A DNA stretch of 64,000 nt from NCBI GenBank assembly GCA_965285935.1, contig OZ260663.1, forward strand, positions 5,704,001-5,768,000, written 5' to 3'. A program made the translations under genes and the position numbers. Every line of letters starts with the position of its first letter. Position 1 is the first letter of the stretch. The stretch comes from Ophelia neglecta. Taxonomy: Eukaryota. Shown here in pieces: positions 1 through 64,000 of this stretch. The notes beneath the pieces were generated by a model. That model did not search any database. It was not told the origin of the DNA and saw nothing but the letters and a program-made list of their open reading frames with translations.

Positions 1-1135
1 AATATTCAGTCACTGGTGCTATTGAAAAGATTACTTAAAACATGTTAATTGAAAAAAGCATATAAAGTATAATACTAGTGTTATATCCACTATTGTTGTA
101 GTTAATTCACTCTAAATGTTAGATTTTATATGGCAGGTGTATTACATTTATGATGTCTTTTACGCTTACTGTTATTCAGGAATGCTATTTGAATATATAT
201 TGTATTTGTACCGAGGTTCGTACTGCAGCTTACATTATCGACTTTAAACAATTTCCTTAATAGGCAAGCTAACTTGCCAAATCAGCCACTGGCAATCATT
301 TTCATATCTGACATAGTGACGCTCATTATCCGTGGAGAAAATAAATCAGCTAGCACAGAAGCAGGACCATCTAATCCATTGCATGCTAGATAGCGACCAC
401 TTTAAATGAAGCAACGCGGCTGCCTTATCCATTTAGCAGGCGAACATGCCAAGAATAAATCTTAACTTTTGATATCAACAGTCATGCGAATATAGTAATG
501 GGAATTTCTACGATCTCTACTGATAAAAAACAATTCACAGACGCAATTAGATTGAAGTATATTGTGCTTTTGATAATATGATCTTATTATTTTATGTTTT
601 CATTTATAAAAATCAATATATGTAGACGTCTTGCAATTGATGAAAGTTGAACGTTCACACCTCTTAATACACTTTAAAGGGATACGTATACCTAATTAAG
701 CACCTTTATTTAAGTTGACCCTTTAGGATATGTCGCGCCAATCATGCATATGTCACCGGACGATTGCTATTGATTTGAGACCACCAGGGCAAAGTTCAAC
801 ATCATCACACTACCGACGTCGATAGATGATTTCCGCGGCATAACTTGATTTCGATTCAGGTTGGAGTTCAATGGCACCCATCCAGCATATGGAAATTCTT
901 TCGTGACTAAGGCCGTTGGCCAAAACGAGCTTCTTATTTAACTTGGTGCGTTGTTCTCCTTTATCTAGCTCGACCCTCGTGAGTAATATTCGCACGTTAT
1001 AGCTATTACCTTGACATTTTGGTAAACTTTACTATATTATAACAAATCCAGTTCCGATCTGATTTGAAAATTTCAAAACAAATGTACGTTAAAACAATAT
1101 TAGTACAGGCAAGAACATTTAAATGTTAAATCAGA
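1..1135. repeat. Third copy of the intergenic spacer (LINE 3' end plus downstream flank of the receptor gene)
   Basis: 1-545 aligns with 22615-23120 and 37735-38280; ~830-1130 aligns with 23870-24160. Confidence 0.75.
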
Positions 1136-1220
1136 ATTGATATATATTTGTCCAGATTTCTATGTGTAAAGTGCTAAAGAAATAAATGAAGGCCTATTAA
1201 ACTCAATGAATTAGAAATAT

Positions 1221-1226
1221 TTTATT
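1221..1226 (-). terminator. Candidate polyadenylation signal (AATAAA) of gene A
   Basis: AATAAA on the minus strand 3' of the stop; AATAAA also occurs downstream of B (24165-24170), C (~39453) and D (~57313). Confidence 0.35.
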
Positions 1227-1864
1227 TCAACATAAAACTGCAAAAGTCTACAAATGATTGGACGCCAACTATTTACAGGTACTTAAACAGGTACGAGTAT
1301 AGTATGGGCCAGCATGTGACCATGAATCACCAGCTCATGGCAAGTCGTCTTGATTGCTAAATGATAAAGAGCAAACCAGAAGCGCATGCGCCGATCGAGT
1401 GATTCTGAATCTTTACACCTGCCAAGATCAAATGTTAAAGATAATACCCGGAAGATATTGCTAAGGCAAATTTACTGTTCAAGACATAGGTCACTGGAGA
1501 TTCGTTTTGCATAGCCGTTGTGCGTCAGAGTTGGAAGACAACAGGGACGGATTAGACAGGGTTATATTGTCTGGGTCACACATTCTTTACATACAAAATA
1601 CATGGCATCCCCGTTTCTTCGAACATGAATTCGAGAGGGTTTATAAGGTGCTTACCCAAGAATGTTGTCTATTTTTTCATATTTATTGTTTACAAATGCA
1701 TACTGAGTTGGAAGGCAATACAAATGCTCAAAGTTTGCAATCCAGCAGTTATATTAAATTTCATATTAGAAGGAATTACTGGTGTATCATGTTCTTATAG
1801 TAATAACACAATTCAATTAGTTGTAACGCTTCCTTAATGGCTCGAATGATAAGAAAGGCGATAG

Positions 1865-1938
1865 TTATATTTCTTCATATTCACCATCATTACCGTACGG
1901 TTTCATGCCTTCATAGGGATTGACCTTGTTGAAGTTTT
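1865..1938 (-). CDS. Gene A last exon, ENFNKVNPYEGMKPYGNDGEYEEI*
   Basis: tttccag acceptor, 74 nt to TAA; same length and near-identical in all four paralogs. Confidence 0.85.
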
Positions 1939-4900
1939 CTGGAAAAAGTATAATCAATACCGAATATTATCATCCGAAAAACTATTTAGACATTTTCATT
2001 GGTCACTATGACAAAAGTAGCATAAAAACACAGCTCAGAAATAATAAATACTTATGAATTTTTAAGTTAAAATCATAATCAAATGTCAGCTGACAACACT
2101 TCAGTGAAGCGCTTTTTCGGAAATATATTTAAGTGCTACATATAATTTTGAAAGTTCTGATTTAATACTCTTAAATAAAGGACAATTTTACTGATTATGT
2201 ACGCTTTATTATTCCATTGAATTGCTCAGTACTGCTTCACTTACCGTATTCCCTCGCAGATGGTTTTCTTGTCTCATAGGGATGAGCGTCAGCTTTCAAG
2301 GACTCGTCGTGTACATTGATATTGGGCGAGTTTTGCGCCAGGTTGTCTGCAGTCTGTCTAGTGTTATCCTCTAGATAGCAAGGAGCCAATTCATGTTGCG
2401 TTTTGAGGTTTGATGGTGATTGTGTCCTGCCCATATGCCTCCTACAAATTAAAGGTCAAATTGTTATAAAGACAACTCTTAAAGTCGCTGTAACTATTAA
2501 AGCATTGGTATACCAGCTAAGTTAAGTTAGTAACATTGATAAACATAAGCTACTCGTTGTCAAAGTATGTGATATTGACGTATATGATGTGTTATATGTG
2601 AGTCACGTCAATGTTAATTACTAGTCCGTGCTTATCTTCGGAAGCCGTTGTTGTTTATACTAAAAACTTCAATTCTTAGGTTTTGGAAATCTACATTTTA
2701 AAGGAAGATAAAATAATGAAGAAATATAAAAGGAAAGATTTAAACCCGATAAAGAAGGCAGCGACGACAGCGATCACCAGTATCACCACACCAGTAACCG
2801 CCCCAGCTATCACGCCGATCGTGTTGGGATCGCTGTTCTTGCTTGCGATGGGAGTGCTTCTCAATGCCTCAGTGGTGGATTCTGTTGATGTCCAAGCCTG
2901 GGATGAACCGCCTGAATCTGAGACATGACACAGTTGATTAATAAGAACGAGTTGATGCACTTGTCTCCTTAAATTTATCAAAATATCTCATAAAGTATAA
3001 CTCAAATTCTCATAAAGAATATCTCAAGGTCTCATTAGTATGTATCAAGGTCTCCATAAGTACATCTCATGGTCTGACTAAATGTATCTCAAATTCTCAT
3101 TAATGATTTCTCATGGTCTCATTAAGTATGCCTCATGGTCCTATTACGTATATCTCAATGTTTTATTTAGAATATCTTATGGTCTCATTAACAATATCCC
3201 ATGGTCTCATAAAGTATATATCATGGCCTCATTCAGTTCATCTCACGGTCTCTCTTGGTTTAAGTTATGGTTTGACAAAAAATGGGCAGAAACTTTTAAT
3301 TGAAACATTTGGTTATAGACAATGCTAACAATGTGCGTCTTAATTGTAAGCGCTGGCTACCTTGATCTTTGTAATTAAATTAATACATATACATAATACA
3401 TGTATATTGTAATTATACTTTTATATACCTCTATAATCAGACCACCTGTCAATTAAGACCACTAATATGAAAACAGTGTAGTATACTTTCAATGTTGAAT
3501 AACCTGCCTAAACAGACCACCCTCAAAATCAGACCAGTATTTACCATTCCTTTGGTGGTCTTAATTCACAGGTTTCACTGTACTATGTCTTGACAGTTTT
3601 AGCATCTAAGAGTTAATGGCCTTTTCTTGATTAATGATTTTACTTTGTCTGCCGGGTAACCTCTCCCGTTTTTACCACGTGTCAATAAGCTTTAGCACAA
3701 TCATTTATCTGAAGGTTTGAATCGGTCTAGATTACCTAAGGTTTTGGCGCTCATTGGATGTTCCTTCCCTGTGTATGATGATGGTCCCAAATAAACTGTT
3801 CCGTTTTCCAGTTTTCTATACGCTGTCAGTTTAAACAAGTATTCCGTATTTGGTTGTAGGTTGCCTACAGTTCCCTCCTGCCATTCACGATCTCTGTATG
3901 GTACGTTTACTCCCAATGTCCACACTGTGTTACTAGCCAGGCGGTAGTATATATGATACCCTACATATTTGACAGCTTCTGCCGAGACATTAACCCCTTC
4001 CTTCCACTGCCATGTTACAGACCAGGCCGTGACCTCGGAGGGAGTTTCTTTCACTACGTCACTTGTTCCAAATTGCATAAGCGCTATAAGTGAACGGTCA
4101 AATAAAGTACACTTTCTACAATAAAATTTGTCTATAAAGGGACTACCCCTATACCGAGAACACTGTTAGGGAGCACACACCGGAAATTCTTAAATCTATA
4201 AAACATTGAATGATAAATTATCGAAAAAAAAAAAATATATAACGTCGAGTTGAACCCGCATTATTTATTTCAGAGGAAGCATATGCGTTCCTATGATACA
4301 AACAATCATGCACGGAAGAAAGCAAACCAACACAAGACAACTACAAATAGAAACAATTGGCTGCTGGATATGTTACGATGTGTAACTAGTCCTATATTCT
4401 GCTGCCGCCGTTTAACTAGTATAACATATAACATCGCCTAAAACCTTGGGCCTTCATACTTGGCGCGACTGTACTGTGAATAAGGTATACATTGCACATC
4501 TCTGCTATTAGAAGTCTCATTAAAGGTCTTATTAGAAGTACTGCTGTATCGAAACAAAGTTAGCATAAAACATGCAGCCGACGACGATGTAAATTTCGAT
4601 ACTTCGAAGTGTATACTCAGCGACGGCGGGTGGGTGGAAGATACCGACACTAAGCAGAAGAAGACTATTAATTATTAACCAATATTACTTAACAACCAGG
4701 CTTATAATCATAGTAGTTTACACTCACGTAGTTTCACATCACATCTCTCTCCAATCCACCACTCCTCGTTAATGTTATAAGAGCAGCCCTCAGTACATAC
4801 GCCTGTATCTTTATGACAAGCCTTGTTCTTGCAGTGAGGACGACAACAATTCTCTCCCACAAGATCTTCGGCACATCCTGAAACTAACAACGGAGGGCTG

Positions 4901-7900
4901 AACTTACAACAAATAGCTGATTTCAGTTGACACAAATAAAAGATGACGTAATAATTGATCAATTAAATAGTGTAACAACCAGATGCGCTAGTCTTTGCCG
5001 TGAGGAAGGGGTGACCCGACTCTTTGTATGACGTAGTTCCGATGTGCATTTTACCGTCAGTAGACTTTCGGTACACCTTTAAGTCAAACTCGTAATGTGT
5101 ATCTGACCGTAGGCGACTCACAGTCCCCTCTTGCCATTCTGTCTGTCTGTATGATACGTTAACCCCTGTGCGCCACTCTGCGCTATCAGGTTGTCTGTAG
5201 ATTATATGGTAACCCACATAGGTCACGGCCTCCTCCGGGACGTTAACCCCTTCTTTCCACCGCCATGTTACAGATTGGTGTGTGATTCTAACTGGAGATT
5301 TATCAACCTCGTCTTTTGGCCCGAACTGCATTTGTGCTACGAGATATAAATTGAAAGAGAAATCAATCTTAAGGGAGTAATCAATTCATAATACTGGAAG
5401 TGGGTGAATGGATATACGAATTAAAAAAATGGCTCAAGTGTTTTTATTAAGTCCTCTACCAAAACCCCTTCCCCTATCGCGCTAAATTAAAACTTCAATC
5501 CTTCATCCTCTGTAAATCTTATGGAGTTATTCAAAACCAAATGTCAGACTATGTACACAGATGATGTACTACGATCGAACAACAAGGAATTATATTCATT
5601 AATGATATAGTTCTTCTATGTCCAAAGTGATATTTATATATGAATATGATGCTTCCACTTTCAAAACAATAAAAAGGTCAAATTATCTTTGTGCCCAGGA
5701 AATTATTAATATGGACCTGTCTTTGATATCTAGATGGTGTTCTGATTGGTTCGATAGAACCTAAAGTAAAAGCAAATATATATTATTTAGCAACAAGCAC
5801 GACACCTCAGAATAGGCCAATAGAAGAAACAGGGAGTGTTACCTATCTAGATATCATTTTTGAAAAATAAATACAGCTTGACTTCTCATATCACTCACTT
5901 ATCACGAAAGGCAAACAAACGTATAGCCTGACTGTTAAGACTGAAACACACTCTCTCGACAAAGTCTCAAAATGGCCAACAAAGTCTTTGTGAGGCCTCT
6001 GTTAGAATGTTGGACTACATTTTTGACTCGTGCTCTGAGGCTAATAGCATTACACTTGAAAATGTTCAGTTCGGCGCGATAAGACTTATATCTGGTATTA
6101 GGCGTGGTACGTCTCATATTAATTGTACTCTGAGTCTTGTTTAGACTCATTAGCACATAGGCGAAAAGTATCACAACTTTGCAAATTCTATGATGTTATT
6201 TATCAGATTATTCAGTTGACCGATACCATGTTACCTCTCTTCAGTCATCTATGGTATATAAAATCATAGGATCGGACAAAGAACACCTCATAATACCAAT
6301 TTGCAGAACTTCATACTTTAAATTGTATTCTCATATTGTATGTTTGGCAACCCGTCAGAATTAGCTTTCAACTATTGAGGGAAACCAATTGAATAATTAT
6401 GTTTAATCTAAACTAACGACAACGACATTCAAATGTTTTGGGCAAGAGGTTCAACACATAGGCAGGTGGTTTTACCCTACCACCATTAAGAGCCGATACG
6501 TCGTATTAACCTTTACCTAACTGCAACCAAACCACCGCCCCACCTCCCCAACTTCTATACTAAAAACTGACCACCCGAGAGTTGCATTGGTTAGTCATTA
6601 GAATGTGAATGTGCATAAGGCGTGCATGTAACACTAGTGGCTTAATTGAATATACAGGATAAATTCCACATTTTACACTTACCTAGTTGTACATTACATT
6701 TGTCCCCAACCCACCAGTCCTTGTTGACGTCATAGGAGCACCCACCGGTGCACTCTCCGGTCGCCTTCGTACAAGAGAGGTTGCTACAATGAGGGCTGCA
6801 ACAATTCTCTCCCACCAGACCTTCGTGACACACGGGAACTAAAAAAGAACAGGTTACCATAAATTCTATTTGGAATTTGGAAATGGCACATCCTAAATTG
6901 CAATTTTTTAGGACATATTTCTGTTAAAAAGAATACGTGTAATTACAGGAAACGTTGGTCGATGCTGTAAGTGTCGAGTGACCCGATTCTCTGTAAGAAG
7001 GAGATCCCAGGTGTATTTTTCCATCAGTGTCTTTTCTGTACACGTGTATGTCAAACTCGTATTCTGTATACTGTTGCAGATGGCTGACAGTGCCTTCCTG
7101 CCAGTCACTCTGTCTGTATGCAACGTCCACTCCCCTTTTCCACTCTTTATCTGCGTTACCAACTTCTCTGAAGTATATACGGTAACCCACATAAGGCACG
7201 GCCTCCTCCGGGACTTTCACTCCTTCCTTCCAACGCCAAGTCACAGACCGGGGCGTGATTCTGAGTGGAGAACGATCAACAAAGTCCTTGGATCCGAACT
7301 GCATTTTTGCTGGGGTGAACGAAATGAAAATAATAAGTAATATTATCCAGGTTATGGTCAAAAGTAATCACTAGGTGGGCTAGAGGAGGGTTAGGAATGG
7401 GTTTGGGGGAGTTATGAGGGGCGCATGGGTCTGCTTAATTAGCATTAACAATTAACACATACAGATGTTCTTGTGACCCCCCCCCCCCCTCCTTCCATCA
7501 GAGGATTGGTGCTTTATGAGAAAACTATTGCCTGGTTTATAGAAGAACCTAATACAATCCACATTCATTAGGAACTGAGTAACACGAAGTTTAAATTGTG
7601 GTTTATATGTTCTAGCGTTGTCAGCAATAGATGACAAAGAAATCCGTTTAGCCGAGCTTTAAATATATATATACATTTTTTATTTCCTACACTTAGTTGA
7701 ACGTGCATAGGTATGATCATTACATAATGTTTTAGTTTTCTTAGTTGAAATATTGGATTGTAAGTCTCACAAGGTGAAACACATTTTAATACATGCCGTC
7801 TGAGCACAATCATATGCCAACCGAGGCTTGGAAAATCACATCTTTATCAAATTTGAAAAATGAAAAGGTGAGCTATGCAATCCATTGATATAATCAGACG

Positions 7901-10900
7901 CCTTTACCTGTTCTCGACCATCTGTATGAGGGTAGTATGTTTCTGGTACTATTAAATATGCAGTGACTTATTTAATTTGAGCGTATGTCTGGGTCAACCT
8001 TGTACCTAGACTGAACTTGTTTCAATGTATTACAAAGTGTAACACTTTTTTGATGCCATCACTTACACGCCCTATATCTACATATTTTGATAAGGGTTTA
8101 TTCTGAGAACCTTGACACGGGCTTCAACAATTGTGAAATCATATTACATTGACCTTTTTATAATAAAGCGCCTACAATGCATATAACTTACCACCTGTCT
8201 TTTACAATGGTTAAATGAAACGAATAAGAAGCCATGATGCGACTGGATATTCAGACCTGGGACTTCCGCTAACCCCTTCATGTACATTTTATTACAATTG
8301 TCTAGGGTTAACTGTGGCCTGAGGCATGAAACAAGATGTTCCCGTGAGAAGTTTAATTGTGACATGAAATCCTCGGTTTGCTTGAAATGTTCGTGCTGAG
8401 ACACAGGTTGGCATAGGGCAGGGTCTCCTCTTTTCAGGCTTTTTGTGCTTTTGCTTGCACGAACATCTTTGCATGATTTTTCCACATAGACCCATTAAGT
8501 GTGAAGCCAAGATTCTAACATTTCATACTGTCTGTTATCTCATGAATCCTCAAACATGAGTCCCATTGGGCTATTTTCGCTCATTTTTATTTGGTTTAAT
8601 ACGATGTCACATATTAATCGCTATTCTCTTTTATAAGTGGTCAGCTGGGAGGGCAATGATATCTCGGAGCAATACCAATCATCTGTATTTTATGTACACG
8701 GAGACAGGCCACCATCCGACCCGAAGTGTCTGGGCTGCTTGTGTTTTGTGGGAGATCTCGTATGCGTTTGTCGGGTGCTCTGTGCTCTCTGTCATGCATT
8801 TCTGTTGGTCCAAAAGTCAGATTTACTAATAATAGGCCATAGACAAGTCCCGAGAAGAACACTGCAGGGTACAGTTAAGCGAGAGTCCAAGCATTCCCTT
8901 TGTCAGATACTGATCCAAAACATACGAGGGCGTCATGTTTACTTCGGGCTTTAGTGATTCCTTGACTTATTGTTTCATTCGGAGCATCGGTTGTCCTTGC
9001 TAAAGGCACCCCGGGATGAACCGTTGAGAGCATTTTAGGGACATACCATCTCCGAGATTAAACCTTACGTCAATCGTAAGGTTCGCCAAGGGTCCGAACC
9101 TTACAGTCTCACAATTTTCAACGTTAAATGCCAGTCTCTATTTTCTCCGGGATACATTGTCAGATTAGTCACATCATAAGCGTTACCCACAATTCCTGAT
9201 CCTATACCGTATGTCGAACACTCATGGCTCAATTTGACAACGATCATCTCGTCATAAAGACATTCGAAGAGGAGTATTGACAGCTGTCCGACTTGGTGAA
9301 GGCCGAGCAAGACCAGGAACCAGTCCGTGAATGAGCAAAGGATCTTCACCGCACTCCCGAAATAACGGTAATAGTCACGTACCATTCTCTAGAATTTCCC
9401 CAGACTCCTTTTCGTATATAATATGATAACGGTTCCTCCGATCTAAACAGAGCCGTACGCCTTTCGACACTCGATAAACATGGCGTATATAGTGTTTTCC
9501 TCCGACTGGAGAGGTACTGATGTCTCTCGAACATTCGAGCAGCCCTTTACGAGGCTCCTTGGAGAGGGTGCAGTGTGTTGTGCTCGACTGTCCAGCACTC
9601 CAGTCGCTTCATGAGAATTCCTTCATACAATTTACATAGCATTGTCAATAGGGTATTTTTTTGATAATTATCTATATTGGTAGGACTCCCCCTCCTTTGA
9701 AGGTAATCCTATGTCCCGGCGAAAGTTTCTTGGCATGTACTCAAGTCGTGTAATCTGGTTGAAGAAGTTGTTTATTGCTAGGTTTTCTTAGAGAGGTGAT
9801 TCCCGCTCCCAAGTGCACAGATCATTCTCTATTTACTTTTGAAATATGCAACAAAGTGAGCGTCCTGTAAGGGTGTGGCTAGGCTTTTTAGATATTTAAA
9901 CCATTTGCATTTAGTTGCGTCTACAGATCAGGCCATTGTACCATCATCCTTTTGAATTACGTACGCGTTGCCCTGGAATTGTCTTCCGTCGTAAACTGAC
10001 CATCTGCCAGTTCGAGCCCTAGTCTAGCTCTAGATTTTTGATAATAAATTTTGTTCCACTTCGTCTTTCTCGTGTTTTGCTCTTCACCGTTCCTTTCTTC
10101 AGAATCCTTTGGTGACTTTAAATGCCATCTAGGGCGCGTTTGTTGTGGCGTTTAGTCTGCTTTTTATTAGTGACATTAAGTTTTGGAAGTAAATATACTA
10201 AATGAATTATATGTGCATATCAATGTATTTCATACTAACGTATAAGTTTATTACAGTTAACTCCAATCCACCATTCCTCGTTCTCGTCATAGTTACACCC
10301 ATCGGTACACATTCCTGTCTCCTTCGTACAGGCGAAATTCTTACAGTGGGGACTACAACAGTTCTCTCCTTGCAGATCTTCATGACATCCTGGAACAAAA
10401 TAGCGTATTTTAGCTAGAATAACATAAGTTACAATTTTCTGGAACCAATTGCAACCTAAACGGAACAGGAAGTGTAACCTTCGTTCACGTCGGACTTTGC
10501 TATGAGAGCCTTGTTTAAAATCAATCAGAAGTGTGTATATGCTTTGTGGTGAAGTCGCGATATTCATTGCTCCCCTGTCTACTGAAATTAGGCATTCTTT
10601 GCATATGCTTATTCTTCATTTTTATATATCAATCGTCGTCATTTGCTTCGTTAGAAAATTTTGTAAACCAAGAAATTTCAAACAATAAAAAGATTGTTTG
10701 AAAAGAGTATTTTTATGTGGTTTTTGTGAGAATATGACTTAATATTACCATTGGTCATGTTTGTCCGAGCTTTTAGTTCAGCCTTGGCATAGTCAACGTA
10801 GGATGTCGGCCCGATCACAACGTCTCCATTTGCAGTTTTTCTGACGGCTTTCAGGTCGAACTCGTATTCTGTATCTGGCTGCAGTTCGCCCTTATTGCCC

Positions 10901-13900
10901 TGCTGCCATTCACTCAGTCTATACGGGACGTCAGATCCTAGCTTCCAATCTCTGGTACCAGTTATACGGAAGTAGATTTGATAGCCAACGTAGGGAGCGG
11001 ACAGATGTGTTATGGTTACTCCTTCCTTCCAACGCCAAGTCACGGAGTTGTGTGTTACTTTCACGGGATTCGTGTCGACGGCGTCACTTGATCCGAACTG
11101 CATAACGGCTGAAACAAAATAGTTTGCTGAAATAGTTGGAACACAACACATGTGTTTCATGATTGTTCATATCAAGTTGTACAGTACATATACAGGGACA
11201 CTTGATAGGTTTTTTGATAGGAAACCTGTTTTGAGTCGAAATGTAGTATTGTTTACTGCTCAGAATATACTGTTAACATTTTTGAACACTTTGAAATTGG
11301 GCTTTATAGGATTTATGCTTAACAATTAAAGTTCGTTGACCAGACACTTTTTTAAACTACTTTATTTGGCAGAAATTCCTACTTAAGGACGAACCCGATG
11401 ACTTACTTGGAGCCTTATAGCGTGTACCGGTAATACTCACGTATTTCTATATCACACCTGTTTCCCACCCACCAGGCACCGGTATCATCGAAAGAGCAGC
11501 CGAAAGTACACACTCCCGAATTCTTGTCGCACCTGTGTTGCTTACAATAGGAACTGCAGCAGTTTTCACCAACGAGGCCTTCATTGCACCCAAGAGCTAA
11601 TACATTTTGCATACAATGAGAACAGAAAAGCAGTGTTATTTAAAGTATGTTGAATTTGAAAACACAATGCATTGGATATCAAGGTCACTGAACAAACTAG
11701 GTATCTAAAATGTTTTATAATATATCAGCTACCTGACTAATGAATTTGCCTTAGTATATTATTTAAATTAAATACTAATATCATGTGTACAATAAGAAAG
11801 AGCTTGTAATTCTTATAATAAAATAAATAAATTAAATCTGATTAATAAACAGATGGTGTCTATTCTTAATAATTCAAAATCTTGTTCCTTAGTTAAGACA
11901 TTAAGGACACTTACAAATCGGAGGTAGTGTTCGAGCTGAAAGTGCGAACGTCGGAGCTCCAATGGCTGTTTGTCCGTTTATAGATTTCCTGTAAGCCTTC
12001 AAATCAAACTGGTAGTCAGCGTTTGGCTGTAGTTGGTCCACAGTCCCATTGATCCATGTATTATTTGTGTATGGCACGGTAACCCCGAGGGTCCAGTTAG
12101 ATGTATCCCCCAAACGGTAGTAGATGTAGTAGCCTATGTAAGGTGCGGCCTGCTCTGATATGTCTGCACCTTCTTGCCATCGCCATGTGATGGAGTGGTT
12201 TGTTACTATAGCTGGGTATTTGTCTACGTTGTCTGCGGTATCAAACCCCATAATGGCTACGGAAATAACATTTATTTATTCAAGTGTACTATACCTAATG
12301 TAGTTGCCTATATTTGACTGTGTGTACGGTAACATAAGTCAGTAAGAGTTTTTTCAAAATCTTGGAAAGCATTTTAAAATGTTTTAAAATATGTTAAAAA
12401 TTGTGCAGACTAAAAAATTATCAGAAGTGACAGCTTTGACCTAGCCAGTAAAATCACACTATTCTCTGCACGCAATACCAGGCATTATTGATCTCAGATA
12501 ACTCACGTATTTCTACATTACACTCGTTTCCAATCCACATCGGTCCGTCGATATCTTGGAAACAGCCGTCAGTACAGCTACCGTCATTGTCACATGAGTC
12601 ATCTTTGCAGTGCCCGCTACAACAATTTGGGCCAAAATGTCCAGGATTGCACCCTGTAAAGTTAAAAACCATCGTTTAATCCACCGTACACAACGCACTG
12701 AAGGGAAAACGGTATTGTCTCATGACTCATCACATCACGGACATAAAAATACAACATGTCACAAGTGACATTACTTTACTGGGCAAAGCTTATCACATTT
12801 ACAATATTAACCAGTCATAGTTATAGTCATCGCCACTGGCGCATTACATTTATTCAATGCAACTTTATTCTATCCAAATTACCATTATTACACTATGGTA
12901 TATTTCGAAAATTAACATTTAAAATATTTTTATTTAAAGATGAAGCTTGACCTTTACATATGTGTACGCAAGCATGCACATGGGCAACAGCATACAGCCA
13001 TGCGCCGTAAGGCCCACCGCACCGACAAACCAGGGAGCCCCAGACCCACCAAACGTGCCCGCCCGCAGAATGAAGGCCCCTACCAACCAGACAAAAACAA
13101 AAGACCTACAAATAGTAAAGCATGGCAAGCTTCATATATATACGTTATTGCCCAATCGGCCGGGCAATACACTTCTCCGGACGGATACGCCCGCAGAGCC
13201 CAATGTCCCCCAGACCCACCGCAGCACGTCGGGCGCCCACGGCCAAGAGCACGGGGCAAGCTCAGTTGGAATGCTTATACAAATAATAAATAATAGATTC
13301 ATTAAAACAGGATGTGCCCAACTAAACTTGATCTCAGTTCTTAGATCAAAGAGTGAAATACTAAACCCGAACAAAAATATACTGGCAACGATTGCCTTTA
13401 AGAAGAGGAAAAAATGGAAAAAACAGAGAATGGATGACCTGACAATTTATAGTATTGAGAACCTGGGATGTGAAAAACAAATTATGCCTTAGAAGCCAAT
13501 AATATTCCATATTCTATTAAAAAGGAGAACAACCAAAAGCAAAGCAGGACCTGGGTGTTTTGAAGGTGGAGGTACCTATAGACGTAACAGGCCTCCAGGT
13601 CACAAGTATTTGCTTGAAAGTAATTCTTAATATAGTAAGAAAACAGTGTAGACTAAGTGTTTTGACCTTACATTTCAGGAGTTTAATTTATTTTGGTGAA
13701 ACTGTTGTACCTAACGCAATACTTGGTAAATTAATGCTTTTCTCGGGAAGTGTTGTATTTATTCTAGTTTATTTGTATTGTAACTGTGAATATCTGAAGT
13801 TTGTTTTAAGTCAAGTTGGTCGAAATATTTAGGTAGATTACTGTTCGAGTATTTACGGTAGGATTCAGTAAGTGAAGGGAGTAGAGGTCCTCCAGCTTCC

Positions 13901-16900
13901 ATTCTTTGAAAATAGAGTTCATGTGTGCATTATATCTACTACGTGTTATTGTTTGAACATCCTTTTTCTGTAATCCAAATATCATATTTGATTGCAGTCC
14001 CCATGCCAGAATGCAATAATTCAGGTGTGGTAAATTTAAAGTAATATAAAGTGATTTCTATATGTGTTGTGGAAGGATATGCTTGAGTTTCTTTAAAATA
14101 CATGTACATTTAGATATTTTTATTTGAAATTTTGGTTAGATGTGTGTTCCAACGAAGGTGTTTGTTTATTTAAAGACCTAGGAAATTAAAATTATGAATG
14201 CATTGTAGTTGCACCCCATATATTATGTTAATCAGAGATATCTACTACTGTCTTTATGGCCGAAGTTTTTTTTTTCACATTTAAAGACGATTTAATAAGG
14301 TTGAGTAAGTCACTTATTTTGTTGTGCTTCTCGTTAATGCTGTCACTCATATCATAGGAAGGATATGGTGGTTTTAATATGCTAAAGGTACTGCAATCTT
14401 TGTTTTTTTATTCAGCACTTTAGGTGTCTTCCGTATTTTTTCGTCTCCGTCTAACCAGTTGAGAAGCTTTCCGTGAATCATTCTAGGCCTGGTTTTTGTA
14501 CGGTCTTCCCTTGCTGGCGTCCTATCGATTCTTTCGATTATTACGTCTCTGTGTATTCCCAAACTCACCAACAGCACTTTTTTGACAGGCTCTTTTTAGG
14601 GATGCGCTTTCTTCTACCAGATAGCTTACAACGCAATTCAATACGAGAAACAAACTTATTCATACACTGACACGCCAGAAACAAACGTTCAGAGAACACA
14701 CGCTCTACTCCGGTGGGCTGGTGCTGATTGTTTAACTTTTGCTCGCTTCGCTTTGATTATATCTGTAAACGAGTAAACTATCTTCTAGATTACTAGAATA
14801 CTTCGCAAAAAATGAAATAAACTAAATAGTCTACCAGAAGAAAATATTTAACTCCGCGGTCGAGTTGTCAGAGTAGTGATATACACTCTGCCAAGATAAA
14901 CATTACCCCGGAAAGGCTGCGCTTTCCAGCAAGTACCGCTGTGCCGCCATGAATAACCTCCCTGACATCAGTGGTAGGGTTTCGTTGACACAGAACTTTT
15001 ATTTTCATTTTTAAAATACGACACATTGACTGACAACAAAATCAACTGATGCAGCAAACATTTTCCTTTAATATTCCAAAATAACAAAACGATTGGAAGG
15101 ACATATTTTCAGGGTATTTAAGCTTTGATGGCAAGAATAGCTTAAAGTGAATGACCACCAGTCGTTAAAAGTAGATATGGTATGCCTTTAATGTCTATTT
15201 ATGGAGCACTTGTCATGAATGGCGATCTTTCAATTACACAAAGACGCTATATCGACGGATTAAAGGATGTAACAATCTAAAATATCTTATAAATATGCAA
15301 TGTAAAATGATCAACTGGAGAATTAAACCGTGCATATTGTTTAACACATTATACCCCGTTGTCTGTGTGAGGTACATTGGAAATGAAATTCATTTTGGTG
15401 GCACTTCCTTCTACCTCTACGCGAGAGTTATAAATTTTCGAAGCCTCATGCTATCGTCGTATCTTACCATTGAGTATACTTGTAATCAGGCGAAGTTTGG
15501 AATAGAGAACAAGACCAGGGACCCGTTCATTGTGCACACGGGATAGCTAATGTATTCATGTCTTGGACAATCACAGTGATTGTTACAAACCTTTAGGCAA
15601 AATTATGAAAATGGATACTTTACGCTTTCCTGCGATTTATTCCAAAATGTTCGGCATGATAAGTGTGATTCCAAGTGATGACCACATTTACTCGACTTGT
15701 TTTAGGTATTATATTGAACTTTAATGTATTGATCAATTAATTGTAAAGTACAATCTGAAAGTGCACATGCGCGAAATTTACGTATAATTTGTCTATCTGT
15801 CCTATTCCAAAACACTTATTCTCTGTTTCTCATTGTACGTTGTCCGCTAGCCCCTGCTGTTAATCACTATTATTGTCGACGGTAGTTTATAAAGTAGCAT
15901 ATATATATATATGATAATTAACCCGGCCTGACTTGGTAGCCGCTTCCTGCCTGTGCAATATGTCGGATCAGGTTCTTGTCTCTAATGGAGATCTATGTAC
16001 GAGGTCGGCGGCATCAAATTCTATCTGAACTGCGACGAGCCTATTAATATATTAATGTATTGTAGATAAAATACTGGAAGAATTCTGATGGAACGGGACT
16101 GGATACCAGGCAGAGAAAACAAATTATGTATTAGCAATAGTCCACTAAAACGGTCAGAAATCATCAGGAAGCACAAAGAAATCACCAGGAAGGCAACAAA
16201 GACCCATCTCCAGCACCCTATCAGTCAATAAGTTTGTTATAAAATTAATAGTTATACATTGATATAGTGTGTAGGCAGAAGGTGGATTCAAACTTACAAC
16301 CTTTGGAATGAAAGACCAACCTACCTTCAACTTTAGTTCCTATGACCTGCACCTCGCATAGAGTAGCGTTGTCGTTGTTTGTTTTGTAGTACCCAACGTA
16401 TGTCCCGACGGCACTGCATGATACATTTATATAGGAGGGAGTATATACGGGTTCGGAGCTACATTTCGGATTTTGATGATGTGTATGGTTTCCTATCAAA
16501 ATGTCGAAGTTATCTAGTTCTGAAAGATCAATTGTGTTTAAAAATAGAAAGGTATAGGCAAACTGAGACCTGTTTCCATAAGTCCATAGGTTTGATGTAA
16601 GGTTAATATATGTGCGATTAGATGTATATTTATATTTATATATATAATTGACTGACATATGATATTTACTTTCATTGGCCCCGTATACCAAGACACTTGA
16701 GACTCTGTACAAAGCTTCTAAATTCACCCTCCACCATGCATGGCTATCCTCTGATCGAGTAATATAGGTACATTTGCCATCTGCGAAGGTTCCCTCGACG
16801 CTACCATCCACCACCTTGCCAGCTCTGTCTACGGAACCACTACTCTGTGTGGCAGGTTTATTGGTACTTACTATATCAGCTGCAAACAAAAACGGTATAT

Positions 16901-19622
16901 TGTATTTCAAACTTCATTATAGGCACGTGGTTTCTTCTTATAAACCATCCCTTTCACCTTGTATAGGTTCTATTCTTGCGATATAAACCAGACTTTATTA
17001 GACAATAACACATCGGAATAAATGTGACATACTTGCCAAACGAAATCGAAAGGTTTGATACTTTCATTTCGAAGTCCTCTCAATTATGGAAACCATGCAA
17101 TACTGGCACTAATGCAATTTGTTTCATTTTAGCAACACATTTCAAAGTTCCAATATTTTGTAAAATGCCACTACTACACTGTGTTTTGAGGCACACCGCA
17201 AATCTGTTTCGAGAAAACCCCAAAAGGAAATGGATACTCAGAGATCACAAGACCCGGCAGCGACCATCGACAGACACAAAGTTCCGTTTAAAAAAGGTTT
17301 TATACCTTTAAACTCAACAAGAACTAACCAATTATAAATGAATTGATTTGTTGTGAGGATCAGTTCAAAGTTTTCATGTACTTATTGGTTTTTTTATGTA
17401 GCGACTGAAATGGGACCAATCATTGTTTTAACATCGCGTATAATAATATCGGTTGGAATTAAGGATGGTGAAATGGTACTGATTTTACCATCCTTAAATC
17501 CAACCGACATGATTACATGGGATAGACATAGAGGACACAGATAGACATAGACCTAGAGGAATATGAATATAAGATTAAATTATACCAAAATACAAATTGG
17601 GTGAAAACAGTAAGGGTGGAGGGGGAGCCTGGCAAAGCAAATTCAGTACTCAAGATGAGTCCATTTAATCGGTCCGAAATAATCAAGAACAGTCAGCTGC
17701 AGGCCTACATCCATCAACCCCAAGTTCCCTCATTGCAAATAAGCTTGTAATAAAATTAATAACATCAAAACTAAAATGTGTTATCACTTGCAATGAGAAG
17801 AAGTCAACACTTTCCCCTAATAGGAGTCAAAGCACAAGACAAACGAATCAGTGATTAACGTAGGACAGATAAGAAATATACCCTAGGAGAGACTAGGATG
17901 GCTCAAGCTCTCTCATAATTTCGAGAATAAAGATGAATTTGCCTCAGTGTTGACAAAATCAAAGAATTGTGCAATTTAAAAGTATATAGGCCTGTTAGAT
18001 AAACTATCTGTGTCAATCATCATAATACGATTCAAAGAAGTCATGACTGGTTACGTCCTCACAATCTGTATTAAAATCAAACAGTAAACAGTTGAGATAT
18101 GGGCATTTTTCTTTCAGTTGCCACTGTGGTATTGGAAATATCCCCTTTTTCGTTGACAAGGAGTAAAAATAAAAGAAGAAATTATGTTGACATTATCCAA
18201 GTTGGCATTGTTAATTAAGAATAATAAAGGAATTGCCAGAAACACACTAAACATAATGAAATGATATCAGGCGGAATTTAAGTAATATATTTGAATTAGA
18301 CACGCATTTCAATGTTTTAGACCCTTTTATCCTTTTCCAGGAAGTACCGTCACACAGCTAACATGATTACAGCGATGGGAGCCTGCAGCCCACCATTTTT
18401 CCTCTATAGCGGAATTGTAGATGAATTAATGTTAGCATTTTCAGGAGCAATTGTCATACGACACAGAAACGACAGACAGGTGAGATATTGGATGAATGTT
18501 GAAAAAAACAGTAAATTTGTCCGACAACATGCAAGATATTGTTGTTCGTAATAACCTTAATATATACTTATTTATTCATAAAAAGTTTGAAAGTCTCCAT
18601 GACAACAATACCTACTCATATCGTGGACATTATTGGCATTGTAAATAAACAGATTTATTCATTACAAGCATAGCAAGTGCAAATCTGAGAATAACAAAAT
18701 AGGAATAAAGGACGGTGCATAGATATAGAATAGTTTTGAATGCCTTTTTAATAGAATGACCCGGGTTAGGTTCAGGAGAAACAGGGTGTGATTGAACCAC
18801 TCTTGTCGAGAAAATTGCTAATGCAAAATGGTTCAAATAGTGTTTCCCGTCTGCCCGTTAAGTGACAAAATATGCCTTAACCAGCAGTCGTGCTATTCCT
18901 TAATTTCTATTCATGATACGCAACAGGGGATAGCTGCATATCAATGAATGAAAACTTTGAATACATTGCACGGCCACACTCACTTTTATAAACAGCGATG
19001 TATGTAGGCTGTCATTATAAATGTTATTCAGCATGTGCGGCAGAGTGTAATGAAAAGCATATAGGTGGCAAAGCTACTTAACAAACCTTGTTCAGGCCAT
19101 TCGTGTTAACTGTTAAAAAACCTTCTTAAAATGCCTACAAACAAAACCATAAGCTAATTGATATATACAGTAATAACAATATTGACTGTGAATCATTGTT
19201 ATTACGAAAACTTAAAAAATTTGGTTAATAATAACAATTCACTTGCAATATCGTAATCAACCCAAAATTTCGTGAAAATATCCCATTGTAAGCAATCATT
19301 AATAAGTTATATGTGTGTTTTTGTGGGGACGAAGGGGGAGGGGTGAAATATTGGACCCAAAACCGGACCAGTGACCACGGTCTTGTATTAGTGTGTTTTA
19401 AGTGACACTATGTAGTTTTAATTACAGTGTGAGAACACAATATCATCATGAAAAGCCCTAAAATGACAAACTGAAAAGCATTGCTCGTTTGTGAGAAAAC
19501 CTTATGAAGGAGGATGTCCACTTACTTTTGTAAACAGAAATATATACATTACCTTTTACAGCGCTCATCAAAATGTAGACATTCAGCCATGTGTACACTG
19601 ATTTGTGTACTACAACTGACAT
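1865..19622 (-). CDS. Gene A: type I receptor, SP-FTLD-(EGF-FN3)x5-TM-ITAM-like tail, ~1148 aa, 16 coding exons
   Basis: Exons in transcript order: 19622-19553, 16879-16670, 16519-16325, 12653-12507, 12256-11915, 11596-11441, 11108-10749, 10389-10240, 7309-6947, 6838-6683, 5336-4980, 4877-4728, 4083-3736, 2917-2746, 2441-2245, 1938-1865. All GT-AG, phases compatible, total 3447 nt, no internal stops seen. Some acceptors have an in-frame alternative 6 nt away. Confidence 0.85.
2245..2441 (-). CDS. Gene A cytoplasmic exon
   Basis: ttgtag acceptor, gtaagt donor, phase 2-1; ends HPYETRKPSAREY. Confidence 0.85.
2746..2917 (-). CDS. Gene A stalk + transmembrane exon
   Basis: Ser/Thr-rich stalk, then IGVIAGAVTGVVILVIAVVAAFFIG. 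Confidence 0.85.
2980..3255. repeat. Degenerate ~22-bp minisatellite, consensus ~ATATCTCATGGTCTCATTAAGT, about 12 units
   Basis: Recurrent tctcatggtctcatt cores at ~22-nt period; present only in the gene A intron. Confidence 0.75.
3425..3582. mobile_element. Partial Tc1/mariner-pogo-type MITE
   Basis: Ends ...ggtggtcttaattcacaggtttcactg|ta, the reverse complement of a TA-CAGTGAAACCTGT terminus; internal agaccac repeats; other terminus not seen. Confidence 0.5.
3736..4083 (-). CDS. Gene A FN3 exon 5
   Basis: 348 nt, phase 1-1; SVTWQW..YHIYYR..LQPNTEYLFKLTA FN3 signature. Confidence 0.9.
4728..4877 (-). CDS. Gene A EGF-like exon 5
   Basis: 8 Cys, phase 1-1; alternative acceptor at 4883. Confidence 0.85.
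4980..5336 (-). CDS. Gene A FN3 exon 4
   Basis: 357 nt, phase 1-1. Confidence 0.9.
5800..6420 (+). mobile_element. Degenerate CR1-like LINE ORF2 3' fragment
   Basis: Frame reading LENVQFGAIRLISGIRRGTSH (~6057-6119) resembles the post-RT region of CR1 elements; ~5440-6460 is absent from the matching gene B intron. Confidence 0.5.
6683..6838 (-). CDS. Gene A EGF-like exon 4
   Basis: 156 nt, phase 1-1, 8 Cys. Confidence 0.9.
   Translation of the reverse strand, partial: FPCVTKVWWERIVAALIVATSLVRRRPESAPVGAPMTSTRTGGLGTNVMYN
6947..7309 (-). CDS. Gene A FN3 exon 3
   Basis: 363 nt, phase 1-1. Confidence 0.9.
8000..10190 (-). mobile_element. Decayed non-LTR retrotransposon (RTE/RTEX-like RT)
   Basis: DWFLVLLGLHQVGQLSILLF...GNAYDV resembles RT motifs (QGVxQGxxLSPLLF / YADD); LHPLQGA upstream; Cys/His remnant near 8350-8430; many stops. 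Confidence 0.6.
10240..10389 (-). CDS. Gene A EGF-like exon 3
   Basis: 150 nt, phase 1-1. Confidence 0.9.
10749..11108 (-). CDS. Gene A FN3 exon 2
   Basis: 360 nt, phase 1-1. Confidence 0.9.
11441..11596 (-). CDS. Gene A EGF-like exon 2
   Basis: 156 nt, phase 1-1. Confidence 0.9.
11915..12256 (-). CDS. Gene A FN3 exon 1
   Basis: 342 nt, phase 1-1; several NxS/T sequons. Confidence 0.9.
12507..12653 (-). CDS. Gene A EGF-like exon 1
   Basis: 147 nt; GCNPGHFGPNCCSGHCKDDSCDNDGSCTDGC...WIGNEC. Confidence 0.9.
13550..14720 (-). mobile_element. Decayed LINE 5' part (ORF1-like)
   Basis: IIERIDRTP..RPRMIHGKLLNWLD resembles the LINE ORF1p IERAHR..RPRPIIVKL motif; partly shared with B (31600-32010). 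Confidence 0.45.
16325..16519 (-). CDS. Gene A F-type lectin/F5-8C domain, C-terminal half
   Basis: NFDILIGN..C..C..GTYV..TLCEVQVIG; phase 1-1. Confidence 0.85.
16670..16879 (-). CDS. Gene A F-type lectin/F5-8C domain, N-terminal half
   Basis: NKPATQSS..AGKVVDG..CTYI..AWWRVNL..YRVSSV, a fucolectin-like pattern; phase 1-1. Confidence 0.85.
19553..19622 (-). CDS. Gene A leader exon MSVVVHKSVYTWLNVYILMSAVK(A)
   Basis: 70 nt from ATG to phase-1 donor G|gtaatg; hydrophobic; homologous 70-nt exons upstream of B and C. Confidence 0.75.
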
Positions 19623-20450
19623 CTTTCGATCGTTATAGAATATTCCAAGAGAAAGTCAAAACACTATACAATGATCAAACATGGCTTCCTTGTCCGTCCC
19701 CCAAGCAAAGATGGCGAGTCTATTTATACTGATTCGTGTGCCATCATTCGTAGCAAGGATATATGCCTTACCTGCTGATATTACCTGCAGTCTCTCTCTG
19801 AGATGTGACTTTCACGGTTGAGCACCTCCGATGAATATATTTACAGTTTTGAATCTCTGTTTTCATTGTAAGTTTTTTCATACTTCTATATACTGCACAT
19901 TATGATTTTACAGAACCGATTCATTATACATAGAACACGGAAAGTATCATTCAGTGTGTGCGACCAACTGTGATGTATTGCCGCTGTAAAGGGGCCATTT
20001 TACTTCTAACTATTAATTTGTACTTAACGTGGGGTATAGCACTACATGTATGTTTACTATAGAGAGAAAACCCGCCTTAGATTGTGTCAGGCATATGACA
20101 TGTACAACTAGTATCGAATCGGTATAAACATTGACAGAGATTCGACTATAGTTAGACTGTTATTATTTGAAAGATCTTGAAGCAGAGAAGAAAATAATAG
20201 TTTGCTTGCTTCCCCTGTATGTAAGGAGCCATTACAATAAAATGAATCTGACATTACAATCATTACTTCAGCGATGGGAACTAGATAAGTCATAAGATCA
20301 TATAGCCCACAGTTTAGTTTTAATGTTATACCGAAATATTGGAGGAACATATGTTAATCCTTGATTAGAAGGAGGCTTAGTCCGTCTATGAGATAGTGGT
20401 TTAATCGGGACATGGAATGCACATCGCAGTAATTTGTAGGATATACCTGC
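19623..20450 (-). promoter_or_regulatory. Conserved upstream/5'UTR block of the receptor genes
   Basis: Alignable by eye with 34706-35560, 49567-50440, 55869-56250 and weakly 51060-51330; includes a conserved AAGATGGC (YY1-like) motif and a CTGCAG|GTAA donor-like site. Confidence 0.4.
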
Positions 20451-20639
20451 CCGTGTGAAAGACACAGAAATAAAACTGACCAGGCAACATGGCCAAGGAG
20501 CATTGACTTATAAAACACCGGATTGCAGAAATAGTCTGCTCCCACTTTTGGCATTGATAGGCGTGCTTTATTCTTCATAATTTGGTATGGAAAGGTGTGT
20601 TTTGGAGTTACGTGGCAACACAATCCCAAAGTGCCAAAT

Positions 20640-22665
20640 ATGGAGGAAGATAGGGATCATCACGTCATAGAAAAAGGACAATGAGTCCATTCCAGATCTC
20701 ATCCAGAAAATGGATGATTTGACAAAGTCAGAACAATTTCGTGTTGCAGATGCAGGAGGATGAAACTGCAGTTATTGAGATTGAGAAATAGGAGCCTAAA
20801 ACTAGGATTGTTGCATTGGAGCAATATTCGCGAAAACCAAAATAGAAATACAAGGCATTCCTGAAACGAGGGCAGAAAACGTAAAAGGCAATTTGATGAA
20901 GCCATGTCAAACCATCGGAGTGCCAATGGTTGCGAAATTATTGAAGCAGCTCACAGAGTTCTACGTCCGAGCGGTGTGGCAAAAGAGGAGAGAAAGCCTT
21001 TGAAATTTGCGAGTGTGGCAAAGAGGAGAGAAGGGTATTAGAAATTTGCGAGTCGGAAGATGAAAGACTGCGTTCTCAGGGAATACAGGATGAGAAGATT
21101 CAACATCAACTCCCAAAGCATAGAACCGTCATTTGGAAATAATCATCTTGCGTCTGACAGGTAAATGGGAAGGCTTGAGCAGCCCAGAATAAGGAAAATA
21201 TCAGTTACTTGTGGACCCGTGATGGAAATATTCTGATGGGACGAAGGGAGGGAACGCCAGTCATAAGAATAAGCCAGGAGGAGGACTGCAGTATGATGGC
21301 TGGCCAAATAGGTGATTAGAAAATTAGTGTTATGAAAGAATCTCCGTATTACTCGCGAGAACAACTTGGAGATTTGAGTAAACAATCAGAATATACTCAA
21401 TCTCTTAATGTCTTGAACCTGTAGTATAAGCTTATTTAAGAAAAAACTTGAACTTGTCTTCTTATTGTGCGAGTTCCAAGAACTTTATACGTTTGTATTT
21501 GACATTATAGCTTTAAGAAATTTGGCTGGATGATAAACTTGAACCACTTGTCCCTGAGCCCAGCTATGAATTTATTACTAAACACAAGGCTGGTAGAAAA
21601 GAGGGGGGCCGTGTTGGTATTTATATTAAAACTTGAATCCGGGGTCAAAGGATTATAATCAGCACTATTTATAGGTAACCCAGTTATAATAACATACCTG
21701 AAGTAAGTTTATACCACCTACCGTAACGGTATGAATATTGTTACACAAAAGGCTGAGGCCAACTTTTGGGAAGATAAATAATAATATATCAAAGGTTTAT
21801 ATGAAGAATACTTGGTCAAATATCACACAGGTTCTAAACAAAAAGACACCAGTTACCATTCAAAATATTTCCTTCGATGAAGACGGGAGTAAACTATATA
21901 CGCTTAAAAAATATCTAATTCATTCAATTTTTATTTCGATGATATAGGTCCTGCATTACCCCCGGTCCCTAAATAGTTGTGTTGATTACAGAGAATTTCC
22001 TCACAACCCATCAATAAACAGCCTATATAAGACTTATACCAATTGTGATGAAATTCGTAGGGTTGTTGATATACATTGTAATGAAGCCAAAAACAAGTAC
22101 TGGCTATGATAACATATCTCCCAAATTGATATAACAAACCATTGATCGCATTGTTTTACCAGTGACACACATTTTTAACGATATGGTAAAGAATGGCATA
22201 TTTCCTGAGGATTTAAAAATTTCGAAGGTATTACCTATCTTTAACTTTAACGGATGGAAATAACAACACGAGTTAGTCGTTTATAACGATACCATATTCT
22301 TGGTTAATACATTACTTCATATAGCTTTCGGAATAAAGTACTTTCGGAATAAACCCATGCTTATGTTTTCACACCTATTAAATTGTCTTAAAGCTTACCT
22401 CTAGCCACTTTACCCTAGAAATTGTCTTCCTATGTAAATCACAATATCTGGAAGAACCAGTAATTAGCCATGATCCTGTTAAACTATTCAAGTAAACCAC
22501 TGTCCCCACCTTGTTGACAATATCCGTACCAAATTAAAGACTTATGGTGACCTTGCGTTTTCACACTGTGGCCCAAAGGTACGAAATGATTTCCCTTTAG
22601 AACCCAGATCCCAATGTTGCTATTGAAACGATTACTTAAAACATGTCTATTGAAAAAAGCATATA
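20640..22665 (+). mobile_element. Decayed, internally deleted CR1/L2-type LINE (copy 1)
   Basis: ORF1-like LWTRDGNILM; endonuclease-like FDIIA..IWLDD..GRKEGGRVGIYIK; RT-start KPKTSTGYDNISPKL..GIFPEDLKISKVLPIF; 3' KTYGDLAFSHCGPK. Confidence 0.7.
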
Positions 22666-24321
22666 AAGTATAATACCAGTGTTAAATCCACTATTGTTGT
22701 AGTTAATTTACTCTAAATGTTAGATTTTATATGGCAGGTGTATTACATATATGATGTCTTTAACGCTTACTGTTATTCAGGAATGCATTTGTTTACATTT
22801 TGAATATATATTGTATTTGTACCGAGGTTCGTACTGCAGCTTACATCTCTTATCGACTTTGAACAATTTCCTTAATAGACAAGCTAACTTGCCAAATCAG
22901 CCACAGGCAATCATTGTAATATCGGACACAGTGACGCCCCTTATCTGTCGAGAAAATAAATCAGCTAGCATAGAAACAAGACCAAAGCAACGAGACTGCC
23001 TTATCCATTAAGCAGGCGAACATGCCACGAATAAATCTTAACTTTTGATATCAACAGTCTTGCGAATATAGATATGGGAATGTCTACGATCTCTACTGAT
23101 AAAAAGCAATTCACAGATGACTGCTTTCTAAGAAGTGTGATATTATTGACGTCGTAGCCCTTGTGCGTTTGGTTCCTACAATTATATACATGTCAATGCA
23201 GTACACTACCTGCCTCACGATGATTACATATCTACCCCTTTGGGGATGAGCACCAAGCCGTGATACAGGGCAACTGGCATTGGTAAAAAGTTAGTAAGAA
23301 TATCTGCTTCCGATCATAAATTTTGTTGTTTCGTGGTATGTTGCATTTTGCGCCAGAACTTGCGAAACTTGATTTGGCTTCAGGCTTTTCATACTAGCAA
23401 GCCAGGCAAACTACATATTGATCCCATTGGTAAGAACACAGAAGAGAAGTCATCCCTGGCAGCGTTCATGACTGAGATTTCTTTGCTTTGTTATAACTGC
23501 TGGGATCTGATGATGCAGACCCCACAGTTTGACCCGATCATGACGCTTTTGAGTATTGTAAAAGGTACTGTTTTGACATGATGGTTGTAGATGGTCTTGC
23601 GGAACGGGCTTAAAAAAATATGGCAGTACTGTGAACAGATAGCCGGAACCCCGACACACAGCGACAACATTATCCCAGTGCAAAATGGCGCCTTGCTGGA
23701 CTAATGAAAGCTGACCTTAACGTCTAACATGTTCCACTGTTTCTAGATATCTGTATGTCATTTTACTCTAAAATAAGGACTAACATGTTTCATTTTTATG
23801 AACATATTTAATCTACTTTCACACCTCTGACCCAAGAAATAAAATATATCATGACTGACGATGATGTATGCTTTCCGCAACATTCCATAATTTAGCTTCA
23901 GGTTGGAGTTCTATGGCACACAAAACTAACTGAAGTAGACGCTGTGGTGACGAGGACGGAGGACCAACACGGGCTACTTATCTAACTTGGTGATTTGTTC
24001 TCCTCTATTTAGCTCGACCTGTTAGCGCTCCGGTTTTAACTTTACTTATTTATTCTCTTGCCTTTACTTGACATTTATGATATAACAGATAAAGTTCCCA
24101 TTTGATTTAAAAACTCGAAAACAAATACTAGATAAAACAGTACAACAGGCAATAACATCTAAATTTTATTTTACACATTTGTGCACAACACAGAAATTTG
24201 TTTGATAAATGAACAGCTATACTTATTATTACACAACGCTGGCAATTAATTTGCACCGAGATCAATTAATATCTAATAGACAGATAACTGCTCTCTTACT
24301 TAAGATGTACAAAGGTATTAG

Positions 24322-24395
24322 TCAAATTTCTTCATATTCACCACCATTAACGTGCGGTCTCAGGCCTTCATAGGGATTGACCTTGTTGAAGTTTT
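24322..24395 (-). CDS. Gene B last exon, ENFNKVNPYEGLRPHVNGGEYEEI*
   Basis: 74 nt; YxxL-x8-YxxI. Confidence 0.85.
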
Positions 24396-27300
24396 CTGGA
24401 AAAGTTGCCTCAGCACTTGGTTATTTGTGTTACTATCAATGGATTTTGAATCAGTTAAATTCACAATCAAATGCCATCTTACAGCAATTTCTTTCTCGGA
24501 AATATATATAAGGGCTACGAATATTTTCAAGAGTTTTAATTTAATACCGATGCTACTTTAATGTATGCAATAACTTCTGTCAGTGGGCTTGACTGATTAA
24601 GCGCATATACATAGATTTTTATATCAAAATATAAAAAAGAAATTAATGATAAATACACACTATTATTCCGTTGAACTGCTCAGTATTGCTTAACTTACCG
24701 TACTCTCTCGCGGATGGTCTTCTTGGTTCATAGGGGTGAGAAACACATGGCAACGGCCCGTCGTGTCTATTGATATTAGGCACAAATTGCGCGGGATTGT
24801 CGTTCGTTTTTTGGGGGTTTGTCTCTAGATCGTCAAGGGGCAAGTCGGTTCGACCTTTGACCCTTAATAGTGCTTGTGTCCTGCCAATACGCCTCCTACA
24901 ATCGAAATGTCAAATTGTCATGACTTCAAACTTCCCTCAAACTATTAAAGTATAAGCATACCAGTTAAATTTGGGATATTAAAACTGATAAACATAAGCT
25001 GACTCATTGTCCAAGCATGTGGTAATGACATATATTTGTGATAACATTAAGTTACACATAATTACTAGTCCGAAGGTATTGTCGGCCGCCGGGGTTGCAT
25101 ATGTTTAGACTATTTTCCGTTTAACTCTAAGGTTTTTGAGGAATCCGTACATCAATTAAAAGGAAATAAAATTAAATGAAGAAATATATTTATATATAAA
25201 TAATGTTTTTAACCCGATAAAGAAGGCAGCGACGACCGCGATACACAGTATCACCACTGCAGCCACCGCCCCAGCTATCAGGCTGGCCGTGGTGGGGAGG
25301 AAGTTCTTGCTTGTGATGGCAGTGTTTGTGAATGTCGGAGTGGTAGCTGTCGTTGATGTCCAAGTCCGAGGTGACCCGCTTGATTCTGAGAGTTGGCACG
25401 ATTGATTAATTAGAATTGTGAGATACACATACGATTCTGCTTGTTTACTTAAAAACATACAATACTCTGAACTCTGATTGGTAAATTGAAAATTATACTT
25501 ATATAAAATGACACAACTAATTAATGTCGATACATGAGCGGTCATATTAGGAAGCATCTCACAGGATTCACTATGCGTGAGCAAATAATTTATATGGAGG
25601 TTTTGCATCGCTCTAGTATACCTAAGGTTGTGGCACTCATTGGATGTTCCTTCCCTGTGTATGACGATGGTCCCAAATACACTGTTCCGTTTTCCAGTTT
25701 TCTATAAGCTGTCAGTTTAAACAAGTAATGCGTGTTTGGTTGTAGGTTGCTTACAGTCCCCTCCTGCCAGGCACTCTGTCTGTATGATACGTCTACTCTC
25801 AATGTCCACGCTGTGTTACTAGCCAGGCGGTAGTATATATGATACCCTACATATTTGACAGCTTCTGCCGAGACATTAACCCCTTCCTTCCACTTCCATG
25901 TTACAGACCAGGCCGTGACCTCGGAGGGAGTTTCTTTCACTACGTCACTTGGTCCAAATTGCATAAGCGCTATAAGTGAACGGTCAAATAAAGTACACTT
26001 TCTACAATAAAATTTGTCCATAAAGGGAATACCCCTTTACCGAGAACACTTTTAGGGAGCACACACCGGAAATTCTTAAATCTATAAAACATTGAATGAT
26101 AAATTATCGAAAAAAACAAACAATTATAACGTCGAGTTGAACCCGCACTATTTATCTCAGAGGAAGCATATGCGTTCCTATGATACAAACAATCATGCAC
26201 GGAAGAAAACCAACACAAGACAACTACAAAAAGAAACAATTGGCTGCTGGATATGTTACGGTGTGTAACTAGTCCTATATTCTGCTGCCCCAGTTTAACT
26301 AGTATAACATATTACATCGCCTAACACCTTGGGCATTCATACTTGGCGCGACTGTACTGTGAATAAGGTATACATTGCACATCTCCGCTATTATAAGTCT
26401 TATTAAAGGTCTTATTAGAAGTACTGCTGTATCGAAACAAAGTTAGCATAAAACATGCAGCCGACGACGATGTTAATTTCGACACCTCGAGGTGCATACT
26501 CAGCGACGGCGGGTGGTAGATACCGACACTAATCAGAAGAAGACTATTAATTATTAACCAATATTACATAACAAGCGTGCTTATAATCATAGTAGTTTAC
26601 ACTTACGTAGTTTCACATCACATCTCTCTCCAATCCACCACTCCTCGTTAATGTTATAAGAGCAGCCCTCAGTACATACACCTGTATCTTTATGACAAGC
26701 CTTGTTCTTGCAGTGAGGACGACAACAATTCTCTCCCACAAGATCTTCGGCACATCCTGAAACTAACAACGGAGGGCTGAACTTACAACAAATAGCTGAT
26801 TTCAGTTGACACAATTAAGAGATGACGCAATAATTGATCAATTAAATAGTGTAACAACCAGATGCGCTAGTCTTTGCCGTGAGAAAGGGGTGACCCGACT
26901 CTTTGTATGACGTAGTTCCGATGTGTATTTTACCGTCAGTAGTCTTTCGGTACACCTTAATGTCAAACTCGTAATGTGTATCTGACCGTAGGCGACTCAC
27001 AGTCCCCTCTTGCCATTCTGTCTCTCTGTATGACACGTTAACCCCTGTGCGCCAATCTGCGCTACCAGGCTGTCTGTAGATTATATGGTAACCCACATAG
27101 GTCACGGCCTCCTCCGGGACGTTAACCCCTTCTTTCCACCGCCATGTTACAGATTGGGGTGTGATTCTAACTGGAGATTTATCAACCTCGTCTTTTGGCC
27201 CGAACTGCATTTGTGCTATGAGACATAAATTAAAAGAGAAATCAATCTTACATACATAATACTGGAAGTGGGTGATTGGATATACGAATTTAAAAATATA

Positions 27301-30300
27301 ATAACTCAAGTGTTTTGCATAATCAACACTACCACAACCAGGTGGTTTTCGCTACCGTCATTCGGAGCCGATACGTCGTATTAACCCTTACCTAACTGCA
27401 ACCAAACCATCGCCCCACCTCCCCAACTTCGAGATTTGTATTGGTTAGTCATTAGAATGTCAATGTGCATCAGGCGTGCATGAATCACTAGTGGCTTTAT
27501 TGAAAATACAGGATAAAACTTACACATTTTACACTTACCAAGTTGAACATTACATTTGTCCCCAACCCACCAGTCCTTGTTGACGTCATAGGAGCACCCA
27601 CCGGTGCACTCTCCAGTTGCCTTCGTACAAGAGAGGTTGCTACAATGAGGGCTGCAACAATTCTCTCCCACCAGACCTTCGTGACACACGGGAACTAAAA
27701 AAGAACAGGTTACCATAAATTCTATTTGGAATTTGGAAATGGCACATCCTAAATTGCAATTTTTTAGGACATATTTCTGTTAAAAAGAATACGCGTAATT
27801 ACAGGAAACGTTGGTCGATGCTGTAAGTGTCGAGTGACCCGATTCTCTGTAAGAAGGAGATCCCAGGTGTATTTTTCCATCAGTGTCTTTTCTGTACACG
27901 TGTATGTCAAACTCGTATTCTGTATACTGTTGCAGATGGCTGACAGTGCCTTCCTGCCAGTCACTCTGTCTGTATGCAACGTCCACTCCCCTTTTCCACT
28001 CTTTATCTGCGTTACCAACTTCTCTGAAGTATATACGGTAACCCACATAAGGCACGGCCTCCTCCGGGACTTTCACTCCTTCCTTCCAACGCCAAGTCAC
28101 AGACTGGGGCGTGATTCTGAGTGGAGAACGATCAACAAAGTCCTTGGATCCGAACTGCATTTTTGCTGAGGTGAACGAAATGAAAAGAATAAGTAATATT
28201 ATGGGTTAGGAATGGGTTTGGGGGCGTTATGAGAGGCGTATGGGCCTGCTTGATTTAGCACTAACAATTAACATGTACAGTTGTTCTTGTGACCCTCCCC
28301 CCCCCCCTGCCACCCCCTCCTCCAATCAGAGGATTGGTGCTTTATGAAAAAAAACTATTGCCTGGTTTATAGATGTTATATAATCCACATTCATTAGGAA
28401 CCGAGTAACATCGAAGGTTAAATTGTGGTTAATATGTCCTAGCGTTGTCAGCAATAGATGACAAAGAAATCCGTGTAGCCGAGCTTTAAATAAATATATA
28501 CATGTTTTATTTGCTACCCTTTGTTGAACGTAAACATTAGTATTACATAAAGTTTCTAGGCATGTACTCAACTCGTGTAATCTGGTTGAAAAAGTTGTTT
28601 TTTGCTAGGTTTTTTAGAGGGATGATTAAAAGTGATCCAAAGTGCACATATCATTCTCTATTTTTCTTTTGAAATATGCAACAAAGTGAGCTTCAAGTAA
28701 GGGTGTGGCTAGGTTTTTTTTAGATATTTAAACCATTCGCATTTAGTTGCGTCTACAGATTAGGCCATTTTACCATCATCCTTTTGAATTATGTACGCGT
28801 GCCCTGGAATTGTCTTCCGTCGTTAACTGACCATCTGCCAGTTCGAGCCCTGGTCTAGCCTTAGATCTTTGATGATATCGTTTTGTTCCACTTCGTCTTT
28901 CTCGTGTTTTGCTCTTCATCGTTCCTTTCTTCCGAATCCTTTGGTGACATTCAATGCCATCTAGGGCGCGTTTGTTGTGGCGTTTGTTCTGTTTTTTATT
29001 AGTGACATTAAGTTTTAGAAGTAAATATACTAAATAGATTATATGTGCATATCAATGTATTTCATACTAACGTATGAGTTTATTACAGTTAACTCCAATC
29101 CACCATTCCTCGTTCTCGTCATAGTTACACCCATCGGTACACATTCCTGTCTCCTTCGTACAGGCGAGATTCTTACAGTGGGGACTACAACAGTTCTCTC
29201 CTTGCCGATCTTCATCACAACCTGGAACAAAATCGACACCAAGTTGCCCTGGTATTAATCATTAATATCTTGCAACCTAAACGGGACAGCAAGTGTAAGC
29301 TTCGTTCACGTCGGACTTTTCTATGACAGCCTTGTTTAAAATCAATTCGAAATGGGTGTATGCATTTGTGGTGATATCGTGATATTCACAACTCCACTGT
29401 CTACTGGGATTAGGGCTTCTTTTCATATGCGCAATTATATCGCTTAAGCCAGACTTAGCTATACTGTGGTTTATTTTTTCATTATTTATATATCAATCTG
29501 CGTCATTTGCTTCGTATGAACGTTTGTAAACCATGAACTTTCAAACAATGAAAATATTTTATAACCTTATTATTAAGAGTGTTTTCATGTGGTTTTTGTG
29601 AGATATAACTTAATATTACCATTGGTCATGTTTGTCCGAGCTTTAAGTTCATCCTTGGCAAAGTCAACGTAGGATGTTGGCCCGATCACAACTTCTCCAT
29701 TTGCAGTTTTCCTGACGGCTTTCAGGTCGAACTCGTATTCTGTATCTGGCTGCAGTTCGCCCTTGGTGCCCTGCTGCCATTCACTCAGTCTATACGGGAC
29801 GTCAGATCCTAGCTTCCAACCTCTGGTACCAGTTATACGGTAGTAGATTTGATAGCCAACGTAGGGAGCGGACAGATGTGTTATGGTTACTCCTTCCTTC
29901 CAACGCCAAGTCACAGAGTTGTGTGTTACTTTCACGGGATTCGTGTCGACGGTGTCACTTGATCCGAACTGCATAACGGCTGAAAAAAAATAATGTGCTG
30001 AAATAGTTGGAACACAACACACGTGTTTCATGATTGTTCATATCAAGTTGTACAGTACTTTACAGGGACACTTGATAGGTTTCTTGATAGAAAACCTGTT
30101 TCGAGTCGAAATGTAGTATTGTTTACTGCTCAGAATAAAATTTTCACATGTTAAAACACTTTGAAATTAGACTTTATAGGATTTATGGTTTCAAATTGAA
30201 GTTCGTCGACCAGACATATTTTTAAACAACTTTATTTGGCAGAAATTCGTACTTAAGGACGAACCCGATGACTTACTTGGAGCCTTATAGCGTGTACAGG

Positions 30301-33300
30301 TAATACTCACGTATTTCTATATCACACCTGTTTCCCACCCACCAGGTACCGGAATCATCGAAAGTGCACCCGAAAGTACACACTCCCGAATTCTTGTCGC
30401 ACCTGTGTTGCTTACAATAGGAACTGCAGCAGTTTTCACCAACGAGGCCTTCATTGCACCACAGAGCTAATACATTTTGCATACAATGAGAACAGAAAAG
30501 CAGTGTTATTTAAAGTATGTTGAATTTGAAAACATAATGCATTGGATTTAAAGGTCACTGGAAATGTTTTATAATATATCAGCTACCTGACTAATAAATT
30601 TGTCTTAGGATATTATTTAAATTAAATACTAATATCACCTGTACAATAAGAAAGAGCTTGTAATTCTTATAATAAAATGAATCAATTAAATTTGATTAAT
30701 AAACAGATGGTGTCTATGTTTAATAATTCAAAATCTTGTTCCACAGTTAAGACACTTAAGACACTTACAACTCTGAGGTAGTGTTCGAGCTGAAAGTGCG
30801 AACGACGGAGCTCCAATGTATGTTTGTCCGTTTATAGATTTCCTGTAAGCCTTCAAATCAAACTGGTAGTCAGTGTTTGGCTGTAGTTGGTCCACAGTCC
30901 CATTGATCCATGTATTATTTGTGTATGGCACGGTAACCCCGAGGGTCCAGTTAGATGTATCCCCCAACCGGTAGTATATGTAGTAGCCTATGTAAGGTGC
31001 GGCCTGCTCTGATATGTCTGCACCTTCTTGCCATCGCCATGTGATAGAGTGGTTTGTTATTATAGCTGGGTATTTGTCTACGGTGTCTGCGGCATCAAAC
31101 CCCATAATGGCTACGGAAATAACATTTATTTATTCAAGTGTACTATACCTAATGTAGTTGCCTATATTTGACTGTGTGTACGGTAACATAAGTTAGTAAG
31201 AGTTTTTTCACAATCTGAGAAAGCATTTTAAAATGTTTTAAAATATGTTAAAAATGTTGCAGACTAAACAATTAGCAGAAGTGACAGCTTTGACTAAGCC
31301 AGTAAAATCACACTATTATCTGTAGGCAATACCAGTCATTATTGATCTCAGATCACTCACGTATTTCTACTTTACACTCGTTTCCAATCCACATCGGTCC
31401 GTCGATATCTTGGAAACAGCCGTCAGTACAGCTACCGTCATTGTCACACGAGTCATCTTTGCAGTGCCCACTACAACAATTTGGTCCAAAACTTCCAGGC
31501 TTGCACCCTGTAAAGTTAAAACCATCGTTTTATCCACCGTATACAACGCACTGCAGGGAAACCGGTATCTTCTCAGGACTCATCACATCACGGACATAAC
31601 CTGGGTGTTTTGAAGGTGGTGGTAACTATAAATCACAAGAATTTGCTAGAAAATATTTCTTAATATAGTAAGAAATAGTGTAGACTAGGTGTTTTGACCT
31701 TACATTTTAGGAGTTTCATTAATTTTGGTGATACTTTTGTATATAACGCAATATTTGGCAAACTAATGCTTTTCTCGAGAAGTATAGTATTTATTTTTGT
31801 TTTTTTTTTGTATTGTAACTGTGAACATTTGTTTTATGTCAATTTGGTCGAAATATTAAGGTAGATTACTATTCGAGAAATGTTGCTTTCAATTTGAACA
31901 TATCGTTTACGCCTATGTCTCGCATTTTTTCCTTCAGAATCTTCTCCCCATTTTTTAAAGAAATTTCAGAGAACACGCGCTCTACTCCGGTCGGCTTGTG
32001 CAGATTGTTCCAGAGGTTTTAAATGTTGCTTGCTTCGAGAACACGTAGGTCACGGACTCCACAAACAATAGCGGGCGGCAAGTGGTTGAGGTTTTTTTCG
32101 GGAAAGGCCTATTCCTAGACTTTTCAACAGCTTATGATACCGTAAAATATTGTATTCTCTCATTGAAATTGGAAAAATATGGCATTAGGGCTGTGGCATT
32201 GAATTGGATTAGGAGCTATTTATACAAAAGAACTCAGCTTATAGATATGACAACAATACATACACATACCGTGGACAGATTCATTATTGGCTTTGTAAAT
32301 AAACAGATTTATTCATTACAAGCATAGCAAGTGCAAATCTGAGAATAACAAAATAGAAATAAAGGACGGTGCATAGTATTGGATGACTTTTTAATACAAT
32401 GACCTGGGTTGGGTTTCAGGAGAAACAGTGTGTGATTGAACCACTGGGGTCCTGAACCATTTATTTGACCATGATGGAATCTACACAAGATACTGACAGC
32501 TACTGACTTCTTTGTGCATTCATTCATATAGTTTATATAGTTTCATATTACATATGACATAGTTATTAATATTTATTTATTTTGTTTGCTGTTTTTTTAA
32601 ACACGCAAGGGTAAATGGTCCTGTAACACATAATAGCATTTTTGGCATTCGGTTAGGGTTATAGCTGGTTTCTAGCTGGCTTCGTGGTGTTCTAGGATTG
32701 TTCTTGGAATTCGCGAGGACAATCGTTGAGGTGGAAAATTATTTTGATCTTGTTCAAAATATTTTTTCTTTGGAGTCTCCGTATGAGAAGAATGTTCGAG
32801 CTGGTGTAGATTCTCGCTATTCGAGAAGCGTACAGTAATCGAATAGATATGAAAATGTGGCTTTTTGAAAAGTGAGCGCATAGGGTACTAGCTATTTAAG
32901 AAGCATTCGACATATTCAGAAGCGGCTTATTAAGCATTCGGAGAGCTTCCGGGAAAAAACCAATATGATAATTAACCAGCCAGCCGTTCGAGCAGTACTC
33001 TTCGTTAGGGCCTTTCGGGACCAACATTTTAAGGCATATTCTAGAAACTTTCGGAACCCCAAACGTTTCGGTGTGACAGGGCCATAGGATAAATAGGTGG
33101 CAAAGATTTGTTATGCAAGCTACAATTCTGTACGGTTTCATTTTGCGAGGAAGAGGCTGCAACATCAGCTACCATCATAGTTTTAGCATACTCCAGAAAT
33201 CAAGCGAAATCAAGTGACGACTTGATCGGATGTAAGCTTGAACAATAGACAATTATCAAGTATTTTTCAGGCATCACCTCATCTATTATCTGAGAATATA

Positions 33301-34705
33301 ATACTTGGTAATCAAGCGAAAGCTAGGGAATGTCATGTCAACTTCTTATGGTTGCATTTATTCGATGCCCTCATATTTAAGGAGGTTAGAACCACAGACA
33401 TATGTGATATCTTCTTTTAATAAAACAAAACGTAATTTGATCATAATTCTAGTAAAGACGTGATTCATTGTTAATAACTTAGGCATGCTTGGAATTTCCT
33501 TCCTTGGCCAAAACTGAATGAACAATTGCATACCATAACTATGCCTATGCTGCTTGGTGAGCAGTTTTGGCTACCTTTAGGTCAGGGAAGGGGTCGCCAT
33601 TTAATCCTACACAAGACATGAATTGCTAGCCTACCCAAATGGTACCCTCGTTATTGCACAATTTCAAATAGTCTGACTATAGCCACTACAATAACTTTGC
33701 CTATTTTGCTACCCAAGTTACATAGCTTCGAGGGCAGCTCTATGATTTATTATGATGCTTGCATGGTCAATGTTCGAGGCCCAACATTGAGCATGTAACA
33801 TCATCAATACGTTTGTTTTACGAAAAAACTCAGAACTAATCACACTTATTTCATGCATGTAACTCTTCCGAATGATTTTCTTAGTGATATGGTCGACTAG
33901 TGTTCGCTGCTGCAGTATAGCTTTAAATAGTAAGTTGTTTAAACTAGCGGCTGAAATAAGACAACAGAAATGAAACCCTGTACTTAAGAGAACATCAAAT
34001 ATGCGAGGAAACTGACTGTATTGCAAGGAGAGAATATATGCCCCGATATGCTAGTTGAGTTAAATGTCAGAAAAATGTACATATGTCATCATGTGTCATA
34101 TGTGCGGCCAGTAGGATGGCCAGCGTATCTATTTAAACTTAAAATGTATATCTCTCAAGTGACAATTGCTAATGCAGGATTGTTCAAATATTGTTCCCTC
34201 GTCTGCTGGTTAAGGGATAGCTACATGTTAATGAATGAAAACTTTGAATACATTGCACGACCACACTCACTTTTATAAACAGCGATGTATCTAGGCTGTC
34301 ATTATAAATGTTATTCAGCTTGTGCAGCAGAGTGTAATGAAAAGCATATAGGTGGCAAAGCCACTTAACACCCTTGTTAAGGCCATTCGTGTTAGCTGTT
34401 AAAAAACTTTCTTGAAAATATCCTATTGAAAACAATCATTAATAAGTAATATGTGTGTGTGTGTTGGGACGAAGGGGGAGAGGTGAAATATGAGACCCAA
34501 ACCTGGACCAGTGACCACAGTTTTGTATTAGTGTGTGTTTTAAGTGACGGTATGTAGTTTTAAGTACAGTGTGAGAACATAATATCATCATGAAAAATGT
34601 CCACTTGCTTTTGTAAATAGAAATGTATACATTACCTTTTACAGCGCTCATCAAAATGTAGATAGTCAGCCATGTGTACACTGATTTTTGTACTGCAACT
34701 GACAT
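24322..34705 (-). CDS. Gene B: type I receptor, SP-(EGF-FN3)x5-TM-ITAM, no lectin domain, ~1013 aa
   Basis: Exons: 34705-34636, 31507-31361, 31110-30769, 30466-30311, 29979-29620, 29221-29072, 28165-27803, 27694-27539, 27215-26859, 26756-26607, 25969-25622, 25385-25214, 24895-24699, 24395-24322; total 3042 nt, open frame. Confidence 0.8.
24699..24895 (-). CDS. Gene B cytoplasmic exon
   Basis: 197 nt, phase 2-1. Confidence 0.85.
25214..25385 (-). CDS. Gene B stalk + TM exon
   Basis: LIAGAVAAVVILCIAVVAAFFIG. Confidence 0.85.
25622..25969 (-). CDS. Gene B FN3 exon 5 (chimeric)
   Basis: 348 nt, phase 1-1. Confidence 0.9.
26607..26756 (-). CDS. Gene B EGF-like exon 5
   Basis: 150 nt; peptide essentially identical to A EGF 5. 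Confidence 0.85.
26859..27215 (-). CDS. Gene B FN3 exon 4
   Basis: 357 nt. Confidence 0.9.
27539..27694 (-). CDS. Gene B EGF-like exon 4
   Basis: 156 nt. Confidence 0.9.
27803..28165 (-). CDS. Gene B FN3 exon 3
   Basis: 363 nt. Confidence 0.9.
29072..29221 (-). CDS. Gene B EGF-like exon 3
   Basis: 150 nt; GCDEDRQGENCCSPHC... Confidence 0.9.
29620..29979 (-). CDS. Gene B FN3 exon 2
   Basis: 360 nt. Confidence 0.9.
30311..30466 (-). CDS. Gene B EGF-like exon 2
   Basis: 156 nt. Confidence 0.9.
30769..31110 (-). CDS. Gene B FN3 exon 1
   Basis: 342 nt. Confidence 0.9.
31361..31507 (-). CDS. Gene B EGF-like exon 1
   Basis: 147 nt; GCKPGSFGPNCCSGHC... Confidence 0.9.
32060..32245 (+). mobile_element. 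CR1/L2 reverse-transcriptase fragment
   Basis: GLFLDFSTAYDTVKYCILSLKLEKYGIRAVALNWIRSYL matches the RT motif FLDFSKAFDTV..LL.KL..YGIRG..L.W..SYL. Confidence 0.75.
34636..34705 (-). CDS. Gene B leader exon MSVAVQKSVYTWLTIYILMSAVK(G)
   Basis: 70 nt, phase-1 donor gtaatg. Confidence 0.75.
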
Positions 34706-35759
34706 TTTTCGATCGTTATCGAATATTCCAAGAGAAAGTCAAAACACTATACAATGACCAAACATGGCTTCCTTGTTCGTCCCCTAAGCAAAGATGGCGA
34801 GTCTATTTATACTGATTCGTGTGCCATCATTCGTAGCAAGGATATATGCCTAACCTGCTAATGTTACCTGCAGTCTGTCAATGGTAGAGATGTGACTTTC
34901 ACGGTTGAGCACCTCCGATGAATATATTTAAAGTTTTGAATCTTTGTTTTCATTGTAAGTTTTTATCATACTTGGGTTAACTGCACATTATGATTGTTCA
35001 GAACCGACATGTTAGAAAGCATCATTCAGTGTGTGCGACCAACTGTGATATATGGCAACAGACGAAGCCGTGAAAGAGCTCCTAACTATTAACTTGTACT
35101 CAGTATAGTATTACTTAAACATGGAGTATAGCACAACATGTATGTTTACTGTAGAGAAAAAACCCGCCTTAGATTGTGTCAGGCATAGGACATGTACAAT
35201 TGAACTAGTATCGAATCGGTATAAACATTGACAGAGATTCGACTATAGTTAGACTGTTATTATTTGAAAGATCTTGAAGCAGAGAAGAAAATAATAGTTT
35301 GCTTGCTTCCCCTGTATGTAAGGAGTCATTACAATAAAATGAATCTGACATTACAATCATGACTTCAGCGATGGGAACTAGATAAGTCATAAGATCATAT
35401 AGCACACAGTTTAGTTTTAGTGGTATACCGAAATATTGGAGAAACATATGTTAATCCTTGATTAGAAGGAGGCTTAGTCCGCTCTATGAGATCGTGGTTT
35501 AATCGGTATCATTGGACATGGAACGCACATCGCGGTAATTTGTAGGATAAACCTGCCCGTGTGAAAGACACAGAAACTGACCAGGCAACATGGCCAAGGA
35601 GCATTGACTTATATAACTTTTCACCGGAACATTTCACCGGATTGCAGAAGTAGTCTGCTCCCGCTTTTGGCATTGATAGGCATGCTTGATTCTTCATAAT
35701 TTGGTATGGAAATGTGTGTTTTGGAGTTACGTGGCAACACAATCACAAAGTGCCAAATA

Positions 35760-37790
35760 TGGAGGAAGATAGGGATCATCACGTCATGGAAAAAGGACAC
35801 TGCGTCCATACCAGATCTCATCCAGAAAATAGATGATTTGACAAAGTCAGAACCATTTGGTGTTGCAGATGCAGCAGGATAAAACTGCAGCTATTGAGAT
35901 TGAAAAATAGGAGTCTAATACTAGGATGGTTGCATTGGAACAATACTCGCGAAAAACAATATAGAAATGCATGGCATTTCTGAAACGAGGGTGAAAACGT
36001 AGAAGGCATTGTGATGAAGCCATGTCAAACCATCGGAGTGCCCATGGTTGCAGATATTATTGATCACATCACAGAGTTCCACGTCCGAGCGGTATGACAA
36101 AAGAGGAGAGGCCAAGGGCATAAGTAGTGACAATTGCGCGTCGGAAGATGAAAGACTGCGTTCTCAGGGAATACAGGATGAGAAGAGTCAGCATCAACTC
36201 CCAAAAAATAGACCCGTTATTTTCTGCAGAGCGTTTTTCTTTGGAAATATTCATCTTGCGTCTGACAGGAAAAAACTATTTAGGAAGGCTTAAGCAGCCC
36301 AGAAAAAGGAAAATGTCAGTTTCTTGTGGACCCGTGATGGAAATATTCTGATGGGACGAAGGGAGGGAGCGCCAGTCATCAGAATAAGCCAGGAGGAGGA
36401 CTGCAGTATGATGGCTGGCCAAATAGGTGATTAGAAAATTAGTGTTATGAAAGAATCTCCGTATTACTCGCGACAACAACTTGGAGAGTTGAGTAAACAA
36501 TGAGAATATACTAAATCTCTAAACGTCTTGAACCTGAATGTATAAGCTTATTAAAGAAAAAAACTTGAACTTGACCTATTATTGTGCCAGTTCCAAAAAC
36601 GTTATACGTTTGAATTTGACATTTTAGCTATAGAAGAAATTTGGCTGGATGATAAACTTGAACCACTTGTCCATGAGCCCAGCTATGAATTTATTACTAA
36701 ACACAAGGCTGGTAGAAAAGAGGGGAGCTGTGTTGGTATTTATATTAAAACTTGAATCCGGGGTCAAAGGATTATAATCAGCACTATTTATAGGTAGCCC
36801 AGTTATAATAACATACCTGAACTAAGTTTATACCACTTACCGTAACGGTATGAATAGTGTTAAACAAAAGGCTGAGGGCAACTATTGGGAGGATAAATAA
36901 TAATATATCAAAGGTTTATATGAAGAATACTTGGTTAAATATCACACAGGTTCTAAACAAAAAGACACCGGTAACCATTCAAAATATTTCCTTTGATGAA
37001 AACGGGAGTAAACTATATACGCTTAAAACATATCTAATGCATTCAATTTTTATTTCGATGATATAGGTCGTAAATTACCCCGGTCCTTAAATAGTTGTGT
37101 TGATTACAGAGAATTTCTTGACAACCCATCAATAAACAGCTTATATATGACTTATACCAATTGTGATGAAATTCGTAGGGTTGTTGATATACATTGTAAT
37201 GAAGCCAAAAACAAGTACTGGCTATGATAACATATCTCCCAAATTGATAAAACAAACCATTGATCACATTGTTTTACCAGTGACACACATCTTTAACGCT
37301 ATGGTAAAGAATGGCATATTTCCTGAGGATTTAAAAATTTCGAAGGTATTACCTATCTTTAACTTAAACGGATGGAAATAACAACACGAGTTAGTCGTTT
37401 ATAACGATACCATATTCTTGGTTAATAAATTACTTCATATAGCTTTCGGAATAAAATACTTTCGGAATAAACCCATGCTTATGTTTTCACACCTATTAAA
37501 TTGGCTAAAAGCTTACCTCTAGCCACTTTACCCCAGAAATTGTTTTCTTATATAAATCACAATATATGGAAGAACCAGTTATTAGCCATGATCCTGTTAA
37601 ACTATTCAAGTATGCCACTGACCCCACATTGTTGACAATATCCGTACCAAATTAAAGACTTATGCTGACCTTGCGTTTTCACACTGTGGCCAAAAGGTAC
37701 GAAATGATTTCCCTATAGAACTCAGATCTCAATGTAGCTAATGAAAAGATTACTTTAAACATGTTTTTTGGAAAAAAAGCATATAAAGCA
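35760..37790 (+). mobile_element. Decayed CR1/L2-type LINE (copy 2, co-duplicated with the gene unit)
   Basis: Near-identical to 20640-22665; FDILAIEEIWLDD, KPKTSTGYDNISPKLIKQ..GIFPEDLKISKVLPIF. Confidence 0.7.
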
Positions 37791-38774
37791 TATAAAGTAT
37801 AATACCAGTGTTAAATCCACTATTGTTGTAGTTAATTTACTCTAAATGTTAGATTTTATATGGCAGGTGTATTACATTTATGATGTCTTTTACGCTTACT
37901 GTTATTCAGGAATGCATTTGTTTACATTTTGAATATATATTGTATTTGTACCGAGGTTCGTACTGCAGCTTACATCTCTTATCGACTTTATACAATTTCC
38001 TTAATATACATGCTTACTTGCCAAATCAGCCCCTGGTAACCATTGTCATATCTGACACAGTATCTGTGGAGAAAATAAATCAGCTAGCATAGAAACAAGA
38101 CCAACTAATCCATTGCATACTAGATAGAGTCCACTTTAATGGAAGCAACGCGACTGCCTTATCCATTTAGCAGGCGAACATGCCAAGAATAAATCTTAAC
38201 TTTTGATATCAACAGTCTTGCGAATATAGATATGGGAATGTCTACGATCTCTACTGATAAAAAGCAATTCACAGATGACTGCTTTCTAAGAAGTGTGATA
38301 TTATTGACGTCGTAGCCCTTGTGCGTTTGCTTCCTACTATTATATACATGCCAATGCAGTACACTACCTGCCTCACGATGATTACATCTCTACCACTTTG
38401 AGGATGAGCACCAAGTCGTGATACAGGGCAACTGGCATTGGTAAAAAGTTAGTAAGAATATCTGCTTCCGATCATAAATTTTGTCATTTCGTGGTATGTT
38501 GCATTTTGCGCCAGAACTTGCGAAACTTGATTTGGCCTTAGGCTTTTCATACTAGCAAGCCAGGCAAACTACTTATTGATCCCATTGCTGGTAAGAACAC
38601 AGAAGAGAAGTCATCCCTGGCAGCGTTCATGACTGAGCTTTCTTGGCTTTGTTATAACTGCTGGGATCTGATGATGCAGACCCCACAGTTTGACCCGATC
38701 ATGACACTTTTGAGTATTGTAAAAGGTACTGTTTTGACATGATGGTTGTAGATGGTCTTGCGGAACGGGTAGTC

Positions 38775-38995
38775 AGAGATGGCAGCACTGTGCACAGATA
38801 GCCGGTACACACACACAGCGACAACATTATCCACGTGCAAAATGACCCCCAAGGGCGTCTTGCTGAACTGAGCAAAGCTGACTAGTGTTTCAAATATGGC
38901 AGTACTGTGAACAGATAGCCGGAACCCCGACAAACAGCGACAACAATATCCCAGTGCAAAATGGCGCCTTGCTGGACTAATGAAAGCTGACCTTA
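38775..38995. repeat. ~120-bp imperfect tandem duplication
   Basis: atggcag.actgtg.acagatagccgg...aaagctgac occurs twice here but once in the paralogous spacer (23620-23715). Confidence 0.6.
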
Positions 38996-39609
38996 ACGTC
39001 TAACATGTTCTACTGTTTCTAGACATCTGTATGACATTTTACTCTAAAATATGGACTAACATGTTTCATTTTTATGAACATATTTAATCTACTTTCCCAT
39101 CTCTGACCCAAGAAATAAAATATATCATGACTGACGATGATGTATGCTTTCCGCAACATTCCATAATTTAGCTTCAGGTTGGAGTTCTATGGCACACAAA
39201 ACTAACTGAAGTAGATGCTGTGGTGACGAGGACGGAGGACCAACACGGTCTATTTATCTAACTTGGTGCTTCGTTCTCCTCTATTTACCTCGACCTGTTA
39301 GCGCTCGGGTTTTAACTTTACCTATTAGTACCCTTGCCTTTACTTGACATTTCTGGTCAGCTTTATTATATAACAGGTAAAGTTCCAATATGACTTGGAA
39401 AACCTAAAACAAATACTAGTTAAAACAGTACAACAGGCAATAACATCTAAATTTTATTTGACATATTTTTGCACAACACAGACATTTGTTTGATAAATGA
39501 ACAGTTATACTTATTATTACACAACGCTGGCAATTTATTTGCACCAAGATCAATTAATATCTAATAAACAGATAACTGCTCTTTTACTTAAGATGTACAA
39601 AGGTATTAG

Positions 39610-39683
39610 TCATATTTCTTCATATTCACCACCATTACCGTGCGGTCTCAGGCCTTCATAGGGATTGACCTTGTTGAAGTTTT
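39610..39683 (-). CDS. Gene C last exon, ENFNKVNPYEGLRPHGNGGEYEEI*
   Basis: 74 nt; ITAM spacing. Confidence 0.85.
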
Positions 39684-42600
39684 CTGGAAAAGTTGCCTCA
39701 GAACTTGATCATTTGTGATAGTATCAATGGATTTTGAATCAGTTAAATTCACAATCAAATGCCATCTTACAGCAATTTCTTTTTCGGAAATGTATATAAG
39801 GGCTAGGAATATTTTCGAGAGTTTTAATTTAATACCGATGCTACTTTAATGTATGTAATACCTTCTGTCAGTGGGCTTGACTGATAAAGCGCATATACAT
39901 AGCTTTTTTATATCAAAATATAAAAAAGAAATTAATGATAAATACACACTATTATTCCGTTGCACTGCTCAGTATTGCTTAACTTACCGTACTCTCTCGC
40001 GGATGGTCTTCTTGGTTCATAGGGGTGAGAAACACATGGCAAGGGCCCGTCGTGTTTATTGACATTAGGCACCATTTGCGCCGGCTTGTCGTCCGTTTTA
40101 TTGGGGGTTGTCTCTAGATCGTCAAGGCGCAAGTCGTGTTTACTTTTGACACTTGATAGTGCTTGTGTTCTGCCCATACGCCTCCTACAATCGAAATGTC
40201 AAATTGTCATGACTACAAACTTCGCTCAAACTATTAAAGTATAAGCACACCAGTTAAATTTGAAATATTAAAACTGAAAAACATTAGCCGACTCATTGTC
40301 CAAGCATGTGATAATGGCATATATTTGTGATAACATTAAGTTACACATAATTACTAGTCCGAAGGTATTGTCGGCCGCCAGGGTTGCATATGTTAAGAAT
40401 ATTTTTCCGTTTAACTCTAAGGATTCTGATGAATCCGTACATCAATTACAGGGAAATAAAATTAAATGAAGAAATATATTTATATATAAAAATTTTTTTT
40501 AACCCGATAAAGAAGGCAGCGACGACAGCGATGGACAGTATCACCACTGCAGCCACCGCCCCAGCTATCAGGCCGGCTGTGGTAGGGATCACTGTAGAGA
40601 CACAGTTCGTGCTTGTGAAGGCAGTAATGGTGAATGTCGGATTGGTAGCTGTCGTTGATGTCCAAGCCCGAGGTGACCCGCTTGATTCTGAGAGTTGGCA
40701 CGATTGATTAATTAGAATTGTGAGATACACATGCGACTCTGCTTGTATACTTTAAAAAAATCTGAACTCTGATTGGTTCATTAAATATCATACTTATATA
40801 AAATGACCCAACTATTTAATGTCAAAACATCAGCGGTCATATTAGGAAGCATCTCACAGGTTTCACTATGCGTTAACAAACATTTATATGACGGTTTGGC
40901 ATCGCTCTGTTATACCTAAGGTTGTGGCACTCATTGGATATTCCCTCCCTGTGTACGACGATGGACCCAAATACATTGTTCCGTTTTCCAGTTTTCTATA
41001 AGCTGTCAGTTTAAACAAGTAATGCGTGTTTAGCTGTAGGTTGCTTACAGTCCCCTCCTGCCAGGCACTCTGTCTGTATGATACGTCTACTCCCACTGTC
41101 CACGCTGTATTATTAGTCTGGCGGTAGTATATACGATACCCCACGTATTTGACAGCCTGTCTCGGGACCATAAACCCTTCCTTCCACCGCCATGTTACAG
41201 ACTGAGACGTGATATTGGCGGCAGTTTCATCAACAACATCACTTTCTCCGAATTGCATTATGGCTATAAGGACAAATTTAACCTTAAGTACAATATTAAA
41301 TTTGTCGATAATTGGAGTAATTCCATGTCCCCATAATTGGTAGCGGATACAATTCCCGGAAACGGCTTTGAAAAGAGGTGGCCTCAATATTAAGCGAAAA
41401 ACAAAAACGAAATGATAATTCAGCCTACAAACCCAAATAATATTTCGGGCTGAACCTGAACTATTCATGTCTGAAAACATGGTCTACATACGATGCAGGA
41501 AAGCCGACAACAAGTGACATAACCAGAGACACTGTTCCGATGGTTAAAGTATGTTGCTAATCTTGTGCCGCCGCCGTTTAACTGAGGTGATGAATACATT
41601 CGTTCGCCTAACACAGGGGACAATGATACTTAACTAGACACGAATGTACTGTGAATAAAGCAGCAAGCCACCGCCCTTCCCGATCCGATCTCATTTACAT
41701 GCCAACACTTACCACTTTAATAACTCTACTAACCTGACTATAGTAGAACCTCACCCCGAAATTACTAACACTGAAGCAATAATCGTCAACAACGACACCT
41801 CGAAACGCATTACATTACCGAGCTGCTAACCTGGACTTTGTCATCTGTTAGGTTTTGTTTGTCATTTTGAATATCACATCTTCAGCAAGAGCTTCTTTAA
41901 TGATATACCAGTAATATATAACAGTTGCATTCATTATTAGCGTTGTTTACACTCACGTAGTTTCACATCACATCGATCTCCAATCCACCACTCCTCGTTA
42001 TTGTTATAAAAACAGCCCTCAGTACACACGCCTGTATCTTTCTGACAAGCCTTGTTCTTGCAGTGAGGATTGCAACAATTTTCTCCCACAAGACCTGTGG
42101 CGCAACCTGAAACTAACAACAGGCATTGGTGAACATATAACATGTATGTTGAACTATACTATGAATGGCCAAATAAATAGTGCACTAACCAGATGTGTCC
42201 GTCTTTGCCGTGAGGGCTCGATGGCTCGACTGCATGTATGACGTATGTCCGAAGTGTAATACGCCGTCCGTAGATTTCCTGTACACCTTTATGTCAAACT
42301 CGTACTCAGTATTTGGCTGTAACTGGTTGACAGTCCCCTCCTGCCATTCTCTCTCTCGGTATAAGACGTCCACACCTATTGACCACTTAGTGTCACTCCG
42401 TTGTCTATAGATTACACGGTATCCCACATAAGTAACGGCTTCCTTACGGAGGCTAACGCCCTCCTTCCACTGCCATACCACCAATTGGGACGTGACTCTT
42501 ACTGGGCTTCGATCTACGAAATCACTGGATCCGAACTGCATTTTTGCTACGAGACATAATGTGAAATATAGAGATCAATCTCACGGAAATCACCTTAATA

Positions 42601-45600
42601 TAAAGTTTGCTCTGGGTGAGAGGACATACGACTTACGAGATAGGCTGAAGTGTTCGTCTTATACAACCCCACTGCCCGACCCACACATATGAAATAACCC
42701 TCTTAAACTCCATGACCTATGGATGAGCAAGTATATGATTGTAGATCGATAACGTATGACTGTATTTGACATAGATTTATCCTATAGTTATACATTCGAA
42801 AGACCCATACACGTCACAAGTAACGAACAATTAGGCAGGATCATTCATTCATTTTTCATTCATTCATTTATTTTGCATATACGTGGTACATATAACAGAT
42901 GATTTTGTAAAAAGGATTGCATTGCCAAGGACGCCAGAGGTAGCTGATGTAGCTGTTGTTTCTGTACGCCCTGAAGTGCATGTTACAAAATTATTGCGCG
43001 AGCAAGAGATATAGGAGAGAAAAACAAAAAAAAACAAAATCAACAAAACAACATAAACACACAACTCACTGTGCACATAGACAACAAAAATTACAATATT
43101 ACAAGTGATTAAGTATACGACATGAAGTGTGGCAGATTTGGTGATTTGGTGGTAAAATGTGTACAGTAGCTTAACCATTTTTGGTTTTCTTTGAGATTTC
43201 AATAGTTCGAGAACAAGAATAGCAAGTATTCAATACAAAGTTTTTTAAGATTAGTTTTAAGGTTTGATTCTAAGCGTACATTAAATAATTTACGTGCTAA
43301 CAGACTTACTTTCCAGAGTTTATGAAGTTATGTTTTGCTTTTTAAGATTTGATCGTATTTTTCTAATGTGAATCTGGTGGTTTTGCCTTGTGTTGTATGG
43401 ATGTATTTGGTTTTTCAAAGTAATAATTTCTGTTAAGTAATAAGGGCAGCGATTTTCTGAGATTGCTATATAAAATTTTACGGCCTTACAGAGGTACAAG
43501 TCATTTAACTTTAAAATGTTATATTTTTTTTGAAATAGGATCTGTGTGGGCACTGAAACCTTTCCTATCCAAAATGCGAATAGCTTTTTCCTGGGTCACC
43601 ATGTAAAAAATCCAAAATTTTCAACAGGCAGATTAAACGAGAAACATCGGACAAGTACACGCAAGTACATGGAGTCATTTGGGCTGGCTCAAGCAATTTC
43701 GTATATGTCGTTTGTAAATTTATTTGAAAGCTTTCAAGATATTTGAAGTCTTTGTGAACACAATATATATAATATATTACTTACGTATTTTTACATTACA
43801 TTTGACCCCCACCCACCATTCCCCTTTGACGTCATATGAGCACCCCTCGGCACATGTTCCTGTCTCCTTGGTACAGACTAGGTCCTTACAATGAGGGCTG
43901 CAACAGTTCTCTCCCACCAGTCCCACGTCACATCCTATAACTAAACAAGATACCGGTAACCATATAATAGGTGATGTACATTAGATGATTGGACAAGAGT
44001 TGAAAATTCAAGGAAATAATTCTATTTGACTGAAATAAAAATGTAGCTACAGGAAACGTTGGTCTTCGCTGTAAGGGCCGAGTGACCTGAGGCTATATAA
44101 GAAGTGGGTCCAAGGTGTTTTTCTCCATTACTTGATTGCCTATACACTTGTAAGTCAAAGTCGTATTCTTTATACTGTTGTAACTGAGTGACAGTTCCTT
44201 TCTGCCATTCTGTCTGACTGTATGGTACGTCCACTCCCTGTTTCCAGGCGGTGGTACCAGATCGTCTATAGTATATACGGTAACCCACATAGGGCGTGGC
44301 CTCCTCTAAGACGTTTACCCCTTCCTTCCACCGCCATGACACAGACTGGGCCGTGATTGCGACTGGAGATCGGTCTACCTCGTCACTGGATCCGAACAGC
44401 ATTTTTGCTATGAAGAATAATTTTCGTATTAAATTGGCTGCTCCAACTTCACACTAGTAAGAATTGAAACTTGGCTTCAACTTAAGAGAAAACCGGTGTT
44501 GGAACATATGATTTAATGTATAATATTTTCAGACTCTGGGTAATGGGGCAGAAATAAAAAGGCTAAATTGCATAAACTGCATAAATTGTATTTTTTACCA
44601 ACATATCTTATGTACATTTTCAAACATTACATGAAGAAAGTGGTGTGCATTTCCTGCGAACAATTTTTATCAATGCGAAGGCAGATGTTAGAGGGAAATA
44701 ATAAACCATATTCTAATATCCTACAACATATGTAGAGCCATTGGAAATTATTCCACACATTAACAATGCCTAGTAGCAGTCTGCTTTGATTTCAAAACAG
44801 GTGGTGCAGGGGTAGTTGCTAGTTTTTTTCAGCATGGGAGGGCGGGGGGGGGGGGGGGTACCTGATAAATACACTTTTTTTTCTTCAGGAAACGATGGTG
44901 ACCAACCAGTGTGTACGGCCCGCGATGGAGAAATGTCGGGGGTGACAGTCTAAGACGTCCAAGAATAACAGAAGGCATTTTGTATTTCCTGGCATTTTCT
45001 GTTTTTATATCAAATTTACGTCCTCCATTGAACATTTTCCAGGCGTCAAACAGTTTTTAGTGAGCTGGTGTAGGGGTGGGGGCTAATGGTGGATGTGTTA
45101 TGGGTTGGGAAGGTGAGGGGGGGGGGGCGTCCAAGGAGTAGCTGTCCGTAAAAACAACAGTCAGTTTTTATGTTATTCCATTTGTCAATTTTATGTATTT
45201 ATTTGGCCTTGACTCAAGGATCTATGCACATAGTAGTGCTTTACTGCTTTTTGAAAGTCCATGATAAAAACAAGCTAGCCGCCAGATAAAACATGCTAGA
45301 AACTGAGACAAGTGGAATTTGGGCTATTTGATTGAACCACCTGCTTGAGTTTAAACATAAAAACAGAGGTATTATAAAAGAAGCTCCCATATGACTTGAT
45401 TATGGTCATCGTAGATGAAGTTGTGAATATGTCTGTAATGACTAAATAAACGTGCAGGCAGCGTACAAAAATACCTATACTACTTCTAAATGAGCCTGTG
45501 ATTGACTTTTTTGCCATTGAGTGTGGCATTGCATGATAAACCTTTCAGGGAACTGGTATATTAGAATATAGATTGTATAGATTTTGAGACTTACGTATTC

Positions 45601-48600
45601 TAACATAACATTTATCCCCAATCCACCAGTCCTCTTCGATTTCATAATCACACCCCTCGGTACAATATCTGGTCTCCTTCTTACAGGCATGGTTCTTACA
45701 GTATGGACTACAACAGTTGTCCCCCACCAGACCTGAGTCACATCCTGAAACTTTCCACAAAGTCTGGCTAAATTTAAACATACCATTCATAGGAACGTGT
45801 TAAGGTAAATGTATTACTTTTCGTAAAAAAGGGGCGAACCAAGAGCAAAATTGACCTTGATTCCAAGTTGATAAATATATCCGCTATACTTCAAGACTGA
45901 ACGCTTTCTTTAGTAGCCAAAGACCTTGGTTAATGCGTTGATGTGAATGGGTTGCATAATATCTGATTTGAAGTCCCACAAGGGTCACTTTTAGGTCCAA
46001 TTTTATTGCAGTTATACGTAAATGACATGAATGCTGCAGCAAATTGTGAATTGCTTCTTAATGCTGACGATTTAGCTTTTGTACTCGCTGTTAAGAATGT
46101 ATAGGAAGTTGAATCCGCACTCTGTCTTAATTTCTATTCTATGAGACAATAACATATTGCCAACAAACTTCCTTTGCACTTGGGTAAGACTGAGAGTATA
46201 CTGTTCTGTAGTAAACGTATAGCTTCTCAGGTCAAATCTTTGAGCATTAAAGGTAATGTTATCTCCATAAATTGTAAAACAACTTTTAGGTATTAGGAAG
46301 TATCCTGGAGCAAACTATGTGTGGAGAAGTGAAGGGGAAACAGGTAAATAAAACTGCTAGCTTCAAAATAAAATTCTCATATGGGAACTCCAGAACCTTG
46401 ATTGTAGTAAACCTGTTGGTAATGCTCTTTTTTAAGAAGCTGTCTATTTTAACAGTTTCATTTAGAAGTCAGTAAATGACGGGTGTTCTGATTTATAAAT
46501 GCTTAAATAATATGGCCTCTAAATATTTGTGTTAATTTTGGACAGTTGGAGATAATGAGAACCATTGTATTTAGAGGCAGTGTCTTCAATGTGGTATTGT
46601 CGAAGGCTTCCAGAAATGTAGGCAAAAATTCATGTATGTATCCGAGTGCTGTAACTTGGAACAATCTTCCCCGCCATGTAAAATCGGCTGGTAATGTTGA
46701 CATTTAAGCGTACAAGCTTAGATTAAGTATATTCAACTAGTAATCAACCTATAGTAGGTGTACATATTTGGTTGTCTACTCAAACACCGGGCCTTTATTA
46801 TTTGCTTCTGCAGTGACAATGAAAGCGACTTATTGACAAAAATTGCTTCTGATATTTGTTTTGCAGGTAAGTCGGTGTTTTGTCAAGATTTGCTTTATTG
46901 TAGTCTGGGCACAATCTCTGTTAAGCACACCATGACACCTAGGGTTTCAGTTTAAATGAAATTCTCTCTGACAATGATTGCAGGATTTCATAAACCTTAA
47001 CCCGTGTGAAAGTAATGACCTTTGAAATCCAGATTTGTGTTATCAAATAATCAAGGTCAAACATGCATTTGTTGAAAAGGGTGTACGAATCTTGGCGTAT
47101 TCGGATGACAAAGGTGGGTTGTACATCCTTGGCCATTAATTGAAAAACATTGGAAATTTAATGAAAATTACAAAAGGAGCCTTTACCTGATTTATTTGTC
47201 TTCGCTGTAAGTGTATTTTTTTCTGATTCTGTGTACGACTTAGGTCCGTAGACTGGCTGACCGTCTGCTGCCTTCCTATAGACCTTCAGGTCAAACTCAT
47301 ACTGAGTGTCTGCCTGCAGCTGATCCACAGTTCCCTGCTGCCATTCATTCTGTCTGTACGGTACGTCTTTGCCCATAGTCCAATTAGTGCTACCAGGTCG
47401 ACGGTAGTACATCTGATACCCGATGTGTGGTGCAGCATGTTCTGATATATTAATGCCTTCCTTCCACTGCCACGACACAGAATCTGATGTGACATCGATT
47501 GGGGTCGTGTCAACTTTGTCGCTTGGTCCGAATTGCATCATAGCTATGTAACGAACCAAATGTAACCAAATATACCATGAACTTGTCGATTTACAATCTA
47601 TGACATCACTGCATTGATTATTGAAGGATTTATATCTTTATCTCCATTTTAAATAAAATGTTAGCCAAATATAGATCTTGCAGAATTTCAATACTCACGA
47701 ATCTGCAAATCACATTTGTCCCCAATCCACCACACGCCATTGATGTCATACACACATCCAAACAGACACACTTTTGTATCCTTTGCACATTTTTCATCCT
47801 TACAGTGGGGACTACAACAGTCCTCTCCTACTAAGGGTTTCTCACATTTTGAAACTTCAGGTTGAGCTTTAAATCACAACAGAAAATAGTGCATAGCGGC
47901 TTCACCGACAAAATGATGAAACCATATGAACTCTAAAGTTCTTGCACGAAAGGGCAACTAAAATTCATAAACCATTTTTGTAAAATCATTACCATCATAA
48001 AATGAAATAATGACGGCAGTGTTACTTTAAAGTTATAAAGTCGGCCAAACGAACATATAACAGGGAAACAGGGTTCGTTTGGTCGTAGGCTGCCATGTTG
48101 GCATGGCATTAAACCGTCATGATGTACCATGAGTTAATATGGTTTTAACATCATAGGGCTTACTGCACTGATGATTCTACAACAATTCAGTTTAGCAGAT
48201 TTGTTGTGTCTATGCCTTGTGTCTATGACATTTGAAAGGGACATTTGCCTTTGACAACCATGGCAACTTAATATTAGGTATGTCACCCCTAATTATATTA
48301 GTAAAGGTCCTTATTCTATTCTAAAAAATACAATACTAAAAAAAAGCATCGGTAGCATTTGACCCGAATTTGGTATTGAAAATGTCCCCGCCGGATGGAC
48401 TTAATTTTGCACTGGGGGAAACAGGCTTGGTATAATTCATAATAAGAATTAAGGGATAAAGGGATAAACAGAACAAAAACACACAAGACTGCTAATGGTA
48501 TGCTTTAACATACAACTTACTTGAGCTCAAAATGTCAGAACCCGAATTTGGTACAATACAAGAAACTTACCCTCAACTCTGCTTCCTGAGACACGGACCT

Positions 48601-49566
48601 CACACAAGGTTGTGTCTGAAGAGTCTGTGTTTTCGAAAACGACTATTCTCCCAACTACATTACACATTATTTTAATTACATTCTCATGATAGCTGGCGGT
48701 TTTATCACTCCCACACACGTGATTCTCGTCCCAAACGCTGGAGTTTCCGATTCGAATATTAAAGTTGTATGGTTTATCTGTAAAAACAATCAGCCATTAA
48801 AGGAATACTAACATTTTGCCAGATCGAGGTCATATTATGAACCACCCCACATTAAATAGTAAATGTAATAGGAAGGTTCACTATATAGGAGTTATTGGTG
48901 TTTACATAGAACTTTACCTTGATTATTTGTATACAATATCGATACATTAGACACTCTATGCAATGCTCCTAAATCCACCATCCACCAGACACGGCCGTTT
49001 GTCGGTGTTATATAGGAGCAGTGTTCGCCACCAAGGCCCCCCTCGACCACGCCGTCCAAAGCTCTATCAGCTCCGTACTCAGAATCACCACTCTGAGTAG
49101 CCGCGGTTTTATTAAGGCTCAGTACACTACCTGCAAAATAGATTCGATACGTCATTATCTTATGTTCTATGGATGAACTAAAACCCGTTTCTATTTTGAA
49201 TGCTTGCTATAAGCCCAATAACCCCGTAATCAAAGTATCGGTACCACATGAAGGAACCGACATAACATTACACATGACACGCTGCACAAATGATAAAATT
49301 AATCAGTGACCACTGTCCTACACAAAATGTGTTTAGAGTGAAGGTTTTTAGTTTTTACTTACAAAGTGAGAACACATTTTCATCATGCCATGCAAAGGCT
49401 TAAGATGACAAGATCAGAAGCGTAGCTCCAATTCAGCTCAATCAAAAGAACGCCTTATTATGAAGGATGTTAACAACAGGAAAATGTTGACATTACCGTT
49501 TACAGAGCTAATTGAAATGTACATGCTCAGCCACATGTACACTGATGTTTGTACTGCAGCTGACAT
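39610..49566 (-). CDS. Gene C: type I receptor, SP-FTLD-(EGF-FN3)x4-TM-ITAM, ~991 aa
   Basis: Exons: 49566-49497 (or 51000-50931), 49130-48918, 48777-48571, 47854(or 47866)-47699, 47543-47187, 45744-45595, 44407-44051, 43940-43785, 42546-42190, 42106-41957, 41263-40916, 40687-40504, 40184-39988, 39683-39610; open frame. Confidence 0.85.
39988..40184 (-). CDS. Gene C cytoplasmic exon
   Basis: 197 nt. Confidence 0.85.
40504..40687 (-). CDS. Gene C stalk + TM exon
   Basis: 184 nt, 12 nt longer than in A and B. Confidence 0.85.
40916..41263 (-). CDS. Gene C FN3 exon 4
   Basis: 348 nt. Confidence 0.9.
41957..42106 (-). CDS. Gene C EGF-like exon 4
   Basis: 150 nt; alternative acceptor at 42112. 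Confidence 0.85.
42190..42546 (-). CDS. Gene C FN3 exon 3
   Basis: 357 nt. Confidence 0.9.
42841..43590 (-). mobile_element. 5'-truncated CR1-type LINE 3' end with (TGAA)n tail
   Basis: PTQILFQKKYNILKLNDLY..HPYNTRQ matches the CR1 ORF2 C-terminus; AATAAA then (TGAA)n on the minus strand at 42841-42872; absent from the gene D intron. Confidence 0.7.
43785..43940 (-). CDS. Gene C EGF-like exon 3
   Basis: 156 nt; FIGCDVGLVGENCCSPHCKDLVC... Confidence 0.85.
44051..44407 (-). CDS. Gene C FN3 exon 2
   Basis: 357 nt. Confidence 0.9.
45595..45744 (-). CDS. Gene C EGF-like exon 2
   Basis: 150 nt. Confidence 0.9.
45900..46725 (+). mobile_element. Decayed CR1-type LINE RT and 3' end
   Basis: EVPQGSLLGPILLQLYVNDM..LLNADD..NKLPLHLGKTESILF; 3' WNNLPRHVKS. 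Confidence 0.8.
47187..47543 (-). CDS. Gene C FN3 exon 1
   Basis: 357 nt. Confidence 0.9.
47699..47854 (-). CDS. Gene C EGF-like exon 1
   Basis: CEKPLVGEDCCSPHCKDEKCAKDTKVCLFGCVYDINGVWWIGDKC; weak AAG acceptor at 47854 or 47866, both in frame. Confidence 0.75.
48571..48777 (-). CDS. Gene C F-type lectin domain, C-terminal half
   Basis: 207 nt; NFNIRIGN..C..C..GRIV..TLCEVRVSG. Confidence 0.85.
48918..49130 (-). CDS. Gene C F-type lectin domain, N-terminal half
   Basis: 213 nt; ATQS..ADRALDG..CSYI..WWMVDLG. Confidence 0.85.
49497..49566 (-). CDS. Gene C proximal leader exon MSAAVQTSVYMWLSMYISISSVN(G)
   Basis: 70 nt; homologous to the A and B leaders; donor gtaatg. Confidence 0.7.
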
Positions 49567-50930
49567 CTTTCGATCGTTTTCGAATAAAGTCTTATTCCTA
49601 GTGGATGTCAATGCGTTATGGAGTGATAATAATGGCTTCCTTCTTCGTTCCCCAACCATGGATGGCGAGCCAATACTGATTCTTGTCTCAACGTTCGTAG
49701 ACAAGATATATGCCTTAAATTATTTTACCTGCAGTCTCGCGATGGTAGATGGGTGACTTTCCTTTGATTCACAGTTGAGCGCTTTCGGTGAATATATTTA
49801 AGGTTTTGAATCTGTTTTGAATCTGTAAGTTGTTTACATTTGTATATACTGCAAATTATAACTTTAGACCAGACACAGTATAAATGTAACACGGAAAGCT
49901 TCATTCAGTGTGTGCGACCAAGTGTGCTATATGGCCACTGATACAGGTGTAAAGCCGCCATTTTACTTGGTGATTTTAACTCGTATTAAGTATATGGTAA
50001 CGTATAAATGGTATAGACGACATCATGTGTATTTACGGAGACGACCCGCCTTTTATTGTGTGTGGCAGAGAACTTGTACAGTTGGAAAATAGTAACGAAT
50101 CCGTACAAACATTGACAAAGATTCGACTACAGTTAGATTATAGTTATTTGAAAGATCTTGAAGTAGAATAGAAAAAATATTTTGCTTGCTTCTCCTGTAT
50201 GTGAAGAGCCATTGCAATAAAATGAATCTGACATTACAATCATTACTTCGGCGATGGGAACTAGATAAATGACAAGATCATGTGGTTCAGAAATTACTTT
50301 CATGTTACAACGTAATGATAGAGTAATATATATCATTCCTTGTTCAGGGGGGCTAAGTCAGCCCTATCAGAGGGTGAGTTAACTAGTATCAATTGGACAT
50401 GGAACGCCCATTGCAGCACATTGTAGATTAAAATCTGCCTGAGTGCCGCTGTTTGCAAACGTGTTGTAGTGTGTCGCTCTCAGACACAACAGTCTATGAT
50501 TCCAAACAGTACGACGTTTTGTATACTCATTAAAGGGCAATATTAAACAGTTGGTAGACTAGGAGTCTAGACACATAAACCCTGACGTAGAGAGCGCAAG
50601 GTTAAATATTGTATGTATTATATTCGACAGAAAGCTATATAGACGCAATCGCTGCAGTGTGGCAGTCATAGACTATATGGCTAACATTATTTATAATGTG
50701 TCGTTTATGACAGATGACGCCAGTTCAAGTGATAGTTTGTTCATATGAATGCATAACCAATCAAGAAACAAAGTGTATGACAGGCTAGATAAATGTTCTT
50801 CAATATCAAATTCTTTACAGTTATGAAGAACTGTCAAAGTTACACCTTCATTTTGACAATAGTTAAAGGTGACTCTACTTTACAGCACACAGAACGGTTA
50901 TTTCCTTTGAAATAATGTAGAATACCTTAC

Positions 50931-51000
50931 CATGTTCGTCTCCTTTAACCAGTCGTGTTACCACCACTGCATACATCCATAGCCATATCATAAAGGTCAT
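50931..51000 (-). CDS. Second candidate leader exon MTFMIWLWMYAVVVTRLVKGDEH(G)
   Basis: 70 nt; strong phase-1 donor G|gtaagg; hydrophobic core; WLxxY...VKG similarity to the other leaders. Confidence 0.6.
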
Positions 51001-53176
51001 GTCTCGGTCTTTTCCACTTACAGTATGGGGTCCTATGAACGTTAATATGAATACATAGTTACATTACTTCCTTGTTTGTGCCTTAAGCAAAGATGGCGGG
51101 GTTATATGTGGGCTGCCACCAGTGGGGGAAGATAGAGAAGGAAATGTATTTGCTTTCTTATAATAGCAGAAAGTCTTTTGTCAATGGTTAAACTTGCAAG
51201 CTTGTTTTTCTCCTACATCAGTTTTCTACGTACAAGTCAGTACCACAGAGCACTGCATTAGAATTCACACACTGCATAAGAAAGATTGATCGCGTCATTC
51301 AGCTTGTTCAGCCAAGTGTGTTTGGTACATGAATGGCAGGAATCTGAAGGTGCAATGTTACTAAACTTTTTTCAAATCAAGTGCTTATAAAACGGTAACA
51401 ACGTCGCATCAGAAAACCTGCAATTTAAATGGGACTTCATTTTAATATTAATTTCAGGCAAGTCGGTCTGCGATATGAGATTCACAGGATTTCAATTTCG
51501 ACCAAAACGATATCTATACCTTTAATAGGTGCATGATGTATATGCTCTGTACCAAGTTAAAAAAGTAATCTGCCTTACGATGTAGCTTAACTTCATTTAC
51601 CTGCATTAATCTCTCATATTTTCTACCAGAACACACTGCGGTGAAATAAAAGGCAGATCCTAGATAACAAGAAAGAAGACTGCCCCAGTGAGAAATGCTT
51701 TCCATACGTGGAAACAAAACCATGGAACGATCAATGCTAGAACGTTGAGTCAAGCCCCCCCCCCCCCCCCTCATCGCCTCCCCACTTTCATTCGCTAGTG
51801 TATTGATATATATATATATATATAAACATATAATGCACTGCTGCCTTCTCAGGTATCCCCACCGAATGAAGGTTTTTTTTTATCAATGTGCAATGTAGCA
51901 TTGCTATTATTTATTTGACGGGTAATTACTCACAAACAAAAATTTAGCGAGGATAAGGGCTTGCTCTGCATACTGCTGTAATGTAATTGACGTCGTGGGC
52001 CTTAAACATTAGCTGGTATGTATTATGAAGATTGCACTACAAAACTTGCAATATAACACACTGTTACATCAAAACACCTTTAATGTGTGCCAACCAACTG
52101 TGAAGCACGGATGCTCTTCAGGCGAGGGACTAATATGTTTACTGTTTTAGAAGATGGTCACCGTACCTCCAGTCCCACACCTCCATCCGCAGAACTCTGG
52201 ATGCTTGTCAATCAGTCATGGTCTTCTGGCTTTACAATCGGTTGAAGAAGTTAAAGTAAATCGCCTTATTGCGGAATAAAGTGTGCCACTCTGCCAGCGT
52301 GGTAGAACGATGCATAAAGCACGGACAACCTTTCTGAATGAAGAGACGCGTAGGACACTGGCTGATCAATAATTTGCTTTTTTTGTCTTGGCTTCTCACT
52401 TAGCCCACGTCTTTTCCTCTATCCCCTCGCTCTTCCAACACGCCCCATTGCCACTCGACGAAATCAGACACTCATGGAACTCTCGGTCGGTTAATATTGG
52501 CAGGGGCTTAATCGAGGGGGGGGGGGGGGAGGGCGGGGTGGTACCTGTGGAAAATGGAATCAACACCACCAATCACCAGGCAATAATGTTTTGGCATCGG
52601 AGAGCATTAATGCTGCTTCTGGTTGCGTTTATCTGGTCGCGATTCATTTCCTTAGGCCTATTGAGTTTTTGAAAGGGGGAGGGGCTAAACTGATATTATT
52701 ATGACAACTAACATTTTTAACCCCCCCCCCCCGCCCCCTCCCCCATTTATCATATATCCATATCCCTAGCCCCCTTCTAGGCTGCCGGATGTTATCATAA
52801 CTTCTATTTTCTATTTCAAGTTTTTCTCTTTCACCACCTCTCTATCCTTTGTGAATATTACAAATTCTAAGCCGCAATAGTGCGCGTTAAATATATTAGA
52901 AGTGATTAGTTCCTCATTGTAAATTTTCAAAATAACCAGGTCATATTGTATCCACTCTTATAAGGCAATAGCAAATAAGTCCATAAATCGGAAGCAGTAC
53001 AAAAAAAGGATAGTTCGTCTCGGAGAGCTGGTACGTATTGTCATATTATTTCAATCCTACTTCTGTTTAATCCTGGCTGATTCCCCGTGTGGAAAATCTG
53101 ACATGTTACACTGCTTGAACCCAGCAGATGGCAGCAAGGCGTAGATGATGTCCTCTGACAATTTTGTTTCCATGAC

Positions 53177-55305
53177 CACGGGGGGAAAGCGCGAACGTAA
53201 ATCCTGGAGTAAATCGAACCCGAAAGTAAAATTCGGAGGTTTGCGTGTCATGACCGGAGGGAAATAGGTAAACAACACGGCTTTAGCTGTCATAATTTCT
53301 CCCTTTGACAAATATCACAAATAATCATGACTTTCTTAATAGCTCTAAAGGTCGACATAGTAATTCAGGAATACAAAAAGCCTAAAACCGCGATGTAAAG
53401 TCGGCGGGATCATTGTTTATTTTTGAAAAAATGTCCAGCCGTTCGGCTCCATATGGCCCTACTTCCAAGTTCAACTAGCGAAAACCATAGTTAAGTGAAG
53501 GTATATATCGATAAAGATGATTCCAATGCTTAATGAACAATGTGTAGAATGTACCAGTGCCCGCTAATTACTTTTATTCAATGCTGAAAAGAAAGAAACA
53601 TGCCAATTTGTGCAGTTTTTCCTTTCGTGTGTGATACGCTGGAGGTTCGCGTGTCATGATTAGGAGGTCCTTGCTCTGGAATGCATTGGACCAGTTGATA
53701 TAGGGTAAGCCTAGTTCTTTATTGGCCTGATCAGTGATTTTAATTCACAGTTCAGTTCACAAATATTACCACCATGTTTGTATGTCCCCATTCATGTATC
53801 AGAATGATGGGACTTTCCTCATGAATTTATCGCATTCAAAATTATGTCCATCTTGCCGACATCTTCTTACATAGTAGGATAAACATTAGAATTGCACACT
53901 AAGGTTAATTTCTACATGCAAAAAAAAAGACTTTTGTGACGTGTATGTCTTAATCTAACAAGCTTTACAATTCATTCATCCAGGCAAAATGAAGCCGGTC
54001 TTGTATAAGTTCCCCACGTACAGATGTTGAGGCAATTGGGGACAACAGCAATGCCTATTCCTCCTCCAGCTTTGGTATTACAAGCACCCAAGAAACATAA
54101 GGTACCTTATAGGGAAGTGGTTTTCTCACAGAGTGAGAATCGGAGTGACAAATTTAACTGAAAGGATTTTTTACAGAAGACTTTACGTTCAGTGATGAAA
54201 ATCCGCGATCAAGACCCGTCTGCTTGCCGAGACCTGTGTTCTTTCATTGATTAGGTGAATCAAGACATATAGGCCTACCCATTAAAACATATTTGTTTTC
54301 AGTTACTTTTAGACACCATACAATGGTTCAAACAGCTATTAGTTTCCCAGTTACGTTTTAGAGATGGTTGCGTTCCTTTCCTAATGGTAGGATGGGTTCT
54401 TTTCGGCGGGCAATTCATTCAATTCCTGCAATAAACTAAATAGCCTAGTTATAGCTTGCTTTCAACTAGTATCATTTGTCTGATGAAACTTTTCATGTAT
54501 CAAAATGAAAGTGACTACTATGAGATAGAAGTTTTACTTTAATGTGTACCTGTTTTCCTTGTCGGCGAGCAATAGGATGAGGTCACCGTGGGCTTCCTGG
54601 GTTGAATCATCCAGTCCGTTCAGTGTTGCCTGATAATGAACACTGGATATATGCATTATATTTTCGAAATTAAAGATGAATTACATATAATGTACAACAT
54701 GTAGACCTAATTGAGGTCTAACCTAAGCAGAATGCGTATTGGGCGAGATGCCTATACTGGGTGAGTTGACCTGTACTACCATATCAACTGATTCAATGCA
54801 TTCTAGAGCATGGCCCTCCTAATCATGACACGCGAACCTCCAGCGCACCGCACACGAAAGGAAAAACTGCACAAATTGGCATGTTTCTTTATTTTCAGCA
54901 TTTAATAAGAGTAAGTAGCGGGCACTGGTACATTCTACACATTGTTTATTAAGCATTGGAATCATCTTTACAAATAGATACCTTCACTTAACTGTGGTTT
55001 TCGCTTGTTGAACTTGGAAGTAAGGCCTTATGGAGCCGAACGGCTGGACATTTTTTCAAAAATAAACAATGATCCCGCCGACTTTACATTGCGGTTTTAG
55101 GCTTTTTAGATTCCTGAATTACTATGTCGACCTTTAGAGCTATTAAGAAAGTTATAATTATTTGTGATATTTGTCAAAGGGAGAAATTATGACAGCTAAA
55201 GCCGTGTTGTTTACCTATTTCCCTCCGGTCATGACACGCGAACCTCCGAATTTTACTTTCGCGCTCGATTTACTCCAGGATTTACGTTCGCGCTTTTCCC
55301 CCGTG
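53177..55305. mobile_element. Non-autonomous DNA transposon with ~525-bp TIRs, CACGG...CCGTG ends and 5-bp TSD ATGAC (Transib-like)
   Basis: 53177-53701 is the near-perfect reverse complement of 54781-55305; atgac flanks both sides (53172-53176, 55306-55310); no transposase ORF inside. Confidence 0.85.
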
Positions 55306-55800
55306 ATGACTATCATCTTTTCAATGCAGTTTGAAATGGATTGATGGCAGATTGTGAACAAAGATAACAATAGTTTCAGAAAGGACCTGTTAATGGTGCA
55401 ATGTAGTTTGTACATTAGAGGTCTGTCCGGCAAAGGTATGTTAGGAACAGACGTTTGCGTCTCTGTGATTTACTCTGTTTCAGTCGGTGGTATTGGGATG
55501 CTTTAGGACTTCACAGTACAGTCGGCCTACTTGTTGGATGACGTAGAAATGCATTTTCCACGGAATAATTTTGTCAGATCAAATACGTAATAAAAACAAT
55601 GGTAATTTTAGAATTTAGCGTTATGTTTAATATTAACAATTCGAATGATCACCATTTTCAATTTACTTTACCCCAGGATTCATCTCCTGAGGCTCGACCA
55701 CCAACACGTATTCAAATGCTGAGAACACAATATTATCATGCAAAAACCTAAGTTGACAAGTTGAGAAATTTTGCAAACAGGAGAATAATATAACCATTAC

Positions 55801-55868
55801 CGTTGACAGTGCTTTTAAATGTATATTTTCAGCCACCCATCCACTGATGTTTGTACTGCCACTGACAT
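55801..55868 (-). pseudogene. Orphan, frameshifted leader exon (MSVAVQTSVDGWLKIYI*)
   Basis: 68 nt versus 70 nt in intact leaders; same gtaatg donor and flanking block. Confidence 0.65.
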
Positions 55869-57462
55869 ATTTCGATTCTTTTCGAATTAAGACATATTCC
55901 AAGAGATAGACAATGTACTAAGCATCAATGATCAAACATGCCTTCCTTCTTCGTTCCCCAATCAAAGATGGCCACCCTACATGTACTGATTCTTCTGCCA
56001 AAACTCGTGGCAAACACGTATGCCTTAAGTAATATTACTTGCAGTCTCGCGATTGTAGAGATGTGGCTTTCCTCAATATCAATTTACAGAAAACGATGCA
56101 CATTCGAGCGCCTCAGAGAAATATATTTAAATTTTCGAATGGGTATTCATTATAACTTTTTTACTGTAATAAATGGCACGCTGCCATTGTTGTTCACAAG
56201 ACAGACACATTTTGAAAAACCGCCATTTACATGTAAATATGTTTAAACTGGATTTATAAAAATGAAATTGTCAGAATACTGGACCACAAAAAGTCAAGAC
56301 CAATGAAGTATAGATGGTTCAAACTATTTATTTAACACTATTGATATTGCACATTTCTTCAACCAAAATACATAAACACATAACAAATAAATGACCTACA
56401 TATCATAATACAATAAAGGGTGACCTTACAAGTGTTCAAGAGTTATTTAAGGTGTTGCCAAAGGATCCAAATTGGTACGGTGTCTTCGGCCTTGTTATGT
56501 CATTAAAGTTTTCAAGTCCTTATTCACACTTCATATTTTGCCGGTTTACTGGGGAAATTCAATGCGACTTTTCCTATCACCAGACCCTATTGGGAAAACA
56601 GAGCTAGGAAAACGGTTGGAGAGCAGCCATGTTTCACTAACAGCTACAGTCATGATTTTACACAGTCAGATACCGAACCTGGCTGGTCCATCCACTTCAA
56701 CTGCCTGGTTACTCCTTGCCACAAATCTCAGTAACACTTGGCGAATATCTGTGTATTACCGTCGGTCATTTTCACATAGCCTGGTCCTTATCAAACAACC
56801 GAGCAACCTTGTCCAACCAAGCTTGGAACCGTCTCACTGACACTGTCTTTGCCCCTGACTTATAATGAAAGTTGAACATTTCATTAACTTTGCCTCACAG
56901 AGATTCTTATCTAACTTGCCTAATAAAGCATCTTTTACGGACATCTCCCATCAAACATGCCTATGTCACGGAGAGCACCCTTTTGCATTTGAGGCCACCA
57001 GATCAAGATCGACGATAGAGTATGCTTTCCGAGGCATTCCTTAATTTAACTTCAGGTTGGATTTCTAAGGCACATAAAACTAACTGAACTAGATACTGTG
57101 GTGACGAGGACGGCGAACCAACAGGGTCTAATTATATAACTTGGTGCTTTGTTCTCCTTTATTTAGCTCGACCTGTTAGCCCTCGGGATTTACCAATTAC
57201 GTCTCTTGCCTTTACTTGACATTTATGATATAACAGGTAAAGTCCCCATATGATTTGAAAAACTCAAAACAAGTTCTAGATAAAACAGTACAACAGGCAA
57301 TAACATCTAAATTTTATTTGACGAATTTGTGCACAACTATGTTTGATAAATGGACAGCTAAACTTATTATTACACAACGCTGGCAATTTATTTACACCAA
57401 GATCAATTAATATCTAAAAGATAGATAACTGCTCTCTTACTTAAGATGTACAAATGCATTAG

Positions 57463-60400
57463 TCATATTTCTTCATATTCACCGCCATTACCGTGCGGTC
57501 TCAGGCCTTCATAGGGATTGACCTTGTTGAAGTTTTCTGGAAAAGTTGCCTTAGAACTCGGTTATTTGTGATACTATCAATTTATTTTGAACCAGTTACA
57601 TTCACAATCAAATGCCATCTTACAGCAATTTCTTTCTCGGAAATATATATAAGGGCTACAAATACTATCGAGAGTTTTGATTTAAACTGACACTACTTTT
57701 ATGTATGTAATAGGCCTACCTTCTGTCAGTGGGCTTGACTGATAAAGCACACATACATAGATTTTTATATCAATATATAAAATAAATTAATGATAAATAC
57801 ACACTATTATTTCGTTAAACTGCTCAGTATTGCTAAACTTACCGTACTCTCTCGCTGATGGTCTTCTTGGTTCATAGGGGTGAGAAACACATGGCAAGGG
57901 CCCGTCGTGTCTATTGATATTAGGCACAATTTGCGCCGGCTTGTCGTCCGTTTTATTGGAGTTTGTCTCTAGATCGTCAAGGGGCAAGTCGGTTTGACCT
58001 TTGACCCTTAATAGTGCTTGTGTTCTGCCCATACGCCTCCTACAATCGAAAGTTCAAATTGTCATAAGTCCAAACTTCGCTCAAAATATTAAAGAATTAG
58101 CCTGCCGGTTAAAGTACGTACATCAATTACAGGGAAATAAAATTAAATGCAGAAATATATTTATATATAAATAATGTTTTAACCCGATAAAGAAGGCAGC
58201 GACGACCGCGATACATAGTATCACCACTACAGCCACCGCCCCAGCTATCAGGCCGGCCGAGGTAGGGATCACTGTACAGACGCAGTTCGTGCTTGTGATG
58301 GCAGTGATTGTGGATGTCGGAGTGGTAGCTGTCGTTGATGTCCAAGCCCGAGGTGACCCGCTTGATTCTGAGAGTTGGCACAATTGATTAATTAGAATTG
58401 TTAGATTCTGCTTTTATACCTAAAAAAAATACAATACTCTGAACTCTGATTGGTTCATTGAAAATCATACTTATAAAAAAATGACCCAATTATTTAATGT
58501 CAAAACATCAGCAGTCATAATTATTAGGAAGCACATGATTTACTATGCGTTAACAAACATTTATATGACGGTTTGGCATCGCTCTGTTATACCTAAGGTA
58601 GTGGCACTCATTGGATGGTCCTTCCCTGTGTATGACGATGGTCCCAAATACACAGTTCCGTTTTCCAGTTTTCTATAAGCTGTCAAATTAAACAAGTAAT
58701 ACGTGTTTGGTTGTAGGCCGCTTACAGTCCCCTCCTGCCAGGCACTCTGTCTGTAAGATACGTCTACTCCCACTGTCCACGCTGTGTTACTAGTCTGGCG
58801 GTAGTATATACGATACCCCACGTATCTGACAGCCTGTTCCGGGACAATAAGCCCTTCCTTCCACCGCCATGTTACAGACTGGGACGTGATATTGGCGGGG
58901 GTTTCATCAACAACGTCACTTCCTCCGAATTGCATTATTGCTATAAGGACAAATTTAACGTAAGTACAATATTATAACTTAAATTTGTCGATGGTAGGAG
59001 TACGTCCATGTTCCCATAACTGGAAGCGGACACAATTCCCGGAAACACCTTCGAAAAGAGGTGACTCTCTCTATTAAAAGAAATCAATACACAAAATGAT
59101 AATTCATATTCCGACCCAAATATGTCGGGCTGATCCTTTTGAATATCACATCTTCAGCAAGAGCTTCTTTAATTATATACCAGTTATATATAACAGTTGC
59201 ATTCATTATCAGCGTAGTTTACACTCACGTAGTTTCACATCACATCTCTCTCCAATCCACCACTCCTCTATAATGTTATAAGAACAGCCCTCAGTACATA
59301 CACCTGTATCTTTATGACAAGCCTTGTTCTTGCAGTGAGGATTGCAACAGTTTTCTCCCACAAGACCCACGGAGCAACCTGAAACTAACAACAGGCAATT
59401 GTGAACATAGAACATATTGTTTATAGAAGTTAGCGAAAATGTATGTCGAAACTATTAAAGAATTATACTATGACTGGCCAAGAAAATAGTGCACTAACCA
59501 GATGTGTGTGTCTTTGCCGTGAGGACTGGATGACCCGATTGTTTGTATGACGTATGTCCGAAGTGTAATACGCCGTCCGTAGACTTCCTGTACACCTTTA
59601 TGTCAAACTCGTATTCAGTATTTGGCTGTAACTGGCTGACAGTCCCCTCCTGCCATTCTCTCTCTCGGTATAAGACGTCCACACCTATTGCCCACTTAGT
59701 GTCACTCGCTTGTCTATAGATTACACGGTAACCCACATAGGTAACGGCCTCCTTTCGGAGGCTAGCACCCTCCTTCCACTGCCATACAACCGACTGGGAC
59801 GTGATTCTGACTGGTTTTCGATCTACCAAATCACTGGATCCGAACTGCATATTTGCTACGATACATAATGCGAAATGTAGAGATCAATCTCACGGAAATG
59901 ACTTTAATATAAAGTTGCATGTGGGGAAGAGGACACGATTTTGGGTATATGCTGTAGTGTTTGTCCTTTCCCACACCACTCTCAAAGCCAGACACACACA
60001 TTTCGATTGTACATATTATATACAAAATAAACAGATTTGAGCAGCCACAGTTATTCAGAAGTGACTGTTTCGTGATTACACCAGGTGGTTTTATGTAAGC
60101 CATTCTGTGTATATCTTTTACAAATCCACACATGACGCTGCTTAGATTGCTCTCTGTGACCGCACCAAGTTAATACCAGTATGGCATTCTTTTTAAGGCT
60201 AGTGCAAACATATACAACTAATAAATAACCCTCTAACTCTCCATGACCTATGGATGAACACGTAGATAAATTCAGAACGATAACATATTGACATTATTTG
60301 ACATAGACATATCCAAATATATAGATTCGAAAGACCCATACACGTCCTAATCAACGAACAATTAAGGGAACACCACGATGTAAAACATTCAAATGAATTC

Positions 60401-62544
60401 CTAATAGACAGATTATCGAGTCACATCGAACAAATACAGACACGTACACAGAGTCATTTGGGATTGCTCATACAATTTCTTATTTGACGTTGGTAAATTA
60501 TAATTATAGTTGAAACTCCAATATTTGGAGTTTTTTGACCACTTACGTATTCGTACATGACATTTGACCCCCACCCACCATTCATCGTTCACGTTATATG
60601 AGCAACCCTCGGCACATATTCCTGTTTCCTTGTTACAGACTAGGTTCTTACAATGAGGGCTGCAACAGTTCTCTCCAACCAGTCCTACGTCACATCCTAC
60701 AACTTAACAAGATACCGGTAACCATATAATAGGTGTTGTACATTAGATGATTTGAACAAGAGTCGAAAATTTGAAGGAAATAATAATATTTGACTGAAAT
60801 ACAAATGTAGCTACAGGAAACGTTGGTCTTCGCTGTAAGGGCCGGATGACCTGAGTCTATATAAGAAGTGGCTCCAAGGTGTTTTTCTCCATTACTTGAT
60901 CGCCTATAGACTTATATGTCAAAGTCGTATTCTTTATACTGTTGTAACTGACTGACAGTTCCTTCCTGCCATTCTGTCTGTCTGTATGGCACGTCCACTC
61001 CCTGTTTCCAGTCGGTGGTACCAGATCGTCTGTAGTATATACGGTAACCCACATAGGGCGTGGCCTCCTCCGAAACGTTTAGCCCTTCCTTCCACCGCCA
61101 TGACACCGACAGGGCCGTGATTGCGGCTGGAGATCGATCTACCTCGTCACTGAATCCGAACTGCATTTTTGCTATGAAGAATAAGTTTCGTATTAAATTT
61201 GCTGCTACTTCTTAAAACTAGAAAGAACTATAACTTGGCTACAACTTAGGAGAAAACTGGCGTTGGAAACCCCACCCTTATTGGAACCCTATCCCCTCAA
61301 TTACACACGTTATTAATATATAAATATATACACACGTAAAAACACACGTATCTAAGGGAGTGTTTGTGCCCACCTCACCCGAATCAGCGGAATCTTGACT
61401 CCTCGGACTTCTCCGACAATTCGAGGAAAATATGATTTAATGTATAATAATTTCAGACTTCATGTAATGGGGAAGCAATAATAAAGCTAAATTGCATAAA
61501 TTATGGCTTTTTTTACCAACATATCTCTTTAATTTTTGAAGCATTACATGAGGAAAGTGTTTCGCATTTTCTGCAAACAATATTTATCAATGCGACGGCA
61601 AATGTTAGAGGGACTCAATAAACCATATTTCAGGGAGGGGGGGAGGTAACCTGATAAGTACACATTCAGTACGGGAACAATGGTGTCCAACCAGTTTGTA
61701 AGAACAGCGATGGAGAAGTGTCGGGGGTGACAGTCTAAGACGCCCAAGAATAGCAGAATTTTGTATTTCCTGGGACTTTCTGTTTTTGTAACAAATTTAC
61801 GTCCTCCAGTGAACATTTGACAGGCGTCAAGCAGTTTTTAGGGAGGCGGTGTAGGGGTGGGGGCTGAGGGTGGATGTGGTATGGGGTGGGAAGGAGTAGC
61901 TGTCCGTAAAAAGAACTTCCATGTTATTCCATTTGTCAATTTTATTTATTTCTTTGGCCTTGACTCTAGGATCTATGCACATAGTGGTGCTTTACTGCTT
62001 TTCGAAATTACCTGTTAAAAACAAGCTAGCCGCCAAATAAAACATGCTAGAATCTATGAAAACTGAGACTAATGGAATTTGGGCTATTCGATTGAGCCTC
62101 CTGCATGAGTTTAAACATAAAAACAGCGGTATCATAAAATAAGCTCCCATATGACTTAATTAAGATCATCGTAGATGAAGTTGTGAATATGGAAATGCAA
62201 GTCTGTAATGACTAATAAACGTGCAGACGGCGTACAAAAATACCTATACTACTTCTAAATAAGCCTGTGAATAACTTTTTTGCATTGAGTGTGGCATTGC
62301 ATCATAAACCTTTCAGGGAACTCGTATATATACAGCTTACACACTTATCCAGTGGTATATTAGAATATAGATGGTATAAATTCTGAGATTTACGTATTCT
62401 TACATAACATTTATCCCCAATCCACCAATCCTCTTTGACGTCATAATCCCACCCCCTCGGTACAAGCTCTGGTCTCCTTCTTACAGGCATGGTTCCGACA
62501 GTATGGACTACAACAGTTGTCCCCCACCAGACCTGAGTCACATC
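57463..62544 (-). pseudogene. Gene D: probable pseudogene paralog of C, 5' end outside the window
   Basis: Exons 62544-62394 (151 nt, +1 frameshift), 61171-60815 (TAA at 60914-60912), 60702-60547, 59855-59499, 59378-59229, 58940-58593, 58367-58184, 58039-57843, 57536-57463. Confidence 0.75.
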
Positions 62545-63399
62545 CTGAAATTATCCACAAAGCCTGGCTACATTCAAACATAGGCCTACCGTTCATATGA
62601 GTTGGAACAATTTAAGTTGTTAAAGTCAATTACTTTTCGCCAAAAGGGGTCTTAGCTAGGGCAAAAGACCAACCTATGGTGAGGGAATTCTGACAAAAAG
62701 CGTGACTTTTGTTTGGGAAATGTGACATAAAGCAGAACTAGGTAGGAAAGGTATTTACAAAGCAACCAAAGTTCATATTAGCCCTGCCCAAAACACAGCG
62801 ATTTATATAGAAATAAAAACAAATAGTGATTCTTCAGGCATTATTAGTCTGAAAATGTTTCTCTTAGAGTGAGTAGTCAAATTGGTGTTTTAATAAGCAA
62901 CACTAACCTTGAGCACATCTTCGTATATAGGGTTTAGTTGTAACATGCATACTTCGACAGTGAAAATGTAACAAGTACTTATTCGAATGCGTGACTTAGC
63001 TGAACTGATTTTATCGGACAGCCTAACAATAACAAGGGGTTAAGAAATGTTGGGGCCCTGCTGCGATGTCCTGACTTATCACCAGACCGACATCAAACTC
63101 CTATACTCAGGAAAAGCCTATTTCTTGTAGGAAAAAATCTAGTGGATCCACTCTCCAACGAGGCATAAGTATCAATGTTATGGTCACCACCTCTGACTCT
63201 GAATGGCTGGAAGTGCAACTGTCTACCCCGGTGCCAGTGACATTGCATAACGTCCATGGCTTGACTATATATCCTTAGTATACGTTTCTATTGTCACAAG
63301 TCAAGATTCTTTTGGGGAAGGTGGAAGGCAACTGTCTACTACAACATTATCGATAATGTTCTAGAAGATTATTGATAATGTTGTAGTAGACGGTTGTCT

Positions 63400-63486
63400 A
63401 GTCACTGTCTGGCTTGACCGTCTGGCACAATCTGTGACTGCCTGACTGCATAGTCTGGCACAATCTGTGACTGCCTGACTGCATAC
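63400..63486. repeat. 33-bp tandem repeat (2 copies plus a partial)
   Basis: tctggcacaatctgtgactgcctgactgcata(g/c) at 63421 and 63454. Confidence 0.8.
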
Positions 63487-64000
63487 CTGTGAATATGTAT
63501 AGCACAATTCCTCCACCGGGAGTTGACTTAATTCTAATGAAGTTTCTTCGTCAAACAAATTGTTTTCAATGTTGCTAAAAAATTGGCTAAACACTAAATC
63601 TGAGAGACCAGTATTCTTCATATTGCTGTCATAAATTTCAACTGTATAGCCTATGGATATTGGGCCATGAGGCAAACCAAGTGAGGGCTAGCTAACCTAG
63701 TACATGCAGGTAAATCTATCAGGTGATTTGTGTTAATTAAATTCATGGCCAGGGCCCCGCCTGTTTGAAGCTGGACCATATCAAGCATACCTAGCCTTAC
63801 TTGTGGGCACAGGTTCACTGCATAATTAATTTTGTACATCAAATCACTAGGCATGTATATCAGTCCATTTATTGACAGACGAGTGTCCAGCGAATGACCA
63901 CCTAGGGGCGGAGCAGACAGTGTCTGCAGCACAGTCTAGGATTTTGGTCACATTGGCCAACTGTCTGGTTTATAATTATTCCAACAAAATCTATTTAAAC

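What the first reader, a model, noticed from the sequence alone, without database searches (positions are those of the whole stretch)
1865..62544. Tandem cluster of F-type-lectin/(EGF-FN3)n receptors with ITAM tails: candidate invertebrate immune or recognition receptor family
Seen: four same-strand paralogs combining a fucolectin-like head, strictly alternating 8-Cys EGF-like and FN3 modules, one TM and a non-catalytic tyrosine-rich tail. The copies differ by module number, domain loss, chimerism and pseudogenisation. Known: ITAM-bearing clustered receptors occur in Hydractinia (Alr family, Ig/FN3), and Draper/CED-1/MEGF10 couple EGF repeats to ITAM signalling; FTLD+EGF+FN3 ectodomains are otherwise familiar on catalytic receptors (RPTP/Tie-like). 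I do not recognise this exact architecture as a named family. Inference: a birth-and-death family of activating pattern-recognition or allorecognition receptors.
Basis: partly seen in the sequence, partly recalled or inferred. Interest (0 to 1): 0.9.

Follow-up and report, generated by a model that had tools for sequence, protein, structure and literature searches.

The report
ITAM-tailed twins of receptor phosphatases
Four neighbouring genes of a marine invertebrate encode surface receptors with a lectin-like head and a short tail carrying an immune-type double-tyrosine signalling motif. The next gene along has an almost identical outer part fused to a tyrosine phosphatase instead, a layout that recalls vertebrate paired activating and inhibitory immune receptors.

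Summary
The minus strand carries four tandem genes, A to D. Each has a signal-peptide exon, a two-exon F-type-lectin-like head, strictly alternating 8-Cys EGF-like and FN3 exons (all introns phase 1), a Ser/Thr stalk with one TM helix, and an ~89-residue tail. The tail ends in YEGL-x8-YEEI-stop (YEGM in A).

- B has lost the head and is a chimera.
- D carries a stop and a frameshift.

The genes are not a family of their own. They are tail-swapped members of a very large lineage-specific family: at least 497 candidate FN3 exons, all scored ones on one chromosome, many members being tandem-domain receptor tyrosine phosphatases.

- The gene just left of the window (Z) is 94-96% identical in DNA to A and B, from promoter to the end of the last FN3 exon. 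It then continues into its own TM and two phosphatase domains.
- A homologous YxxL...YEE[I/V] terminal exon occurs in about 28 more copies.
- A second species has interleaved Tyr-tail and phosphatase genes, but with x4 spacing.

The lectin head lacks the fucose-binding triad. No RNA data exist, and any immune role is inference. Another follow-up in this scan reached the same paired-receptor reading on other DNA of this genome. I found no description in the literature.

The parts
1865..19730 (-). Gene A, complete: signal peptide, FTLD-like head, 5 EGF/FN3 pairs, TM, Tyr tail
   Evidence: All exons are open.
19553..19622 (-). A exon 1 (coding part): Met plus hydrophobic signal peptide, donor in phase 1. 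TATAAATA lies at 19728.
16332..16862 (-). A head: two F-type-lectin-like exons (cores 16862-16668 and 16523-16332) with a short intron that reads through
   Evidence: Pfam F5_F8_type_C_2 at E 6e-5. PDB FBP32 at 2.5e-8 and eel fucolectin at 4e-6. Fucose triad not kept.
3737..12651 (-). A array of five EGF-like/FN3 exon pairs. In-frame cores: EGF 12651-12514, FN3 12251-11916, EGF 11588-11448, FN3 11103-10750, EGF 10387-10247, FN3 7304-6948, EGF 6830-6690, FN3 5331-4981, EGF 4875-4735, FN3 4078-3737.
   Evidence: Pfam fn3 26.9 bits. 94-95% nt identity to gene Z, introns included.
2746..2917 (-). A stalk + TM exon: Ser/Thr-rich stalk and an uncharged TM helix. Starts in phase 1, ends in phase 2.
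2245..2441 (-). A cytoplasmic exon 1: basic stop-transfer stretch, then HPYE and REY(E)NF (a YxN site)
   Evidence: A profile of this exon finds only these four genes in the genome.
1865..1938 (-). A last exon: NPYEGM-x8-YEEI-stop. An ITAM-like motif whose first half is YxxM.
24322..34811 (-). Gene B: signal exon 34705-34636, no lectin head, 5 EGF/FN3 pairs. Chimeric.
25623..31505 (-). B array of five EGF/FN3 pairs. Cores: EGF 31505-31368, FN3 31105-30770, EGF 30458-30318, FN3 29974-29621, EGF 29219-29079, FN3 28160-27804, EGF 27686-27546, FN3 27210-26860, EGF 26754-26614, FN3 25964-25623. Crossover at about 25800-25830.
   Evidence: 95.9% nt identity to gene Z.
31877..34404 (.). Stretch in B that replaces the ~5.4 kb holding the lectin exons in A. 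Contains a LINE reverse-transcriptase fragment on the + strand (ORF 32049-32324).
25214..25385 (-). B stalk + TM exon
24699..24895 (-). B cytoplasmic exon 1
24322..24395 (-). B last exon: NPYEGL-x8-YEEI-stop (canonical ITAM spacing)
39610..49566 (-). Gene C, complete: signal exon 49566-49497, head, 4 EGF/FN3 pairs, TM, Tyr tail
48578..49113 (-). C head: FTLD-like exons 49113-48919 and 48781-48578
40917..47846 (-). C array of four pairs. Cores: EGF 47846-47706, FN3 47538-47188, EGF 45742-45602, FN3 44402-44052, EGF 43932-43792, FN3 42541-42191, EGF 42104-41964, FN3 41258-40917.
40504..40687 (-). C stalk + TM exon
39988..40184 (-). C cytoplasmic exon 1
39610..39683 (-). C last exon: NPYEGL-x8-YEEI-stop
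57463..64000 (-). Gene D. Runs off the window: its head is at L006:1328-1885, i.e. 65.3-65.9 kb. The first module pair is lost, the next EGF exon is frameshifted (62542-62401) and the next FN3 exon has an in-frame TAA (61166-60816). Intact: EGF 60694-60554, FN3 59850-59500, EGF 59376-59236, FN3 58935-58594.
58184..58367 (-). D stalk + TM exon
57843..58039 (-). D cytoplasmic exon 1
57463..57536 (-). D last exon: NPYEGL-x8-YEEI-stop
55801..55868 (-). Relic of a fifth signal-peptide exon (2-nt deletion, in-frame stop), with no gene body behind it

Best explanation
Shown:
- A to D are type I membrane receptor genes. The ectodomain is an F-type-lectin-fold head on a stalk of alternating 8-Cys EGF-like and FN3 modules. 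Each module is one phase-1 exon, so modules can be gained, lost or skipped in frame.
- The ~89-residue cytoplasmic tail has no enzyme domain. It carries four to six tyrosines, ending in YxN and YEG[L/M]-x8-YEEI at the C-terminus.
- The genes belong to a very large, chromosome-restricted family, many of whose members are tandem-domain receptor tyrosine phosphatases.
- Gene Z, 12 kb downstream, shares promoter, introns and all ectodomain exons with A and B at 94-96% DNA identity (about 95% protein identity). The similarity ends four bases into the intron after the last FN3 exon. There Z continues into its own TM and PTP D1-D2.
- A second pairing of this kind exists among the two-module genes further left.

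Inferred mechanism:
- Segmental duplication with breakpoints in that intron repeatedly re-wires one ligand-binding ectodomain to either of two outputs.
- When the Tyr-tail form binds ligand, a Src-type kinase phosphorylates the terminal tyrosines, which recruit SH2 proteins (a Syk/Shark-type tandem-SH2 kinase, Src-family SH2 at YEEI, Grb2 at YxN) and activate the cell.
- The phosphatase twin, seeing the same ligand, removes such phosphates and sets the threshold.
- This would be a paired activating/inhibitory recognition system with the inhibitory enzyme fused directly to the receptor.

The ligand (a glycan or a protein) and the cell type are unknown.
For: - Gene models, splice phases and open exons.
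- Domains: FN3 by Pfam. F-type lectin homology in the PDB: FBP32 2.5e-8, eel agglutinin 4e-6, pneumococcal fucolectin-related protein 7.5e-6.
- Tail motif: present in all four genes. The last exon is far better kept than its flanking intron and than the preceding tail exon. For A against B, C and D, 4-5 nonsynonymous changes over 56 sites compare with 42-45 over 151.
- Wider occurrence of the terminal exon: homologous exons (EN..K.N.YE[G/A]LR...EYEE[I/V]) occur in gene E and in 11 two-module genes nearby. Genome-wide the pattern gives 43 hits against 0 in the control, nearly all inside the family's clusters.
- Z is a tandem PTP receptor with an intact VHC|SAGIGRTG site split by an intron.
- Z shows 94-96% nt identity to A and B over ~14 kb, ending at the exon/intron border.
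- Each FN3 position forms an A/B/Z triplet with 100% support, and the second PTP gene is nested among Tyr-tail genes.
- Family size: at least 497 FN3 candidates, with all 150 scored at E<1e-36, and 1538 PTP-exon candidates.
- Constraint: dN/dS is 0.5 for A/B/Z ectodomains and 0.3-0.9 per exon class in the two-module subfamily.
- A second species has interleaved Tyr-tail and tandem-PTP genes of the same family.
- The TM helix has no charged residue, which fits signalling in cis.
- SH2 tyrosine kinases are encoded in the genome.
Against: - No RNA data, so splicing, expression and tissue are unverified.
- A has YEGM, not YxxL/I.
- Spacers vary between paralogues and species (x8 here, x10 or x11 in other paralogues, x4 in the second species). 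This does not fit a strict tandem-SH2 ITAM and points to two independent docking tyrosines.
- A Syk/Shark-type kinase was not demonstrated. A tandem SH2 locus on C8 could not be resolved.
- The lectin head lacks the fucose-binding His/Arg/Arg.
- There is no sign of strong diversifying selection at whole-exon level.
- D is damaged and B lacks its head, so part of the cluster may be decaying.
- An opposing function for Z and A/B is inferred from domain content only.
Confidence: 0.6

Rival explanations
1. The tails are generic phosphotyrosine docking sites, not ITAMs. YEEI would bind Src-family SH2, YxN would bind Grb2, and YxxM in A would bind PI3K p85. The receptors would then act in adhesion, development, gamete or settlement signalling rather than in immunity, much as many receptor phosphatases act in cell contact.
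For: - Spacer length is not conserved: 4, 8, 10 and 11 residues.
- A has YEGM.
- Extra conserved tyrosines lie upstream of the terminal pair (HPYE, REYENF).
- dN/dS is below 1 throughout.
- No Syk-type kinase was shown.
Against: - B, C, D and E fit the textbook consensus Yxx[I/L]-x6-9-Yxx[L/I] as quoted in PMC9546547.
- The dual-tyrosine arrangement, rather than a single site, is what is kept across subfamilies and species.
- The massive tandem expansion with copy-number turnover is typical of recognition or immune families.
Confidence: 0.25
2. The Tyr-tail genes are catalytically dead decoys of the phosphatases. They compete for ligand or form heterodimers, and the tail has no signalling role of its own.
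For: Ectodomains are about 95% identical to that of a neighbouring RPTP. In the two-module subfamily the TM and first cytoplasmic exon are shared between the PTP gene and the Tyr-tail genes.
Against: The terminal exon is the best-conserved part of the tail (dN/dS 0.36). Its tyrosine motifs persist across subfamilies with about 50% ectodomain divergence and in a second species. A mere decoy would not need it.
Confidence: 0.08
3. The four genes are non-functional debris of an unstable RPTP cluster: truncated duplicates on the way to pseudogenes.
For: D has a stop and a frameshift, B has lost its head, and a relic exon 1 lies at 55.8 kb. TE insertions lie in introns. There is no expression evidence.
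Against: - A and C have every exon open with intact splice sites, a TATA box and polyA signals.
- dN/dS is clearly below 1.
- The same tail type is kept in about 28 copies and in another species.
Confidence: 0.07

Closest known systems
Vertebrate paired immune receptors (KIR, Ly49, LILR, SIRP, PILR, CD200R and similar; from my own knowledge)
   Same: Clustered, rapidly duplicating genes whose activating and inhibitory members have near-identical ectodomains (here 94-96% in DNA) and differ from the membrane inwards. They arise by duplication and recombination near the TM exon.
   Different: - The inhibitory partner here is not an ITIM receptor that recruits SHP. It is a receptor with two phosphatase domains fused to it.
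- The activating partner carries the ITAM-like motif in its own tail instead of using a charged TM residue and an adaptor.
- The ectodomain is lectin-fold/EGF/FN3, not Ig or C-type lectin.
Hydractinia Alr allorecognition family (PMC9546547)
   Same: A large clustered invertebrate family of type I receptors with many pseudogenes, an FN3-like module near the membrane, divergent tails, and ITAM or ITIM motifs in several members.
   Different: Alr ectodomains are V-set/I-set Ig-like and the inhibitory members use ITIMs. No phosphatase-fused twins are reported. There is no sequence relationship.
Draper / CED-1 / MEGF10 engulfment receptors (from my own knowledge; Draper ITAM cited in PMC9546547)
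   Same: EGF-rich type I receptors that signal through an ITAM in their own tail to Src and Syk/Shark kinases.
   Different: Draper has EMI/NIM and a long pure EGF array, no lectin head and no FN3. It is single-copy and conserved. The EGF-like modules here match no EGF profile.
Receptor-type protein tyrosine phosphatases with FN3 ectodomains (R3 type such as PTPRB/J/O, and CD45; from my own knowledge)
   Same: The parent family: FN3-containing ectodomain, one TM, PTP D1(-D2). Gene Z and many family members are of this kind.
   Different: A to D have no PTP domain. The FTLD head and the alternating EGF/FN3 modules are not a described RPTP ectodomain. The expansion to hundreds of exons is lineage-specific.
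F-type lectins (eel agglutinin 1K12, striped bass FBP32 3CQO, pneumococcal SpX-1 2J1R)
   Same: The head exons align to these with E of 2.5e-8 to 7.5e-6, including the CTH-like and WWRVDL motifs.
   Different: His52 is Tyr in A to D. Arg79 is lost in all copies. Arg86 is Glu in A and Lys in C and D. Binding specificity is therefore unknown.

Membership tests
ITAM (immunoreceptor tyrosine-based activation motif) | Two Yxx[L/I] boxes | tested here: met
   B, C and D have YEGL...YEEI, and neighbour E has YEAL...YEEI. Not met in A, which has YEGM.
ITAM (immunoreceptor tyrosine-based activation motif) | Spacer of 6-9 residues (consensus as quoted in PMC9546547) | tested here: met
   x8 in A to E. 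Other paralogues have x10 or x11, and the second species has x4, so the spacing is not conserved family-wide.
ITAM (immunoreceptor tyrosine-based activation motif) | Cytoplasmic position in a membrane receptor | tested here: met
   The motif is encoded two exons after the TM exon, with the reading frame continuous across phase-2 and phase-1 junctions. Splicing is inferred, not observed.
ITAM (immunoreceptor tyrosine-based activation motif) | Phosphorylation by Src-family kinase and binding of a tandem-SH2 Syk/ZAP-70/Shark kinase | not testable with these tools
   SH2-kinase loci exist in the genome. A Syk-type gene was not resolved.
F-type lectin domain | Sequence homology to solved FTLDs | tested here: met
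   phmmer against the PDB: 3CQO 2.5e-8, 1K12 4.1e-6, 2J1R 7.5e-6. Pfam F5_F8_type_C_2 at 6e-5, below its cut-off.
F-type lectin domain | Fucose-binding triad His, Arg, Arg (the H-x24-R-x-D-x4-R/K motif) | tested here: not met
   His is replaced by Tyr in A, C, D and Z. The first Arg is absent in all copies. The second is Glu in A and Z and Lys in C and D. The two-module subfamily keeps His and the second Arg only.
EGF-like domain (8-Cys, laminin type) | Conserved cysteine framework | tested here: met
   Eight cysteines are invariant or nearly so in 40 modules from two species.
EGF-like domain (8-Cys, laminin type) | Match to an EGF profile or fold | tested here: inconclusive
   - One module hits Pfam EGF_TEN at 8e-4, far below its cut-off.
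- A profile finds no PDB match.
- The AlphaFold model has pLDDT 66.
- The best Foldseek rows are laminin LE, integrin I-EGF and netrin, at E of 7-10, which is not significant.
Fibronectin type III domain | Match to PF00041 | tested here: met
   26.9 bits against a cut-off of 25 for one exon and 22.9 bits for another. 16 exons align with 25 invariant positions.
Receptor-type protein tyrosine phosphatase | Cytoplasmic PTP domain with the C-x5-R site | tested here: not met
   There is no PTP exon anywhere in the window. Neighbour Z has D1 and D2. A to D are relatives of RPTPs, not RPTPs.
Paired activating/inhibitory receptors (functional class) | Near-identical ectodomains joined to different signalling parts, in one cluster | tested here: met
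   A and B against Z: 94-96% nt identity over ~14 kb and dN 0.023, with the break 4 nt into the intron after the last FN3 exon. A second such pairing is seen in the tree.
Paired activating/inhibitory receptors (functional class) | Same ligand, opposite effect on the cell | not testable with these tools
   Needs binding and cell assays.
Draper/CED-1/MEGF10 | EMI domain plus long EGF array and NPxY | tested here: not met
   Pfam finds no EMI or EGF domain in the exons scanned. The tail has NPY, not NPxY.

The most novel reading that the evidence does not exclude
An invertebrate has independently built an NK-cell-like paired receptor system on a non-Ig scaffold. Dozens of lectin-fold/EGF/FN3 receptors exist in two interchangeable versions. 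One carries an ITAM in its own tail, and the other has a tandem tyrosine phosphatase fused to it that would erase the same phosphotyrosines. The two versions are kept about 95% identical outside the cell by repeated tail-swapping duplications. This could be the self/non-self or pathogen-sensing system of the lineage.
Probability: 0.3. Interest if true: 0.9.

Novelty: new variant of a known kind. Interest (0 to 1): 0.72.

Why it matters
Paired activating and inhibitory receptors are a hallmark of vertebrate innate lymphocytes and myeloid cells. How often, and by what means, other animals reached the same logic is an open question in comparative immunology.

Here the logic appears on a different scaffold and with a different inhibitory device: a receptor-fused phosphatase in place of an ITIM. 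The recombination breakpoint is still visible at a single intron.

The case also gives:
- a natural experiment on how exon phase symmetry allows ectodomains and signalling tails to be re-wired;
- a possible role for the very large RPTP expansion in this genome;
- a concrete set of gene pairs (Z against A and B) for ligand, expression and signalling tests.

Tried and rejected
- **Spliced models.** All searches were made exon by exon by reference, so no full-length architecture search or full-length fold was run.
- **Public protein search.** The FN3 profile returned only single-exon fragments from unannotated assemblies and generic, mostly bacterial FN3 proteins. The nearest named protein is a partial Capitella teleta hypothetical protein. 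No named orthologue was found.
- **RNA.** No run on record as RNA holds the locus. The three runs laid are short-read DNA contigs of one sample and show no exon-exon joints.
- **EGF module.** Profile against the PDB, Pfam, AlphaFold2 and Foldseek gave nothing significant.
- **Species identity.** A BEL/Pao retrotransposon ORF gave best named hits in a sea urchin, oysters, a mussel and a bryozoan at 28-40% identity, which is not informative. Run and assembly accessions appear in no paper. The phylum stays unresolved. A lophotrochozoan is likely, from the Capitella hit and from another follow-up note.
- **Syk-type kinase.** SH2 and tyrosine-kinase Pfam scans of the genome found SH2-kinase loci and one tandem-SH2 locus (C8:14.985 Mb).
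- **Rest of the cluster.** It could not be fetched, for the same reason.
- **Diversifying selection.** Whole-exon dN/dS is below 1 everywhere except for tiny samples: A-Z head 1.1 from 10 changes, and C-D tail 1.7 from 14 changes. I make no claim.
- **PDZ ligand reading of the C-terminal EEI.** Rejected as the conserved feature, because relatives end in YEEVG or YEEVR.

Full report
**What is there**

The window (G000:C5:5704001-5768000, no N) has 35-43% G+C and the fragmented ORF pattern of an animal genome.

On the minus strand, stop-to-stop ORFs fall into three recurring classes:
- about 115-residue FN3-like units (…QFG.SD.VD…VTWRWKEG…);
- about 47-residue units with eight cysteines (C..GLVGENCCSPHC…WWIG..C);
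- lectin-like heads (…ATQS…C[ST]YIT…WW[RM]V[ND]L…).

Acceptor and donor sites are conserved, and every ectodomain intron is phase 1. The modules are therefore symmetric exons that alternate strictly EGF-like, FN3, EGF-like, FN3.

- A signal-peptide exon (Met plus a hydrophobic stretch, phase-1 donor) lies 2.7 kb upstream of the head in A. It is preceded by TATAAATA about 100 nt away. Equivalent exons exist for B and C.
- After the last FN3 comes an exon encoding a Ser/Thr-rich stalk and an uncharged TM helix. It ends in phase 2.
- A 197-nt cytoplasmic exon and a 74-nt terminal exon follow.
- AATAAA signals lie 70-177 nt after each stop.

All searches were made exon by exon by reference.

**Domains**

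- Pfam supports FN3 (26.9 bits, cut-off 25) and a galactose-binding-like head (F5_F8_type_C_2, E 6e-5).
- Against solved structures the head's best matches are all F-type lectins: striped bass FBP32 at 2.5e-8, eel agglutinin at 4.1e-6, pneumococcal fucolectin-related protein at 7.5e-6.
- The fucose triad is not kept. His is Tyr in A, C, D and Z. The first Arg is missing in all copies. The second Arg is Glu or Lys.
- The 8-Cys module matches no profile or fold significantly. It is EGF-like by cysteine pattern only, and closest in pattern to laminin/MEGF-type repeats.

**The four copies**

Self-comparison and per-exon annotation give the following.

| Gene | Content |
|---|---|
| A | complete: head and five module pairs |
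| B | five pairs, no head |
| C | complete: head and four pairs |
| D | head beyond the window end; one frameshifted EGF exon; one FN3 exon with an in-frame TAA; two intact pairs |

In B, about 5.4 kb holding the head exons is replaced by 2.5 kb with a LINE RT fragment. Splicing from the signal exon to EGF1 would stay in frame.

B is a chimera. It is 97-100% identical to A and Z upstream of about 25830, and 93-98% identical to C and D downstream. The switch lies inside the last FN3 exon.

A relic fifth signal exon sits at 55.8 kb.

Short-read contigs of the source sample bridge A's last-FN3/intron junction without a mismatch.

**The tail**

All four genes end in …REY|ENFNKVNPYEG[L/M]-x8-YEEI-stop.

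B, C and D fit Yxx[I/L]-x6-9-Yxx[L/I], the consensus as quoted in PMC9546547. A has YEGM.

The terminal exon aligns cleanly between A and the other three genes, whereas the intron around it does not. It also has far fewer replacement changes than the preceding tail exon.

The exact tail is unique to these four genes in the 762-Mb genome. Homologous terminal exons are common, however:
- gene E, just right of the window, ends YEAL-x8-YEEI;
- eleven two-module genes to the left end YEAL-x11-YEEV;
- a degenerate pattern finds 43 hits against 0 in the control, almost all inside the family's clusters on C5, including 12 copies truncated after the first YxxL.

**Context changes the picture**

An FN3 profile of the window's exons finds at least 497 candidates in the genome. 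All 150 scored ones have E<1e-36 and lie on chromosome C5. PF00102 finds 1538 candidate phosphatase exons.

The gene 12 kb downstream of A, here called Z, has a head and five module pairs. It then has its own TM exon, a juxtamembrane exon and two PTP domains, with an intact VHC|SAGIGRTG site in D1.

Z is 94-96% identical in DNA to A and B across about 14 kb, including the promoter, exon 1 and all introns. The similarity stops four bases into the intron after the last FN3 exon.

For Z against A and B, synonymous divergence is about 0.045 and dN/dS about 0.5. The A and B tails differ by dS of about 0.45. The ectodomain block was therefore duplicated recently and joined to much older, different 3' ends.

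In a tree of all 47 FN3 exons of the 314-kb region:
- every module position shows an A/B/Z triplet with full support;
- the only other PTP gene (two modules, at 5.611 Mb) is nested among Tyr-tail two-module genes. It shares TM and first cytoplasmic exon with them.

In this stretch I count 17 Tyr-tail genes and 2 PTP genes. In the 96-100 Mb clusters PTP exons are frequent.

**Other species and literature**

The public protein library holds only single-exon fragments of the family, plus a distant partial Capitella protein.

The fragments come mostly from one ENA assembly (ERZ25069296) that shares no DNA similarity with the window. Its contigs show lectin head/FN3/EGF/FN3 genes ending either in tandem PTP domains or in terminal exons reading PYAEL-x4-YDY[I/V] or PYEEL-x4-YEEI. 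The two kinds are interleaved.

The two-output family is therefore older than this species, but the spacer is not fixed.

Full-text searches found no description of such a family. The nearest analogue in concept is the Hydractinia Alr cluster.

Another follow-up agent of this scan reached the same paired-receptor reading on a different piece of this genome. That is not independent evidence.

**Interpretation**

- Shown: gene structure, domain homology, tail motif and its conservation, membership in a giant RPTP-containing family, near-identity of the ectodomains of Z, A and B, and the position of the breakpoint.
- Inferred: that the tail is tyrosine-phosphorylated and recruits SH2 effectors; that Z opposes A and B on the same ligand; and that the system serves recognition or immunity.

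Against a strict ITAM reading stand the variable spacer, YEGM in A, and the unresolved Syk homologue. Against an immune reading stand the lack of expression data and dN/dS below 1.

Decay is real for D and partly for B. It is unlikely for A and C.

**Verdict**

The finding is best described as Tyr-motif (ITAM-like) twins of receptor tyrosine phosphatases in a tail-swapping, massively expanded lectin-fold/EGF/FN3 receptor family. It is a new variant of the paired-receptor principle and, as far as I could find, undescribed.

Noticed in passing
G000:C2:96.40-96.67 Mb (outside the window): At least ten tandem units, each with two SH2 exons followed by PTP-domain exons at about 30-35 kb spacing. 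This looks like an expanded cluster of SHP-like (SH2-SH2-PTP) phosphatases, the usual effectors of ITIM receptors. Several exons carry stops.
   Followed up: no
window 55801-55868 (-): Relic of a fifth signal-peptide exon of the family, with a 2-nt deletion and an in-frame stop. It lies between the tail of D and the head of C with no gene body behind it.
   Followed up: partly
window 53177-53701 and 54781-55305: A 525-bp inverted repeat at 94% identity in the gap between genes C and D, probably the ends of a transposon.
   Followed up: no
window 3251-3646: Very high-copy repeat in the intron between the last FN3 exon and the TM exon of gene A, with contig word depth of 1e4-1e5 in the source sample. 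It lies right beside the tail-swap breakpoint.
   Followed up: no
window 7400-10200 and 12746-13549: Insertions in introns of A that are absent from B and Z. The ORFs there are proline/threonine-rich or look TE-derived.
   Followed up: no
L007:5379-9638 (-), i.e. C5:5783379-5787638: An open 1420-residue BEL/Pao LTR-retrotransposon ORF. The best named relatives, at 28-40% identity, are in a sea urchin, oysters, a mussel and a bryozoan.
   Followed up: partly
G000:C5:96.56-96.70 Mb: Twelve family copies whose terminal exon stops right after YEGLNISGNNRA. Only the first YxxL box is kept (hemITAM-like or decayed), while neighbours keep YEGL-x11-YEEI.
   Followed up: no
L003:795-1615, i.e. C5:5674795-5675615 (-): An orphan EGF-like plus FN3 exon pair downstream of gene Z's phosphatase domains. 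It is a remnant of another copy.
   Followed up: no
L029:34-654 (-), ENA ERZ25069296: A fibrinogen C-terminal domain gene lies beside the family's genes in the second species.
   Followed up: no

Follow-up and report, generated by a model that had tools for sequence, protein, structure and literature searches.

The window analyzed here, a stretch of 64,000 nucleotides (C5:5704001-5768000 of a 762-Mb animal genome), carries four genes, A to D, on the minus strand. Their three terminal exons, a stalk/transmembrane exon, a penultimate cytoplasmic exon, and a last coding exon, are intact in all four genes. These features are listed below in window numbering.

1865..1938, minus strand: last coding exon of gene A, encoding NFNKVNPYEGMKPYGNDGEYEEI and a stop; this copy is absent from the first-pass annotation
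2245..2441, minus strand: penultimate cytoplasmic exon of gene A, 197 nt, 51% protein identity to gene B
2746..2917, minus strand: stalk/transmembrane exon of gene A, 172 nt
24165..24170, minus strand: AATAAA of gene B, a likely polyadenylation signal, 151 nt past the stop
24322..24395, minus strand: last coding exon of gene B, 74 nt including TGA, from translation and splice sites
24325..24372, minus strand: ITAM-like motif YEGL-x8-YEEI of gene B, from minus-strand translation
24396..24698, minus strand: last intron of gene B, 303 nt, phase 1, GT..AG, from splice-site reading
24699..24895, minus strand: penultimate cytoplasmic exon of gene B, 197 nt, 65 full codons, starting with RRIGR and holding HPYE
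25214..25385, minus strand: stalk/transmembrane exon of gene B, 172 nt, with the hydrophobic segment LIAGAVAAVVILCIAVVAAFFIG
39610..39683, minus strand: last coding exon of gene C, encoding NFNKVNPYEGLRPHGNGGEYEEI and a stop, from translation and splice sites
39988..40184, minus strand: penultimate cytoplasmic exon of gene C, 197 nt
40504..40687, minus strand: stalk/transmembrane exon of gene C, 184 nt
57463..57536, minus strand: last coding exon of gene D, peptide identical to that of gene C, from translation and splice sites
57843..58039, minus strand: penultimate cytoplasmic exon of gene D, 197 nt
58184..58367, minus strand: stalk/transmembrane exon of gene D, 184 nt

Terminal exons and receptor architecture in the window

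The last exon of gene B contains the final two bases of a Glu codon, the peptide NFNKVNPYEGLRPHVNGGEYEEI, and the stop; both motif halves are housed within a single 74-nt exon of a large multi-domain receptor. Minus-strand translation of 24372-24325, 39660-39613, and 57513-57466 gives YEGLRPH(V/G)NGGEYEEI with the stop immediately after, which reproduces the placement of YEGL-x8-YEEI in genes B, C, and D in the first-pass annotation. The B peptide differs from the other two solely in the spacer residue, which is V in B and G in C and D. Genes B, C, and D conform to the strict pattern YxxL/I-x6-8-YxxL/I; the gene A motif is YEGM-x8-YEEI, with a YxxM first site that falls outside this pattern. 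An ITIM is defined by S/I/V/L at position −2 of YxxI/V/L. This position is occupied by N at the first site and G at the second in the window genes, residues that are unsuitable, and we rejected an ITIM reading of these genes; the S-E-Y-E-E-I second site of six distant paralogs (see below) would fit an ITIM.

Genes A to D agree in intron phases and in exon lengths (197 and 74 nt), with TAC G|GTAAGT as the donor and TTTTCCAG|AA as the acceptor in every copy. At the end of the gene B penultimate exon, EY is followed by the first base of a split codon, G|AA, which encodes Glu, and the sequence Y-E-N-F is created across the predicted junction only on splicing. The earlier report of a junction YENF thus agrees with the exon ends as read here, the splicing itself being predicted from sequence, and the HPYE that it placed upstream is found in the penultimate exon. 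A 23-residue hydrophobic segment followed by RRxGR is located two exons 5′ of the motif exon, with the cytoplasmic exon starting as RR(I/M)GR (RHMGR in gene A). Given the predicted splicing, the last exon lies ~65 residues and the motif ~75 residues past the hydrophobic segment, which places the motif in the predicted cytoplasmic tail. An AATAAA/ATTAAA-type hexamer is also found 151 nt past the stop in gene C and 144 nt past it in gene D. Read-through of the last intron gives GK and 18 unconserved residues in genes B to D and GK followed by a stop in gene A.

The ectodomains of A to D are composed of four to five FN3-like exons that alternate with Cys-rich exons, and genes A and C harbor a discoidin/F-type-lectin-like exon; the F5/8-type-C-like and fn3 matches obtained with Pfam on the exon ORFs are weak and mostly under the curated cut-offs. 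A lectin-like exon for gene B was not seen in the window, and the N-terminal domain of this gene may have been lost. Gene D extends past the window edge. The tail exons gave no match in Pfam, nor did the 23-residue last-exon peptide in a PDB sequence search or the 65-residue exon in an ESM Atlas look-up. As one component of a best reading that we put forward as tentative in its entirety, A to D would be tandem paralogous genes for type I membrane receptors, in which a discoidin/F-type-lectin-like domain is combined with Cys-rich EGF-like exons that alternate with FN3 exons, and each would have a tail of ~90 residues past the membrane span.

The intergenic segments at 20108-21385 (A/B) and 35205-36500 (B/C) share a common repeated unit with near-identical ORFs; the spacer is thus part of the duplication unit, which measures ~15-18 kb. 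A reverse-transcriptase-like ORF is located 5′ of gene B at 32082-32327 on the plus strand. A search of sequencing runs for the locus returned three, all from one sample; each covers introns and intergenic regions evenly and thus derives from DNA, and no RNA run was among them. Contigs from two runs of one sample join 24403 to 25207, omitting 803 bases that include the entire penultimate exon; the joint has about a third to a half of the local depth, and its shorter side extends for 30 letters only. We rejected this joint as a splice, since one end stops 8 nt short of the acceptor and the other is 7 nt inside the upstream intron; it may reflect a deletion allele, a paralog, or an assembly-graph artefact.

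Conservation of the last exon in the window and on C5

The last exon had been described in the first-pass annotation as almost invariant in B, C, and D. The three copies are indeed near-identical, with the one V/G difference, but, the duplicates being young, their introns and 3′ flanks match just as well (86-95% identity), and the invariance of the exon among B, C, and D is therefore uninformative. Gene A and 19 distant paralogs provide the informative comparisons. A and B share 91% identity over the last exon; over the transmembrane exon the figure is 79%, over the cytoplasmic exon 68%, over the last intron 55%, and over the 3′ flank 40%. Synonymous divergence of A from B to D is 0-0.08 in the last exon versus 0.36-0.42 in the neighbouring exon (Poisson p ~0.03), and in view of this low value short-tract gene conversion or nucleotide-level constraint may account for a part of the exon identity in the window. 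The bare motif is common by chance, with 21 six-frame matches to the ITAM pattern in the window, 18 of them outside genes A to D, and a chance expectation of ~0.013 (about 1%) per 90-codon tail; the case thus rests on conservation and context. The proximal cytoplasmic exon (24699-24895, 39988-40184, and 57843-58039) is 89% identical between B and C, as against 93-95% for the flanking introns, and its pN/pS exceeds 1 (1.5 for B-C and 3.5 for C-D, from small counts); this exon may be under relaxed or diversifying selection.

A weak protein match identified a further gene, located at C5:98.05 Mb; its ectodomain is mucin-like, its cytoplasmic exon likewise ends TAC G|GT, and its last exon reads ENFNPVNPYEGL-x11-YEEI and a stop. 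The 762-Mb genome was then scanned with a degenerate DNA pattern that encodes the core of the exon, N-x-x-x-VNPYEGL, which gave 22 sites versus none for a reversed control; 21 of the 22 correspond to last exons on C5, and a second pattern yielded two further last exons for a total of 23. One site on C2 and two on C1 were discarded as chance matches. All 23 last exons are found on C5 and on one strand, with four in the window, four at 98.05-98.29 Mb, and 15 at 96.56-96.68 Mb, and an AG precedes each of them, with one common phase. At 15 of the 17 non-window loci of the first pattern, we located a penultimate exon that has 60-65 codons and ends in Tyr (Cys in one copy) and G|GT; at the other two, L032 and L037, a TEYG reading in the upstream ORF matches the family. 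An alignment of 19 penultimate-exon tails reveals that H-x-Y-E and the final E-Y are nearly invariant against an overall identity to gene B of 15-23%. The genome contains no processed retrocopy with joined exons, and a word-based protein search with the 19-sequence tail profile, covering proteins of 36-114 residues, returned nothing at E ≤ 0.01. A literature search on the motif strings found nothing relevant. Eight metagenome matches to the exon core lie inside long bacterial ORFs (…NLNEVNPYEGLDPRF…) of GC 0.46-0.54 and were dismissed as coincidence. These bacterial ORFs, which we take to resemble SusD/RagB-type outer-membrane proteins, contain NLN(E/D/T)VNPYEGLDPRF and can mislead searches by pattern.

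The junction Y-x-N and VNPYEGL are present in all 23 genes, and the only residue change in VNPYEGL is the L to M substitution of gene A. At least 10 synonymous state changes versus one nonsynonymous change are found over these seven codons (p ~1e-5 under neutrality), a comparison drawn from paralogs of one genome. The retention of splice sites and phase, together with core variation that is nearly all synonymous across 23 paralogs, argues that the exon is read in this frame and is under selection at the protein level. This codon-level pattern is the main support for the predicted splice, for which the case is strong, and we consider the last exon very probably real and translated.

The second motif has a different distribution. 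EYEEI and a stop are found in 10 of the 23 genes, with spacers of 8 (the window), 9, or 11 residues, and six of these ten genes have an extra tyrosine in the spacer. The other 13 genes end early as ...NISGNIRA, with a stop in place of the tyrosine codon and a relic YEEI downstream. The relic YEEI or its stop is altered in 6 of the 13 untranslated copies versus 0 of the 10 translated ones (p = 0.017); the sequence thus decays where untranslated and is intact where translated, which places selection on EYEEI in the translated copies only. The 13 short-tail paralogs (L030-L040, L070, and L075) are arranged in tandem ~10 kb apart at C5:96.56-96.68 Mb, and the short tail ends ...NPYEGLNISGNIRA and a stop (TAA or TAG), followed by the decaying relic “IKYEEI.” As judged from these tails, a natural conversion of a two-site to a one-site form, followed by expansion, would have given rise to the short-tail group. 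Joint conservation of both tyrosines, as anticipated for an ITAM, is found in four of four window genes and does not extend to the family, where the first is retained in 23 of 23 and the second in 10 of 23. The predicted family-wide constant core is therefore the junction Y-x-N plus NPYEGL, with an optional second site, and the classical 6-8 spacing is, on this sampling of tails, particular to the window subfamily. One locus of this region, L036 (C5:96635452-96638483), has two lectin-like exons ~300 nt 5′ of the cytoplasmic exon and lacks most of the stalk/transmembrane exon; it is a pseudogene or else a deletion variant that has no membrane span.

Candidate functions of the tail and its putative partners

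pYEEI is the preferred ligand of Src-family SH2 domains, and pYxN is that of Grb2. We consider it probable that the last exon serves phosphotyrosine-dependent SH2 docking of some kind. The best single reading, plausible but short of an even case, is that this docking module acts as an ITAM-like tail; recruitment of a tandem-SH2 kinase by the tail is possible, and we hold this part slightly less firmly. Phase-1 splicing would generate Y-E-N-F at the junction and place NPYEGL after it, with EYEEI closing the protein after a spacer of 8 residues. In the proposed mechanism, ligand-driven clustering would allow a Src-type kinase to phosphorylate the tail tyrosines, and the resulting pYEEI and pYEGL would bind SH2 domains. 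The YxxL-x8-YxxI spacing of the window subfamily could then form a joint ITAM-like site for the tandem SH2 domains of a Shark-type or Syk-like kinase, with the junction Y-x-N as a candidate Grb2/Drk-type site; the outcome is predicted to be activating. That the tail drives phagocytosis, as the first-pass annotation had entertained, is speculation, and we regard it as unlikely at best.

The genome encodes candidate partners for such a tail. At least 86 SH2 matches were found in the genome. One 685-residue ORF has the Shark/HTK16 architecture of SH2, ankyrin repeats, SH2, and tyrosine kinase, and a Syk-like candidate locus (C8:14.979-14.986 Mb) contains two complete SH2 exons 1 kb apart, with a same-strand tyrosine kinase exon 6 kb further 3′; the two represent candidate kinases for the tail. 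The Shark-type ORF is located at C8:29347500-29352500 (positions 1242-3296, minus strand). Its first SH2 match begins four codons before the ATG and is without the first 18 model positions, and a small upstream exon is therefore likely. A p85-type ORF is also present. Among four long SH2-bearing ORFs inspected for a Src-family kinase, none was confirmed as one; all are SOCS-box/SOCS-like or SH2-only. SH2 matches also occur in tandem clusters, with ~20 at C2:96.40-96.66 Mb (260 kb) and seven at C12:55.50-55.53 Mb, and about a dozen partial matches are located at C5:3.28-3.61 and 4.36 Mb, 1.3-2.4 Mb from the window; these clusters suggest a lineage-specific expansion of SH2 genes.

The designation “canonical ITAM” of the first-pass annotation can be retained in part. 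The pattern fit in B to D, the predicted cytoplasmic position, and the candidate kinases in the genome favor it; the occurrence of EYEEI in a minority of the family, spacers that range from 8 to 11, and the YEGM of gene A do not. The close rival of the ITAM-like reading is a phosphotyrosine scaffold in which the sites act independently, each on a single SH2 domain, with no tandem-SH2 kinase on the pair. Here, the Y-x-N would recruit a Grb2/Drk-type adaptor, NPYEGL one specific reader, and the C-terminal YEEI a Src-family SH2 domain. The absence of the second motif from 13 of 23 genes, set against a first motif and junction Y-x-N common to all, together with spacers of 9 and 11, extra spacer tyrosines in several genes, and a YEGM in gene A, suggests that the selected unit may be single sites, and the tandem expansion of 13 first-site-only paralogs argues that a single site is evidently useful. 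N-P at positions −2 and −1 and G at +2 of the first tyrosine are invariant, which is more than an ITAM needs and hints at a more specific reader. YxxM is a p85-type site, and the YEGM of gene A would be of this type in a genome with a p85 gene. Arguing for the ITAM-like reading, the window subfamily has spacing in the classical 6-8 range, both of its sites are YxxL/I in B to D, and Shark-type and Syk-like kinases are encoded in the genome; furthermore, the functional ITAM of Draper has a spacer of 11 residues, so that spacers of 9 to 11 are compatible with tandem binding (PMC6219719). We favor the ITAM-like reading and consider fully independent sites somewhat unlikely.

Less probable still is a role in trafficking or anchoring, in which YEGL and YEEI would be YxxPhi signals for adaptor-complex sorting or endocytosis and the free -E-E-I a class III PDZ ligand. 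Both motifs do fit Y-x-x-hydrophobic, the last three residues fit an acidic-x-hydrophobic carboxyl terminus, and the stop is placed directly after EYEEI in 10 of 10 long tails, a position that a functional free end would explain; the ectodomain, moreover, has a lectin-like domain, and many such receptors are endocytic. The x positions of YxxPhi tolerate almost any residue, however, which leaves the invariant E, G, and N-P unexplained, the at least four conserved tail tyrosines are in acidic contexts typical of kinase substrates, and the carboxyl-terminal motif is dispensed with by 13 paralogs. Finally, it is very improbable that the exon is unused or the genes are silent duplicates, with transcripts that end in the last intron (...EYGK and a short extension) and a motif that arose by chance and was preserved through recent duplication or gene conversion: the sequencing runs over the locus, all of them DNA, the youth of B to D, the low synonymous divergence from A, as under gene conversion, and the unrelated pattern matches in the window would accommodate this, but the exon is far better kept than its flanks between A and B, 19 distant paralogs share the exon, phase, and upstream donor with synonymous-only variation in the core, the read-through frame is unconserved and stops after GK in A, and a poly(A) signal lies 3′ of the exon, 151 nt past the stop in both B and C and 144 nt past it in D.

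Relationship to known ITAM receptors

Vertebrate antigen and Fc receptors are the best-known users of ITAM signaling, and few invertebrate cases have been tested, among them Draper with Shark and oyster CgIgR with Syk. In Draper, Src42A phosphorylates an ITAM (YxxI/L-x6-12-YxxI/L, with the tyrosines 15 positions apart) to which Shark binds directly, and other tyrosines of the protein also matter (PMC6219719). Draper, CED-1, and MEGF10 (PMC6219719, PMC4503800) resemble the predicted receptors described here as type I receptors with a repeat-rich ectodomain and a tyrosine-rich tail. Draper shares with them an ITAM-pattern pair accompanied by further tyrosines, a Shark-type kinase is encoded in the present genome, and the 11-residue spacer of Draper is that of some of the paralogs. 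The ectodomains are distinct, however, in that those of Draper, CED-1, and MEGF10 comprise EMI and Nimrod-type EGF domains and those found here comprise discoidin/F-type-lectin-like, Cys-rich, and FN3 exons; in addition, the motif is found here at the extreme carboxyl end on an exon of its own, unlike in Draper. Pfam identified no EMI or EGF family on the scanned exon ORFs, and neither cytoplasmic exon contains an NPxY (CED-6/GULP) motif, since P and Y are adjacent in the V-N-P-Y of the tail. No sequence similarity to Draper was detected. We therefore rejected a Draper homolog on the basis of the ectodomain and the lack of NPxY, and the comparison with Draper made in the first-pass annotation survives as an analogy only.

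The oyster receptor CgIgR has five Ig domains and an ITAM of sequence YTEL-x7-YEKL, with experimentally tested binding to CgSyk (PMC6994640). It is likewise an invertebrate type I receptor with an ITAM-pattern tail and is proposed to function in pathogen recognition through Syk. It differs from the present genes, which have no Ig domain in the ectodomain, a different motif, and a tail whose signaling role is predicted. On paper, the tail appears functionally similar to those of Draper and CgIgR; it belongs to neither family, as the ectodomains differ and a sequence similarity was not found.

The vertebrate ITAM chains CD79a/b, CD3, FcR gamma, and DAP12 share the YxxL-x6-8-YxxI arrangement and an acidic residue before the second tyrosine, and the CD79a ITAM reportedly also starts with YEGL. 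These chains are short adaptors that pair with ligand-binding chains, in contrast to the placement of the present motif on the receptor itself. The ITAM of vertebrate adaptor chains is split between two exons; the present motif is contained within one exon, and there is no detectable homology. The 13 short-tail paralogs are reminiscent of the hemITAM receptors Dectin-1 and CLEC-2 in combining a lectin-like ectodomain (seen in one locus) with a single YxxL. In the hemITAM receptors, which are C-type lectins of type II, an acidic stretch leads up to the tyrosine. The proteins predicted here are of type I, have a discoidin/F-type-lectin-like domain, and carry N-P in front of the tyrosine, and a hemITAM assignment was rejected on the basis of the missing acidic stretch and the type I topology.

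A broader reading of these data, which we regard as doubtful, is a lineage-specific, tandemly expanding lectin/EGF/FN3 receptor family of at least 23 genes on one chromosome with its own terminal-exon cassette (Y-x-N, NPYEGL, and EYEEI); the family would tune its signaling by alternating between an ITAM-like tail with two tyrosines and a tail that a single nonsense mutation has reduced to one. If true, ITAM-type Shark/Syk signaling would have been invented independently on a receptor that is neither Ig-type nor a Draper relative, and natural “on” and “trimmed” tail variants would exist side by side, with the window genes as the classical-spacing version. A large, fast-duplicating lectin-like receptor family in which the tyrosine cassette is conserved would supply a further, independent invertebrate case of an ITAM, and members with versus without the second tyrosine motif would constitute a natural experiment on the contribution of that motif. 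The extracellular and proximal cytoplasmic parts diverge fast and the last exon is fixed, a pattern expected of recognition receptors that share one pathway.

Finally, a gene at C5:100.83-100.86 Mb is characterized by alternating Cys-rich and FN3-like exons and a transmembrane exon, followed by tyrosine-phosphatase exons (DYINASYI and KCxxYWP). This type of ectodomain thus appears to be wired to either a phosphatase or a tyrosine-motif tail within one genome.
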